Source of the DNA: Auanema rhodensis
Taxonomy: Eukaryota > Animalia > Nematoda
DNA: 64,000 nt
Direction: 5' to 3'
NCBI GenBank assembly: GCA_964057225.1
Contig: OZ059894.1
Coordinates: 17,174,001-17,238,000 of the forward strand
This document shows, piece by piece, positions 1 through 64,000 of this stretch. Position 1 is the stretch's first letter. Each line of letters starts with the position of its first letter. Position numbers and translations under genes: made by a program. The notes under the pieces were generated by a model. That model was not told the origin of the DNA. It saw only the letters and a list, made by a program, of their open reading frames with translations, and ran no database searches.

Positions 1-1710
1 TTTTCGAAATTTTAAATTTCTCTATGAACCATATTCGTACCTATCTTATATTGAACAATGAAAACGGGTTTTTCCATTGTTGGTGAACCAACGTACGGGA
101 ATTAAAGGATTAAATCTGAGAAAAAATGAAAATGAGTATAAAAAGTTGAGAAAATCTATAGGAAACTGGATTATTGGAAGTTTTTATCAAAAAAGTAATT
201 AATATTCTTCTCATTAAATATATATAAATATATATAGACATATAGATATATAGATAAAGAGATATTTTTAAGTAATAAAATTAAAAAAAAATTATTTTTA
301 TAGTAATTTACAAATAAAATTAAAAAATATAAACAAAAATAAATTGAAGAAAAATTAAAAAACATTGAAGAGAAATGCTTATTTCTTTTCAATTAAAACA
401 AAAAACTGAAGAAATATCGTTAAACAGGATATAAATACTGTAAAGGCAGACTATTCAGATTTTTTATTAATTATAAATTTATTTAAAGAGTGTACAGGGA
501 AGCTAATTAGCTATATATGATGATTAACTGTTATTATTATTTTTATTAAACTAACTGGAAATGAGTATATGCACAGGTGTAGTGTACTATGGTTCCGATA
601 AGAAGAACCATAAGATCTTTATGAGGCTCTATGATAAAAAAAAGATGAAAATACGAGAGAATTATCGGTCTTGTAACATCTGTGATACTTTTCAGATAAG
701 ACACTCTACAACTGCGTTCTTCGATATTGTCCAAGGCTGTTCACCATTTGCAGGTGTGAAAGCTGCAGCTTCTGCAAAGCTATATAAAAACTATTGAATG
801 ACATGTAAATCTCCTCGAAATACAACCATTTTTTGAAATTCATGAGTTTCTTTTGTAGATTCTTACAAATTTTATTACAAATCCAATAAGATTGATAGCA
901 TTCGCCAATGATTCTGCGATGAACTTTTTATAGAATCAACTTTTTTTCATGAAAGTTTTAGCATATCCGATTCATAATTGATTAGAACAATGAATTTTGA
1001 ATAAAATAATATATAGACAAATAGATTATTTGTAAAAGAAAGAAAGTAAGAAAAGTGAAAGTACTGATATGTTTTGATAATATTATAACAGGAAAGATGG
1101 CATATGAATTAGAACAAGAAATAATATAATTCTTTTTGGGTACTTTTGAATAGCTAAGAAGCTATAATCTTTGATCTTCTCACATATATTTTCAAATAAA
1201 AATAGTGAAAGATTCTGAAAATCTAGAATCATAAAAAAGCTTGAAATACATATAGTTACATCATAAAGAAAAATGAAAGTTGTTGCAATTAGAAGCGATA
1301 CATGATACATTATGATCTAGTAGAATTTTGTACTAATTTTTAATTATTTCACCATTTACAAGACAAGAAAAGGTGAAAAATATTGGAAACATGAATAATT
1401 TTTGTTAAAAAAAAAAGGAAAATCGCTAAGCTTGAATGGTAAACTCTATCTTTTCGGGATTTGTGAGGATTATCTATCAAATATGGGAATTCTTATTCAG
1501 TTGAATTTAATAAACCTCCGATGATACAGGACAATGTTCTGATTCAAAGTTTCAAAAAAATGACTTCCTTAGCAAAAATTCTGCTAGATCCATTTATTCG
1601 GTATTGAACAAGCTAATCTTATAGAAAAAAAGAAGGCCTTCTACGAACTAGTGTCGCTTGGCGCCCCGAAACCTGCGTCAGGTTCCAGGTTCTTGCATAC
1701 GCCCTGCAAG

Positions 1711-1717
1711 TATATAA
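1711..1717 (+). promoter_or_regulatory. TATA box of APAPVYS-repeat gene copy 1 (copy 2 at 4515-4521)
   Basis: GTATATAAGG about 400 bp upstream of the ATG. A TTTCTTCTAG acceptor at 2091-2100, just before the ATG, fits an outron / trans-splice arrangement (inference). Confidence 0.55.
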
Positions 1718-2117
1718 GGCCACTGATTGCCCACAAGAACAAGCCACATCGAGCAGTTCGAGCTTTCCAAAGCATCAGCATTTCTTAAGAATTTACTGAT
1801 CTATCAGAGAGTTTACAGAACCATGTAATCCATAAGGCTTTTAAACGTATATCTGACTTAGTTTGAATTTGTTATTCGTTCCACTTCCATTTCTGAAAAG
1901 AAAATCTGTAATAATCGTACTTCTTCTAAATCTTTTCACTTCGGCTTTATAATCAAGCCAACACGACTACCTTCACAACTATTCTTTCCTGAATTTTCTT
2001 GTATTTTCAAAGAACTACACATACATATTTCCTTTCCTTTACAAAGATTTTCTCAATATTCTTTCCACTAATATTAATTTTCTAAAATATTTTCTTCTAG
2101 ACTTACTTTTCTTCAAC

Positions 2118-2994
2118 ATGCAATTCGTCATTGTCGCCCTTGCCCTTGTCGCTGGAAGCAACGCTTTCCTTTTCGGAGGTAGCGGATGCGGGTATGAAGC
2201 TTTCTTACCGTTTTTAGCAACTCACTTCGCTTATTTCAGAGGAGGATGCGGAGGATGCGGAGGAGGACTTTCACTTCCATCTCTTCCAGCTCTTCACCTT
2301 CCATCCCTTGGAGGAGGATGCGGAGGAGGATGCGGAGCTGCCCCAAGCCCATGTGGAGCCCCAGCCCCAGTTGCCGGTGGATGCGGAGCCGCCCCAGCTG
2401 CTTCTGGATGTGGAGGAGGGTACGAAATCCGCCTTATAAAATCTTCAAAACTGTACTGATATTTAGATTCGCTGCTCCAGCCCCAGCTCCAGTCTATAGC
2501 GCCCCAGTTCCAGCCCCAGCCCCAGTCTACAGCGCTCCAGCCCCAGCCCCAGTCTACAGCGCTCCAGCCCCAGCCCCAGTTTACAGCGCTCCAGCTCCAG
2601 CTCCAGTCTTCAGCGCTCCAGCCCCAGTTGCCGCTCCTGTATACACCCAACAAGTCTCTGCCCCAGTTGCCGCTCCAGTATACACCCAACAAGCCCCAGT
2701 AGCCGCTCCAGTATACGCCCCAGCTTCTGTTCAATCTGCTCCAGTCAGCTCTGGATTCGGAGGATACGCTTCTGCCCCAGTTGGAGCCGGAGCTGCCCCA
2801 CTCCCAGTTTCCGGAGGATACGCCGCCCCAGTCCAATCCACCTTCGCTGAATCAGTTATCGCCCCAGCCGCTGCTCCAGCTCCAGCTCCAGTCTACCAAC
2901 CAGCCGCTCAAGTCGCCGGAGGAGTAAGTTACCTAAATTGACTATCCTAACTATATTTCATAATTTTCAGAGCTACGTTGTCGGAAGAAAGTAA
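2118..2994 (+). CDS. Secreted Gly/Cys-rich + (APAPVYS)n Pro/Ala-rich structural protein (cuticle/eggshell-like), copy 1, 4 exons
   Basis: Signal peptide MQFVIVALALVAGSNA, GGCGG repeats, then APAPAPVYS repeats. Three short GT-AG introns join the ORF-track frames. Last exon SYVVGRK* at 2971-2994, with AATAAA about 45 nt downstream. Confidence 0.88.
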
Positions 2995-3569
2995 ATTTAC
3001 TTCATATTTCAAAGATTTATCCTATATGTACATTTCGTGAATAAACAGATTTTCACTTATTAATTTCTTAATTTACATTCAACGATCAACATGAAAAGCC
3101 TTGAAAATAATTTAAAAATGAACAATCACACTGAAATGACTTTGAATATTACAAGGATATTCAACATTTAATTCTCCTTATAAATTTTTATTTATTTTGA
3201 ACTTTTTAGTCAATTTATACATATTATGTTCAAAATTGACTAAAAAGTTCAAAATAAAGTTCAACATATCTTATTCAATATCTTGTTATTCCTTCAAAAA
3301 TAATCTGTCGAGTTTATAGATTTTTTCTTCATTGATCAAATTTAAATGAAAAAATTAGCATATGTTATATGTTCTATTCTTCTTGTAAAATTTATGTGAT
3401 CAGTTGGATTTGTTACACGTTCAACATCCCCATCTGTTTTGTACATTGCATAGTTTATAAACTTATTATGTGATTATATAGTTATTAGTTCTATATAAAT
3501 ATCGGTGAACAAGAAAACTGGCTAAGACGTTGCGTGGCATGATTGCTATAGATTAACGTAAGAGGAAGT

Positions 3570-3740
3570 AACATATTTCATAAGAACAGCGGGAACTAGG
3601 TATAGGTCCATGGACTGTGACGATCGAAATACGTGAAAGATGGTGTGGTAATCTCAAAATCTATGGATATTTCAGAAGCTTGATGTCGGTATTTAGAAGT
3701 GACACTGGAGTGATGTAGGTGAGAAAGCTGGGTTTGAAGA
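3570..3740 (-). mobile_element. Degenerate non-LTR (LINE) reverse transcriptase relic
   Basis: Minus strand reads YITPVSLLNTDIKLLKYP*ILRLPHHLSRISIVTVHGPIPSSR. This resembles the LINE RT motif YRPISLLNTDYKLL...RL..HL..I...Q.GF.P.R, with an in-frame stop. Confidence 0.45.
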
Positions 3741-4324
3741 GTTAGAAGTAATCAACTTCTGGAATAATATACGTTGAACAATATTAATCTGACCATCGGA
3801 GCAGATACTAAGGAATACACAAGTAGTAACCTGAAGTAATGAAAATCCCATGAGAATACTGAAGTTTGTTCGAATGAAATGATGAAGCAATTTATCTTCT
3901 TTTTTCTAAAATATTCATTTCTAATATATATATGTATATATATATATATATATTATTTTATTATTTATGTTTGTATACAATATAATCTTATTTAATCATT
4001 TTAATAATCTTAATAATCTTAATATAATAAAAATTCATGAAACAATATGTTATATATCTTTCATCAAATCTTATTAATTGACGTAGTTTTCGCAATCGAG
4101 CAGTTCAGCGTTGATGTTTGAAAAAGTGGTAAATGCGAAGAAATGTCGCAACCCTACAAAGACATTGAGCTTCACTTCCAGTTCATAATGACACCGGATA
4201 CGGAATCTTTCTGCTTGTTCTTAAAAAAACTCGAAGGAAAGAATTTATCAATGAAAAAATTCTTAATAATTCTAACTGACTACGCATAGAAACCCTATGT
4301 CATCAACGTAATTGGTCACGATCA

Positions 4325-6125
4325 ATGATACAGGACAATGTTCTGATTCAAAGTTTCAAAAAAATGACTTCCTTAGCAAAAATTCTGCTAGATCCATTTA
4401 TTCGGTATTGAACAAGCTAATCTTATAGAAAAAAAGAAGGCCTTCTACGAACTAGTGTCGCTTGGCGCCCCGAAACCTGCGTCAGGTTCCAGGTTCTTGC
4501 ATACGCCCTGCAAGTATATAAGGCCACTGATTGCCCACAAGAACAAGCCACATCGAGCAGTTCGAGCTTTCCAAAGCATCAGCATTTCTTAAGAATTTAC
4601 TGATCTATCAGAGAGTTTACAGAACCATGTAATCCATAAGGCTTTTAAACGTATATCTGACTTAGTTTGAATTTGTTATTCGTTCCACTTCCATTTCTGA
4701 AAAGAAAATCTGTAATAATCGTACTTCTTCTAAATCTTTTCACTTCGGCTTTATAATCAAGCCAACACGACTACCTTCACAACTATTCTTTCCTGAATTT
4801 TCTTGTATTTTCAAAGAACTACACATACATATTTCCTTTCCTTTACAAAGATTTTCTCAATATTCTTTCCACTAATATTAATTTTCTAAAATATTTTCTT
4901 CTAGACTTACTTTTCTTCAACATGCAATTCGTCATTGTCGCCCTTGCCCTTGTCGCTGGAAGCAACGCTTTCCTTTTCGGAGGTAGCGGATGCGGGTATG
5001 AAGCTTTCTTACCGTTTTTAGCAACTCACTTCGCTTATTTCAGAGGAGGATGCGGAGGATGCGGAGGAGGACTTTCACTTCCATCTCTTCCAGCTCTTCA
5101 CCTTCCATCCCTTGGAGGAGGATGCGGAGGAGGATGCGGAGCTGCCCCAAGCCCATGTGGAGCCCCAGCCCCAGTCGCCGGTGGATGCGGAGCCGCCCCA
5201 GCTGCTTCTGGATGTGGAGGAGGGTACGAAATCCGCCTTATAAAATCTTCAAAACTGTACTGATATTTAGATTCGCTGCTCCAGCCCCAGCTCCAGTCTA
5301 TAGCGCCCCAGTTCCAGCCCCAGCCCCAGTCTACAGCGCTCCAGCCCCAGCCCCAGTCTACAGCGCTCCAGCTCCAGCTCCAGTCTACAGCGCTCCAGCT
5401 CCAGCTCCAGTCTTCAGCGCTCCAGCTCCAGTAGCCGCTCCAGTATACACCCAACAAGTCTCTGCCCCAGTTGCCGCTCCAGTATACACCCAACAAGCCC
5501 CAGTAGCCGCTCCAGTATACGCCCCAGCTTCTGTTCAATCTGCTCCAGTCAGCTCTGGATTCGGAGGATACGCTTCTGCCCCAGTTGGAGCCGGAGCTGC
5601 CCCACTCCCAGTTTCCGGAGGATACGCCGCCCCAGTCCAATCCACCTTCGCTGAATCAGTTATCGCCCCAGCCGCTGCTCCAGCTCCAGCTCCAGTCTAC
5701 CAACCAGCCGCTCAAGTCGCCGGAGGAGTAAGTTACCTAAATTGACTATCCTAACTATATTTCATAATTTTCAGAGCTACGTTGTCGGAAGAAAGTAAAT
5801 TTACTTCATATTTCAAAGATTTATCCTATATGTACATTTCGTGAATAAACAGATTTTCACTTATTAATTTCTTAATTTACATTCAACGATCAACATGAAA
5901 AGCCTTGAAAATAATTTAAAAATGAACAATCACACTGAAATGACTTTGAATATTACAAGGATATTCAACATTTAATTCTCCTTATAAATTTTTATTTATT
6001 TTGAACTTTTTAGTCAATTTATACATATTATGTTCAAAATTGACTAAAAAGTTCAAAATAAAGTTCAACATATCTTATTCAATATCTTGTTATTCCTTCA
6101 AAAATAATCTGTCGAGTTTATAGAT
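4325..6125 (+). repeat. Tandem segmental duplication, copy 2
   Basis: Direct repeat of 1521-3321. Confidence 0.95.
4922..5798 (+). CDS. Secreted Gly/Cys-rich + (APAPVYS)n structural protein, copy 2
   Basis: Same exon structure and predicted protein as copy 1. Confidence 0.88.
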
Positions 6126-7014
6126 ATCTTAATGAAACAATATGTTATATATCTTTCATCAAATCTTATTAATTGGCGTAGTTTTCCCAGTCGAGCAGTT
6201 CAGCGTTGATGTTCAAAAGACTATTTATCCACGGTACGCTCCTGTTTGCCTCCTTTTATCGATCTTTAGAGAAGCATAGAAAAGGTTCTCTTATACTAAC
6301 CTTTTTCTTTTCTACTCTCTTATCTTTTCAATGTTGAATATTATTCTCTGTTAGTCATTTCTATCTGTGTCCACAAACCGAGAAATGCTATATCCCTTTC
6401 TACTCGATATACCTCTTGTATGTCCATGTATCCCTGCCCCCTTCTTCTATTCTACTTCACCGGTCATCGTTCGACAGATAGATTGACTGTTCACATATAA
6501 GCTGCACATATTGATGCTGCTCCCTATCGACGTTTTTCAGAAGTAATATACTTCGATAGTTCAATTTCGACTGTATTTTCACTATGTGTAGATTCATTTG
6601 AAGTTTGTTTTTTGTTGTTTGAATATTATTCCCAAAATATTATAGAAAAATATTTTACGGTTGTAGTACTGTATTCTATACTTTTCTTCATAAGTTCTCT
6701 TATAAATATTCAAGATATAATACCTGAATTCACCCTCAGAAACGTGTTTTTTAACCTTGTGTCAGATAACCTAGAGAGGTCTATTTGCTAATCTGTAGAA
6801 AATCTAGCTGGTCATTTATGGGAACAAGCCACTTCCATGTCTATGCAAACATCATCAATGCATAATCTAAATTTTTCCGAACTCACAATATTTCATCACC
6901 TTCGCTATATTTCGAACTTTAATCGTATGTCCTGGTCAATTTATACCTTTTCTAGAACGAATTGTGCTGCTGGAATTCTTCAAACTAAGTTAAAGGACAG
7001 TTTAAGTTTTAAAA

Positions 7015-7905
7015 ATGTTTCGAAGCATTCTATACACTCTGGTATTACTATCCTTCCCTTTATCAATTTGGCCATTACGAAGTAATTAAAAAAAAAAAGA
7101 TTTTTGTCCAATTATCTTTCGACTTACAGATAAATGCTACAGCTGCGCTTCGACAAACATGAAATCGGTACTAATTTAATCTTACTTGTTTAAAAGAAGG
7201 AAAAAAACTGTTCTTTTCTTTTATTTGTCTTGGCATTTTAATTTTTTTTGTAGAACTTTCTAACAAAACAACGTGGTCCACCAAATAGATTAACGGAGCC
7301 AAGAACATTTGATAATAATTGTAATGGGGATACATGGATAATAAAGGTTAGTTGGTGGATTTTTTAAAAGTTAAATATTTATTTAATTCCTGAATTTCTT
7401 GTTTTTTATTAAATTTTAAAGAAATATATATAAGATCATGTGATGTACAGACATGTATGTATTTTATATTGGATATTGTGGAGTTTTCACATTGAAATAT
7501 CTTTAGGAGCGTAGCACAGATGAATGTGATGGACCATGCTTCAAATGGCAACAAAGTTTGAATAATTCTGGTAATAATAATATTTCTATAATAATACTAT
7601 TTTAATTATATTTTAGGCTCATATACTACTATGACATTTCGTGGATGTTATTCAAAATTCTATAATATGATGGATCCCAATACTATTCGTCCACCAAATC
7701 ATTCATTTTGCACTGTTGGAGAGGTAAAACTAATAATATTCCTTTTTGAAATAAATTTTTATTGAAGGTACCATTAGCTTGTTTATCCGATGCTTCAGTA
7801 ATTGAATATAGTTGTTGGTGTGATGGGGATTACTGTAATTATTCTTCAAAATTTTATTTTTCACTATTATCAACTATTATTCCTTTGATTTATATCTTTT
7901 TGTGA
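7015..7905 (+). CDS. Ly-6/uPAR (three-finger) superfamily protein, ODR-2/HOT- or quiver-like, probably GPI-anchored; 6 exons
   Basis: Spliced translation MFRSILYTLVLLSFPLSIWPLRNKCYSCASTNM...FDNNC...ECDGPCFKW...TFRGCY...FC...LAC...SCWCDGDYCN followed by a hydrophobic tail. The CxxC ... CxCxxDYCN cysteine pattern is typical of this family. Introns are GT-AG. Confidence 0.85.
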
Positions 7906-8147
7906 AGCATAGAAAATATTAACCTTTTTTTTTAATTTTTTTCTAGATATTTGCATAATTTGCTCAATACATTTCTGATCCTCAGTATTACAAATGACAG
8001 ATAATTATTAATGCTTTAGTCAAATTTCATGAATTTGACCTTATTTCCCTTTGTGATATTTTTAACAAAAAATATGTTTAATTTAAAAAAAAAAAGCAAA
8101 ATTTATTCAATGTACATAAATAATTTGATTGCAAAAATATTTTAATG

Positions 8148-11100
8148 TTAACTTCGAAACCCTAGCAATTTTTCTGATTCTGAGAGAAGTATTGAAGCAT
8201 CTTGGAGTTGACGATCCGTTTCTGTTCCTTCATCATCATCATCACTTAAATCTTGAGCCCGTGATGCAGTTAAAGGTGATAATACTGTTTCTTCCTCATC
8301 TGAATGAGAGTAATATTCTGCTTCTACATTTACCTATAAAATATTTAAACTATTATATTGCTTATGAAGTATATAATACCTTTATGAAACGTGAAGACGA
8401 TGGATCTTCTGCCTGTATAACAGCATTCAACCTTACAGCTAACATAGAGAATGATGGTCTTTGATTGGCAAAATGATGCCAATACTGTTTGATTAGTTGA
8501 TACCTAAATAATATTAGAAAATATATATTTCTAAATGTAAACAGTACATATCTGATGAACAACATTCCGGCTTATCGAGCCTAAAACCTTTTTCCAATGC
8601 TGATTGTACCGCTCCTGTTTCTAAGTTATGATATGGAAGTCCTCCTATTGTTAAAATTTCCCATGCTACAACTCCAAAAGACCATCTATGTTTAAGAAAC
8701 TCAGTATAATTTCGAATAAAATTTGAACAAAATCTTACACATCACTTCTACGTGTTGGAAATTCTCCTTTCAAAACTTCCAGAGCTGTCCAACGTATCAT
8801 ATCTTCTTGTATTGGCCACCTTCAATTTACAAAATAATGATCCTTTTTGAATTTTTGAATCAAAATAACCTTATTCCACACGATTCTTTTTGTGTTTGAC
8901 CAAAATCTGTGATTTTAATTGAATGATCTTGTGTTACTAGAATATGCTTTGAATTTAAAGCTCCATGAACTAATGCTTGTGAACTTAGATAAACCTGAAA
9001 AGCATTAAAAATATATTTTTAAAGTTTTTTTTTTGAATTTTATTACCATTCCTGAACAAACTTGACTACACATACGATGAAGATCTCTTGTTGATAAAAC
9101 CATATTGAAATCAACGTCAGATATATTAACTAAATCTCCGTTCAAATCAATTCCTTTTTCTTGTAACTAAATATTTGTTTTTTGAATATTAAAATTATAA
9201 AATATTTTACTTCAATCATATATTTTCTTCTTTTACTTAAATATCGTTTCAAATTTCCATATGCACAATATTCTGTCACCAATAATACACATTCTTGTAA
9301 TGGAACAACTCCTGAAATTTGATTGATTGAAGAGAAGTTTTGGCAATTTTCGAAAACCGATAAGGCATGTAATACAAGGATGTCGTCCAACCATTTTTGT
9401 TCCTTCAATTTCATCGAAAATTCCTTTTCTTGATGCTTTATCAGCATAATCTCCAGCTTTTGCTGCTACTCTTCCCTTTTCATCAAGTATGACAGGCCCT
9501 TGTGCTGGTAGATAGTCTCGCTTCATGAAAGCTGAAATATTATATATTTGTAATTAAATTCAAATTATATGAATTAACCTAAATAAACCATTCCAAATCT
9601 ACCATTTCCTAATAGCTGATCCCAGCAGACAGTTAAATGATTTTCATCAATTTGCCAAATATCACTAAAGAAGTTTCAATTCTGAGAAGAATCCAAATGC
9701 AAAATATTTACGTTTCTCGTTTTCTTTTTCGGAATCTTAGACGTCCAGTAACGCATTTATAAATTACTATAGTTAATAAAAACATAAAAAGAATAAATAA
9801 CAGTAATGTATATCCAACTATAGTTCGAACACGTGGTGAAGAAAATGGTAATCTACCTAATGTTGCTGAAACAATATTATATAAACATTAATCTCAAATG
9901 TGAAAAACAAATATGTTTATAAAATCATTTGAAATAAAGGTTTACCAAATAAAAATTCTGCAGATATGCTGTTTCCAAGACCAGCAAGGGGAGGTAATTC
10001 ATACATTGGACTCATCACCAAGCACAGTTGTACTCCATAACGATAATCTTCTAAGTTACTAAAGATAATTGAATAATCATTATCCTAAATGAAGAAAATT
10101 ATTTTTTATTACTTTGATTTGTTTTTCTTACATAGACAGTACAATTCCTTTGTGGAAGACAAAAACGTTTTCTTTTAGCTCTAGATAACTTGATCACACA
10201 ATGTTTTTCATGTAAATGATAAGTTTCTTCGCATGGACCTGAAAACATTTTGGTAAACGTTAACGTATGTAATGAATACTAACCAAAGAAAGCAATTAGA
10301 TATTTGGCTTTGGGATATTCAGCAAGTTTTTTTTGTTTCAACTTTAGTTCCACATGAGCTTTCTTACCGTCGTCATGTTTTTGAAAATAATGATGATATC
10401 CTTTCATAACATGACATATCGTCTGATGATCAACTAAGAATATGTTATATTGTATAATTATTGTATTAAAATAAATTAAAAATTACTTTTTATAGCATTT
10501 GTACAAGAAGCCTCTAAAACTTTTTCGCAAGCAAAAGTAATATTTAAAGATTTATAACTAGTAAGAGGAATTAATTGTTTACAATCCCGATGATACAGAC
10601 TTTTTATCTGAAAATTTGAAGAAAAATAAAAAAATAAAAACCTTTTAGATATTACCGTAAATTCATATGTTGATCTATATAGCATATTAATTTCATCAAA
10701 TAGAAAAGTAGCTATAAGAGACCAGCTGTGATCTCTTCTAATATAATTAATAGCCTGCGATAAATTGTTTTATACTTATATGATATAGTTAATTACGCTT
10801 AATGTGGGTGGATTTCGTTCAAGGAATAAGCTGTCATGTGATGTTGGTATCCAATCAATTGCTATTGAAGATTCATTTTTCAAAATATCAAAAGTTGATA
10901 AGTCAGTAATATTAAAATCTAAAAAAATTAATAAGTTTAGCTTAAATTTATATTTATTGTAAATTACTTTTCATAGATATTTCTAAACTCATTTCTATTG
11001 TAGCATTTTTGCCTCGAATAGCTGTTCGACGCATCTTTCGGTATAATCCAATTGTCGTTGTTGGACGACAGGATGATTTCGGAACACAGGGGCATTGAGA

Positions 11101-11160
11101 AGAAAATGAGTATATAACTCCAAAAGAGAAACAAAAGAGAACGAACAGATAATTTTTCAT
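8148..11160 (-). CDS. Single-pass receptor tyrosine kinase-like protein (nematode KIN-15/KIN-16-like), predicted pseudokinase; multi-exon
   Basis: Signal peptide at 11160, Cys-containing ectodomain, TM segment IVGYTLLLFILLCFLLTIVIY. Kinase motifs [73 protein letters not shown]. Acidic tail ends LLGFRS* (stop at 8148-8150). Confidence 0.85.
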
Positions 11161-14100
11161 GTGGGTGGACTGTAATTGTCTTTTCCAAAACTTAATTTTT
11201 CGATTTACAAAATGAAAATTAGTGTTGTTAAAATGCTAGAAAATAATCAATAAATTTGAATTTTTAATGTTTTTGACAGAAAATATTTAATTTTATAATC
11301 GTAATACAAATTGTAATCAATAATTAGAAACAAAATTAAAAGTTAATAAATCTGAATGAAATGCTCAGATTAATGCTGTATGGATGACGGCTGACCTAAA
11401 CATTTCAAGAAATATTATTGCCGAGTTTTGTCTTCTGTTAGATAAACCGATAGAGATCTGCAACGAAATCGGAAACCCTGTGAAAATTGGAAGAAAGAGT
11501 AGTCGGACTGGATACTTTGACCCCTGAAGCCGGTTGTGCTCAAGAGCTTGAGGGTGGCAATCCAAATATGAAGCGAGCGAAAAGATGAAATTCTGAACGC
11601 TAAAGAGTAAGCTTCATTTTTTGAAATACCCAAGCCGGAATGTATAACTTCGAAGAAGCTTCTGTATTTGGTTGAAAATATTGATATGTGATATAGAGCA
11701 TATCTCGAGTTCCACATATCCGAAAAGACGCAGTTTATACACGTTTCTGCTGGTATTTTTTCAACAGAAAAAGGAAAAGCTGAAAAAAAAACAATTATAT
11801 TGACAAAATAAGGAAAATGTCTTGTGATCCTGAGAGCGAACTTCAAGTGGAATATCTAAGGTTTGTAATGCCTTCATGCAAACAGAAGCAGAAAACGAAA
11901 ATATTTCTACTTGAGAGGGTTCTATTTCGTTTTTCGAAGACAATTCTGATTTAGAAATCACTTTGTTATGGACAGAATTTTTAAATTTTAAATTAGTATA
12001 GTACCATTCAACGTACATGCTGTTCCCTTGAACAGTATATCTCATTGTCTCTTCAGTTTTATTATTTTTTATTCAATGAACACATTGTATTAAATGATGA
12101 ATAATAAATATGTAACTACATAACAACTATACAGATATTTTATGAAAAATAAAATAATTTATTCGAAAAAACCTAATTTATATTTTAACTTAAACTATAT
12201 TATATAATCATAGAAGTCTATTTTATCTTTTTTATAGTTAAAAAATATAATTTTTAGTTTATACACATATATGTATATTCTCTTCAAGTATGTATGCTCA
12301 TATATGTATATGTATGTATGTGTAGGTAGATGCAAAAGTCGATAACAAAACTGATAACAATATTTTTTGATTGAAAAATTTTAATATATCATCATCATTA
12401 TTATTATTATTATAACTATATTTTTCACAATTTAAAACAAAATAAACATATTTCTTCTAAAACATGCAACTGATTCTAGTTGAAAAATGTTTTTTAAAAT
12501 AATTCATATAGTTATTTCCAAAATTTATGATAATCAAATAATAATGTTATTTCTAACTAATATAACTAAAAAAAACATTATTCCATTGAATTTCGCAATT
12601 ACATACATACTTCAGAATGTTTTGATTGAGTTCCTGATTGAGTTGAGCCAGACACATAAAAAAATGAATTTTGAGCATATTCAAGTACCCTCATATATTA
12701 GTAAGAATTAAAATCAGAAATCGTTGATGCACTTGTATCTCTACCATGCTTTTTTTAATTCCGAATTTGAAATTTCCTATAAACTTTGTAAAAAATATTC
12801 TACACTCTGTTCTCAACAATGCTATCCTAATAAGTATATGTATATGTATCATCAATAGGCTATTACATATATAAGTTAAAATACTCAAATATGATTTCAA
12901 AATTACTTCAAATAAGCTTTTTATTTCAATATACATATGTATAGACATACAAATGCATATATGTACATATGTTAAACAAAATATTTTGTCTATAAAACTC
13001 TAAAAGATATATTGAATTCAGATATCAACCGTTCTTCATAATAATTCGAATATACATAAATGACACTGTTTGGAAAAGTGAACTCACGTCAGTATGCTAA
13101 TTCGAAAACAAATTCAAGAATTTCGTTGCACTATTACATCGAAATGAGCAGTTTTATGAATGAAAGATGCTCAAATATGATTTTAAAATTACGTCAAATA
13201 GCTAAAGCAAAATGTTAGAACTTTATTTCAACTTTAAGACTTTTCATATGAATATAATATAAATTTAGGAAAAAACAATGTTGCTGCATACAAGAAACAT
13301 TGCAATCTTCATTCGTACTCATACATACATATCTATATATCTATGTTGTATCTTGTATATACAAGATACAAACAAATACATGTATGTTTATGTTTGCTCT
13401 TTAAAACTCATTATAATTAATTTTTGGAAGTTTTAATATTAAATCATATCAACGTTTTAAAGGAAAAGTTGACAAAAAAATATACGAAGCTTTTATTTGC
13501 CGTATCTATACGAGTGTCCATACGTGTCAAAAGATTCCATATAAGAGACACACAATGAAGAATATCCGATGCTGACATCATTCTACTAAATGTATCCAAG
13601 ATTAGCAATTGTCCTCCTCATATCTGGAAGAATACTAGCGATTGGAATTTTAATTTAATAGAATTCTGAGAGAGCGGAAGAGATAGAAAGAGAGGGAAAG
13701 GGTCAAACAATGAGATTGTTATATAGAACGAAGAGAGAAAAAGTTTTTTTTCAATGAAATTGAGAGAGGGTGGACCAAATAGTAATTATTTCAGAAGAAG
13801 AAAGAAAAATATCTTATACTAATACTTTCATAAAGATAAACTCTCGAACTTCAATCAAACTTTATGAAAAAAAACTAGATGATAGATGATAGATCAATAT
13901 GCACTATGTTATGAAAATATAATATATGAAAATTCTTCAATAGACTCTGTCCATCATTCTTCTTTCTACAAATCTATCTTGATCTTATGTAGCGAATGAA
14001 TAAAATTTTTTACGTTCTCGTCGTTGTCGTATTCTTCTGAACCATGTCCTCGTGTATAAGCTTAAGCTCAAGGGGGCGTGTCAGTTTTACAGCTCGCTAC

Positions 14101-14265
14101 ATCTCCAACACCACGCTTGTTCCCTCCTACTCCTTCTCCTCCTCCTTTCCTCTTCTTCACACCAACACTAGCAAGTTTGGCAACCACAGAAAATATTTGG
14201 CAGTTATTTAGCAGCCAAAAGTAGCCAAACCCAGGCTGACGATTCATATTGACTGTTGGAATGTC

Positions 14266-17191
14266 ATGCTGTGGCTCACGATTCTTTTCTTACTGACCAC
14301 TGTAGCCTCGAGACCGCAATGTGAGTTTTAACAGACTTGACGTCATATCAAAGTGCTTCAGATTGCAATGCTCAAATTTAATAAATCTATTTCGCATATA
14401 TTCTTATTCATATTCCCTTTTCATGTTTCTAATATATTTTCAAGTTATATATAAAAAATTTTTTTTTCGAAATTTCATTTCTGAAATTTAAACTTTTGAT
14501 TGTAAATTGAGAGTTCTAAATTGAGTGCTTGTTGTAAAAGTGCTAAATTTAGATCAAAATATTGAGACGTGTCATGAGAAGTTCACCTCGAGAGCTCAAT
14601 TTTATAAAAAAGTTAATTTACCGATTGAATAATATTGTTTATTCATTCAGATCGGCATCCGGGCTCTGTAGAAGAAATTCTACAATCCATAGAATTCTTT
14701 CAGCGACCCCTCCGAGCAGAAGAAGAACCTCCTAAGTAAGTTCATTCTTATTTATACAGTTCTCTCAAATATATTTTATATTTAAATGGACTAAATACAT
14801 ATTTTTCCTCAATGACAAGATGATGAAACCCCTCCCCTCTTTTTTCCTTATATCTTCACTACAATATACTTGATATTTCACGTCATTCTGTCTGGCCCCA
14901 AGGTTGTGGACAACATACTCTAGATGAAATTATTTGAAAAATACGTAAAATACTTCAGTATGCAATGAAAAAAACAACCACGAAATCCTGTAAACATCAG
15001 AAATGCTATATCCTTAACCATTCCTTTTTGTAGAAATTTTGCTGAAATAAATCACGTTTCATCAATTTCTAAGTTGATTAAGCATAAAAACAGTTTCAAA
15101 CTTAATGAGGTTGAATTTTAATTAATTATATTCTCATTTTACGATAAGAATTTAGACTTCTATGAATATTGATAGAAAACAATTGAAACGTATTCTTTTT
15201 CTTTTGAAAAAAGGAAAAACACAAACATGCTCTTCTTCATGAAATTACTTTTGACTCCTTCACATCTAAGAGTTTAGTTATGATCACAGCGATAAGCACA
15301 GGAGATATATGATGAGAAGAATAAAAAAATTCTATGAAGTTAATTTGTTCTCAAAAATCAAAATTACGATAGCAAACGCTGAAGGCTATCATCTAGTTCA
15401 CTTCCATCTTTGTAATGTCAGGTGTCAAGAATTAATTATTTTAACCAATATATCCCTCTGAAAAGACATTTTGTTGAACTTATAGAATCGTATTCCAGCA
15501 TTCAGTTACATAAATAGTTTAACCACATTATCAAATACATATTCGTTTAATAATATTCATTATATATAAATACATATATGTAATAGATACTTTGCTGTTT
15601 TTCTTTCACTGTTTAATATATTTAAATTATTTTGTTAGGCATCCATATCAAAAATACCCATTATTTTAATTTTTCACTAAATATGTCTAATTTTTTTTCC
15701 AATTTGTAGTCATAAAATTTCTTTGAAAGCACTGGAACATAGTAAATGGAAATGTAAAGGGTTAAAGATGATAGTGACATATCATTCAATTTACATGATG
15801 ACGTCTTTAACAGCTTTTTTTCCAAATACAAAGTATATTTTTTATATAATATATGATAAAGAGGGAGAGAGAGAGAGAGAGGTAGTATACATTTATGTAT
15901 AATGACTGATGTCTCTAAATCCAGCCATAATTTCGTATATAAACTTATAATTATAATTTTGCTCATCAATTAATACGTTTCACTTTTATTTCTGCAAAAT
16001 GTTAATTTTCTAACAAAATACTTTTTTTAGAATATTGACACATTTCCAAAAGGAACTAAAATAGTTTCAAAAAAAAAAAGAATTATGTAAAATAAATTAC
16101 TAAAGTAATAAAACAAAGAGATCTGTTTTGTGATAAAACTAATTAACATCGTAAATATATTTTTTGATTTTTAAAATAAAATGACATCATTCCTCTAGCT
16201 ATTTTTCTATAACTTGTAGTGCAAACGGAAATAACGCTGCTTGATATTTCAAAAAGTTGAAAGATTAAACCGCAGTTAGAACGCTGGGATAGAGTAATGA
16301 GGGTTATTGCTCAATAACCGCTGTAAATGTTATTTCTTAACCTTTAAGTATAACTATACCAAGGTATATTTTATACTTATTTTCAGAAAAAGATATATAC
16401 GTATGCAGATATTTCCAATTCCTTCTTCTTTCTTTTTTGAATTTCACTGAATATATAAGTCTGATCCTTTGATAATTTGCAAAACTCTCATCCTTTTTAA
16501 GAACAAAATTCAGATTCTAACATTTTATGGGTTCAGGTGACCCGAATAGAGCATAATTTCATATGATTTGCTTAGAAAATCTAAAGATTGGATTAATTAA
16601 ATATGAATTATATGGCGTGATTGTTAGTTTGTATCCACCACTATCATTCACATATACTCTCCATATCTCTTTATATCTCTCAATTTCGCTGTATCTATCA
16701 CTCTCTACGCCTTAGAATAAACTTGAGAGAAATATAATTTGAGAACATGAAGAATACTGGGGGAATATACAAGAACAATGTCCATGATTTTGGTTTTCAT
16801 TTCTTAATTTTGAATAATATAGTTCATTATGATATATGTACAATGATTTTTGACATCATAGCCAACGCTAAATCACTCATCTGTGAAGAATTTCATAATG
16901 AAATTTGTATGTATTCACCTCTATTTGACCTCATATCTTCCCTTTTTAAATAATTTAGAAACTTTGCTCACTAGTTCTATCATATGTAATCCTTAAAAAT
17001 ATTTTTGTGATCAGAAAATTGAAATGATTTCCTAATTGCTAATTTCCAGTTTCTTTAATCCATCAAACTAATCCACTGAGTGTACCTCACTTATAATTGT
17101 GATGTTCAAATTTAAAACAAAACAATCTTGGAGTAACTTTATTTTTTTTATTTTCAGACATGAAAAGCCGAGACCTTTACGTTTTGGGTGA
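14266..17191 (+). CDS. flp-21: FMRFamide-like neuropeptide precursor, FLP-21-like (ends PRPLRFG); 3 exons 14266-14320, 14651-14735, 17158-17191
   Basis: Donors GTGAGT and GTAAGT, acceptors TTCAG and TTTTCAG, with compatible phases. Product is MLWLTILFLLTTVASRPQYRHPGSVEEILQSIEFFQRPLRAEEEPPKHEKPRPLRFG* (57 aa), with a signal peptide and C-terminal amidation Gly. TATA-like GTATAAG near 14054 and AATAAA near 17238. Gene name is assigned from the peptide motif only. Confidence 0.75.
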
Positions 17192-17327
17192 TCACGGTTG
17201 ATGACGGATATTTGCAAATCAAAAATGAAATGCGAATAATAAATCGTGCTCAATGTTATTGTATCTTCGTTTTATAACATTATTTGATCACCTATTTGTA
17301 TTTGTTCATTTGAATTTTCAAAATGTT

Positions 17328-17399
17328 GGGCCGAACCGGGATTTGAACCCGGGACCTCTCGCACCCAAAGCGAGAATCATACCCCTAGACCATTCGGCC
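17328..17399 (-). tRNA. tRNA-Pro(TGG)
   Basis: 72-nt GGCCGAATGGTCTAGGGGTATGATTCTCGCTTTGGGTGCGAGAGGTCCCGGGTTCAAATCCCGGTTCGGCCC with full cloverleaf, A and B boxes, and a downstream TTTT. Confidence 0.96.
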
Positions 17400-17705
17400 A
17401 CATAAACTATGTTTTATTTCCTAATTGCAAGTGCGCGAAACTATTAAAAGACACCAACTTTGCGATGTCAACAATCTCCTACGCGAAGACAGCGCGAAAA
17501 GTCAATAGAAAGCTGTCGCCTCTCCACAGTTGTTTTGAAACAATAGAAGCAGAAGAATGGTTTAATAATCTTATCACACAACTAATAGAACTTGTATATT
17601 TATTGAAACAAAAATTATAAAGTTTTTTTAAAAATTTAAAAAAGAAAACCGAGAATTGAAAAAAAAGCTTTAGTATTTTAAAAACAGTAGCTTTTTAGAG
17701 TTTTT

Positions 17706-18748
17706 TCAGAAATATGGTCCATGAGCAGCATGAGCTCCACCGTGGGCTTGGTTGATCCATCCATTGTTATGTCCAGCTTGGTCTTGCTTTCCGTATCCGT
17801 ATCCGTACTTGGAAGCATCATACTCATTTCCGTATCCATTCTGAGAAGCAGCATTTTTGCCGTAGTGTGAATGTCCGTCAGCATGATCAGCGGAAGCAGC
17901 ATTGTATCCCTTCTTGTACCCGGAACCAGATCCGTCAGCGGAATGGCGAGATAAGGCGTTTTGGCGATCATAACCTTGAAAACATCTCAGATTTAATTTA
18001 TAATATAATAAGATATAAATTGCATAAGATATAAATCGAAATTATATAAACAGATAGAAGTAGAATATTGGTGCACTAACCCTCAGATCCATAATATCCT
18101 TTGGAGTAGCTTCCTTCAGGCCCAGATCCAGAAGTGAAATAAGAGTATTTCTTCATACCCTCAGCATCTACAATTGTTTGAATGATAATTGGCTTTCAAA
18201 ACATTTAAATCGAATTAATGACTTATTCGAGGGTGCGTAAGGGCTTCTTAAGTACTCCTTTCAAGACACCTTAATAGTCTCGAAAGAAGAAAAGGGTCCA
18301 AATGTAATGAAGAAATGGCAGAGAAACTAACCAGCGGCATTACGAGCCCCTTCATCGTGATGAGCATCATCGTATCCCTCAGAAGCTCCGTTGTTGTAGT
18401 CCGAATGTCCATCAGCATATCCATTAGAGCCTTAATAATATAAATGATAAGAACTATTTTTTGCTATTTTTTGATCCGGACCATAATTTCCTGCATTATA
18501 TCCTTGGTGACCAGCAGCTCTATCATAATTAGCTCCATCGTATCCGTAACCATACCCAGCTAAGGATCCATAGTAATCGTCATTGCTTTTACCCTGTATA
18601 AGGATTGAAGATGTGTTTCAAGAAAAATTGAAGTAATTACATATTTGGAATGATGATCACCATGATCATCATATCCTCCATAATAAGGAGGGAGGTAGCT
18701 TGCAGCAGCAACAGCAACAATGCAGGAAATGGCAAGGAAACGAGACAT
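17706..18748 (-). CDS. Secreted Gly/Tyr/His/Asp-rich low-complexity protein (cuticular/structural-like), 5 exons
   Basis: MSRFLAISCIVAVAAASYLPPYYGGYDDHGDHHSKY|GKSNDDYYGS...|...GYDDAHHDEGARNAA|DAEGMKKYSYFTSGSGPEGSYSKGYYGSE|GYDRQ...HGGAHAAHGPYF*. GT-AG introns, and TATATAAA on the minus strand near 18940. Confidence 0.85.
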
Positions 18749-18754
18749 GTCTAG

Positions 18755-18757
<3 letters not shown>

Positions 18758-18808
<51 letters not shown>
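18758..18808. repeat. (TA)n microsatellite, about 25 units
   Basis: Uninterrupted TA run directly upstream of the acceptor that precedes the ATG of the minus-strand His-rich gene. Confidence 0.95.
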
Positions 18809-18812
<4 letters not shown>

Positions 18813-19650
18813 TATGATTCGAAAAGAGAAATTCAAATACACTTAAGTATGAATCTTCACAAGTAAATGTTAATCAAAAGAAAGAATTAAAGAATATAAA
18901 TGATTGATGAAGTGATGTATTTGTTGGAATCATGCTTGGTTTATATACTGACTGAAGTAAGTCAGGAATGTATGTTAGTACGTGGATCGCCTCATTGATC
19001 AGCAATTTTTTTGAATCGAAACAACTATTATGTAGTATTATGTAGTGGCTTCCTCCTGTCATTCTTCGAACTTTTTTATAAAAATAATAGTATTAGAAAA
19101 AAGTAGATTTATCTAACTATGCTGCCTTGAAATTCACTACTTCTGATTCGCTTTTTATGTTTTTAATTCTTGTCATATAGTACAATATGAATGCAATAAT
19201 ATTAGTTATTACGAAATAAATAAATATATATATATATATATTTATACTTTATACTTTATATACATAAGTATAATGATAATCTCATGTTTTCCTTAAAATC
19301 ACATATTTTTGATTTTCGTGTGAAAAGTATTATTAGCCTTTTCTTTCAAACTTTAGATCTTATTGCAGTTAATGAATTTCAGAAAAAAAACTTTAATTCC
19401 TCAGCGTTTCCTCTTAGTTTAAACAATAGAGAAAACAACATCCTTGACAGCATCATCATCACCATCCAATTTCAGAAGAGGAGAAGCCAATCAGCTTTGC
19501 ACGTCCCAAGTAAATTGGAACCTCTCCTAACCACTAATCTTTTTCCTTCTAAAACTTGCCGGCTGCTTCGCCATGAACGTTTTCCCTCATTGTTGTTACT
19601 CACACTAATAAAATCCTTTATTGATATTTTAATTTAAAATCTATTCAGAC

Positions 19651-22600
19651 ATGCATTTTTCTGGTATTTGGTTTTTTATTTTAATAATTGCCATTGAATC
19701 ATTGGACTTGACCCCGAAATCACTGCGAAAACCTTTACTTACAGCTAAACGAGTCAATAAACAAAATATTACCATTGGATTAGTTTATCAAGTTTATAAA
19801 TAAAAATTTATATGCCCTGTAATTTAAAATTTTACAGCATTACGCTAACCGATCGAAAGCTTACGAGAAGGCTTTTAAAGAAATTATCAGAAAAATAAAT
19901 GAAGGAACTGCCGTTTCGTGAGTTCATTCCAAATATCTTCTTTTTTTTTCAAATCGAATTCATTTTGTAGATCATTGAGACGTTTACCAGAACGATTTAA
20001 TTTTACCGGAGTTGATTGCATTCTACCAACTGGAGTGTTCTATGTTCGCGAAGTCATCGATTGCATCTGTAATCGTTTAGTAGAAAATCAGGTGTGTGTT
20101 AAACTAGGGACTCAAACCTAACAACAAAAAAGAATCATCAGTTAATTTTATTAAAGGTTTCTTTGATAATTTTTGCAACTGCTTCCGAGACATATGATTC
20201 AACAACTGCAGCCGAACAGTACTTTCTCACTATGGCCAGTTATACTGGTATACCCGTACTTGCATGGAATGCTGATAATTCTGGGTTTTCATTTGAAAAA
20301 GTTTACTCATAAATAATAATAACAAGGTTAACTTAATTTATTTCGATTTTCAGAATCTATCCTCTTATCGAATTCTTCAAATGGCTCCACCAATCGAGCA
20401 TCAAATACGGTTATACTTCTTATTGATCTCAATGATTTTTCTTTATTTAGTGCTATGATAGCTTTACTTCAACGATATAATTGGTCGAAATTTGGAATTG
20501 TGACATCTGATATGGCTGGATCCGAGCAATTTATCAAAAGTGTTCGAGAAGAAATAGCTGATGCTAGTAATAAATCTGCTAAGTAGATTTGTTGCTTAAT
20601 TTTTATTTTTTGAATTGTTATATTACAGATTTGAAATAATGTTTCATTGTCACTTACAAGTAAATAACTCAACAGATGTTTCGCTAAAGCTTCAAGATCT
20701 TAAACAAAGTCAAGCGAAAATAATTTTACTTTATTCAACTGCTGCTCAAGCTCGACTCATATTTGAGGTAAATGTGTAATTATATTCAATGTTTATATTC
20801 AATTAATATAATATAGCAAGCAATTCCTCTTGGTTTAACGAATGACAAATACTTATGGGTTGGAACACAATCAGTAAAAGGTACACAGACTTCGGTGACA
20901 GGAGAATATCAACCTGGAATGTTGAGTGTTAACTTTCACACAGGTAAAAAGCGCTTTTTATAATAAAATGTTTTCGAATTTCAAGTTTCAAACGCAATGT
21001 TTGCTCCCAGAGATGATATAATTCCACTAATTATACAATTAGCGCCTAAGGTGAGACAATAATCTCAATTTGTGAAAAAAAATTTTCAAATTTTTAGCTT
21101 TTTGGAGCGGCTTTACAGCAGGTCCCATCGAATATAACCGATTCTGTGCGTTCAAATTCTTCTTGCAAAAGAAATGTTGAGTCTAGCTGGGCAAATGGGG
21201 AATATATCTACAAGTATGACATAAAGAAAAATATTTTGAAAAAAGCTGGTAACAGGTTGATGAGACAATCATTCGTGAAAGGAAATCCTTTTCACGTTGA
21301 TGATGGATATGATTCGTTTTTCTATGTTTTCAATAAGAATGGACGATTGAGAAATTCAGTATTACAAATTTCAAATTTGCGAAGAAATAATAAAGGAACT
21401 TTATACTGGGATAGAGTATGTTTGATGTTATTTTTTGTGATCGGATTTATATCGATAATGTTTTTTTGGGTGGGAACTTTTATTAGTAATGAATTAAAAA
21501 TGGCAGATGTTGAGTGGCCAGGTGGTCGAGCAAATCCTCCAATGGGAACTGCAGACAAATTTCACGTGAAAGTAGGTTAAGATTTAGTTAAAAATCATTG
21601 AAGACTATATTGCAGGTTGTAACACTACATGAACCTCCATTCATAACAGTTTCTGATATAGATCCAGACACTGGCCGATGCCCAGGAAATCAAGGATCAA
21701 TATGCGATTGGGGAGATGTTGAAATTGAAGACGAGTCAGGCAACAGAAGGTAAAACTGTAACATATGATAAATAAGTTAAAAGCTTTAGAAATGAAACAT
21801 TGTGGAAATGCTGCTCTGGATACTGCGTTGACTTATTGAACAAGTTAGCAAGTGATATAGGATTTACCTATACCTTGTATAAAGTTCGAGATGAAAAATG
21901 GGGTTTAAAAACAGTATGTTCATGACAGTTTCACATATTTAATCTATCCGAATCTAATCCAAATTAGGAACATGGGTGGAATGGATTGATTGCAGATCTG
22001 ATAAACAACAAAGCTGACATGTGTGTCACCTCATTAAAGTTAAACTCTGAGAGAGCAAGAGATATTGATTTCTCTTTACCTTTCTTAGAAACAGGAATTG
22101 CAATAATCGTCAAAATTCGTAGTGGAGTACTAAGTCCCACAGCATTTCTTGGTAAGAAAATTAATCAAAAATTTTAAAAAATGTTGATTTTTTTTTAATT
22201 TGATTCTTACTTATTGATAATGTCAGTTACGGACCTCAAAATATGATTTATTTTTAAAATTTAAAACGTGGGCCGAGCCGGGGATCGATCCCGGGACCTC
22301 TCGCACCCTAAGCGAGAATCATACCACTAGACCACTCGGCCTGAAGTTCCTTGGCAACCATGTTCAAGCCTTGCTGATACCGTTTCAAGTTCGAATTAGT
22401 TTTATATTAAGCTTTTGTTTCGTTCCGGGTTCTATATAACAAACAAAACATTACTTTTAAATGATATGAAAAGAATCAATCCAATAGAGAAAATATTCAA
22501 TGCATATAGACAAAACTGATAAGAAAGGTGTTGGGAATCGCTGATATTCTTTAAACCATTATATTACATTTTAAGAGAAAATTTTAGAAGAATGAAACGG

Positions 22601-24773
22601 AGAAAACAATTGTTTTCAAGTTCTAACAACCTTATATTTTCGGATTGTATATGCTTATCAATGTTCAGAGCCATTTGAGTACTCCACGTGGGTTATTATT
22701 CTTTTTGTAAGCATACAAGGTGCTGCATTCTCAATTTTCATATTTGAATGGGTTTCACCATATTCTTTTAATATGCAAAAATATCCACCGCCTGGTCAGT
22801 TTTTTCATATATAATTTTTTTTAGACTACTATTCTAGATCACAAGTTTTCATTGTGTAGATCGTTTTGGTTAGTTTGGGCTACATTGTTCAGTGCTAGTG
22901 TTTCTACTGGTTTGTTGTATCTGTATTCATTATATGTTTTGTGATTTTATATGTACCAAAAAGCTCTGTTTCGAGATTCATGGCTCTTGTTTGGGCAGCT
23001 TTTGGATTGACATTTTTGGCTGTCTATACAGCAAACCTTGCTGCTTTCATGATAACTAGAGTACAATTTTACGATCTGAGTGGTATACATGATTCTATGG
23101 TAAGGTCGAGTACGTAGGTATAGTATATCCTATCCCCTTCCTTTAGTTAAGCCCACCCATAGCCAAGTAAATGCTATAGCGCCTACATTGCTTACTTTTT
23201 GACATCTTTTAAAGCAACATTCTTTTGGAACAAATTTTGCTTGCTAACTCAAGTTGAGCATTTCGTGACCCACATAATTAGCATATGATGTAAAAATAAC
23301 TTTTTCCAAAAAGGCCGTCATATTTCTAGGCTTGAAAAACAGTTTCTTACTTCAAAAATCTTACATTAAAGATCACAAACAAGTAATTGTAATAGTTTTT
23401 AACATAAATTTGATAGATCTTTATTTCTCATAGGTGCCAAGATCCAAATTAATAGGTTTCTAAAGGTTCAGTATGCCTTCAGTAAAAGGTTGTGCTTTCG
23501 ATGAGCCACACTTTTATATTTAAAGAATTTAGTCTTATTGTTATGGTTTGTTGTATTTACAAGCAGGGCTTCCATAATCAAATATTTCATTTAAATCTAA
23601 ATCTAAACTATGAGTCATAAGGCTCTCAGAAAAAATGAACTTTGTGATTTTAGTTGACTTATCCGGCTGATCAAAATCCTCCATTTCGTTATGGAACTGT
23701 TGATGGGGGCAATACTCATGAGACCATGAAACGTAATTGGCAACAAATGCATGATTACGTGAAGAAAAATAATTTTTTTCGAATGAATATTTCTGCTGGA
23801 GTCGATGCTGTTAGAAATGAGTTCTTGTTTTTTTTTGCAATTCATAGTTATTATTGTTATTCAAGAGAACTAGATGCTTTTATATATGATGCCGTTGTCT
23901 TGGACTATTGGGCAGGAAAAGATGCCAATTGTGAACTTATGATGGTTTTTTAAAATACTGTTTGAATATTAATTAATCTCTCTATATTAGGTTGGAAAAT
24001 GGGCAAGTATGACAGGATATGGCATTGGTTTTCCTAAAAATTCTCCATATACTGCGATGGTTAATCAATATATGCTACAATATCAACAAAAAGGTGAAAA
24101 TTTACATTAACCAATTATATTAGTGTCTTTTCAGGTGATCTGGAACGCCTACAAAATTTCTGGTTAACGGGTGCTTGTTCACCGGATAGTCATGGGCAAA
24201 CTCATTCAGCACCACTGGGAGTTGAAAATTTTCTGTCAGCTTTTTTTTTATTAGCAGGAGGAATTGTAATATTCATATATTTTTCTTGAAACAATTATAA
24301 AATTTAGATTATGGCAATGATTGTTTTAGGGTGTGAATATATTTATTGTAGACATATCAGAATGCCTCTTCAAAGGTTAGATCCAAATGGCTGGTGTGGC
24401 ATTATCAGTATGGTTAGTTTCGAATGTTTCTTGTGTTTTCTAATATATGTATATCTGAATAATTATGAATAAACAACAGTTTTAATTAAACAAAATAATA
24501 TATTCGAAATTGAAAATAAAATATAATTATAGTCAATGGGAAAGTCTTTAACACTACCAGAAGCTGTTGATCGGGTGCAAGAATGGAGATCACGAACACA
24601 ATCATTAGCGAGTAATACATCTCCGATTCCGAGAAGAAAACACTTAGGATCGTAAGAAATATTCATGTAGAACTACTCAAAGGTTGTATTTCAGAACAAT
24701 ATTCAAACCTAAAATTTTAATAGAACAGCCTAATGCTAAGAGACAATTCCTCCAAGTTGAAAGTAATCTGTGA
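19651..24773 (+). CDS. nmr-2: NMDA-type ionotropic glutamate receptor subunit, GluN2/NR2 class; about 25 exons
   Basis: Spliced translation includes [12 protein letters not shown] (ATD), [19 protein letters not shown] and [31 protein letters not shown] (S1). It continues with M1-M3 ([30 protein letters not shown]), S2 ([32 protein letters not shown]), M4, and a PDZ-ligand-like end QVESNL*. Two acceptors lack AG (see findings). Confidence 0.92.
22270..22341 (-). tRNA. tRNA-Pro(AGG), intronic in nmr-2, antisense
   Basis: GGCCGAGTGGTCTAGTGGTATGATTCTCGCTTAGGGTGCGAGAGGTCCCGGGATCGATCCCCGGCTCGGCCC, identical to the array consensus tRNA, followed by ACGTTTT. Confidence 0.95.
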
Positions 24774-25045
24774 AAAGAATCTGATGCTAAGTATATTATA
24801 AACATCTTTCTGTATCTTTGTTAAGCTTCAAAACGATTATTGAAATGGTGTAGTCACGCATTGTTTTCACTGTTTGTTCTCCTCTCTACTTTATTCTCTC
24901 CCAGAATCTCCTCCTCTTTTCTCGTCTTCTCACTTCTGGCTTCTCTGTGGCACAATGAGCATAATTGATCGAACGCTACATGTCCCCAAGTTTTAAGTTT
25001 TAAACTTGTAATATTACATTTAAATATCATATTCGTAAGATTACA

Positions 25046-25190
25046 TACTTGTCCATAATTATTTTTAACTGAATATTATTAACCTAATATCTATAGGTGA
25101 ACACTCAAGCTTAAAATTAATTGAATTTCAAGAGAACTGCAACTATATACTAAGAAGAAGTACACTTCTCGAAACAAAATATTAAAACGT
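25046..25190 (-). repeat. Solitary inverted copy of the array spacer (tRNA 3' flank)
   Basis: Reverse complement of ACGTTTTAACATTTTGTTTCGAGAAGTGTACTTC...CAGTTAAAAATAATTATGGAAAAGTA with a few mismatches, then unique sequence. Confidence 0.9.
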
Positions 25191-26220
25191 GGGCCGAGCC
25201 GGGGATCGATCCCGGGACCTCTCGCACCCTAAGCGAGAATCATACCACTAGACCACTCGGCCTGAAGTTCCTTGGCAACCATGTTCAAGCCTTGCTGATA
25301 CCGTTTCAAGTTCGAATTAGTTTTATATTAAGCTTTTGTTTCGTTCCGGGTTCTATATAACAAACAAAACATTACTTTTAAATGATATGAAAAGAATCAA
25401 TCCAATAGAGAAAATATTCAATGCATATAGACAAAACTGATAAGAAAGGTGTTGGGAATCGCTGATATTCTTTAAACCATTATATTACATTTTAAGAGAA
25501 AATTTTAGAAGAATGAAACGGAGAAAACAATTGTTTTCAAGTTCTAACAACCTTATATTTTCGGATTGTATATGCTTATCAATGTTCAGAGCCATTTGAG
25601 TACTCCACGTGGGTTATTATTCTTTTTGTAAGCATACAAGGTGCTGCATTCTCAATTTTCATATTTGAATGGGTTTCACCATATTCTTTTAATATGCAAA
25701 AATATCCACCGCCTGGTCAGTTTTTTCATATATAATTTTTTTTAGACTACTATTCTAGATCACAAGTTTTCATTGTGTAGATCGTTTTGGTTAGTTTGGG
25801 CTACATTGTTCAGTGCTAGTGTTTCTACTGGTTTGTTGTATCTGTATTCATTATATGTTTTGTGATTTTATATGTACCAAAAAGCTCTGTTTCGAGATTC
25901 ATGGCTCTTGTTTGGGCAGCTTTTGGATTGACATTTTTGGCTGTCTATACAGCAAACCTTGCTGCTTTCATGATAACTAGAGTACAATTTTACGATCTGA
26001 GTGGTATACATGATTCTATGGTAAGGTCGAGTACGTAGGTATAGTATATCCTATCCCCTTCCTTTAGTTAAGCCCACCCATAGCCAAGTAAATGCTATAG
26101 CGCCTACATTGCTTACTTTTTGACATCTTTTAAAGCAACATTCTTTTGGAACAAATTTTGCTTGCTAACTCAAGTTGAGCATTTCGTGACCCACATAATT
26201 AGCATATGATGTAAAAATAA
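25182..26220 (+). pseudogene. nmr-2: Partial duplicate of nmr-2 (22261-23299): tRNA-containing intron plus three exons encoding M1-M2-M3
   Basis: 1039-bp direct repeat at offset 2921, identical as far as read by eye. It lies downstream of the nmr-2 stop codon and lacks the other exons. Confidence 0.9.
25191..25262 (-). tRNA. tRNA-Pro(AGG) with chimeric flanks
   Basis: Identical 72-nt gene whose 3' flank is the array spacer and whose 5' flank is nmr-2 intron sequence. Confidence 0.93.
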
Positions 26221-26455
26221 TACACAGAACTTAGGTAATGAAATGTGTAGAATCTGAATATAGAATTAATATTTGGCTATGATCCATCTGTTTTCCGGAA
26301 AAAGGGTTTATACCGAGCCCATTCATAATAATGTTCACAAAATAAGTTTAGGTTGTGCACACGATGGGATCAGTAAATCCAACTTTATATTTATTCGACT
26401 GTAAGCTATATTGTTTACATTGACCTCACGTTACAAAAAAAAAATTTTTTTTTTG

Positions 26456-27634
26456 AATAGGGTAATAAGACCGTGGGAAAGGCGGGCTTTAAGTATTGGC
26501 GGGAACCGGGTTCTCAAGTCAATTCTATCAGTAAAACACTTCATATTTTTGTTTCGAGCCTCACGGTTGGTCGCTATGGCCCCTGCTCGCACTACCAAGA
26601 AGGGACAAGCCCCTGATCATGAGCCTGCCCCGAAAAGAGGCCGCTCATCCGTCTCGATCTCATCAGACGGCTCTTTGGAATCTTCACGACGTGATGGCCG
26701 TCTCACACCTACGGACTCAACCTAAGGCGATCACTCGGTAAACTCCCATGAAGAACTCGATCAAGTTCGACATGACTCCTCGGACGAGGACGACTTCGTG
26801 TCCATGCCACCAGAATCTCAAGGACCTAGAACCAGGCCTGTAGTCCGCCTCTCCGGTTCCGAACTTGCCGACTTTGAGCGTCTTGCCTCCGGTTGCTCCA
26901 TGACGCACACCGAAAGAGCCGACATCTTATCTGAGCTTCCAATACTCGATTCTCCATTCGCCCGTCTACCATGCCTGGATGAGAAATACACCACCCACGT
27001 GGATAGCTCAGTCAAGCCATCAGTGAAGATCAGCGAGGCTGACATCAGGGCCTCTTACGAGAACACGCTCAATGCGCTCGCCGGCCTACGGATCATCAGG
27101 AAACTTGCGAAAATCGATAACAAGTCTCCGCTTTCCTCCAAACAACAGGCATACATCAACGTGACAGAAAGATTCCTCAGCGCCAATATCAAGACGGATT
27201 ATACTCACCTCAGAGAGATCGCACTTCTTGAAATGAAGTACTCTCAGCCCATCAAGGCTATGCCTATTAATCTTTATTCTCAGGACTCAGTCCCGGAACT
27301 CTTCGAAAAGAAGCTAAGGGCAGAACTCTCGGCTTTCTCAGAACTCTCTAGAAACTCAAGAACCAATTCAAGTTCACGAGATCATCAACGTCCGTCATCG
27401 AACCAACGATCGGGACCATCAACACAACCCACCCACAAGGCTAACTCCTATAGCAGGTGCGTCCATTTTCGAGCAGGTGCTCTTTCGTCCCACCAAGACT
27501 TTTGGGGTTCCCTCTCTAAAGACCAGGATATCTTTCAGACGGTAAAAGGCTACCGCCTCCCTTTCGCAGGGAGTTAACCTAAGCGCCTTCTGTCAAATCT
27601 GACATCGTTACCGCAATCCCTTAGGTTTTATTAC
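26456..27634 (+). mobile_element. Truncated DIRS/PAT-type (tyrosine-recombinase) retrotransposon: gag-like ORF running into the N-terminus of RT
   Basis: Higher-GC island. The frame from ATG 26576 (MAPARTTKK...) continues through one in-frame TAA at 26723-26725 into the 26798-27577 ORF. That ORF ends AGALSSHQDFWGSLSKDQDIFQTVKGYRLPF, matching the AGRL..F...W..IT.D..IL..V.GY.IPF signature at the start of DIRS RT domains. Cut off by the array; left boundary approximate. Confidence 0.65.
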
Positions 27635-27831
27635 GGATCGATCCCCGGCTCGGCCCACGTTTTAACATTTTGTTGCGAGAAGTGTACTTCTTCTTCGTAT
27701 TTAGTTTAAGTTCTCTTGAAATTCAATTGATTTTAAGCTTTAGTATTCACCTCTAGATATCAGATTAATAATATTCAGTTAAAAATATATATGGAAAAGT
27801 AGAAGGTTCATCGTAGTGAATGGATATTTCA

Positions 27832-27903
27832 GGCCGAGTGGTCTAGTGGTATGATTCTCGCTTAGGGTGCGAGAGGTCCCGGGATCGATCCCCGGCTTGG
27901 CCC
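27832..27903 (+). tRNA. tRNA-Pro(AGG), first full array copy (one acceptor-stem C>T change)
   Basis: A box TGGTCTAGTGG, anticodon AGG, B box GGATCGATCC, TTTT terminator just downstream. Confidence 0.9.
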
Positions 27904-28078
27904 ACGTTTTAACATTTTGTTTCGAGAAGTGTACTTCTTCTTAGTATTTAGTGGAAGTTCTCTTGAAATTCAATTAATTTTAACCTTGAGTGTTCACCTA
28001 TAGATATCAGATTAATAATATTCAGTTAAAAATAATTATGGAAAAGTAGGAGGTTCATCGTAGTGAATGGATATTTCA

Positions 28079-28150
28079 GGCCGAGTGGTCTAGTGGTATG
28101 ATTCTCGCTTAGGGTGCGAGAGGTCCCGGGATCGATCCCCGGCTCGGCCC
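28079..28150 (+). tRNA. tRNA-Pro(AGG), consensus array copy (represents about 100 similar copies)
   Basis: Identical to the intronic gene at 22270-22341. Confidence 0.93.
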
Positions 28151-28325
28151 ACGTTTTAACATTTTGTTTCGAGAAGTGTACTTCTTCTTAGTATTTAGTG
28201 GAAGTTCTCTTGAAATTCAATTAATTTTAACCTTGAGTGTTCAGCTATAGATATCAGATTAATAATATTCAGTTAAAAATAATTATGGAAAAGTAGGAGG
28301 TTCATCGTAGTGAATGGATATTTCA

Positions 28326-28370
28326 GGCCGAGTGGTCTAGTGGTATGATTCTCGCTTAGGGTGCGAGAGG
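28326..28370 (+). pseudogene. 5'-half tRNA-Pro unit (127-bp deletion); same junction at 28984, 39967, 40338, 40709, 44044
   Basis: Junction GTGCGAGAGG|ATATCAGATT removes the T arm/B box, the 3' acceptor strand and the terminator. Confidence 0.9.
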
Positions 28371-30909
28371 ATATCAGATTAATAATATTCAGTTAAAAAT
28401 AATTATGGAAAAGTAGGAGGTTCATCGTAGTGAATGGATATTTCAGGCCGAGTGGTCTAGTGGTATGATTCTCGCTTAGGGTGCGAGAGGTCCCGGGATC
28501 GATCCCCGGCTCGGCCCACGTTTTAACATTTTGTTTCGAGAAGTGTACTTCTTCTTAGTATTTAGTGGAAGTTCTCTTGAAATTCAATTAATTTTAACCT
28601 TGAGTGTTCACCTATAGATATCAGATTAATAATATTCAGTTAAAAATAATTATGGAAAAGTAGGAGGTTCATCGTAGTGAATGGATATTTCAGGCCGAGT
28701 GGTCTAGTGGTATGATTCTCGCTTAGGGTGCGAGAGGTCCCGGGATCGATCCCCGGCTCGGCCCACGTTTTAACATTTTGTTTCGAGAAGTGTACTTCTT
28801 CTTAGTATTTAGTGGAAGTTCTCTTGAAATTCAATTAATTTTAACCTTGAGTGTTCACCTATAGATATCAGATTAATAATATTCAGTTAAAAATAATTAT
28901 GGAAAAGTAGGAGGTTCATCGTAGTGAATGGATATTTCAGGCCGAGTGGTCTAGTGGTATGATTCTCGCTTAGGGTGCGAGAGGATATCAGATTAATAAT
29001 ATTCAGTTAAAAATAATTATGGAAAAGTAGGAGGTTCATCGTAGTGAATGGATATTTCAGGCCGAGTGGTCTAGTGGTATGATTCTCGCTTAGGGTGCGA
29101 GAGGTCCCGGGATCGATCCCCGGCTTGGCCCACGTTTTAACATTTTGTTTCGAGAAGTGTACTTCTTCTTAGTATTTAGTGGAAGTTATCTTGAAATTCA
29201 ATTAATGTTGAGCTTTAGTATTCACCTATAGATATCAGATTAATAATATTCAGTTAAAAATAATCATGGAAAAGTAGGAGGTTCATCGTAGTGAATGGAT
29301 ATTTCAGGCCGAGTGGTCTAGTGGTATGATTCTCGCTTAGGGTGCGAGAGGTCCCGGGATCGATCCCCGGCTCGGCCCACGTTTTAACATTTTGTTTCGA
29401 GAAGTGTACTTCTTCTTAGTATTTAGTAGAAGTTCTCTTGAAATTCAATTAATTTTAAGCTTGAGTGTTCACCTATAGATATCAGATTAATAATATTCAG
29501 TTAAAAAAAACTATGGAAAAGTAGGACGTTCATCGTAGTGAATGGATATTTCAGGCCGAGTGGTCTAGTGGTATGATTCTCGCTTAGGGTGCGAGAGGTC
29601 CCGGGATCGATCCCCGGCTCGGCCCACATTTTAACATTTTGTTTCGAGAAGTGTACTTCTTCTTAGTATTTAGTAGAAGTTCTCTTGAAATTCAATTAAT
29701 TTTAAGCTTGAGTGTTCACCTATAGATATCAGATTAATAATATTCAGTTAAAAAAAACTATGGAAAAGTAGGACGTTCATCGTAGTGAATGGATATTTCA
29801 GGCCGAGTGGTCTAGTGGTATGATTCTCGCTTAGGGTGCGAGAGGTCCCGGGATCGATCCCCGGCTCGGCCCACATTTTAACATTTTGTTTCGAGAAGTG
29901 TACTTCTTCTTCGTATTTAGTGGAAGTTATCTTGAAATTCAATTAATGTTGAGCTTTAGTATTCACCTATAGATATCAGATTAATAATATTCAGTTAAAA
30001 AAAACTATGGAAAAGTAGGACGTTCATCGTAGTGAATGGATATTTCAGGCCGAGTGGTCTAGTGGTATGATTCTCGCTTAGGGTGCGAGAGGTCCCGGGA
30101 TCGATCCCCGGCTCGGCCCACATTTTAACATTTTGTTTCGAGAAGTGTACTTCTTCTTCGTATTTAGTGGAAGTTATCTTGAAATTCAATTAATGTTGAG
30201 CTTTAGTATTCACCTATAGATATCAGATTAATAATATTCAGTTAAAAATAATTATGGAAAAGTAGGAGGTTCATCGTAGTGAATGGATATTTCAGGCCGA
30301 GTGGTCTAGTGGTATGATTCTCGCTTAGGGTGCGAGAGGTCCCGGGATCGATCCCCGGCTCGGCCCACGTTTTAACATTTTGTTTCGAGAACTGTACTTC
30401 TTCTTTGTATTTAGTTGAAGTTCTCTTGAAATTCAATTAATGTTGAGCTTTAGTATTCACCTATAGATATCAGATTAATAATATTCAGTTAAAAATAATC
30501 ATGGAAAAGTAGGAGGTTCATCGTAGTGAATGGATATTTCAGGCCGAGTGGTCTAGTGGTATGATTCTCGCTTAGGGTGCGAGAGGTCCCGGGGTCGATC
30601 CCCGGCTCGGCCCACGTTTTAACATTTTGTTTCGAGAAGTGTACTTCTTCTTCGTATTTAGTTGTAGTTCTCTTGAAATTCATTTAATTTTAAGCTTGAG
30701 TGTTCACCTATAGATATCAGATTAATAATATTCAGTTAAAAAAAACTATGGAAAAGTAGAAGGTTCATCGTAATAAATGGATATTTCAGGCCGAGTGGTC
30801 TAGTGGTATGATTCTCGCTTAGGGTGCGAGAGGTCCCGGGATCGATCCCCGGCTCGGCCCACGTTTTAACATTTTGTTTCGAGAAGTGTACTTCTTCTTC
30901 GTATTTAGT

Positions 30910-31246
30910 CGTTTCATTCGGAAATCAATACGTAGCAGGCGGGTTAGAATTAGACGACATGAGGCTGAGAGAGGACGACACGCCCTTCATATGGAACACA
31001 GACTTCAGCTTTGCCTTATGGAATGACTATGGATGGTTGGTCTTCCTTTCTTAGCTCTCTTTCACTTTATATCTTTATGTAGACTTATATAACTTATTGT
31101 AATCATGTAGACATAATAAACCTTTCTTTCTCGAGTCTTATGTTTATCCATTATGCTCTTTATCTACCGCTACATCTGGAATACTATCACACTCATCTTG
31201 TAGGCTTTATTGGTCTATAGGATCGACGTGAGAGCATAACGGAACG
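30910..31246 (+). repeat. 5' LTR, copy 1
   Basis: CGTTTC...GGAACG ends, with internal TATATAA (31086) and AATAAA (31115). Confidence 0.92.
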
Positions 31247-31259
31247 TGGAGGTTCCACC
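31247..31259 (+). promoter_or_regulatory. Primer-binding site complementary to the tRNA-Gln 3' end (copy 2 at 36308-36320)
   Basis: TGGAGGTTCCACC is the reverse complement of GGTGGAACCT-CCA, the 3' end of metazoan cytosolic tRNA-Gln as I recall it. Confidence 0.8.
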
Positions 31260-33900
31260 TCGAACATATTTTGATTTCTTGACTATTTTCTCTTATATTT
31301 CGTTATTTTCACTACAATTCATTGAATCTGAATTCTCTTATATCTCTAAACCATCTACTCCATGTCTTAACACAATACGGTGGGGCCAACAACGTTTAAA
31401 AGGGAACAGATGCAAGGACCACTCCTTTTGGAGATGGATATTTTAAATTTTTTGAAACTGAAGTTATATTTTCCCGGTTGTTCACAATTTTCTGTCTGTC
31501 TGAACTCAACAATTTTTATATCCTTGCTGTTAACATCGAATACTCTGTTACCCGAACTCGAAGCATTTTTTGAGGACCCTAGGATGAATTAGTGAACAAA
31601 TTCACCCAAGGATAATTTTTTTTTTGAGATTTATGCCCACACTTTCTCCTTTTAAGGATTGATTTGGCTTCGAGGAAAGAATAGCCACGGTTATTTCTTT
31701 ATTTTTGTGGATGAAACAATTTTGTGCACCAAATAGAGTTTATTTCATATTTTGCGATCAGGACTATTTTATTTTGCGTTACATTTCTGTTCAGACAACT
31801 TTTTGCCATTAACATCCAAAAATATTTTGATAACGCATTGAATTTACACGGGAAACCTCACCTAAATAGGAGGAATATTATGAAAAGTGAATTTTAAGAT
31901 CGCTATAGTCCGAAAAATCCTGTACAATTTTACGAACTGAATTATTATTAGTGATTGTCTATCAGGTCGGGTTGGCTTAAGCATATCAGTTTGGATTTTC
32001 TCCCCTTACTATATGTCACCTTCCTCATACCGTTATTGTTGTTTTGAAGCATAAGACTCATTCCTAAACACCATAATTCTTTAAAAATAGTTATTGTAAT
32101 TTTTAGTCATCTATTCCTAGCCATAATTCTAAAACTAGATTTCTGATCATGATGGGACTACGGTACTTATTCGTTTTCCAAATTGCTTCCTTAAAGAGTA
32201 ATGCTATTACGAATGTACATTATGAAAACCGCTAAAATCCTTTGAACATTTACCAAAGTCCATTTTCGTGGCATTTTCGATCACTCGTGAGTCCAAGAAG
32301 ATCAGAATCGTCAGAAAAAGAAAAAAAAATGGGAATAAGGACTAATGAGATTGCTCAGGCATCAATCAAGTGAGCACTGAACATTTTTTGAACATATACA
32401 AACTGGTTGAATTATATACATTTAAGAATATTAAATTGGAAAGCGAACAAAGTCCAAATTTTCATACGGTAGTAGGCGGATCTCTGTTGATGGCCACAAC
32501 TCAGATTCATTCCTTAACGCCGACTATACAAACCAGTTACTCACAGCTTTCTCACCTCTTTTCCAAAATTCCTTATCCATAACACTCATTAACGTCTCAA
32601 AATCCCCCACGTTACTAAACACTCAAGGTTTTTCCAAACCAAGAGCGCTACCAAAGTGGATAAGCGATTCCGATCAGCTGTACCTCTCAGTACACGAACT
32701 GATTTTGATCTGCGAGACTCAGCTCCACTCACCAGAAGCCGAGCTCGCGCGCAGAGCATCGCTATAATCGAAGACGAGCAGAAAGCCGAGCACAGAACCG
32801 ACAAATTCTTTACTCCTCGTGCAGGCACTTATTCACCTACTGAACGATTAAGCGACGAGGATTACGTACCACCAGGAGGAGAAGAAACATCCATCTTAGT
32901 GGAAGAACAAACACCAGTTACTGCTAAAAAGTCATCAACGTTGAAGGAAACATGGTACAACTCAAGAATCCATTTGGAAAAATTCAAGACGTACACAAAG
33001 ACAATCTCAAACTTTTGCGATCAAATACAACGACTTATGACACGGACGACGACAGTAATATTGAGATCATAAAAGTCATAAATGGTAACGATAACTATGA
33101 CTCTACTGAAGAAACAGAACCAGAAGACCCATCGGACCAAAGTTGGCTACCACCAAGAAGAAGACGATGAAAGAAATAATTTCGAGATTGATAAAATTAT
33201 TGTAAAACTTTGTATCAACTCTCTTTTAAAAAACCAGAGCTATTAATATTATTATATCATTGAAAAACTTGAGTAAGACGAGATGTAAGCTAATAATCAA
33301 AAAGCATTTCAGTTTCAAAGCATATATGATTATAAAACTTCAATTTTTCAAAAAAAAAAAAAAAAAAAAAAAAAACATCAATTTCAAATAATTTCCCGTA
33401 AATAAAGAAGAAATGAAAGATAAGAGACATTATATAGCATATTCATCTGAGCAACAGTCCTTATCAAGTAGTTAATGATTCAATTCCGGAAATTATATGG
33501 GATTTAATTTTATTTTTTTATTATTACAATTCGCTTTGAATACGCTGAAGAAACATGCTAGCTCCATCGAAAATATAGCATGACTCTCGTTTCTCTATAC
33601 TCAAAGAAGTTAGACATGCAGCGTCGTGCATAAAGAGCTATTTCGCGCACATTCGCTGACAAAATATAGCCCTGGTATTCTAAAAGGTTCTTTTATTACT
33701 TAATATTCATGTATTTTCAAATATTTTTTATTAAATTCTTTTCAGATAAAATTGTTTAACATTATATTGTAATTTATCTTTACTATTTTTATGTTAACAT
33801 TGTAATTTTTATTTTTTAAATCTAAACCTTCTGCTACGATTGAAACAAGCCACATATTTTGCTATTCGCGAGGACGCGACATAAACTCGAAAAAATGGCA

Positions 33901-34237
33901 CGTTCCATTCGGAAATCAATACGTAGCAGGCGGGTTAGAATTAGACGACATGAGGCTGAGAGAGGACGACACGCCTTTCATATGGAACACAGACTTCAGC
34001 TTTGCCTTATGGAATGACTATGGATGGTTGGTCTTCCTTTCTTAGCTCTCTTTCACTATATATCTTTATGTAGACTTATATAACTTATTGTAATCATGTA
34101 GACATAATAAACCTTTCTTTCTCGAGTCTTATGTTTATCCATTATGCTCTTTATCTACCGCAACATCTGGAATACTATCACACTCATCTTGTAGGCTTTA
34201 TTGGTCTATAGGATCGACGTGAGAGCATAACGGAACG
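33901..34237 (+). repeat. 3' LTR, copy 1
   Basis: CGTTCC...GGAACG perfect 6-bp inverted ends, preceded by a weak purine-rich tract GAAAAAATGG. Confidence 0.92.
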
Positions 34238-35970
34238 TAGTTGAAGTTCTCTTGAAATTCAATTAATTTTAAGCTTGAGTGTTCACCTATAGATATCAGA
34301 TTAATAATATTCAGTTAAAAATAATTATGGAAACGTAGAAGGTTCATCGTAGTGAATGGATATTTCAGGCCGAGTGGTCTAGTGGTATGATTCTCGCTTA
34401 GGGTGCGAGAGGTCCCGGGATCGATCCCCGGCTCGGCCCACGTTTTAACATTTTGTTTCGAGAACTGTACTTCTTCTTTGTATTTAGTTGAAGTTCTCTT
34501 GAAATTCAATTAATGTTGAGCTTTAGTATTCACCTATAGATATCAGATTAATAATATGTAGTTAACAATAATTATGGAAAAGTAGAAGGTTCATCGTAGT
34601 GAATGGATAGTTCAGGCCGAGTGGTCTAGTGGTATGATTCTCGCTTAGGGTGCGAGAGGTCCCGGGATCGATCCCCGGCTCGGCCCACGTTTTAACATTT
34701 TGTTTCGAGAAGTGTACTTCTTCTTAGTATTTAATGGAAGTTCTCTTGAAATTCAATTAATTTTAAGCTTGAGTGTTCACCTATAGATATCAGATTAATA
34801 ATATGTAGTTAACAATAATTATGGAAAAGTAGAAGGTTCATCGTAGTGAATAGATAGTTCAGGCCGAGTGGTCTAGTGGTATGATTCTCGCTTAGGGTGC
34901 GAGAGGTCCCGGGATCGATCCCCGGCTCGGCCCACGTTTTAACATTTTGTTTCGAGAACTGTACTTCTTCTTTGTATTTAAGTGAAGTTCTCTTGAAATT
35001 CAATTAATGTTGAGCTTTAGTATTCACCTATAGATATCAGATTAATAATATTCAGTTAAAAATAATCATGGAAAAGTAGGAGGTTCATCGTAGTGAATGG
35101 ATATTTCAGGCCGAGTGGTCTAGTGGTATGATTCTCGCTTAGGGTGCGAGAGGTCCCGGGGTCGATCCCCGGCTCGGCCCACGTTTTAACATTTTGTTTC
35201 GAGAAGTGTACTTCTTCTTCGTATTTAGTTGAAGTTCTCTTGAAATTCAATTAATGTTGAGCTTTAGTATTCACCTATAGATATCAGATTAATAATATTC
35301 AGTTAAAAATAATCATGGAAAAGTAGGAGGTTCATCGTAGTGAATGGATATTTCAGGCCGAGTGGTCTAGTGGTATGATTCTCGCTTAGGGTGCGAGAGG
35401 TCCCGGGATCGATCCCCGGCTCGGCCCACGTTTTAACATTTTGTTTCGAGAACTGTACTTCTTCTTTGTATTTAAGTGAAGTTCTCTTGAAATTCAATTA
35501 ATGTTGAGCTTTAGTATTCACCTATAGATATCAGATTAATAATATTCAGTTAAAAATAATCATGGAAAAGTAGGAGGTTCATCGTAGTGAATGGATATTT
35601 CAGGCCGAGTGGTCTAGTGGTATGATTCTCGCTTAGGGTGCGAGAGGTCCCGGGGTCGATCCCCGGCTCGGCCCACGTTTTAACATTTTGTTTCGAGAAG
35701 TGTACTTCTTCTTCGTATTTAGTTGTAGTTCTCTTGAAATTCATTTAATTTTAAGCTTGAGTGTTCACCTATAGATATCAGATTAATAATATTCAGTTAA
35801 AAAAAACTATGGAAAAGTAGAAGGTTCATCGTAATAAATGGATATTTCAGGCCGAGTGGTCTAGTGGTATGATTCTCGCTTAGGGTGCGAGAGGTCCCGG
35901 GATCGATCCCCGGCTCGGCCCACGTTTTAACATTTTGTTTCGAGAAGTGTACTTCTTCTTCGTATTTAGT

Positions 35971-38900
35971 CGTTTCATTCGGAAATCAATACGTAGCAGG
36001 CGGGTTAGAGTTAGACGACATGAGGCTGAGAGAGGACGACACGCCCTTCATATGGAACACAGACTTCAGCTTTGCCTTATGGAATGACTATGGATGGTTG
36101 GTCTTCCTTTCTTAGCTCTCTTTCACTATATATCTTTATGTAGACTTATATAACTTATTGTAATCATGTAGACATAATAAACCTTTCTTTCTCGAGTCTT
36201 ATGTTTATCCATTATGCTCTTTATCTACCGCTACATCTGGAATACTATCACACTCATCTTGTAGGCTTTATTGGTCTATAGGATCGACGTGAGAGCATAA
36301 CGGAACGTGGAGGTTCCACCTCGAACATATTTTGATTTCTTGACTATTTTCTCTTATATTTCGTTATTTTCACTACAATTCATTGAATCTGAATTCTCTT
36401 ATATCTCTAAACCATCTACTCCATGTCTTAACACAATACGGTGGGGCCAACAACGTTTAAAAGGGAACAGATGCAAGGACCACTCCTTTTGGAGATGGAT
36501 ATTTTAAATTTTTTGAAACTGAAGTTATATTTTCCCGGTTGTTCACAATTTTCTGTCTGTCTGAACTCAACAATTTTTATATCCTTGCTGTTAACATCGA
36601 ATACTCTGTTACCCGAACTCGAAGCATTTTTTGAGGACCCTAGGATGAATTAGTGAACAAATTCACCCAAGGATAATTTTTTTTTTGAGATTCATGCCCA
36701 CACTTTCTCCTTTTAAGGATTGATTTGGCTTCGAGGAAAGAATAGCCACGGTTATTTCTTTATTTTTGTGGATGAAACAATTTTGTGCACCAAATAGAGT
36801 TTATTTCATATTTTGCGATCAGGACTATTTTATTTTGCGTTACATTTCTGTTCAGACAACTTTTTGCCATTAACATCCAAAAATATTTTGATAACGCATT
36901 GAATTTACACGGGAAACCTCACCTAAATAGGAGGAATATTATGAAAAGTGAATTTTAAGATCGCTATAGTCCGAAAAATCCTGTACAATTTTACGAACTG
37001 AATTATTATTAGTGATTGTCTATCAGGTCGGGTTGGCTTAAGCATATCAGTTTGGATTTTCTCCCCTTACTATATGTCACCTTCCTCATACCGTTATTGT
37101 TGTTTTGAAGCATAAGACTCATTCCTAAACACCATAATTCTTTAAAAATAGTTATTGTAATTTTTAGTCATCTATTCCTAGCCATAATTCTAAAACTAGA
37201 TTTCTGATCATGATGGGACTACGGTACTCATTCGTTTTCCAAATTGCTTCCTTAAAGAGTAATGCTATTACGAATGTACATTATGAAAACCGCTAAAATC
37301 CTTTGAACATTTACCAAAGTCCATTTTCGTGGCATTTTCGATCACTCGTGAGTCCAAGAAGATCAGAATCGTCAGAAAAAGAAAAAAAAATGGGAATAAG
37401 GACTAATGAGATTGCTCAGGCATCAATCAAGTGAGCACTGAACATTTTTTGAACATATACAAACTGGTTGAATTATATACATTTAAGAATATTAAATTGG
37501 AAAGCGAACAAAGTCCAAATTTTCATACGGTAGTAGGCGGATCTCTGTTGATGGCCACAACTCAGATTCATTCCTTAACGCCGACTATACAAACCAGTTA
37601 CTCACAGCTTTCTCACCTCTTTTCCAAAATTCCTTATCCATAACACTCATTAACGTCTCAAAATCCCCCACGTTACTAAACACTCAAGGTTTTTCCAAAC
37701 CAAGAGCGCTACCAAAGTGGATAAGCGATTCCGATCAGCTGTACCTCTCAGTACACGAACTGATTTTGATCTGCGAGACTCAGCTCCACTCACCAGAAGC
37801 CGAGCTCGCGCGCAGAGCATCGCTATAATCGAAGACGAGCAGAAAGCCGAGCACAGAACCGACAAATTCTTTACTCCTCGTGCAGGCACTTATTCACCTA
37901 CTGAACGATTAAGCGACGAGGATTACGTACCACCAGGAGGAGAAGAAACATCCATCTTAGTGGAAGAACAAACACCAGTTACTGCTAAAAAGTCATCAAC
38001 GTTGAAGGAAACATGGTACAACTCAAGAATCCATTTGGAAAAATTCAAGACGTACACAAAGACAATCTCAAACTTTTGCGATCAAATACAACGACTTATG
38101 ACACGGACGACGACAGTAATATTGAGATCATAAAAGTCATAAATGGTAACGATAACTATGACTCTACTGAAGAAACAGAACCAGAAGACCCATCGGACCA
38201 AAGTTGGCTACCACCAAGAAGAAGACGATGAAAGAAATAATTTCGAGATTGATAAAATTATTGTAAAACTTTGTATCAACTCTCTTTTAAAAAACCAGAG
38301 CTATTAATATTATTATATCATTGAAAAACTTGAGTAAGACGAGATGTAAGCTAATAATCAAAAAGCATTTCAGTTTCAAAGCATATATGATTATAAAACT
38401 TCAATTTTTCAAAAAAAAAAAAAAAAAAAAAAAAAACATCAATTTCAAATAATTTCCCGTAAATAAAGAAGAAATGAAAGATAAGAGACATTATATAGCA
38501 TATTCATCTGAGCAACAGTCCTTATCAAGTAGTTAATGATTCAATTCCGGAAATTATATGGGATTTAATTTTATTTTTTTATTATTACAATTCGCTTTGA
38601 ATACGCTGAAGAAACATGCTAGCTCCATCGAAAATATAGCATGACTCTCGTTTCTCTATACTCAAAGAAGTTAGACATGCAGCGTCGTGCATAAAGAGCT
38701 ATTTCGCGCACATTCGCTGACAAAATATAGCCCTGGTATTCTAAAAGGTTCTTTTATTACTTAATATTCATGTATTTTCAAATATTTTTTATTAAATTCT
38801 TTTCAGATAAAATTGTTTAACATTATATTGTAATTTATCTTTACTATTTTTATGTTAACATTGTAATTTTTATTTTTTAAATCTAAACCTTCTGCTACGA

Positions 38901-39298
38901 TTGAAACAAGCCACATATTTTGCTATTCGCGAGGACGCGACATAAACTCGAAAAAATGGCACGTTCCATTCGGAAATCAATACGTAGCAGGCGGGTTAGA
39001 ATTAGACGACATGAGGCTGAGAGAGGACGACACGCCTTTCATATGGAACACAGACTTCAGCTTTGCCTTATGGAATGACTATGGATGGTTGGTCTTCCTT
39101 TCTTAGCTCTCTTTCACTATATATCTTTATGTAGACTTATATAACTTATTGTAATCATGTAGACATAATAAACCTTTCTTTCTCGAGTCTTATGTTTATC
39201 CATTATGCTCTTTATCTACCGCAACATCTGGAATACTATCACACTCATCTTGTAGGCTTTATTGGTCTATAGGATCGACGTGAGAGCATAACGGAACG
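35971..39298 (+). mobile_element. Non-autonomous LTR retroelement, copy 2 (LTRs 35971-36307 and 38962-39298)
   Basis: Near-identical to copy 1 at offset 5061, with the same TSD and the same position within the unit. Confidence 0.92.
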
Positions 39299-42200
39299 TA
39301 GTTGAAGTTCTCTTGAAATTCAATTAATTTTAAGCTTGAGTGTTCATCTATAGATATCAGATTAATAATATTCAGTTAAAAATAATCATGGAAAATTAGG
39401 AGGTTCATCGTAGTGAATGGATATTTCAGGCCGAGTGGTCTAGTGGTATGATTCTCGCTTAGGGTGCGAGAGGTCCCGGGATCGATCCCCGGCTCGGCCC
39501 ACGTTTTAACATTTTTTTTCGAGAAGTGTACTTCTTCTTCGTATTTAGTTGAAGTTCTCTTGAAATTCATTTAATTTTAAGCTTGAGTGTTCACCTATAG
39601 ATATCAGATTAATAATATTCAGTTAAAAATAATCATGGAAAATTAGGAGGTTCATCGTAGTGAATGGATATTTCAGGCCGAGTGATCTAGTGGTATGATT
39701 CTCGCTTAGGGTGCGAGAGGTCCCGGGATCGATCCCCGGCTTGGCCCACATTTTAACATTTTGTTTCGAGAAGTGTACTTCTTCTTCGTATTTAGTGGAA
39801 GTTCTCTTGAAATTCAATTGATGTTGAGCTTTAGTATTCACCTATAGATATCAGATTAATAATATTCAGTTAAAAATATATATAGAAAAAAAGGAGGTTC
39901 ATCGTAGTGAATGGATATTTCAGGCCGAGTGATCTAGTGGTATGATTCTCGCATAGGGTGCGAGAGGATATCAGATTAATAATATTCAGTTAAAAATAAT
40001 TATGGAAAAGTAGGAGGTTCATCGTAGTGAATGGATATTTCAGGCCGAGTGGTCTAGTGGTATGATTCTCGCTTAGGGTGCGAGAGGTCCCGGGATCGAT
40101 CCCCGGCTCGGCCCACGTTTTAACATTTTGTTTCGAGAAGTGTACTTCTTCATCGTATTTAGTTTAAGTTCTCTTGAAATTCAATTAATTTTAAGCTTGA
40201 GTGTTCACCTATAGATATCAGATTAATAATATTCAGTTAAAAATATATGTATATGGAAAAGTAGAAGGTTCATCGTAGTGAATGGATATTTCAGGCCGAG
40301 TGGTCTAGTGGTATGATTCTCGCTTAGGGTGCGAGAGGATATCAGATTAATAATATTCAGTTAAAAATAATTATGGAAAAGTAGGAGGTTCATCGTAGTG
40401 AATGGATATTTCAGGCCGAGTGGTCTAGTGGTATGATTCTCGCTTAGGGTGCGAGAGGTCCCGGGATCGATCCCCGGCTCGGCCCACATTTTAACATTTT
40501 GTTTCGAGAACTGTACTTCTTCTTCGTATTTAGTGGAAGTTCTCTTGAAATTCAATTGATGTTGAGCTTTAGTATTCACCTATAGATATCAGATTAATAA
40601 TATTCAGTTAAAAATATATGTATATGGAAAAGTAGAAGGTTCATCGTAGTGAATGGATATTTCAGGCCGAGTGGTCTAGTGGTATGATTCTCGCTTAGGG
40701 TGCGAGAGGATATCAGATTAATAATATTCAGTTAAAAATAATTATGGAAAAGTAGGAGGTTCATCGTAGTGAATGGATATTTCAGGCCGAGTGGTCTAGT
40801 GGTATGATTCTCGCTTAGGGTGCGAGAGGTCCCGGGATCGATCCCCGGCTCGGCCCACGTTTTAACATTTTGTTTCGAGAAGTGTACTTCTTCTTAGTAT
40901 CTAGTGGAAGTTCTCTTGAAGTTCAATTAATTTTAAGCTTTAGTATTCACCTCTAGATATCAGATTAATAATATTCAGTTAAAAATATATATGGAAAAGT
41001 AGAAGGTTCATCGTAGTGAATGGATATTTCAGGCCGAGTGGTCTAGTGGTATGATTCTCGCTTAGGGTGCGAGAGGTCCCGGGATCGATCCCCGGCTCGG
41101 CCCACGTTTTAACATTTTGTTTCGAGAAGTGTACTTCTTCTTAGTATCTAGTGGAAGTTCTCTTGAAGTTCAATTAATTTCAAGCTTTAGTATTCACCTA
41201 TAGATTTCAGATTAATAATATTCAGTTAAAAATAAACATGGAAAAGTAGGAGGTTCATCGTAGTGAATGGATATTTCAGGCCGAGTGGTCTAGTGGTATG
41301 ATTCTCGCTTAGGGTGCGAGAGGTCCCGGGATCGATCCCCGGCTCGGCCCACGTTTTAACATTTTGTTTCGAGAAGTGTACTTCTTCTTTGTATTCAGTT
41401 GAAGTTCTCTTGAAATTCAATTAATGTTGAGCTTTAGTATTCACCTATAGATATCAGATTAATAATATTCAGTTAAAAATAATTATGGAAAAGTAGGAGG
41501 TTCATCGTAGTGAATGGATATTTTAGGCCGAGTGGTCTAGTGGTATGATTCTCGCTTAGGGTGCGAGAGGTCCCGGGATCGATCCCCGGCTCGGCCCACG
41601 TTTTAACATTTTGTTTCGAGAAGTGTACTTCTTCTTAGTATTTAGTGGAAGTTCTCTTGAAATTCAATTAATTTTAACCTTGAGTGTTCACCTATAGATA
41701 TCAGATTAATAATATTCAGTTGAAAATAATTATGTAAAAGTAGAAGGTTCATCGTAGTGAATGGATATTTCAGGCCGAGTGGTCTAGTGGTATGATTCTC
41801 GCTTAGGGTGCGAGAGGTCCCGGGATCGATCCCCGGCTCGGCCCACGTTTTAACATTTTGTTTCGAGAAGTGTACTTCTTCTTAGTATCTAGTGGAAGTT
41901 CTCTTGAAGTTCAATTAATTTCAAGCTTTAGTATTCACCTATAGATATCAGATTAATAATATTCAGTTAAAAATAAACATGGAAAAGTAGGAGGTTCATC
42001 GTAGTGAATGGATATTTCAGGCCGAGTGGTCTAGTGGTATGATTCTCGCTTAGGGTGCGAGAGGTCCCGGGATCGATCCCCGGCTCGGCCCACGTTTTAA
42101 CATTTTGTTTCGAGAAGTGTACTTCTTCTTTGTATTCAGTTGAAGTTCTCTTGAAATTCAATTAATGTTGAGCTTTAGTATTCACCTATAGATATCAGAT

Positions 42201-45200
42201 TAATAATATTCAGTTAAAAATAATTATGGAAAAGTAGGAGGTTCATCGTAGTGAATGGATATTTTAGGCCGAGTGGTGTAGTGGTATGATTCTCGCTTAG
42301 GGTGCGAGAGGTCCCGGGATCGATCCCCGGCTCGGCCCACGTTTTAACATTTTGTTTCGAGAAGTGTACTTCTTCTTAGTATTTAGTGGAAGTTCTCTTG
42401 AAATTCAATTAATTTTAACCTTGAGTGTTCACCTATAGATATCAGATTAATAATATTCAGTTGAAAATAATTATGTAAAAGTAGAAGGTTCATCGTAGTG
42501 AATGGATATTTCAGGCCGAGTGGTCTAGTGGTATGATTCTCGCTTAGGGTGCGAGAGGTCACGGGATCGATCCCCGGCTCGAACCACGTTTTAACATTTT
42601 GTTTCGAGAAGTGTACTTCTTCTTAGTGTTTATTGGAAGTTCTCTTGAAATTCAATTAATTTTAAGCTTGAGTGTTCACCTATAGATATCAGATTAATAA
42701 TATTCAGTTAAAAATAAACATGGAAAAGTAGGAGGTTCATCGTAGTGAATGGATATTTCAGGCCGAGTGGTCTAGTGGTATGATTCTCGCTTAGGGTGCG
42801 AGAGGTCCCGGGATCGATCCCCGGCTCGGCCCACGTTTTAACATTTTGTTTCGAGAAGTGTACTTCTTCTTTGTATTCAGTTGAAGTTCTCTTGAAATTC
42901 AATTAATGTTGAGCTTTAGTATTCACCTATAGATATCAGATTAATAATATTCAGTTAAAAATAATCATGGAAAAGTAGGAGGTTCATCGTAGTGAATGGA
43001 TATTTCAGGCCGAGTGGTCTAGTGGTATGATTCTCGCTTAGGGTGCGAGAGGTCCCGGGATCGATCCCCGGCTCGGCCCACGTTTTAACATTTTGTTTCG
43101 AGAAGTGTACTTCTTCTTCGTATTTAGTTGTAGTTCTCTTGAAATTCATTTAATTTTAAGCTTGAGTGTTCACCTATAGATATCAGATTAATAATATTCA
43201 GTTAAAAAAAACTATGGAAAAGTAGAAGGTTCATCGTAGTAAATGGATATTTCAGGCCGAGTGGTCTAGTGGTATGATTCTCGCTTAGGGTGCGAGAGGT
43301 CCCGGGATCGATCCCCGGCTCGGCCCACGTTTTAACATTTTTTTTCGAGAAGTGTACTTCTTCTTAGTATTTAGTGGAAGTTCTCTTGAAATTCAATTAA
43401 TTTCAAGCTTTAGTATTCACCTATAGATATCAGATTAATAATATTCAGTTAAAAATAAACATGGAAAAGTAGGAGGTTCATCGTAGTGAATGGATATTTC
43501 AGGCCGAGTGGTCTAGTGGTATGATTCTCGCTTAGGGTGCGAGAGGTCCCGGGATCGATCCCCGGCTCGGCCCACGTTTTAACATTTTGTTTCGAGAAGT
43601 GTACTTCTTCTTTGTATTCAGTTGAAGTTCTCTTGAAATTCAATTAATGTTGAGCTTTAGTATTCACCTATAGATATCAGATTAATAATATTCAGTTAAA
43701 AATAATCATGGAAAAGTAGGAGGTTCATCGTAGTGAATGGATATTTCAGGCCGAGTGGTCTAGTGGTATGATTCTCGCTTAGGGTGCGAGAGGTCCCGGG
43801 ATCGATCCCCGGCTCGGCCCACGTTTTAACATTTTGTTTCGAGAAGTGTACTTCTTCATCATATTTAGTTTAAGTTCTCTTGAAATTCAATTAATTTTAA
43901 GCTTGAGTGTTCACCTATAGATATCAGATTAATAATATTCAGTTAAAAATATATGTATATGGAAAAGTAGAAGGTTCATCGTAGTGAATGGATATTTCAG
44001 GCCGAGTGGTCTAGTGGTATGATTCTCGCTTAGGGTGCGAGAGGATATCAGATTAATAATATTCAGTTAAAAATAATTATGGAAAAGTAGGAGGTTCATC
44101 GTAGTGAATGGATATTTCAGGCCGAGTGGTCTAGTGGTATGATTCTCGCTTAGGGTGCGAGAGGTCCCGGGATCGATCCCCGGCTCGGCCCACGTTTTAA
44201 CATTTTGTTTCGAGAAGTGTACTTCTTCATCATATTTAGTTTAAGTTCTCTTGAAATTCAATTAATTTTAAGCTTGAGTGTTCACCTATAGATATCAGAT
44301 TAATAATATTCAGTTAAAAATATATGTATATGGAAAAGTAGAAGGTTCATCGTAGTGAATGGATATTTCAGGCCGAGTGGTCTAGTGGTATGATTCTCGC
44401 TTAGGGTGCGAGAGGTCCCGGGATCGATCCCCGGCTCGGCCCACGTTTTAACATTTTGTTTCGAGAAGTGTACTTCTTCTTTGTATTCAGTTGAAGTTCT
44501 CTTGAAATTCAATTAATGTTGAGCTTTAGTATTCACCTATAGATATCAGATTAATAATATTCAGTTAAAAATAATTATGGAAAAGTAGGAGGTTCATCGT
44601 AGTGAATGGATATTTCAGGCCGAGTGGTCTAGTGGTATGATTCTCGCTTAGGGTGCGAGAGGTCCCGGGATCGATCCCCGGCTCGGCCCACGTTTTAACA
44701 TTTTGTTTCGAGAAGTGTACTTCTTCTTTGTATTCAGTTGAAGTTCTCTTGAAATTCAATTAATGTTGAGCTTTAGTATTCACCTATAGATATCAGATTA
44801 ATAATATTCAGTTAAAAATAATCATGGAAAAGTAGGAGGTTCATCGTAGTGAATGGATATTTCAGGCCGAGTGGTCTAGTGGTATGATTCTCGCTTAGGG
44901 TGCGAGAGGTCCCGGGATCGATCCCCGGCTCGGCCCACGTTTTAACATTTTGTTTCGAGAAGTGTACTTCTTCTTAGTATCTAGTGGAAGTTCTCTTGAA
45001 GTTCAATTAATTTCAAGCTTTAGTATTCACCTATAGATATCAGATTAATAATATTCAGTTAAAAATAAACATGGAAAAGTAGGAGGTTCATCGTAGTGAA
45101 TGGATATTTCAGGCCGAGTGGTCTAGTGGTATGATTCTCGCTTAGGGTGCGAGAGGTCCCGGGATCGATCCCCGGCTCGGCCCACGTTTTAACATTTTGT

Positions 45201-48200
45201 TTCGAGAAGTGTACTTCTTCTTTGTATTCAGTTGAAGTTCTCTTGAAATTCAATTAATGTTGAGCTTTAGTATTCACCTATAGATATCAGATTAATAATA
45301 TTCAGTTAAAAATAATTATGGAAAAGTAGGAGGTTCATCGTAGTGAATGGATATTTTAGGCCGAGTGGTCTAGTGGTATGATTCTCGCTTAGGGTGCGAG
45401 AGGTCCCGGGATCGATCCCCGGCTCGGCCCACGTTTTAACATTTTGTTTCGAGAAGTGTACTTCTTCTTAGTATTTAGTGGAAGTTCTCTTGAAATTCAA
45501 TTAATTTTAACCTTGAGTGTTCACCTATAGATATCAGATTAATAATATTCAGTTGAAAATAATTATGTAAAAGTAGAAGGTTCATCGTAGTGAATGGATA
45601 TTTCAGGCCGAGTGGTCTAGTGGTATGATTCTCGCTTAGGGTGCGAGAGGTCCCGGGATCGATCCCCGGCTCGGCCCACGTTTTAACATTTTGTTTCGAG
45701 AAGTGTACTTCTTCTTAGTATCTAGTGGAAGTTCTCTTGAAGTTCAATTAATTTCAAGCTTTAGTATTCACCTATAGATATCAGATTAATAATATTCAGT
45801 TAAAAATAAACATGGAAAAGTAGGAGGTTCATCGTAGTGAATGGATATTTCAGGCCGAGTGGTCTAGTGGTATGATTCTCGCTTAGGGTGCGAGAGGTCC
45901 CGGGATCGATCCCCGGCTCGGCCCACGTTTTAACATTTTGTTTCGAGAAGTGTACTTCTTCTTTGTATTCAGTTGAAGTTCTCTTGAAATTCAATTAATG
46001 TTGAGCTTTAGTATTCACCTATAGATATCAGATTAATAATATTCAGTTAAAAATAATTATGGAAAAGTAGGAGGTTCATCGTAGTGAATGGATATTTTAG
46101 GCCGAGTGGTCTAGTGGTATGATTCTCGCTTAGGGTGCGAGAGGTCCCGGGATCGATCCCCGGCTCGGCCCACGTTTTAACATTTTGTTTCGAGAAGTGT
46201 ACTTCTTCTTAGTATTTAGTGGAAGTTCTCTTGAAATTCAATTAATTTTAACCTTGAGTGTTCACCTATAGATATCAGATTAATAATATTCAGTTGAAAA
46301 TAATTATGTAAAAGTAGAAGGTTCATCGTAGTGAATGGATATTTCAGGCCGAGTGGTCTAGTGGTATGATTCTCGCTTAGGGTGCGAGAGGTCCCGGGAT
46401 CGATCCCCGGCTCGGCCCACGTTTTAACATTTTGTTTCGAGAAGTGTACTTCTTCTTAGTATCTAGTGGAAGTTCTCTTGAAGTTCAATTAATTTCAAGC
46501 TTTAGTATTCACCTATAGATATCAGATTAATAATATTCAGTTAAAAATAAACATGGAAAAGTAGGAGGTTCATCGTAGTGAATGGATATTTCAGGCCGAG
46601 TGGTCTAGTGGTATGATTCTCGCTTAGGGTGCGAGAGGTCCCGGGATCGATCCCCGGCTCGGCCCACGTTTTAACATTTTGTTTCGAGAAGTGTACTTCT
46701 TCTTTGTATTCAGTTGAAGTTCTCTTGAAATTCAATTAATGTTGAGCTTTAGTATTCACCTATAGATATCAGATTAATAATTTTCAGTTAAAAATAATTA
46801 TGGAAAAGTAGGAGGTTCATCGTAGTGAATGGATATTTTAGGCCGAGTGGTCTAGTGGTATGATTCTCGCTTAGGGTGCGAGAGGTCCCGGGATCGATCC
46901 CCGGCTCGGCCCACGTTTTAACATTTTGTTTCGAGAAGTGTACTTCTTCTTAGTATTTAGTGGAAGTTCTCTTGAAATTCAATTAATTTTAACCTTGAGT
47001 GTTCACCTATAGATATCAGATTAATAATATTCAGTTGAAAATAATTATGTAAAAGTAGAAGGTTCATCGTAGTGAATGGATATTTCAGGCCGAGTGGTCT
47101 AGTGGTATGATTCTCGCTTAGGGTGCGAGAGGTCCCGGGATCGATCCCCGGCTCGGCCCACGTTTTAACATTTTGTTTCGAGAAGTGTACTTCTTCTTAG
47201 TATCTAGTGGAAGTTCTCTTGAAGTTCAATTAATTTCAAGCTTTAGTATTCACCTATAGATATCAGATTAATAATATTCAGTTAAAAATATATATGGAAA
47301 AGTAGGAGGTTCATCGTAGTGAATGGATATTTCAGGCCGAGTGGTCTAGTGGTATGATTCTCGCTTAGGGTGCGAGAGGTCCCGGGATCGATCCCCGGCT
47401 CGGCCCACGTTTTAACATTTTGTTTCGAGAAGTGTACTTCTTCTTTGTATTCAGTTGAAGTTCTCTTGAAATTCAATTAATGTTGAGCTTTAGTATTCAC
47501 CTATAGATATCAGATTAATAATATTCAGTTAAAAATAATCATGGAAAAGTAGGAGGTTCATCGTAGTGAATGGATATTTCAGGCCGAGTGGTCTAGTGGT
47601 ATGATTCTCGCTTAGGGTGCGAGAGGTCCCGGGATCGATCCCCGGCTCGGCCCACGTTTTAACATTTTGTTTCGAGAAGTGTACTTCTTCTTCGTATTTA
47701 GTTGTAGTTCTCTTGAAATTCATTTAATTTTAAGCTTGAGTGTTCACCTATAGATATCAGATTAATAATATTCAGTTAAAAAAAACTATGGAAAAGTAGA
47801 AGGTTCATCGTAGTAAATGGATATTTCAGGCCGAGTGGTCTAGTGGTATGATTCTCGCGTAGGGTGCGAGAGGTCCCGGGATCGATCCCCGGCTCGGCCC
47901 ACGTTTTAACATTTTGTTTCGAGAAGTGTACTTCTTCTTAGTATTTAGTGGAAGTTCTCTTGAAATTCAATTAATTTCAAGCTTTAGTATTCACCTATAG
48001 ATATCAGATTAATAATATTCAGTTAAAAATAAACATGGAAAAGTAGGAGGTTCATCGTAGTGAATGGATATTTCAGGCCGAGTGGTCTAGTGGTATGATT
48101 CTCGCTTAGGGTGCGAGAGGTCCCGGGGTCGATCCCCGGCTCGGCCCACGTTTTAACATTTTGTTTCGAGAAGTGTACTTCTTCTTAGTATTTAGTGGAA

Positions 48201-50298
48201 GTTCTCTTGAAATTCAATTAATTTTAACCTTGAGTGTTCACCTATAGATATCAGATTAATAATATTCAGTTGAAAATAATTATGTAAAAGTAGAAGGTTC
48301 ATCGTAGTGAATGGATATTTCAGGCCGAGTGGTCTAGTGGTATGATTCTCGCTTAGGGTGCGAGAGGTCCCGGGATCGATCCCCGGCTCGGCCCACGTTT
48401 TAACATTTTGTTTCGAGAAGTGTACTTCTTCTTTGTATTCAGTTGAAGTTCTCTTGAAATTCAATTAATGTTGAGCTTTAGTATTCACCTATAGATATCA
48501 GATTAATAATATTCAGTTAAAAATAATCATGGAAAAGTAGGAGGTTCATCGTAGTGAATGGATATTTCAGGCCGAGTGGTCTAGTGGTATGATTCTCGCT
48601 TAGGGTGCGAGAGGTCCCGGGATCGATCCCCGGCTCGGCCCACGTTTTAACATTTTGTTTCGAGAAGTGTACTTCTTCTTCGTATTTAGTTGTAGTTCTC
48701 TTGAAATTCATTTAATTTTAAGCTTGAGTGTTCACCTATAGATATCAGATTAATAATATTCAGTTAAAAAAAACTATGGAAAAGTAGAAGGTTCATCGTA
48801 GTAAATGGATATTTCAGGCCGAGTGGTCTAGTGGTATGATTCTCGCTTAGGGTGCGAGAGGTCCCGGGATCGATCCCCGGCTCGGCCCACGTTTTAACAT
48901 TTTGTTTCGAGAAGTGTACTTCTTCTTAGTATTTAATGGAAGTTCTCTTGAAATTCAATTAATTTTAACCTTGAGTGTTCACCTATAGATATCAGATTAA
49001 TAATATTCAGTTGAAAATAATTATGTAAAAGTAGAAGGTTCATCGTAGTGAATGGATATTTCAGGCCGAGTGGTCTAGTGGTATGATTCTCGCTTAGGGT
49101 GCGAGAGGTCCCGGGATCGATCCCCGGCTCGGCCCACGTTTTAACATTTTGTTTCGAGAAGTGTACTTCTTCTTTGTATTCAGTTGAAGTTCTCTTGAAA
49201 TTCAATTAATGTTGAGCTTTAGTATTCACCTATAGATATCAGATTAATAATATTCAGTTAAAAATAATCATGGAAAAGTAGGAGGTTCATCGTAGTGAAT
49301 GGATATTTCAGGCCGAGTGGTCTAGTGGTATGATTCTCGCTTAGGGTGCGAGAGGTCCCGGGATCGATCCCCGGCTCGGCCCACGTTTTAACATTTTGTT
49401 TCGAGAAGTGTACTTCTTCTTCGTATTTAGTTGTAGTTCTCTTGAAATTCATTTAATTTTAAGCTTGAGTGTTCACCTATAGATATCAGATTAATAATAT
49501 TCAGTTAAAAAAAACTATGGAAAAGTAGAAGGTTCATCGTAGTAAATGGATATTTCAGGCCGAGTGGTCTAGTGGAATGATTCTCGCTTAGGGTGCGAGA
49601 GGTCCCGGGATCGATCCCCGGCTCGGCCCACGTTTTAACATTTTGTTTCGAGAAGTGTACTTCTTCTTAGTATTTAGTGGAAGTTCTCTTGAAATTCAAT
49701 TAATTTTAACCTTGAGTGTTCACCTATAGATATCAGATTAATAATATTCAGTTGAAAATAATTATGTAAAAGTAGAAGGTTCATCGTAGTGAATGGATAT
49801 TTCAGGCCGAGTGGTCTAGTGGTATGATTCTCGCTTAGGGTGCGAGAGGTCCCGGGATCGATCCCCGGCTCGGCCCACGTTTTAACATTTTGTTTCGAGA
49901 AGTGTACTTCTTCTTAGTATTTAGTGGAAGTTCTCTTGAAGTTCAATTAATTTCAAGCTTTAGTATTCACCTATAGATATCAGATTAATAATATTCAGTT
50001 AAACATATATATGGAAAAGTAGGAGGTTCATCGTAGTGAATGGATATTTCAGGCCGAGTGGTCTAGTGGTATGATTCTCGCTTAGGGTGCGAGAGGTCCC
50101 GGGATCGATCCCCGGCTCGGCCCACGTTTTAACATTTTTTTTCGAGAAGTGTACTTCTTCTTAGTGTTTATTGGAAGTTCTCTTCAAATTCAATTAATTT
50201 TAAGCTTGAGTGTTCACCTATAGATATCAGATTAATAATATTCAGTTAAAAAAAACTATGGAAAAGTAGAAGGTTCATCGTAGTGAATGGATATTTCA

Positions 50299-50370
50299 GG
50301 CCGAGTGGTCTAGTGGTATGATTCTCGCTTATTGTGCGAGAGGTCCCGGGATCGATCCCCGGCTCGGCCC
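50299..50370 (+). tRNA. tRNA-Pro body with anticodon ATT (Asn-reading); also at anticodon positions 52800, 53047, 56999, 60704; probably non-functional
   Basis: CTCGC TT ATT GT GCGAG replaces CTCGC TT AGG GT GCGAG. The rest of the cloverleaf is intact in four of the five copies. Confidence 0.8.
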
Positions 50371-53300
50371 ACGTTTTAACATTTTGTTTCGAGAAGTGTA
50401 CTTCTTCTTAGTATTTAATGGAAGTTCTCTTGAAATTCAATTAATTTTAAGCTTGAGTGTTCACCTATAGATATCAGATTAATAATATGTAGTTAACAAT
50501 AATTATGGAAAAGTAGAAGGTTCATCGTAGTGAATGGATAGTTCAGGCCGAGTGGTCTAGTGGTATGATTCTCGCTTAGGGTGCGAGAGGTCCCGGGATC
50601 GATCCCCGGCTCGGCCCACGTTTTAACATTTTGTTTCGAGAAGTGTACTTCTTCTTCGTATTTAGTTTAAGTTCTCTTGAAATTCATTTAATTTTAAGCT
50701 TGAGTGTTCACCTATAGATATCAGATTAATAATATTCAGTTAAAAAAAACTATGGAAAAGTAGGACGTTCATCGTAGTGAATGGATATTTCAGGCCGAGT
50801 GGTCTAGTGGTATGATTCTCGCTTAGGGTGCGAGAGGTCCCGGGATCGATCCCCGGCTCGGCCCACATTTTAACATTTTGTTTCGAGAAGTGTACTTCTT
50901 CTTCGTATTTAGTGGAAGTTATCTTGAAATTCAATTAATGTTGAGCTTTAGTATTCACCTATAGATATCAGATTAATAATATTCAGTTGAAAATAATTAT
51001 GGAAACGTAGAAGGTTCATCGTAGTGAATGGATATTTCAGGCCGAGTGGTCTAGTGGTATGATTCTCGCTTAGGGTGCGAGAGGTCCCGGGATCGATCCC
51101 CGGCTCGGCCCACATTTTAACATTTTGTTTCGAGAAGTGTACTTCTTCTTAGTGTTTATTGGAAGTTCTCTTGAAATTCAATTAATGTTGAGCTTTAGTA
51201 TTCACCTATAGATATCAGATTAATAATATTCAGTTAAAAATAATTATGGAAACGTAGAAGGTTCATCGTAGTGAATGGATATTTCAGGCCGAGTGGTCTA
51301 GTGGTATGATTCTCGCTTAGGGTGCGAGAGGTCCCGGGATCGATCCCCGGCTCGGCCCACGTTTTAACAATTTGTTTCGAGAAGTGTACTTCTTCTTCGT
51401 ATTTAGTTTAAGTTCTCTTGAAATTCAATTAATTTTAAGCTTGAGTGTTCACCTATAGATATCAGATTAATAATATTCAGTTAAAAAAAACTATGGAAAA
51501 GTAGGACGTTCATCGTAGTGAATGGATATTTCAGGCCGAGTGGTCTAGTGGTATGATTCTCGCTTAGGGTGCGAGAGGTCCCGGGATCGATCCCCGGCTC
51601 GGCCCACATTTTAACATTTTGTTTCGAGAAGTGTACTTCTTCTTAGTGTTTATTGGAAGTTCTCTTGAAATTCAATTAATTTTAAGCTTGAGTGTTCACC
51701 TATAGATATCAGATTAATAATATTCAGTTAAAAATATATATGGAAAAGTAGGAGGTTCATCGTAGTGAATGGATATTTCAGGCCGAGTGGTCTAGTGGTA
51801 TGATTCTCGCTTAGGGTGCGAGAGGTCCCGGGATCGATCCCCGGCTCGGCCCACGTTTTAACATTTTGTTTCGAGAAGTGTACTTCTTCTTAGTGTTTAT
51901 TGGAAGTTCTCTTAAATTCAATTAATGTTGAGCTTTAGTATTCACCTATAGATATCAGATTAATAATATTCAGTTAAAAATAATTATGGAAAAGTAGGAG
52001 GTTCATCGTAGTGAATGGATATTTCAGGCCGAGTGGTCTAGTGGTATGATTCTCGCTTAGGGTGCGAGAGGTCCCGGGATCGATCCCCGGCTCGGCCCAC
52101 ATTTTAACATTTTGTTTCGAGAAGTGTACTTCTTCTTAGTGTTTATTGGAAGTTCTCTTGAAATTCAATTAATGTTGAGCTTTAGTATTCACCTATAGAT
52201 ATCAGATTAATAATATTCAGTTAAAAATAATTATGGAAAAGTAGAAGGTTCATCGTAGTGAATGGATATTTCAGGCCGAGTGGTCTAGTGGTATGATTCT
52301 CGCTTAGGGTGCGAGAGGTCCCGGGATCGATCCCCGGCTCGGCCCACGTTTTAACATTTTGTTTCGAGAAGTGTACTTCTTCTTCGTATTTAGTTTAAGT
52401 TCTCTTGAAATTCAATTAATTTTAAGCTTGAGTGTTCACCTATAGATATCAGATTAATAATATTCAGTTAAAAATAATTATGGAAACGTAGAAGGTTCAT
52501 CGTAGTGAATGAATATTTCAGGCCGAGTGGTCTAGTGGTATGATTCTCGCTTAGGGTGCGAGAGGTCACGGAATCGATCCCCGGCTCGACCCACGTTTTA
52601 ACATTTTGTTTCGAGAAGTGTACTTCTTCTTAGTGTTTATTGGAAGTTCTCTTGAAATTCAATTAATGTTGAGCTTGAGTGTTCACCTATAGATATCAGA
52701 TTAATAATATTCAGTTAAAAATATATATGGAAAAGTAGGAGGTTCATCGTAGTGAATGGATATTTCAGGCCGAGTGGTCTAGTGGTATGATTCTCGCTTA
52801 TTGTGCGAGAGGTCACGGAATCGATCCCCGGCTCGACCCACGTTTTAACATTTTGTTTCGAGAAGTGTATTTCTTCTTAGTGTTTATTGGAAGTTCTCTT
52901 GAAATTCAATTAATTTTAAGCTTGAGTGTTCACCTATAGATATCAGATTAATAATATTCAGTTAAAAATATATATGGAAAAGTAGGAGGTTCATCGTAGT
53001 GAATGGATATTTCAGGCCGAGTGGTCTAGTGGTATGATTCTCGCTTATTGTGCGAGAGGTCCCGGGATCGATCCCCGGCTCGGCCCACATTTCAACATTT
53101 TGTTTCGAGAAGTGTACTTCTTCTTAGTGTTTATTGGAAGTTCTCTTGAAATTCAATTAATTTTAAGCTTGAGTGTTCACCTATAGATATCAGATTAATA
53201 ATATTCAGTTAAAAATATATATGGAAAAGTAGGAGGTTCATCGTAGTGAATGGATATTTCAGGCCGAGTGGTCTAGTGGTATGATTCTCGCTTAGGGTGC

Positions 53301-56300
53301 GAGAGGTCCCGGGATCGATCCCCGGCTCGGCCCACATTTTAACATTTTGTTTCGAGAAGTGTACTTCTTCTTTGTATTTAGTTTAAGTTCTCTTGAAATT
53401 CAATTAGTGTTGAGCTTTAGTATTCACCTATAGATATCAGATTAATAATATTCAGTTAAAAATAATTATGGAAACGTAGAAGGTTCATCGTAGTGAATGG
53501 ATATTTCAGGCCGAGTGGTCTAGTGGTATGATTCTCGCTTAGGGTGCGAGAGGTCCCGGGATCGATCCCCGGCTCGGCCCACGTTTTAACATTTTTTTTC
53601 GAGAAGTGTACTTCTTCTTAGTATTTAGTGGAAGTTCTCTTGAAATTCAATTAATTTTAAGCTTTAGTATTCACCTATAGATATCAGATTAATAATATTC
53701 AGTTAAAAATAATTATGGAAACGTAGAAGGTTCATCGTAGTGAATGGATATTTCAGGCCGAGTGGTCTAGTGGTATGATTCTCGCTTAGGGTGCGAGAGG
53801 TCCCGGGATCGATCCCCGGCTCGGCCCACGTTTTAACATTTTGTTTCGAGAAGTGTACTTCTTCTTCGTATTTAGTTTAAGTTCTCTTGAAATTCAATTA
53901 TTGTTGAGCTTTAGTATTCACCTATAGATATCAGATTAATAATATTCAGTTAAAAATAATTATGGAAACGTAGAAGGTTCATCGTAGTGAATGAATATTT
54001 CAGGCCGAGTGGTCTAGTGGTATGATTCTCGCTTAGGGTGCGAGAGGTCACGGAATCGATCCCCGGCTCGACCCACGTTTTAACATTTTGTTTCGAGAAG
54101 TGTACTTCTTCTTAGTGTTTATTGGAAGTTCTCTTGAAATTCAATTAATGTTGAGCTTGAGTGTTCACCTATAGATATCAGATTAATAATATTCAGTTAA
54201 AAATATATATGGAAAAGTAGGAGGTTCATCGTAGTGAATGGATATTTCAGGCCGAGTGGTCTAGTGGTATGATTCTCGCTTAGGGTGCGAGAGGTCCCGG
54301 GATCGATCCCCGGCTCGGCCCCTGTTTTAACATTTTGTTTCGAGAAGTGTACTTCTTCTTCGTATTTAGTTTAAGTTCTCTTGAAATTCAATTATTGTTG
54401 AGCTTTAGTATTCACCTATAGATATCAGATTAATAATATTCAGTTAAAAATAATTATGGAAACGTAGAAGGTTCATCGTAGTGAATGGATATTTCAGGCC
54501 GAGTGGTCTAGTGGTATGATTCTCGCTTAGGGTGCGAGAGGTCCCGGGATCGATCCCCGGCTCGGCCCACGTTTTAACATTTTGTTTCGAGAAGTGTACT
54601 TCTTCTTCGTATTTAGTTTAAGTTCTCTTGAAATTCAATTATTGTTGAGCTTTAGTATTCACCTATAGATATCAGATTAATAATATTCAGTTAAACATAT
54701 ATATGGAAACGTAGAAGGTTCATCGTAGTGAATGGATATTTCAGGCCGAGTGGTCTAGTGGTATGATTCTCGCTTAGGGTGCGAGAGGTCACGGGATCGA
54801 TCCCCGGCTCGAACCACGTTTTAACATTTTGTTTCGAGAAGTGTACTTCTTCTTAGTGTTTATTGGAAGTTCTCTTGAAATTCAATTAATTTTAAGCTTG
54901 AGTGTTCACCTATAGATATCAGATTAATAATATTCAGTTAAAAATAATTATGGAAACGTAGAAGGTTCATCGTAGTGAATGGATATTTCAGGCCGAGTGG
55001 TCTAGTGGTATGATTCTCGCTTAGGGTGCGAGAGGTCCCGGGATCGATCCCCGGCTCGGCCCACGTTTTAACATTTTGTTTCGAGAAGTGTACTTCTTCT
55101 TCGTATTTAGTTTAAGTTCTCTTGAAATTCAATTATTGTTGAGCTTTAGTATTCACCTATAGATATCAGATTAATAATATTCAGTTAAAAATAATTATGG
55201 AAACGTAGAAGGTTCATCGTAGTGAATGAATATTTCAGGCCGAGTGGTCTAGTGGTATGATTCTCGCTTAGGGTGCGAGAGGTCACGGAATCGATCCCCG
55301 GCTCGACCCACGTTTTAACATTTTGTTTCGAGAAGTGTACTTCTTCTTAGTGTTTATTGGAAGTTCTCTTGAAATTCAATTAATGTTGAGCTTGAGTGTT
55401 CACCTATAGATATCAGATTAATAATATTCAGTTAAAAATATATATGGAAAAGTAGGAGGTTCATCGTAGTGAATGGATATTTCAGGCCGAGTGGTCTAGT
55501 GGTATGATTCTCGCTTAGGGTGCGAGAGGTCCCGGGATCGATCCCCGGCTCGGCCCCTGTTTTAACATTTTGTTTCGAGAAGTGTACTTCTTCTTCGTAT
55601 TTAGTTTAAGTTCTCTTGAAATTCAATTATTGTTGAGCTTTAGTATTCACCTATAGATATCAGATTAATAATATTCAGTTAAAAATAATTATGGAAACGT
55701 AGAAGGTTCATCGTAGTGAATGGATATTTCAGGCCGAGTGGTCTAGTGGTATGATTCTCGCTTAGGGTGCGAGAGGTCCCGGGATCGATCCCCGGCTCGG
55801 CCCACGTTTTAACATTTTGTTTCGAGAAGTGTACTTCTTCTTCGTATTTAGTTTAAGTTCTCTTGAAATTCAATTATTGTTGAGCTTTAGTATTCACCTA
55901 TAGATATCAGATTAATAATATTCAGTTAAAAATAATTATGGAAACGTAGAAGGTTCATCGTAGTGAATGAATATTTCAGGCCGAGTGGTCTAGTGGTATG
56001 ATTCTCGCTTAGGGTGCGAGAGGTCACGGAATCGATCCCCGGCTCGAACCACGTTTTAACATTTTGTTTCGAGAAGTGTACTTCTTCTTAGTGTTTATTG
56101 GAAGTTCTCTTGAAATTCAATTAATTTTAAGCTTTAGTATTCACCTATAGATATCAGATTAATAATATTCAGTTAAAAATAATTATGGAAACGTAGAAGG
56201 TTCATCGTAGTGAATGAATATTTCAGGCCGAGTGGTCTAGTGGTATGATTCTCGCTTAGGGTGCGAGAGGTCCCGGGATCGATCCCCGGCTCGGCCCACG

Positions 56301-59300
56301 TTTTAACATTTTTTTTCGAGAAGTGTACTTCTTCTTAGTATTTAGTGGAAGTTCTCTTGAAATTCAATTAATTTTAAGCTTTAGTATTCACCTATAGATA
56401 TCAGATTAATAATATTCAGTTAAAAATAATTATGGAAACGTAGAAGGTTCATCGTAGTGAATGGATATTTCAGGCCGAGTGGTCTAGTGGTATGATTCTC
56501 GCTTAGGGTGCGAGAGGTCCCGGGATCGATCCCCGGCTCGGCCCACGTTTTAACATTTTTTTTCGAGAAGTGTACTTCTTCTTAGTATTTAGTGGAAGTT
56601 CTCTTGAAATTCAATTAATTTTAAGCTTTAGTATTCACCTATAGATATCAGATTAATAATATTCAGTTAAAAATAATTATGGAAACGTAGAAGGTTCATC
56701 GTAGTGAATGGATATTTCAGGCCGAGTGGTCTAGTGGTATGATTCTCGCTTAGGGTGCGAGAGGTCACGGAATCGATCCCCGGCTCGACCCACGTTTTAA
56801 CATTTTGTTTCGAGAAGTGTACTTCTTCTTAGTGTTTATTGGAAGTTCTCTTGAAATTCAATTAATTTTAAGCTTGAGTGTTCACCTATAGATATCAGAT
56901 TAATAATATTCAGTTAAAAATAATTATGGAAACGTAGAGGGTTCATCGTAGTGAATGGATATTTCAGGCCGAGTGGTCTAGTGGTATGATTCTCGCTTAT
57001 TGTGCGAGAGGTCCCGGGATCGATCCCCGGCTCGGCCCACATTTCAACATTTTGTTTCGAGAAGTGTACTTCTTCTTAGTGTTTATTGGAAGTTCTCTTG
57101 AAATTCAATTAATTTTAAGCTTGAGTGTTCACCTATAGATATCAGATTAATAATATTCAGTTAAAAATATATATGGAAAAGTAGGAGGTTCATCGTAGTG
57201 AATGGATATTTCAGGCCCAGTGGTCTAGTGGTATGATTCTCGCTTAGGGTGCGAGAGGTCCCGGGATCGATCCCCGGCTCGGCCCACATTTTAACATTTT
57301 GTTTCGAGAAGTGTACTTCTTCTTTGTATTTAGTTTAAGTTCTCTTGAAATTCAATTAGTGTTGAGCTTTAGTATTCACCTATAGATATCAGATTAATAA
57401 TATTCAGTTAAAAATAATTATGGAAACGTAGAAGGTTCATCGTAGTGAATGGATATTTCAGGCCGAGTGGTCTAGTGGTATGATTCTCGCTTAGGGTGCG
57501 AGAGGTCCCGGGATCGATCCCCGGCTCGGCCCACGTTTTAACATTTTTTTTCGAGAAGTGTACTTCTTCTTAGTATTTAGTGGAAGTTCTCTTGAAATTC
57601 AATTAATTTTAAGCTTTAGTATTCACCTATAGATATCAGATTAATAATATTCAGTTAAAAATAATTATGGAAACGTAGAAGGTTCATCGTAGTGAATGGA
57701 TATTTCAGGCCGAGTGGTCTAGTGGTATGATTCTCGCTTAGGGTGCGAGAGGTCCCGGGATCGATCCCCGGCTCGGCCCACGTTTTAACATTTTGTTTCG
57801 AGAAGTGTACTTCTTCTTCGTATTTAGTTTAAGTTCTCTTGAAATTCAATTATTGTTGAGCTTTAGTATTCACCTATAGATATCAGATTAATAATATTCA
57901 GTTAAACATATATATGGAAACGTAGAAGGTTCATCGTAGTGAATGGATATTTCAGGCCGAGTGGTCTAGTGGTATGATTCTCGCTTAGGGTGCGAGAGGT
58001 CACGGGATCGATCCCCGGCTCGAACCACGTTTTAACATTTTGTTTCGAGAAGTGTACTTCTTCTTAGTGTTTATTGGAAGTTCTCTTGAAATTCAATTAA
58101 TTTTAAGCTTGAGTGTTCACCTATAGATATCAGATTAATAATATTCAGTTAAAAATAATTATGGAAACGTAGAAGGTTCATCGTAGTGAATGGATATTTC
58201 AGGCCGAGTGGTCTAGTGGTATGATTCTCGCTTAGGGTGCGAGAGGTCCCGGGATCGATCCCCGGCTCGGCCCACGTTTTAACATTTTGTTTCGAGAAGT
58301 GTACTTCTTCTTCGTATTTAGTTCAAGTTCTCTTGAAATTCAATTATTGTTGAGCTTTAGTATTCACCTATAGATATCAGATTAATAATATTCAGTTAAA
58401 AATAATTATGGAAACGTAGAAGGTTCATCGTAGTGAATGAATATTTCAGGCCGAGTGGTCTAGTGGTATGATTCTCGCTTAGGGTGCGAGAGGTCACGGA
58501 ATCGATCCCCGGCTCGACCCACGTTTTAACATTTTGTTTCGAGAAGTGTACTTCTTCTTAGTGTTTATTGGAAGTTCTCTTGAAATTCAATTAATTTTAA
58601 GCTTGAGTGTTCACCTATAGATATCAGATTAATAATATTCAGTTAAAAATAATTATGGAAACGTAGAGGGTTCATCGTAGTGAATGGATATTTCAGGCCG
58701 AGTGGTCTAGTGGTATGATTCTCGCTTAGGGTGCGAGAGGTCCCGGGATCGATCCCCGGCTCGGCCCACATTTTAACATTTTGTTTCGAGAAGTGTACTT
58801 CTTCTTTGTATTTAGTTTAAGTTCTCTTGAAATTCAATTAGTGTTGAGCTTTAGTATTCACCTATAGATATCAGATTAATAATATTCAGTTAAAAATAAT
58901 TATGGAAACGTAGAAGGTTCATCGTAGTGAATGGATATTTCAGGCCGAGTGGTCTAGTGGTATGATTCTCGCTTAGGGTGCGAGAGGTCCCGGGATCGAT
59001 CCCCGGCTCGGCCCACGTTTTAACATTTTTTTTCGAGAAGTGTACTTCTTCTTAGTATTTAGTGGAAGTTCTCTTGAAATTCAATTAATTTTAAGCTTTA
59101 GTATTCACCTATAGATATCAGATTAATAATATTCAGTTAAAAATAATTATGGAAACGTAGAAGGTTCATCGTAGTGAATGGATATTTCAGGCCGAGTGGT
59201 CTAGTGGTATGATTCTCGCTTAGGGTGCGAGAGGTCCCGGGATCGATCCCCGGCTCGGCCCACGTTTTAACATTTTGTTTCGAGAAGTGTACTTCTTCTT

Positions 59301-62300
59301 CGTATTTAGTTTAAGTTCTCTTGAAATTCAATTATTGTTGAGCTTTAGTATTCACCTATAGATATCAGATTAATAATATTCAGTTAAAGATATATATGGA
59401 AACGTAGAAGGTTCATCGTAGTGAATGGATATTTCAGGCCGAGTGGTCTAGTGGTATGATTCTCGCTTAGGGTGCGAGAGGTCACGGGATCGATCCCCGG
59501 CTCGAACCACGTTTTAACATTTTGTTTCGAGAAGTGTACTTCTTCTTAGTGTTTATTGGAAGTTCTCTTGAAATTCAATTAATTTTAAGCTTGAGTGTTC
59601 ACCTATAGATATCAGATTAATAATATTCAGTTAAAAATAATTATGGAAACGTAGAGGGTTCATCGTAGTGAATGGATATTTCAGGCCGAGTGGTCTAGTG
59701 GTATGATTCTCGCTTAGGGTGCGAGAGGTCCCGGGATCGATCCCCGGCTCGGCCCACGTTTTAACATTTTGTTTCGAGACGTGTACTTCTTCTTTGTATT
59801 TAGTTTAAGTTCTCTTGAAATTCAATTAATGTTGAGCTTTAGTATTCACCTATAGATATCAGATTAATAATATTCAATTAAAAATATATATGGAAAAGTA
59901 GAAGGTTCATCGTAGTGAATGGATATTTCAGGCCGAGTGGTCTAGTGGTATGATTCTCGCTTAGGGTGCGAGAGGTCCCGGGATCGATCCCCGGCTCGGC
60001 CCACGTTTTAACATTTTTTTTCGAGAAGTGTACTTCTTCTTAGTATTTAGTGGAAGTTCTCTTGAAATTCAATTAATTTTAAGCTTTAGTATTCACCTAT
60101 AGATATCAGATTAATAATATTCAGTTAAAAATAATTATGGAAACGTAGAAGGTTCATCGTAGTGAATGGATATTTCAGGCCGAGTGGTCTAGTGGTATGA
60201 TTCTCGCTTAGGGTGCGAGAGGTCCCGGGATCGATCCCCGGCTCGGCCCACGTTTTAACATTTTGTTTCGAGAAGTGTACTTCTTCTTCGTATTTAGTTT
60301 AAGTTCTCTTGAAATTCAATTATTGTTTAGCTTTAGTATTCACCTATAGATATCAGATTAATAATATTCAGTTAAACATATATATGGAAAAGTAGGAGGT
60401 TCATCGTAGTGAATGGATATTTCAGGCCGAGTGGTCTAGTGGTATGATTCTCGCTTAGGGTGCGAGAGGTCACCGGATCGATCCCCAGCTCGACCCACGT
60501 TTTAACATTTTGTTTCGAGAAGTGTACTTCTTCTTAGTGTTTATTGGAAGTTCTCTTGAAATTCAATTAATTTTAAGCTTGAGTGTTCACCTATAGATAT
60601 CAGATTAATAATATTCAGTTAAAAATAATTATGGAAACGTAGAGGGTTCATCGTAGTGAATGGATATTTCAGGCCGAGTGGTCTAGTGGTATGATTCTCG
60701 CTTATTGTGCGAGAGGTCCCGGGATCGATCCCCGGCTCGGCCCACATTTCAACATTTTGTTTCGAGAAGTGTACTTCTTCTTAGTGTTTATTGGAAGTTC
60801 TCTTGAAATTCAATTAATTTTAAGCTTGAGTGTTCACCTATAGATATCGGATTAATAATATTCAGTTAAAAATATATATGGAAAAGTAGGAGGTTCATCG
60901 TAGTGAATGGATATTTCAGGCCCAGTGGTCTAGTGGTATGATTCTCGCTTAGGGTGCGAGAGGTCCCGGGATCGATCCCCGGCTCGGCCCACATTTTAAC
61001 ATTTTGTTTCGAGAAGTGTACTTCTTCTTTGTATTTAGTTTAAGTTCTCTTGAAATTCAATTAGTGTTGAGCTTTAGTATTCACCTATAGATATCAGATT
61101 AATAATATTCAGTTAAAAATAATTATGGAAACGTAGAAGGTTCATCGTAGTGAATGGATATTTCAGGCCGAGTGGTCTAGTGGTATGATTCTCGCTTAGG
61201 GTGCGAGAGGTCCCGGGATCGATCCCCGGCTCGGCCCACGTTTTAACATTTTTTTTCGAGAAGTGTACTTCTTCTTAGTATTTAGTGGAAGTTCTCTTGA
61301 AATTCAATTAATTTTAAGCTTTAGTATTCACCTATAGATATCAGATTAATAATATTCAGTTAAAAATAATTATGGAAACGTAGAAGGTTCATCGTAGTGA
61401 ATGGATATTTCAGGCCGAGTGGTCTAGTGGTATGATTCTCGCTTAGGGTGCGAGAGGTCCCGGGATCGATCCCCGGCTCGGCCCACGTTTTAACATTTTG
61501 TTTCGAGAAGTGTACTTCTTCTTCGTATTTAGTTTAAGTTCTCTTGAAATTCAATTATTGTTGAGCTTTAGTATTCACCTATAGATATCAGATTAATAAT
61601 ATTCAGTTAAACATATATATGGAAACGTAGAAGGTTCATCGTAGTGAATGGATATTTCAGGCCGAGTGGTCTAGTGGTATGATTCTCGCTTAGGGTGCGA
61701 GAGGTCACGGGATCGATCCCCGGCTCGAACCACGTTTTAACATTTTGTTTCGAGAAGTGTACTTCTTCTTAGTGTTTATTGGAAGTTCTCTTGAAATTCA
61801 ATTAATTTTAAGCTTGAGTGTTCACCTATAGATATCAGATTAATAATATTCAGTTAAAAATAATTATGGAAACGTAGAAGGTTCATCGTAGTGAATGGAT
61901 ATTTCAGGCCGAGTGGTCTAGTGGTATGATTCTCGCTTAGGGTGCGAGAGGTCCCGGGATCGATCCCCGGCTCGGCCCACGTTTTAACATTTTGTTTCGA
62001 GAAGTGTACTTCTTCTTCGTATTTAGTTCAAGTTCTCTTGAAATTCAATTATTGTTGAGCTTTAGTATTCACCTATAGATATCAGATTAATAATATTCAG
62101 TTAAAAATAATTATGGAAACGTAGAAGGTTCATCGTAGTGAATGAATATTTCAGGCCGAGTGGTCTAGTGGTATGATTCTCGCTTAGGGTGCGAGAGGTC
62201 ACGGAATCGATCCCCGGCTCGACCCACGTTTTAACATTTTGTTTCGAGAAGTGTACTTCTTCTTAGTGTTTATTGGAAGTTCTCTTGAAATTCAATTAAT

Positions 62301-64000
62301 TTTAAGCTTGAGTGTTCACCTATAGATATCAGATTAATAATATTCAGTTAAAAATAATTATGGAAACGTAGAGGGTTCATCGTAGTGAATGGATATTTCA
62401 GGCCGAGTGGTCTAGTGGTATGATTCTCGCTTAGGGTGCGAGAGGTCCCGGGATCGATCCCCGGCTCGGCCCACATTTTAACATTTTGTTTCGAGAAGTG
62501 TACTTCTTCTTTGTATTTAGTTTAAGTTCTCTTGAAATTCAATTAGTGTTGAGCTTTAGTATTCACCTATAGATATCAGATTAATAATATTCAGTTAAAA
62601 ATAATTATGGAAACGTAGAAGGTTCATCGTAGTGAATGGATATTTCAGGCCGAGTGGTCTAGTGGTATGATTCTCGCTTAGGGTGCGAGAGGTCCCGGGA
62701 TCGATCCCCGGCTCGGCCCACGTTTTAACATTTTTTTTCGAGAAGTGTACTTCTTCTTAGTATTTAGTGGAAGTTCTCTTGAAATTCAATTAATTTTAAG
62801 CTTTAGTATTCACCTATAGATATCAGATTAATAATATTCAGTTAAAAATAATTATGGAAACGTAGAAGGTTCATCGTAGTGAATGGATATTTCAGGCCGA
62901 GTGGTCTAGTGGTATGATTCTCGCTTAGGGTGCGAGAGGTCCCGGGATCGATCCCCGGCTCGGCCCACGTTTTAACATTTTGTTTCGAGAAGTGTACTTC
63001 TTCTTCGTATTTAGTTTAAGTTCTCTTGAAATTCAATTATTGTTGAGCTTTAGTATTCACCTATAGATATCAGATTAATAATATTCAGTTAAACATATAT
63101 ATGGAAACGTAGAAGGTTCATCGTAGTGAATGGATATTTCAGGCCGAGTGGTCTAGTGGTATGATTCTCGCTTAGGGTGCGAGAGGTCACGGGATCGATC
63201 CCCGGCTCGAACCACGTTTTAACATTTTGTTTCGAGAAGTGTACTTCTTCTTAGTGTTTATTGGAAGTTCTCTTGAAATTCAATTAATTTTAAGCTTGAG
63301 TGTTCACCTATAGATATCAGATTAATAATATTCAGTTAAAAATAATTATGGAAACGTAGAAGGTTCATCGTAGTGAATGGATATTTCAGGCCGAGTGGTC
63401 TAGTGGTATGATTCTCGCTTAGGGTGCGAGAGGTCCCGGGATCGATCCCCGGCTCGGCCCACGTTTTAACATTTTGTTTCGAGAAGTGTACTTCTTCTTC
63501 GTATTTAGTTTAAGTTCTCTTGAAATTCAATTATTGTTTAGCTTTAGTATTCACCTATAGATATCAGATTAATAATATTCAGTTAAACATATATATGGAA
63601 AAGTAGGAGGTTCATCGTAGTGAATGGATATTTCAGGCCGAGTGGTCTAGTGGTATGATTCTCGCTTAGGGTGCGAGAGGTCACCGGATCGATCCCCGGC
63701 TCGACCCACGTTTTAACATTTTGTTTCGAGAAGTGTACTTCTTCTTAGTGTTTATTGGAAGTTCTCTTGAAATTCAATTAATTTTAAGCTTGAGTGTTCA
63801 CCTATAGATATCAGATTAATAATATTCAGTTAAAAATAATTATGGAAACGTAGAAGGTTCATCGTAGTGAATGGATATTTCAGGCCGAGTGGTCTAGTGG
63901 TATGATTCTCGCTTAGAGTGCGAGAGGTCACCGGATCGATCCCCGGCTCGACCCACGTTTTAACATTTTGTTTCGAGAAGTGTACTTCTTCTTAGTGTTT

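Follow-up and report, generated by a model that had tools for sequence, protein, structure and literature searches.

A tRNA-Pro(AGG) terminal unit and a perfect copy of receptor-gene exons at the edge of a rearranged tRNA array in Auanema rhodense

The receptor gene and its perfect exon copy

The window, that is, the whole stretch of 64,000 bp that was analysed (C1:17174001-17238000), belongs to a 181-Mb assembly of 112 contigs. An additional 160 kb around it was also examined, and the 224 kb covered in this way contain no N. ARAGORN identified 111 tRNA genes within the window, and none of its sequence resembled human DNA. The Auanema rhodense germline genome carries 19,554 tRNA loci as well as tandem tRNA blocks (bioRxiv 10.64898/2026.08.27.747507), and its tandem tRNA arrays are already known in outline from that preprint; the locus described here, its edges and its exon copy do not figure in the accessible part of the preprint's text.

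Exons of a receptor gene occupy the left part of the locus. Searched one at a time, and judged by single-exon matches, the exons designated M1 (22668-22796), M2 (22837-22911) and M3 (22962-23099), as delimited by their reading frames, have GluN2 NMDA-receptor subunits as their best solved relatives, with GluN2B, GluN2C and GluN2D as the top chains. M1 and M3 match the Pfam family Lig_chan, and the exon that precedes the tRNA-bearing intron matches Lig_chan-Glu_bd, the glutamate-binding S1 lobe. By these matches the gene is a predicted GluN2-type NMDA receptor subunit, nmr-2-like.

The intron harbors a minus-strand tRNA-Pro(AGG) gene (22270-22341) with the trailer ACGTTTTAA, and an identical minus-strand gene (25191-25262) is found 2,921 bp away. 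This pair had been noted in the first-pass annotation, and both ARAGORN and an in-register comparison at an offset of 2921 bear it out. In the latter, 22261-23299 and 25182-26220 agree at 1039 of 1039 bases, an identity that cannot be due to chance. Source segment B (22261-23299, plus strand), with the intronic tRNA at the template end of the duplication, consists of the tRNA trailer, the tRNA, the remainder of the intron, exons M1-M3 and 200 bp of the following intron. Copy B' (25263-26220, plus strand) is a gene fragment that reproduces the intron and exons M1-M3 perfectly (25589-25717, 25758-25832 and 25883-26020) and lacks the upstream and downstream exons of the receptor gene. The annotation had described a 1039-bp copy forming the 5′ flank of the second tRNA. 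The identity holds over that full length, but 9 trailer bases and the 72-base tRNA account for part of it, and the copied 5′ flank proper amounts to 958 bp. Beyond the repeated block, and apart from the inverted copy of segment c described below, a genome-wide search returned no further copy of 18500-24620; similarly, no second copy of 23300-24586 was found anywhere in the genome.

The left junction of the exon copy, where array-type sequence switches to intron-type sequence, falls within 25182-25266. These 85 bases are identical to 22261-22345 and comprise 9 trailer bases, the tRNA and 4 leader bases, all of which are the same in the intronic gene and in the array. Because the junction lies inside a block of perfect identity, a start driven by homology fits.

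The right junction is of a different kind. At 26220/26221 copy B' passes non-homologously, with only 2 bases of exact microhomology, into one diverged monomer of a satellite of about 200 bp (26221-26383, plus strand; 79-82% identity to arrays at C1 14.6 and 15.9 Mb and C4 14.7 Mb). The monomer is followed by the 5′ 1.24 kb of a retroelement (26384-27622, plus strand), which contains an inverted terminal repeat and the first ORF, is truncated internally, and is 95-99% identical to at least 10 copies. Full copies elsewhere measure 4.4 kb and carry 163-bp inverted ends, RVT_1 and a tyrosine recombinase; one full-length relative (L033) has RVT_1, Phage_integrase and the 163-bp inverted ends. From these relatives the fragment is classed as a DIRS-like tyrosine-recombinase retroelement. 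All four of the DIRS-like copies that were examined reside inside satellites. Transposon insertion was considered as the cause of the right edge of the copy and rejected, as 163 bp of satellite monomer separate the retroelement, itself truncated, from that edge. Twelve bases of filler (27623-27634, no strand assigned) separate the truncated retroelement from the array, and the first plus-strand unit begins directly after them, at position 51 of the tRNA.

The array complex and its left terminal unit

The array is built of 247-bp units (Tandem Repeats Finder), in which we set the tRNA at phases 1-72, the 3′ spacer at 73-216 and the 31 bases preceding the next tRNA at 217-247. Its plus-strand portion, delimited by ARAGORN, Tandem Repeats Finder and phase mapping, occupies 27635-64000 and continues past the window to 115816, with plus-strand tRNA-Pro(AGG) genes from 27832 onward. 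At 115816 the orientation flips, minus-strand units extend to 128279, and small blocks follow, of which the last units (153998-154500) are on the minus strand. The main body thus covers 27635-154500, and the whole complex including the solitary unit at 25.1 kb covers 25046-154500, or 129 kb. It is interrupted by several LTR elements, and phases 170-182 contain LTR insertion sites, with 4-bp target duplications, as well as the site of other breaks. A genome-wide search found no member of the array spacer family elsewhere; the family is confined to this locus.

Two simple accounts of this layout fail. According to the first-pass annotation, the array had been freshly amplified in inverted orientation 2.4 kb from the solitary unit, a picture that is contradicted by an array that starts inside a tRNA, at position 51, after filler and a truncated retroelement, and that flips to the minus strand at 115.8 kb. 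A single simple inversion within a minus-strand array was also rejected, as the 115.8-kb flip joins phases 105 and 172 and these do not match the phases at the left junctions. A search of the interval between the receptor gene and the array for a telomere-seeded palindrome found none with the motif used, which may differ from the genome's true one.

The solitary unit is of array type. The stretch 25046-25266 is 96% complementary to array units and covers phases 217 down to 1 and 4 further bases, so that the whole 3′ spacer is present up to the AAGTA point; the spacer itself (25046-25190, minus strand, phases 217 to 73, 96% match to array units) forms the 3′ flank of the second tRNA, as had been proposed. 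The outermost units at the two ends of the complex (the solitary one at 25.1 kb, the last at 154.5 kb) are both in minus orientation, which makes "left terminal unit of the 129-kb complex" the best description of the solitary one.

In an alignment of 281 full-length spacers the solitary spacer stands apart. It carries six private substitutions, the highest number in the set (the next highest is three, and 256 of the 281 have none), and 8 differences separate it from the spacer closest to it, in a set where 211 units have an identical twin. It shows the majority allele at 37 of the 40 polymorphic columns and common alleles (33-39%) at the remaining three. In a FastTree phylogeny, which is unrooted and has supports mostly below 0.85, it forms the longest terminal branch, with a weakly supported attachment away from the midpoint root. 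The outcome that the annotation had named as refuting its reading, nesting of the solitary spacer in a young subfamily, is accordingly not seen: the spacer has the longest private branch and near-consensus alleles, which stops short of placing it as basal. Judged by this alignment, the solitary spacer is not a young escapee. Long isolation of this kind is usual for array edge units. The flanks of active tRNA genes are reported to mutate fast, and six private changes could thus have accrued quickly.

Origin of the solitary unit as a fold-back of the adjacent first plus-strand unit was rejected. The two differ at 15 positions and share none of the six private changes, and this distance argues that the solitary unit did not arise by a recent fold-back. 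A source for the spacer was also sought in the flanks of c and X, the 11-kb segment, the DNA past the inverted copy and the intronic tRNA, with no significant similarity in any of them (best p ~0.015 in 11 tests).

The trailer bears on where the array came from. ACGTTTTAA occurs only in the intronic gene, the solitary unit and the array. A genome search identified four dispersed tRNA-Pro(AGG) genes that have the identical 72-base sequence; all of them carry the trailer CAACTTTT, and the trailer of a neighbouring tRNA-Pro(TGG) gene is different again. The common trailer, a modest feature, suggests that the array founder and the intronic gene are kin. As ACGTTTTAA is common to these three alone, birth of the array at the locus is supported in a broad sense, and the array was probably founded here from a relative of the intronic tRNA. 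This evidence does not show that the solitary unit was the founder.

Outer edges of the complex

On each side, the complex is bordered by a segment that has an inverted copy further to the right. On the left, segment c (24587-25033, plus strand) comprises the 3′ end of the receptor gene and downstream DNA and has a 99.1% identical inverted copy at window-equivalent 169060-169506, about 144 kb away, with 4 of 447 bases different. The DNA to the left of the solitary spacer, which had been taken to be unique, is therefore duplicated. Homology between the two c copies stops at 25033, 12 bases short of the spacer, and beyond that point the inverted copy continues into other DNA. By pairwise alignment and phase mapping, the twelve intervening bases (25034-25045, no strand assigned) match neither the paralog of c nor the array. 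On the right, segment X (3,990 bp) starts at 154504, 3 bases past the edge of the array, and has an inverted copy at 169510-173499 with 99.975% identity (about 1 of 3,990 bases different). X is unique in the genome save for this copy, and its identification as a transposable element was rejected on that ground. The inverted X copy adjoins the inverted c copy. Copies of both array flanks, fused to each other at their distal ends, thus lie in inverted orientation 11 kb to the right of X.

The inverted flank copies end 12 and 3 bases from the outer edges, which, on these alignments, marks the edges as real structural boundaries. With phase 217 at the left edge and phase 170 at the right, the edges share an overlap of 48 bases and span 1.19 units, so that at most one of them can be the primary founder boundary. 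The right edge is probably secondary, since phases 170-182 also hold LTR insertions and other breaks.

The number of differences may also bear on relative age. The absence of any difference over 1,039 bp in the exon copy, compared with 4 in 447 for segment c, suggests that the exon copy is young. Alternatively, gene conversion between close direct repeats could keep the copies identical.

Order of events and alternative readings

Starting from the coordinates, identities, junction anatomy, spacer isolation and layout observed above, we infer an order of events, with the repair mechanism drawn from the junction anatomy. The solitary unit (25046-25262) would be the old, diverged left end of one rearranged 129-kb tRNA-Pro(AGG) complex, placed between the 3′ end of the GluN2-type receptor gene and segment X, in an array that a relative of the intronic tRNA founded at this site. 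A break just 5′ of the terminal tRNA would have followed much later, and the broken end would have invaded the identical intronic tRNA 2.9 kb away. One-ended, homology-primed synthesis could then have copied about 1 kb, consisting of the intron and exons M1-M3, after which the new end would have been joined without homology to the satellite monomer and the DIRS-like fragment, which either were already in place next to the inverted main part of the array or were captured there. We favor this combination of an old diverged terminal unit, later tRNA-primed copying of about 1 kb by break repair, and joining without homology to satellite/DIRS-like DNA, and hold it with modest confidence. Unless misassembled, the feature as a whole is real but fairly ordinary: a rearrangement scar at an array edge whose parts fit known processes, with its standing as the birthplace of the array unproven.

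One-ended copying, which accounts for the observations in a single step, is preferred to crossover because the copy stops at 1,039 bp and has a non-homologous end, whereas an unequal crossover between the two tRNAs, as proposed in the first-pass annotation, would be expected to duplicate 2,921 bp. The location of the left junction in the 85-base identical block agrees with that proposal; the length of the copy and its right end do not. Crossover followed by deletion would give the same end state.

Crossover was one part of a broader model. In it, the solitary unit at 25.1 kb represents the original single-copy gene, with its flank taken up into the 247-bp unit; the pore exons were duplicated by an unequal crossover, and amplification close by, in inverted orientation, gave the array. 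We regard this model as unlikely overall, although several of its elements withstood scrutiny. The spacer is isolated, near consensus and outside the young subfamilies; the left junction is in the tRNA block; the array family is purely local and shares its trailer with the intronic gene; and the similarity to array units breaks off at a single point, adjacent to a segment with a paralog that stops 12 bases short of it. Other elements fared less well. A founder might be expected to have both array flanks, but the solitary unit retains the 3′ flank alone and continues as receptor intron from 4 bases upstream of the tRNA. The edges of the array are not at adjacent phases (217 vs. 170), and as the far edge has the same orientation and an overlapping phase, a terminal unit fits better. 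The point at which spacer is said to pass into upstream flank is defined by the solitary unit itself, which makes that argument circular. Furthermore, the first tRNA of the plus-strand array is incomplete and is preceded by filler and a truncated retroelement, and with only 1,039 of 2,921 bp copied, the remainder absent genome-wide and the end non-homologous, an extra deletion would be required.

A related reading goes further and proposes that the locus preserves the birth of a Pol III gene satellite, with the array arising from a short copy of the intronic tRNA deposited as repair filler immediately 3′ of the receptor gene, the solitary unit as its surviving founder and the exon copy as a second, recent tRNA-primed event. 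We consider this distinctly unlikely. If it were true, tRNA arrays would begin and grow through repeated homology-primed repair synthesis at their own edges.

The arrangement of c and X admits another possibility, namely that an inversion of about 15 kb, with c and X duplicated in inverted orientation, created the new junction where the array complex lies, and that the array was seeded at, or inserted into, the repair junction. With the array removed, the order is gene, c, X, 11-kb unique segment, inverted c, inverted X, as a staggered-break inversion leaves, and the array falls exactly in the gap that opens where c ends (25033) and closes where X begins (154504). Templated filler from the intronic tRNA 2.7 kb away would account for both the trailer and the orientation. 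However, the c copies differ at 4 of 447 bases and the X copies at about 1 of 3,990, so equal age needs conversion between the X arms; the edges span 1.19 units, which implies an insert that was already repeated, yet no donor array is present elsewhere in the genome. The adjacencies fit an inversion with duplicated breakpoints and the array at the new junction, but templated inverted insertion of c and X beside an existing array fits them equally. We rate seeding or insertion at an inversion junction as very improbable. Under either reading of c and X, the array edges are rearrangement hot spots.

An assembly artefact, with the exon copy or the junctions produced by a chimeric join in a highly repetitive region, is the least probable account: 100% identity over 1,039 bp can result from a mis-join or from over-polishing, and the copy, made up of four unrelated fragments, is found at the margin of a long array, but a 1-kb repeat whose copies are 2.9 kb apart is easily spanned by single long reads, the assembly, which according to the accessible part of the preprint is probably HiFi plus Hi-C (bioRxiv 10.64898/2026.08.27.747507), has no N in the 224 kb, and other complex junctions share the same style of filler and truncation.

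The favored sequence of events, a break at the terminal tRNA repaired from the intronic one, has counterparts among known systems, and the mechanism itself is not new. It resembles non-allelic homologous recombination between dispersed tRNA genes in that one junction falls in an 85-base perfect tract and the two genes are in the same orientation 2.9 kb apart. It differs in that the duplicate measures 1,039 bp compared with an interval of 2,921 bp, and in that the second junction is non-homologous. It also resembles homology-primed templated insertion, such as break-induced replication, synthesis-dependent annealing with template switching or FoSTeS/MMBIR, in which a short, perfect copy of a nearby template has one homologous junction. 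Microhomology of about 2 bases at the other junction, 12-base fillers at neighbouring junctions and a patchwork of unrelated fragments are likewise features of FoSTeS/MMBIR-type events. In contrast to those systems, the mechanism is here read from junction anatomy alone.

The locus offers a concrete case of array-edge behaviour, in which the terminal unit escapes homogenisation, and suggests that repair synthesis can land on nearby identical tRNA genes and copy exons of a neighbouring neuronal gene. The array's two flanks have also been drawn into other, inverted duplications. These observations are of use for understanding the origin of tDNA satellites and the reshaping of the genes around them in a genome that has some 19,500 tRNA loci. 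The terminal unit is comparable to the edge monomers of satellite arrays, being the most isolated of the 281 spacers when 211 have an identical twin. Unlike those monomers, it belongs to an array of Pol III genes, gene sequence has taken the place of the unit's 5′ half, and most of the array runs in the opposite orientation to its edge.

Inverted copies of the array flanks and the internal flip

Segment X, a unique sequence of 3,990 bp, adjoins the right edge of the tRNA-Pro(AGG) array, and an inverted copy of it with 99.975% identity lies 11 kb away. The region spans window-equivalent 154504-173499 (C1:17328504-17347499; loci L020 and L021), in window numbering carried past 64000 along the contig. 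With only a few bases between, the inverted X is joined to an inverted, 99.1% identical copy of the 3′ end of the receptor gene (window 24587-25033), and the copied pieces end close to the array's two outer edges, at distances of 3 and 12 bases.

Within the array, units turn head-to-head from plus to minus at window-equivalent 115641-116056, where plus phase 105 passes into minus phase 172 of the 247-bp unit with an overlap of 3 bases. The flip is an 88% palindrome, and is a fold-back type junction.

LTR insertions and anticodon variants in the array

LTR elements, together with one solo LTR, interrupt the array at window 30910-34238 and 35971-39299 and at window-equivalent 77795-80486, 116057-120226, 144283-144620 and 144706-152408. 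Most lie at phases 175-182, ∼70 bp 5′ of the following tRNA, and have 4-bp target duplications. Other breakpoints also cluster at phases 170-182, namely the 115.8-kb flip, the right outer edge and the point where a 120-bp sub-repeat begins. The pattern resembles integration at specific sites upstream of Pol III genes.

ARAGORN detected units with changed anticodons, named tRNA-Asn(ATT) or tRNA-Ser(AGA), at window 50299, 53015, 56967, 60672 and 63883. Their spacing is in multiples of the unit length, and their recurrence is consistent with higher-order repeats carrying mutant copies.

Related sequences elsewhere and the left duplication

Four dispersed tRNA-Pro(AGG) genes (C1:10529712, C1:17154625, C5:14540491 and C7:4963683; loci L037, L038, L041 and L042), on three chromosomes, all share the 8-base trailer CAACTTTT; their remaining flanks are unrelated.

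Full-length, 4.4-kb copies of the DIRS-like retroelement were examined at C6:15.89 Mb, C4:13.62 Mb, C1:3.14 Mb and C6:4.71 Mb (loci L033-L036). Each of the four is enclosed by tandem satellites with a period of ∼200 bp or more, suggesting that the element either favours satellite DNA or survives in it.

At the left of the window, a 1.8-kb direct duplication (1521-3321 and 4325-6125, 99.6% identity) contains GC-rich, coding-like repeats of 27-39 bp (GCTCCAGCCCCAGC...).

Follow-up and report, generated by a model that had tools for sequence, protein, structure and literature searches.

The window analysed here, a 64,000-nt stretch of the Auanema rhodensis genome, holds a long tandem array of proline tRNA genes. 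On the left, the array is preceded by nmr-2 exons and by genes for a neuropeptide-like product and a kinase. A Pro/Ala-rich gene is present in duplicate. The array has a period of 247 bp, which TRF follows from 27635 to 64000 (score 35,594) and which is still going at the window end. Its parts and its left border, numbered from the first letter of the window, are the following.

22270–22341, minus strand: isolated tRNA-Pro(AGG) within an intron of nmr-2, equal to the array consensus, including A54
25046–25262, minus strand: solitary inverted unit, whose consensus-identical tRNA is followed by 145 nt matching the 3′ spacer of the array at 91.7% identity
26726–27634, plus strand: GC-rich open frame adjoining the truncated first tRNA, at the left array edge
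27635–30909, plus strand: proximal array block, with 12 full-length tRNA-Pro(AGG) and two 120-bp truncated units
28326–28445, plus strand: example of the 120-bp deletion unit, in which tRNA nucleotides 1–45 are fused to spacer position 172 onward
30910–34237, plus strand: LTR retroelement, first copy, 3.3 kb, inserted in spacer
34238–35970, plus strand: seven array units between the two LTR element copies
35971–39298, plus strand: LTR retroelement, second copy, a segmental duplication with a period of 5,061 bp
39299–64000, plus strand: main array block, continuing beyond the window end
45112–45358, plus strand: reference unit, with the tRNA at 45112–45183 and a spacer of 175 bp

ARAGORN predicts 108 tRNAs on the plus strand of the array, 103 of them Pro(AGG), four ‘Asn(ATT)’ and one ‘Ser(AGA)’, the last five calls being anticodon mutants. 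Anchor-based segmentation gives 123 tRNA starts, spaced start to start by 247 bp (109 times), 251 bp (4), 246 bp (1), 120 bp (6) or 3579 bp (2), and these comprise 117 full-length copies of 72 nt and six truncated copies of 45 nt. The consensus tRNA, to which 84 of the 117 full-length copies are identical, scores 52.4 bits against the Rfam threshold of 29 for RF00005. The gathering score is reached by 107/117 copies: 98 score at least 43.9 bits and nine are marginal, while ten fall below the threshold. The left end of the array falls within a tRNA, at linear position 51. A sequence-only reading of this DNA had described more than 36 kb of 247-bp units. The period does span 27635–64000, but the actual tDNA within this 36-kb region amounts to only ~29.7 kb, because an LTR element of 3.3 kb occupies both 30910–34237 and 35971–39298, and its two copies make up the ~6.7 kb of non-array DNA. 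The same reading had taken the array for a tDNA satellite with over 100 units of Pol III type, and this is backed by the TRF period, the ARAGORN calls, the segmentation and the unit comparisons alike. The array of proline tRNA genes is genuine, and its anatomy is read directly.

A and B boxes had been noted in most units. The A box of the reference unit, TGGTCTAGTGG, agrees with the consensus TRGCNNAGTGG except at position 11, where it has a T, as is common. Its B box stretch is GGGATCGATCC, and the B box as read, GGATCGATCCC, makes a single departure from the consensus GGTTCGANNCC, an A in place of T54. A54 is also found in eukaryotic initiator tRNA genes, which are transcribed. Two metagenome scans, one for the tRNA with a free T loop and one for the A54 T arm, returned no match, a result that is silent on the rarity of A54 because the scans had no positive control for the T54 form. 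The TTTT terminator, likewise noted in most units, is borne out in 114 of the 123 units, where the run begins 4 nt past the tRNA, and the array unit has an additional TTTT at +12. Because most copies appear to retain all the requirements for Pol III, many of them are probably transcribable. The spacer holds no short tandem repeats by TRF, and the Rfam search found no other RNA families in it beyond one chance-level miRNA match. A tRNA-derived SINE is ruled out as the nature of the repeat: the copies stand strictly head to tail and are not dispersed, they carry no poly-A or simple-repeat tail, and the 3′ flank of an array unit passes directly into the next 5′ flank.

The LTR element is flanked by a 4-bp target duplication (TAGT). 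Its LTRs of ~337 bp are 98.8% identical, its primer-binding site pairs with the 3′ end of tRNA-Gln, and no long ORF is found within 30910–34237. The element occurs twice because a block of ~4 kb was duplicated, 30254–34285 and 35315–39346 differing by 6 mismatches. The divergences place the events in order, from the units (~5%) through the LTR pair (1.2%) to the duplicated insert block (0.15%).

Block copying is also visible among the tRNA units themselves. Neighbouring units are ~95% identical, whereas the identity rises to 97.5% between units three apart (44.4–51.8 kb) and to 97.3% at a distance of 15 units (52–64 kb). A 3-unit (741-bp) higher-order repeat lies at ~40.8–47.1 kb and a 15-unit (3,705-bp) one in the distal array; the longest exact repeats measure 2,244 bp at an offset of 3,705 bp and 1,204 bp at an offset of 741 bp. 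The 120-bp deletion unit exemplified at 28326 is found again at 28940, 39923, 40294, 40665 and 44000, that is, at six positions in three places. Constant-length monomers run head to tail across tens of kilobases, and multi-unit blocks exceed neighbours in identity, both of which are hallmarks of satellite DNA; the array evolves in satellite fashion. Exact repeats of up to 2.2 kb, together with an adjacent 1,038-bp stretch duplicated with zero mismatches, could be taken as signs that a few units were inflated through mis-assembly. However, the ~5% divergence of the units forms an ordered, nested pattern, and besides 63 different unit sequences the array contains deletion variants as well as a retroelement flanked by its target-site duplication. 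With ordered variation, deletion variants and an element so flanked, an inflated collapse is therefore extremely unlikely to be the source of the array.

How the units change bears on whether the tRNA is protected. A nearly invariant tRNA beside a variable spacer had been reported for the proximal part, and the per-site mismatch is indeed 0.0093 in the tRNA versus 0.039 in the spacer. However, the surplus is confined to three hot patches (unit positions 112–124, 142–161 and 197–221), a partition of the spacer columns that was chosen post hoc, after inspection of the data. In the remaining 117 spacer columns, two thirds of the spacer, parsimony counts 0.32 events per site versus 0.40 in the tRNA (p = 0.38), and the two rates are equal in the proximal half and the distal half alike. 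The tRNA thus receives no special protection over the cold spacer, although these equal rates leave its neutrality unproven if the cold spacer is itself constrained, as in the terminator region or the upstream flank. The sameness of the copies probably comes mainly from recent copying and not from selection on each copy. In the proximal half, 49 of the 61 units of exactly 247 bp have the consensus tRNA, and therefore some array-level selection, or gene conversion from dispersed copies, may be at work.

Decay of the tRNA is tolerated in the array. Seventeen copies form a dead subfamily with a common haplotype of uncompensated substitutions, at least two of them in helices (C48A and G69A, plus G52A, C70A or G50C). 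They lie nearly all beyond 52.5 kb, one per three or four units, so that the subfamily makes up about one third of the distal units, and it is undergoing amplification. Dead units whose B box is broken by G53A are spreading freely, and five array copies have an ATT anticodon. The spread of this subfamily, like the equal rates in the cold spacer, weakens the view that selection maintains the tRNA and leaves the spacer to drift.

These observations also weigh on two functional readings of the array. It could be a selected high-dosage locus in an animal that needs much tRNA-Pro(AGG), for example in oocytes or embryos, as in Xenopus, where oocyte-type 5S and tRNA repeats are amplified. The 84 identical copies and the 98 with high scores fit such a demand, as does the preservation, in nearly all units, of T4 terminators, of the A box and of a B box close to consensus, and a solitary intronic gene with the same 72 nt indicates that the product is probably a working tRNA-Pro(AGG). 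Yet the tRNA changes at the rate of most of the spacer, a dead subfamily that makes up about one third of the distal units is being amplified and ATT anticodons are tolerated; we regard this reading as unlikely. Alternatively, the array might serve as a structural chromatin element, in which dense binding of TFIIIC, Pol III or condensin would set a boundary, load condensin or mediate pairing. The presence of over 100 A/B-box pairs at close spacing would suit this role; tDNAs in yeasts are barriers and condensin sites, and a human tRNA tandem repeat has been proposed as a boundary. The free spread of units whose B box is broken argues against it, and we hold such a role to be very improbable.

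The left flank provides clues to the origin of the unit. The 72-nt consensus is probably the working tRNA-Pro(AGG) of the species, because the solitary gene in the nmr-2 intron is identical to it. The inverted unit shares its 5′ flank with that intronic tRNA and parts from the array unit at the wrap into the next 5′ flank. Because this solitary copy has the tRNA with 145 nt of 3′ spacer, the satellite would have originated from a tRNA gene and its 3′ flank. Also beside the array, a 1,038-bp piece of nmr-2 that includes pore-region exons is the stretch duplicated with zero mismatches. At the border itself, a protein search found no relatives of the ORF at 26798–27577, and Pfam was likewise empty for the border ORF. 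Its assignment to a DIRS-like retroelement fragment, which had only a motif behind it, was dropped.

The genes of the left flank also matter for the somatic fate of the array. In A. rhodense, the DNA removed from somatic cells by programmed DNA elimination contains many highly repeated ncRNA loci, tRNA arrays included (10.64898/2026.08.27.747507), which favours placing the present array in such a germline-restricted region. In the window 1–64000, however, neither a 29-nt palindrome built on a GGC/GCC core nor one of the form TAGGC...GCCTA is present, nor is any near-perfect 24–31-nt palindrome with GGC (12–14-nt arms, at most 2 mismatches), and its GGC-N3/4-GCC cores lack palindromic arms, the best pairing at 3 of 10 positions; the SFE motif scanned for combines a verbal description with the O. 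tipulae GGC/GCC core and may differ from the A. rhodense matrix. The telomere repeat TTAGGC is likewise found nowhere in 1–64000, 25–27.6 kb included. Within the window, the suggestion of a germline-restricted repeat or a chromosome end therefore finds no support. With neither a break-site palindrome nor a telomere repeat in the window, any break would therefore leave the array joined to the nmr-2, neuropeptide-like and kinase genes, and it would share their somatic fate. Only 3% of protein-coding genes are eliminated in A. rhodense (10.64898/2026.08.27.747507), which further speaks against elimination here. A fate shared with nmr-2 therefore makes germline restriction less likely, and we consider it quite unlikely; on these sequence grounds, the array may be retained in somatic cells.

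Satellite DNA with higher-order repeats is typified by primate alpha satellite. The array resembles DNA of this type in its ~95% alike monomers, its 97–100% alike blocks, its local homogenisation and its retroelement insertion, but differs in that the monomer holds a gene that looks intact, complete with a promoter and a terminator. Tandem tRNA genes repeated on a satellite scale are also known from Entamoeba, whose units carry as many as 5 different tRNAs and in some cases 5S, the genes being separated by short microsatellite-like repeats (PMC2652664). Here there is one tRNA per unit, the spacer has no short tandem repeats and solitary copies exist besides. An Entamoeba-type organisation is ruled out by the single tRNA per unit and the lack of short-period spacer repeats. 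Local tandem amplification of tRNA genes with unequal exchange has likewise been described on chromosome 1 of Arabidopsis thaliana, in a plant lineage and with a three-gene unit, the 27 Ser-Tyr-Tyr triplets there being far fewer than the units here (PMC2886086). A tRNA-bearing variable-number tandem repeat at human 1q23.3, proposed as a boundary element, has a 7.3-kb unit that contains a CTCF site along with several tRNAs and is present in 9–43 copies, as against 247 bp and ~120 or more copies here (PMC4041453).

A close parallel comes from A. rhodense, probably from the same genome, for which 19,554 tRNA loci with only 215 pseudogenes have been reported, along with tandem tRNA, 5S and U2 blocks, some of the repeated blocks combining several tRNA loci (Gonzalez de la Rosa et al., bioRxiv 2026, 10.64898/2026.08.27.747507). 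That preprint treats the arrays in one sentence, under germline-restricted repeats, and gives no anatomy, isoacceptors or turnover analysis (10.64898/2026.08.27.747507). In contrast to those germline-restricted repeats, the present array has conserved genes next to it, from which no break-site motif separates it; its tRNA content of 29% by length (72/247) is also at odds with the stated ncRNA density of always <20% per 10 kb (10.64898/2026.08.27.747507). Tandem tRNA arrays in this worm are already known in outline, and what is added here is the anatomy and turnover of one of them.

Based on the above data, we propose that the locus is probably a tDNA satellite, formed by tandem amplification of a tRNA-Pro(AGG) gene and turning over as satellites do. 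A single founder tRNA gene, together with 26 nt on its 5′ side and 149 nt on its 3′ side, would have been duplicated head to tail, and growth to ~120–140 units may have proceeded via unequal crossing-over or replication slippage. Multi-unit blocks would then have been copied, so that variants spread locally. A retroelement would have inserted in a spacer and later been duplicated itself, and the dead tRNA variants would have been carried along within copied blocks. One could go further and view the array as a somatically retained, transcribed super-locus for an unusual A54 tRNA-Pro(AGG), arrays of this kind acting also as recombination hubs that remodel neighbour genes; the 1,038-bp piece of nmr-2 might then have been copied when a crossover or a template switch took place within a tRNA. 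This extended scenario is speculative and, in our estimate, decidedly improbable.

As a tDNA satellite, the array offers a fine-grained case of a working gene behaving as satellite DNA, in which the events can be followed from the first amplification, through the insertion of a retroelement and the duplication of a block, to the spreading of dead copies. Identical gene copies in such arrays need not imply selection. If the array is indeed retained in somatic cells, the tRNA arrays of this worm would not be limited to germline-only DNA; this would affect counts of ‘functional’ tRNA genes, such as the 19,554 reported, and would bear on the idea put forward in the preprint that repeats accumulate where elimination relaxes selection (10.64898/2026.08.27.747507).

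The 247-bp period of the array begins at 27635 and extends through the end of the window (Tandem Repeats Finder; score 35,594 for 44044-64000), with sub-periods of 494, 367/371 and 120 bp. ARAGORN identifies 111 tRNA genes in the whole window, 108 of which lie within the array, all on the plus strand, and are labeled Pro(AGG) (103), "Asn(ATT)" (4) and "Ser(AGA)" (1), the last five calls being anticodon mutants of the array's Pro(AGG) gene. The remaining three are located to the left of the array:

17328-17399, minus strand, Pro(TGG) tRNA
22270-22341, minus strand, Pro(AGG) tRNA, in an intron of nmr-2
25191, minus strand, Pro(AGG) tRNA

Segmentation anchored at the tRNA start yields 123 tRNA starts, spaced by 247 (109 cases), 251 (4), 246 (1), 120 (6) and 3579 bp (2), with 117 full-length 72-nt copies and six truncated ones. 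Of the full-length copies, 84 are identical to the consensus and 107 reach the Rfam tRNA gathering score; the consensus itself scores 52.4 bits (threshold 29) and the neighboring Pro(TGG) 58. TTTT begins 4 nt past the tRNA in 114 of the 123 units. The sequence-only reading of more than 100 units with a complete tRNA-Pro(AGG), mostly followed by a TTTT terminator, is confirmed by these counts. Two full-length copies that differ only by G5C (47829-47900 and 49558-49629) are called by ARAGORN but do not appear in the Rfam gathering-threshold list, which is probably a filter effect, since a single mismatch should not cost so much score. The proposed extent of more than 36 kb of 247-bp units is correct for the period, but two stretches are occupied by a retroelement:

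30910-34237, 3,328 bp, LTR retroelement copy 1, within the array
35971-39298, 3,328 bp, LTR retroelement copy 2, within the array

As these stretches are not array sequence, the tDNA in the window amounts to ~29.7 kb.

A unit-by-unit haplotype map and lag analysis show that the array has a satellite-type, higher-order structure, in agreement with its initial description as a tDNA satellite. Neighboring units are ~95% identical; units three apart reach 97.5% at 44.4-51.8 kb, where three unit types form a 741-bp repeat that recurs at 40.8-42.5 kb, and units fifteen apart reach 97.3% at 52-64 kb. The longest exact repeat spans 2,244 bp at an offset of 3,705 bp (57145-59388 = 60850-63093), and another of 1,204 bp occurs at the 741-bp offset. 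The 120-bp unit derives from one deletion that places spacer position 172 directly after tRNA position 45; its six occurrences, in three places, always lie within a 367- or 371-bp compound unit. Divergence gives the events a relative order, with ~5% between units, 1.2% between the LTRs and 0.15% between the copies of the duplicated insert block. Taken together, the exact repeats, the higher-order repeats, the shared deletion and this divergence series point to ongoing, repeated unequal exchange or slippage.

In the proximal part, the tRNA had been described as nearly invariant beside a variable spacer. This holds for the raw mismatch per site (0.0093 in the tRNA vs 0.039 in the spacer), which is fourfold lower in the tRNA and elevenfold lower in the proximal half, but not for the notion of a gene that is kept while its spacer drifts. 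Because the copies are related, parsimony events were counted over a tree built from the 63 distinct unit sequences, giving 0.40 events per site for the tRNA vs 0.81 for the whole spacer (p = 0.0002). The spacer excess is confined to three patches of 1.2-2.2 events per site, at unit positions 112-124, 142-161 and 197-221, corresponding in the reference unit (45112-45358, plus strand) to:

45223-45235, first hot patch, spacer
45253-45272, second hot patch, spacer
45308-45332, third hot patch, spacer

The other 117 spacer columns, about two thirds, show 0.32 events per site vs 0.40 for the tRNA (p = 0.38), for a hot/cold split chosen after data inspection and in a test that is weaker should the cold spacer be under constraint of its own. 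For the same pair, tRNA and cold spacer, the values are 0.21 vs 0.21 in the proximal half and 0.18 vs 0.12 in the distal half. The rate of change in the tRNA gene therefore matches that in most of the spacer, and the uniformity of the copies is mostly explained by recent copying.

Substitutions in the tRNA fall mostly in helices, without compensation. A dead haplotype common to 17 copies combines C48A and G69A with G52A, C70A or G50C; these copies are passengers of copied blocks, nearly all lying beyond 52.5 kb and recurring there at intervals of three or four units. An ATT anticodon on a proline-type body is found in five copies, which likewise recur as members of copied blocks:

50299, tRNA start, ATT-anticodon copy
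52768, tRNA start, ATT-anticodon copy that also has the dead haplotype
53015, tRNA start, ATT-anticodon copy
56967, tRNA start, ATT-anticodon copy
60672, tRNA start, ATT-anticodon copy

If expressed and charged, such copies could misread codons.

The LTR element has direct terminal repeats of ~337 bp (4 differences, 98.8% identical), a primer-binding site for tRNA-Gln directly after the 5' LTR (complementary to the 3' end of that tRNA), and a flanking 4-bp TAGT target duplication within the array spacer, with the insertion point inside the first hot patch. It is non-autonomous, and no long ORF was found in it. Its ends read CG...CG and it contains an internal A26 run. The element is present twice because a block was duplicated at a 5,061-bp period (30254-34285 vs 35315-39346, 6 mismatches); the two element copies differ at 4 positions.

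All stems of the array tRNA are paired as in other eukaryotic tRNA-Pro genes. Most units had been credited with A and B boxes; the A box agrees with its consensus, but the B box carries A54 in place of the usual T. The T loop is ATCGATC in every unit (e.g. 45164-45170), with G54 in four copies. In elongator tRNAs, T at position 54 is nearly universal, and an ordinary TTCAAAT loop is seen in the Pro(TGG) gene, 10 kb from the array. The solitary Pro(AGG) gene in the nmr-2 intron is identical to the array tRNA, A54 included, so that A54 is probably this animal's normal Pro(AGG) form rather than an array-specific defect. Eukaryotic initiator tRNAs bear A54 and are transcribed; by analogy, a B box with A54 is probably usable.

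The copy at 25191 is followed by 145 nt that match the array's 3' spacer at 91.7% identity, and it departs from the array exactly where the unit wraps into the 26 nt preceding the next tRNA. This divergence point is consistent with an array founded by duplication of one gene together with 26 nt of upstream and 149 nt of downstream sequence. Its 5' flank is that of the nmr-2 intron tRNA gene: 22262-23299 and 25183-26220 share 1,038 bp without a single mismatch, comprising the intron tRNA flank and two pore-region exons of nmr-2, with one edge in the tRNA-Pro(AGG) and its trailer. The perfect identity and the edge within the tRNA suggest that this piece of nmr-2 was probably copied only very recently, by a crossover or template switch within a tRNA; the copy lies 2.4 kb from the array. 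The first base of the array lies inside a tRNA (linear position 51) and adjoins an open frame:

26726-27634, GC-rich open frame of 283 codons, cut off at the array start

Its region has 44% GC vs ~33% in the surroundings; Pfam gave no match to the frame and a protein search turned up nothing related, and it may be a mobile-element fragment. Farther left, 2118-2941 and 4922-5745 form a tandem gene duplicate (period 2,804 bp) with a secreted-looking product containing Gly/Cys-rich and Ala-Pro-Val-Tyr repeat regions.

Germline-restricted DNA was among the roles proposed for the array. Somatic cells of A. rhodense lose 61% of the genome but only 3% of genes, at breaks marked by a 29-nt palindrome resembling that of Oscheius tipulae (doi 10.64898/2026.08.27.747507), whose conserved center is GGC-NNN-GCC (PMC13060919). 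Using the verbal description of the A. rhodense motif and the O. tipulae core, we found in the whole window no qualifying 29-nt palindrome with at least 11/14 arm pairs, no qualifying GGC-N3/4-GCC core with arms scored, no TAGGC...GCCTA form and no TTAGGC repeat. The GGCTCGGCC cores, which are numerous, belong to the tRNA acceptor arm and reach at most 3/10 arm pairs. Any break would therefore leave the array joined to nmr-2, a kinase gene and a neuropeptide-like gene; given that so few genes are eliminated, retention in the soma is more likely than germline restriction. An older short-read somatic assembly contains only ~500 tRNA loci (PMC6469403), which could reflect elimination or array collapse.

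Tandem tRNA arrays are also present in Xenopus and zebrafish. They have been reported in Entamoeba (PMC2652664), Arabidopsis (PMC2886086) and, as a variable tandem repeat, in human (PMC4041453); our literature search found no nematode report other than that on A. rhodense, with 19,554 tRNA loci and repeats including tandem tRNA, 5S and U2 blocks (doi 10.64898/2026.08.27.747507). The present array is thus one more of a kind already reported in outline from this species. Added here are the detailed anatomy of the array, evidence of satellite-type turnover, a tRNA gene whose rate of change equals that of most of its spacer, A54 in the T loop, and the finding that no break-site motif separates the array from conserved genes.
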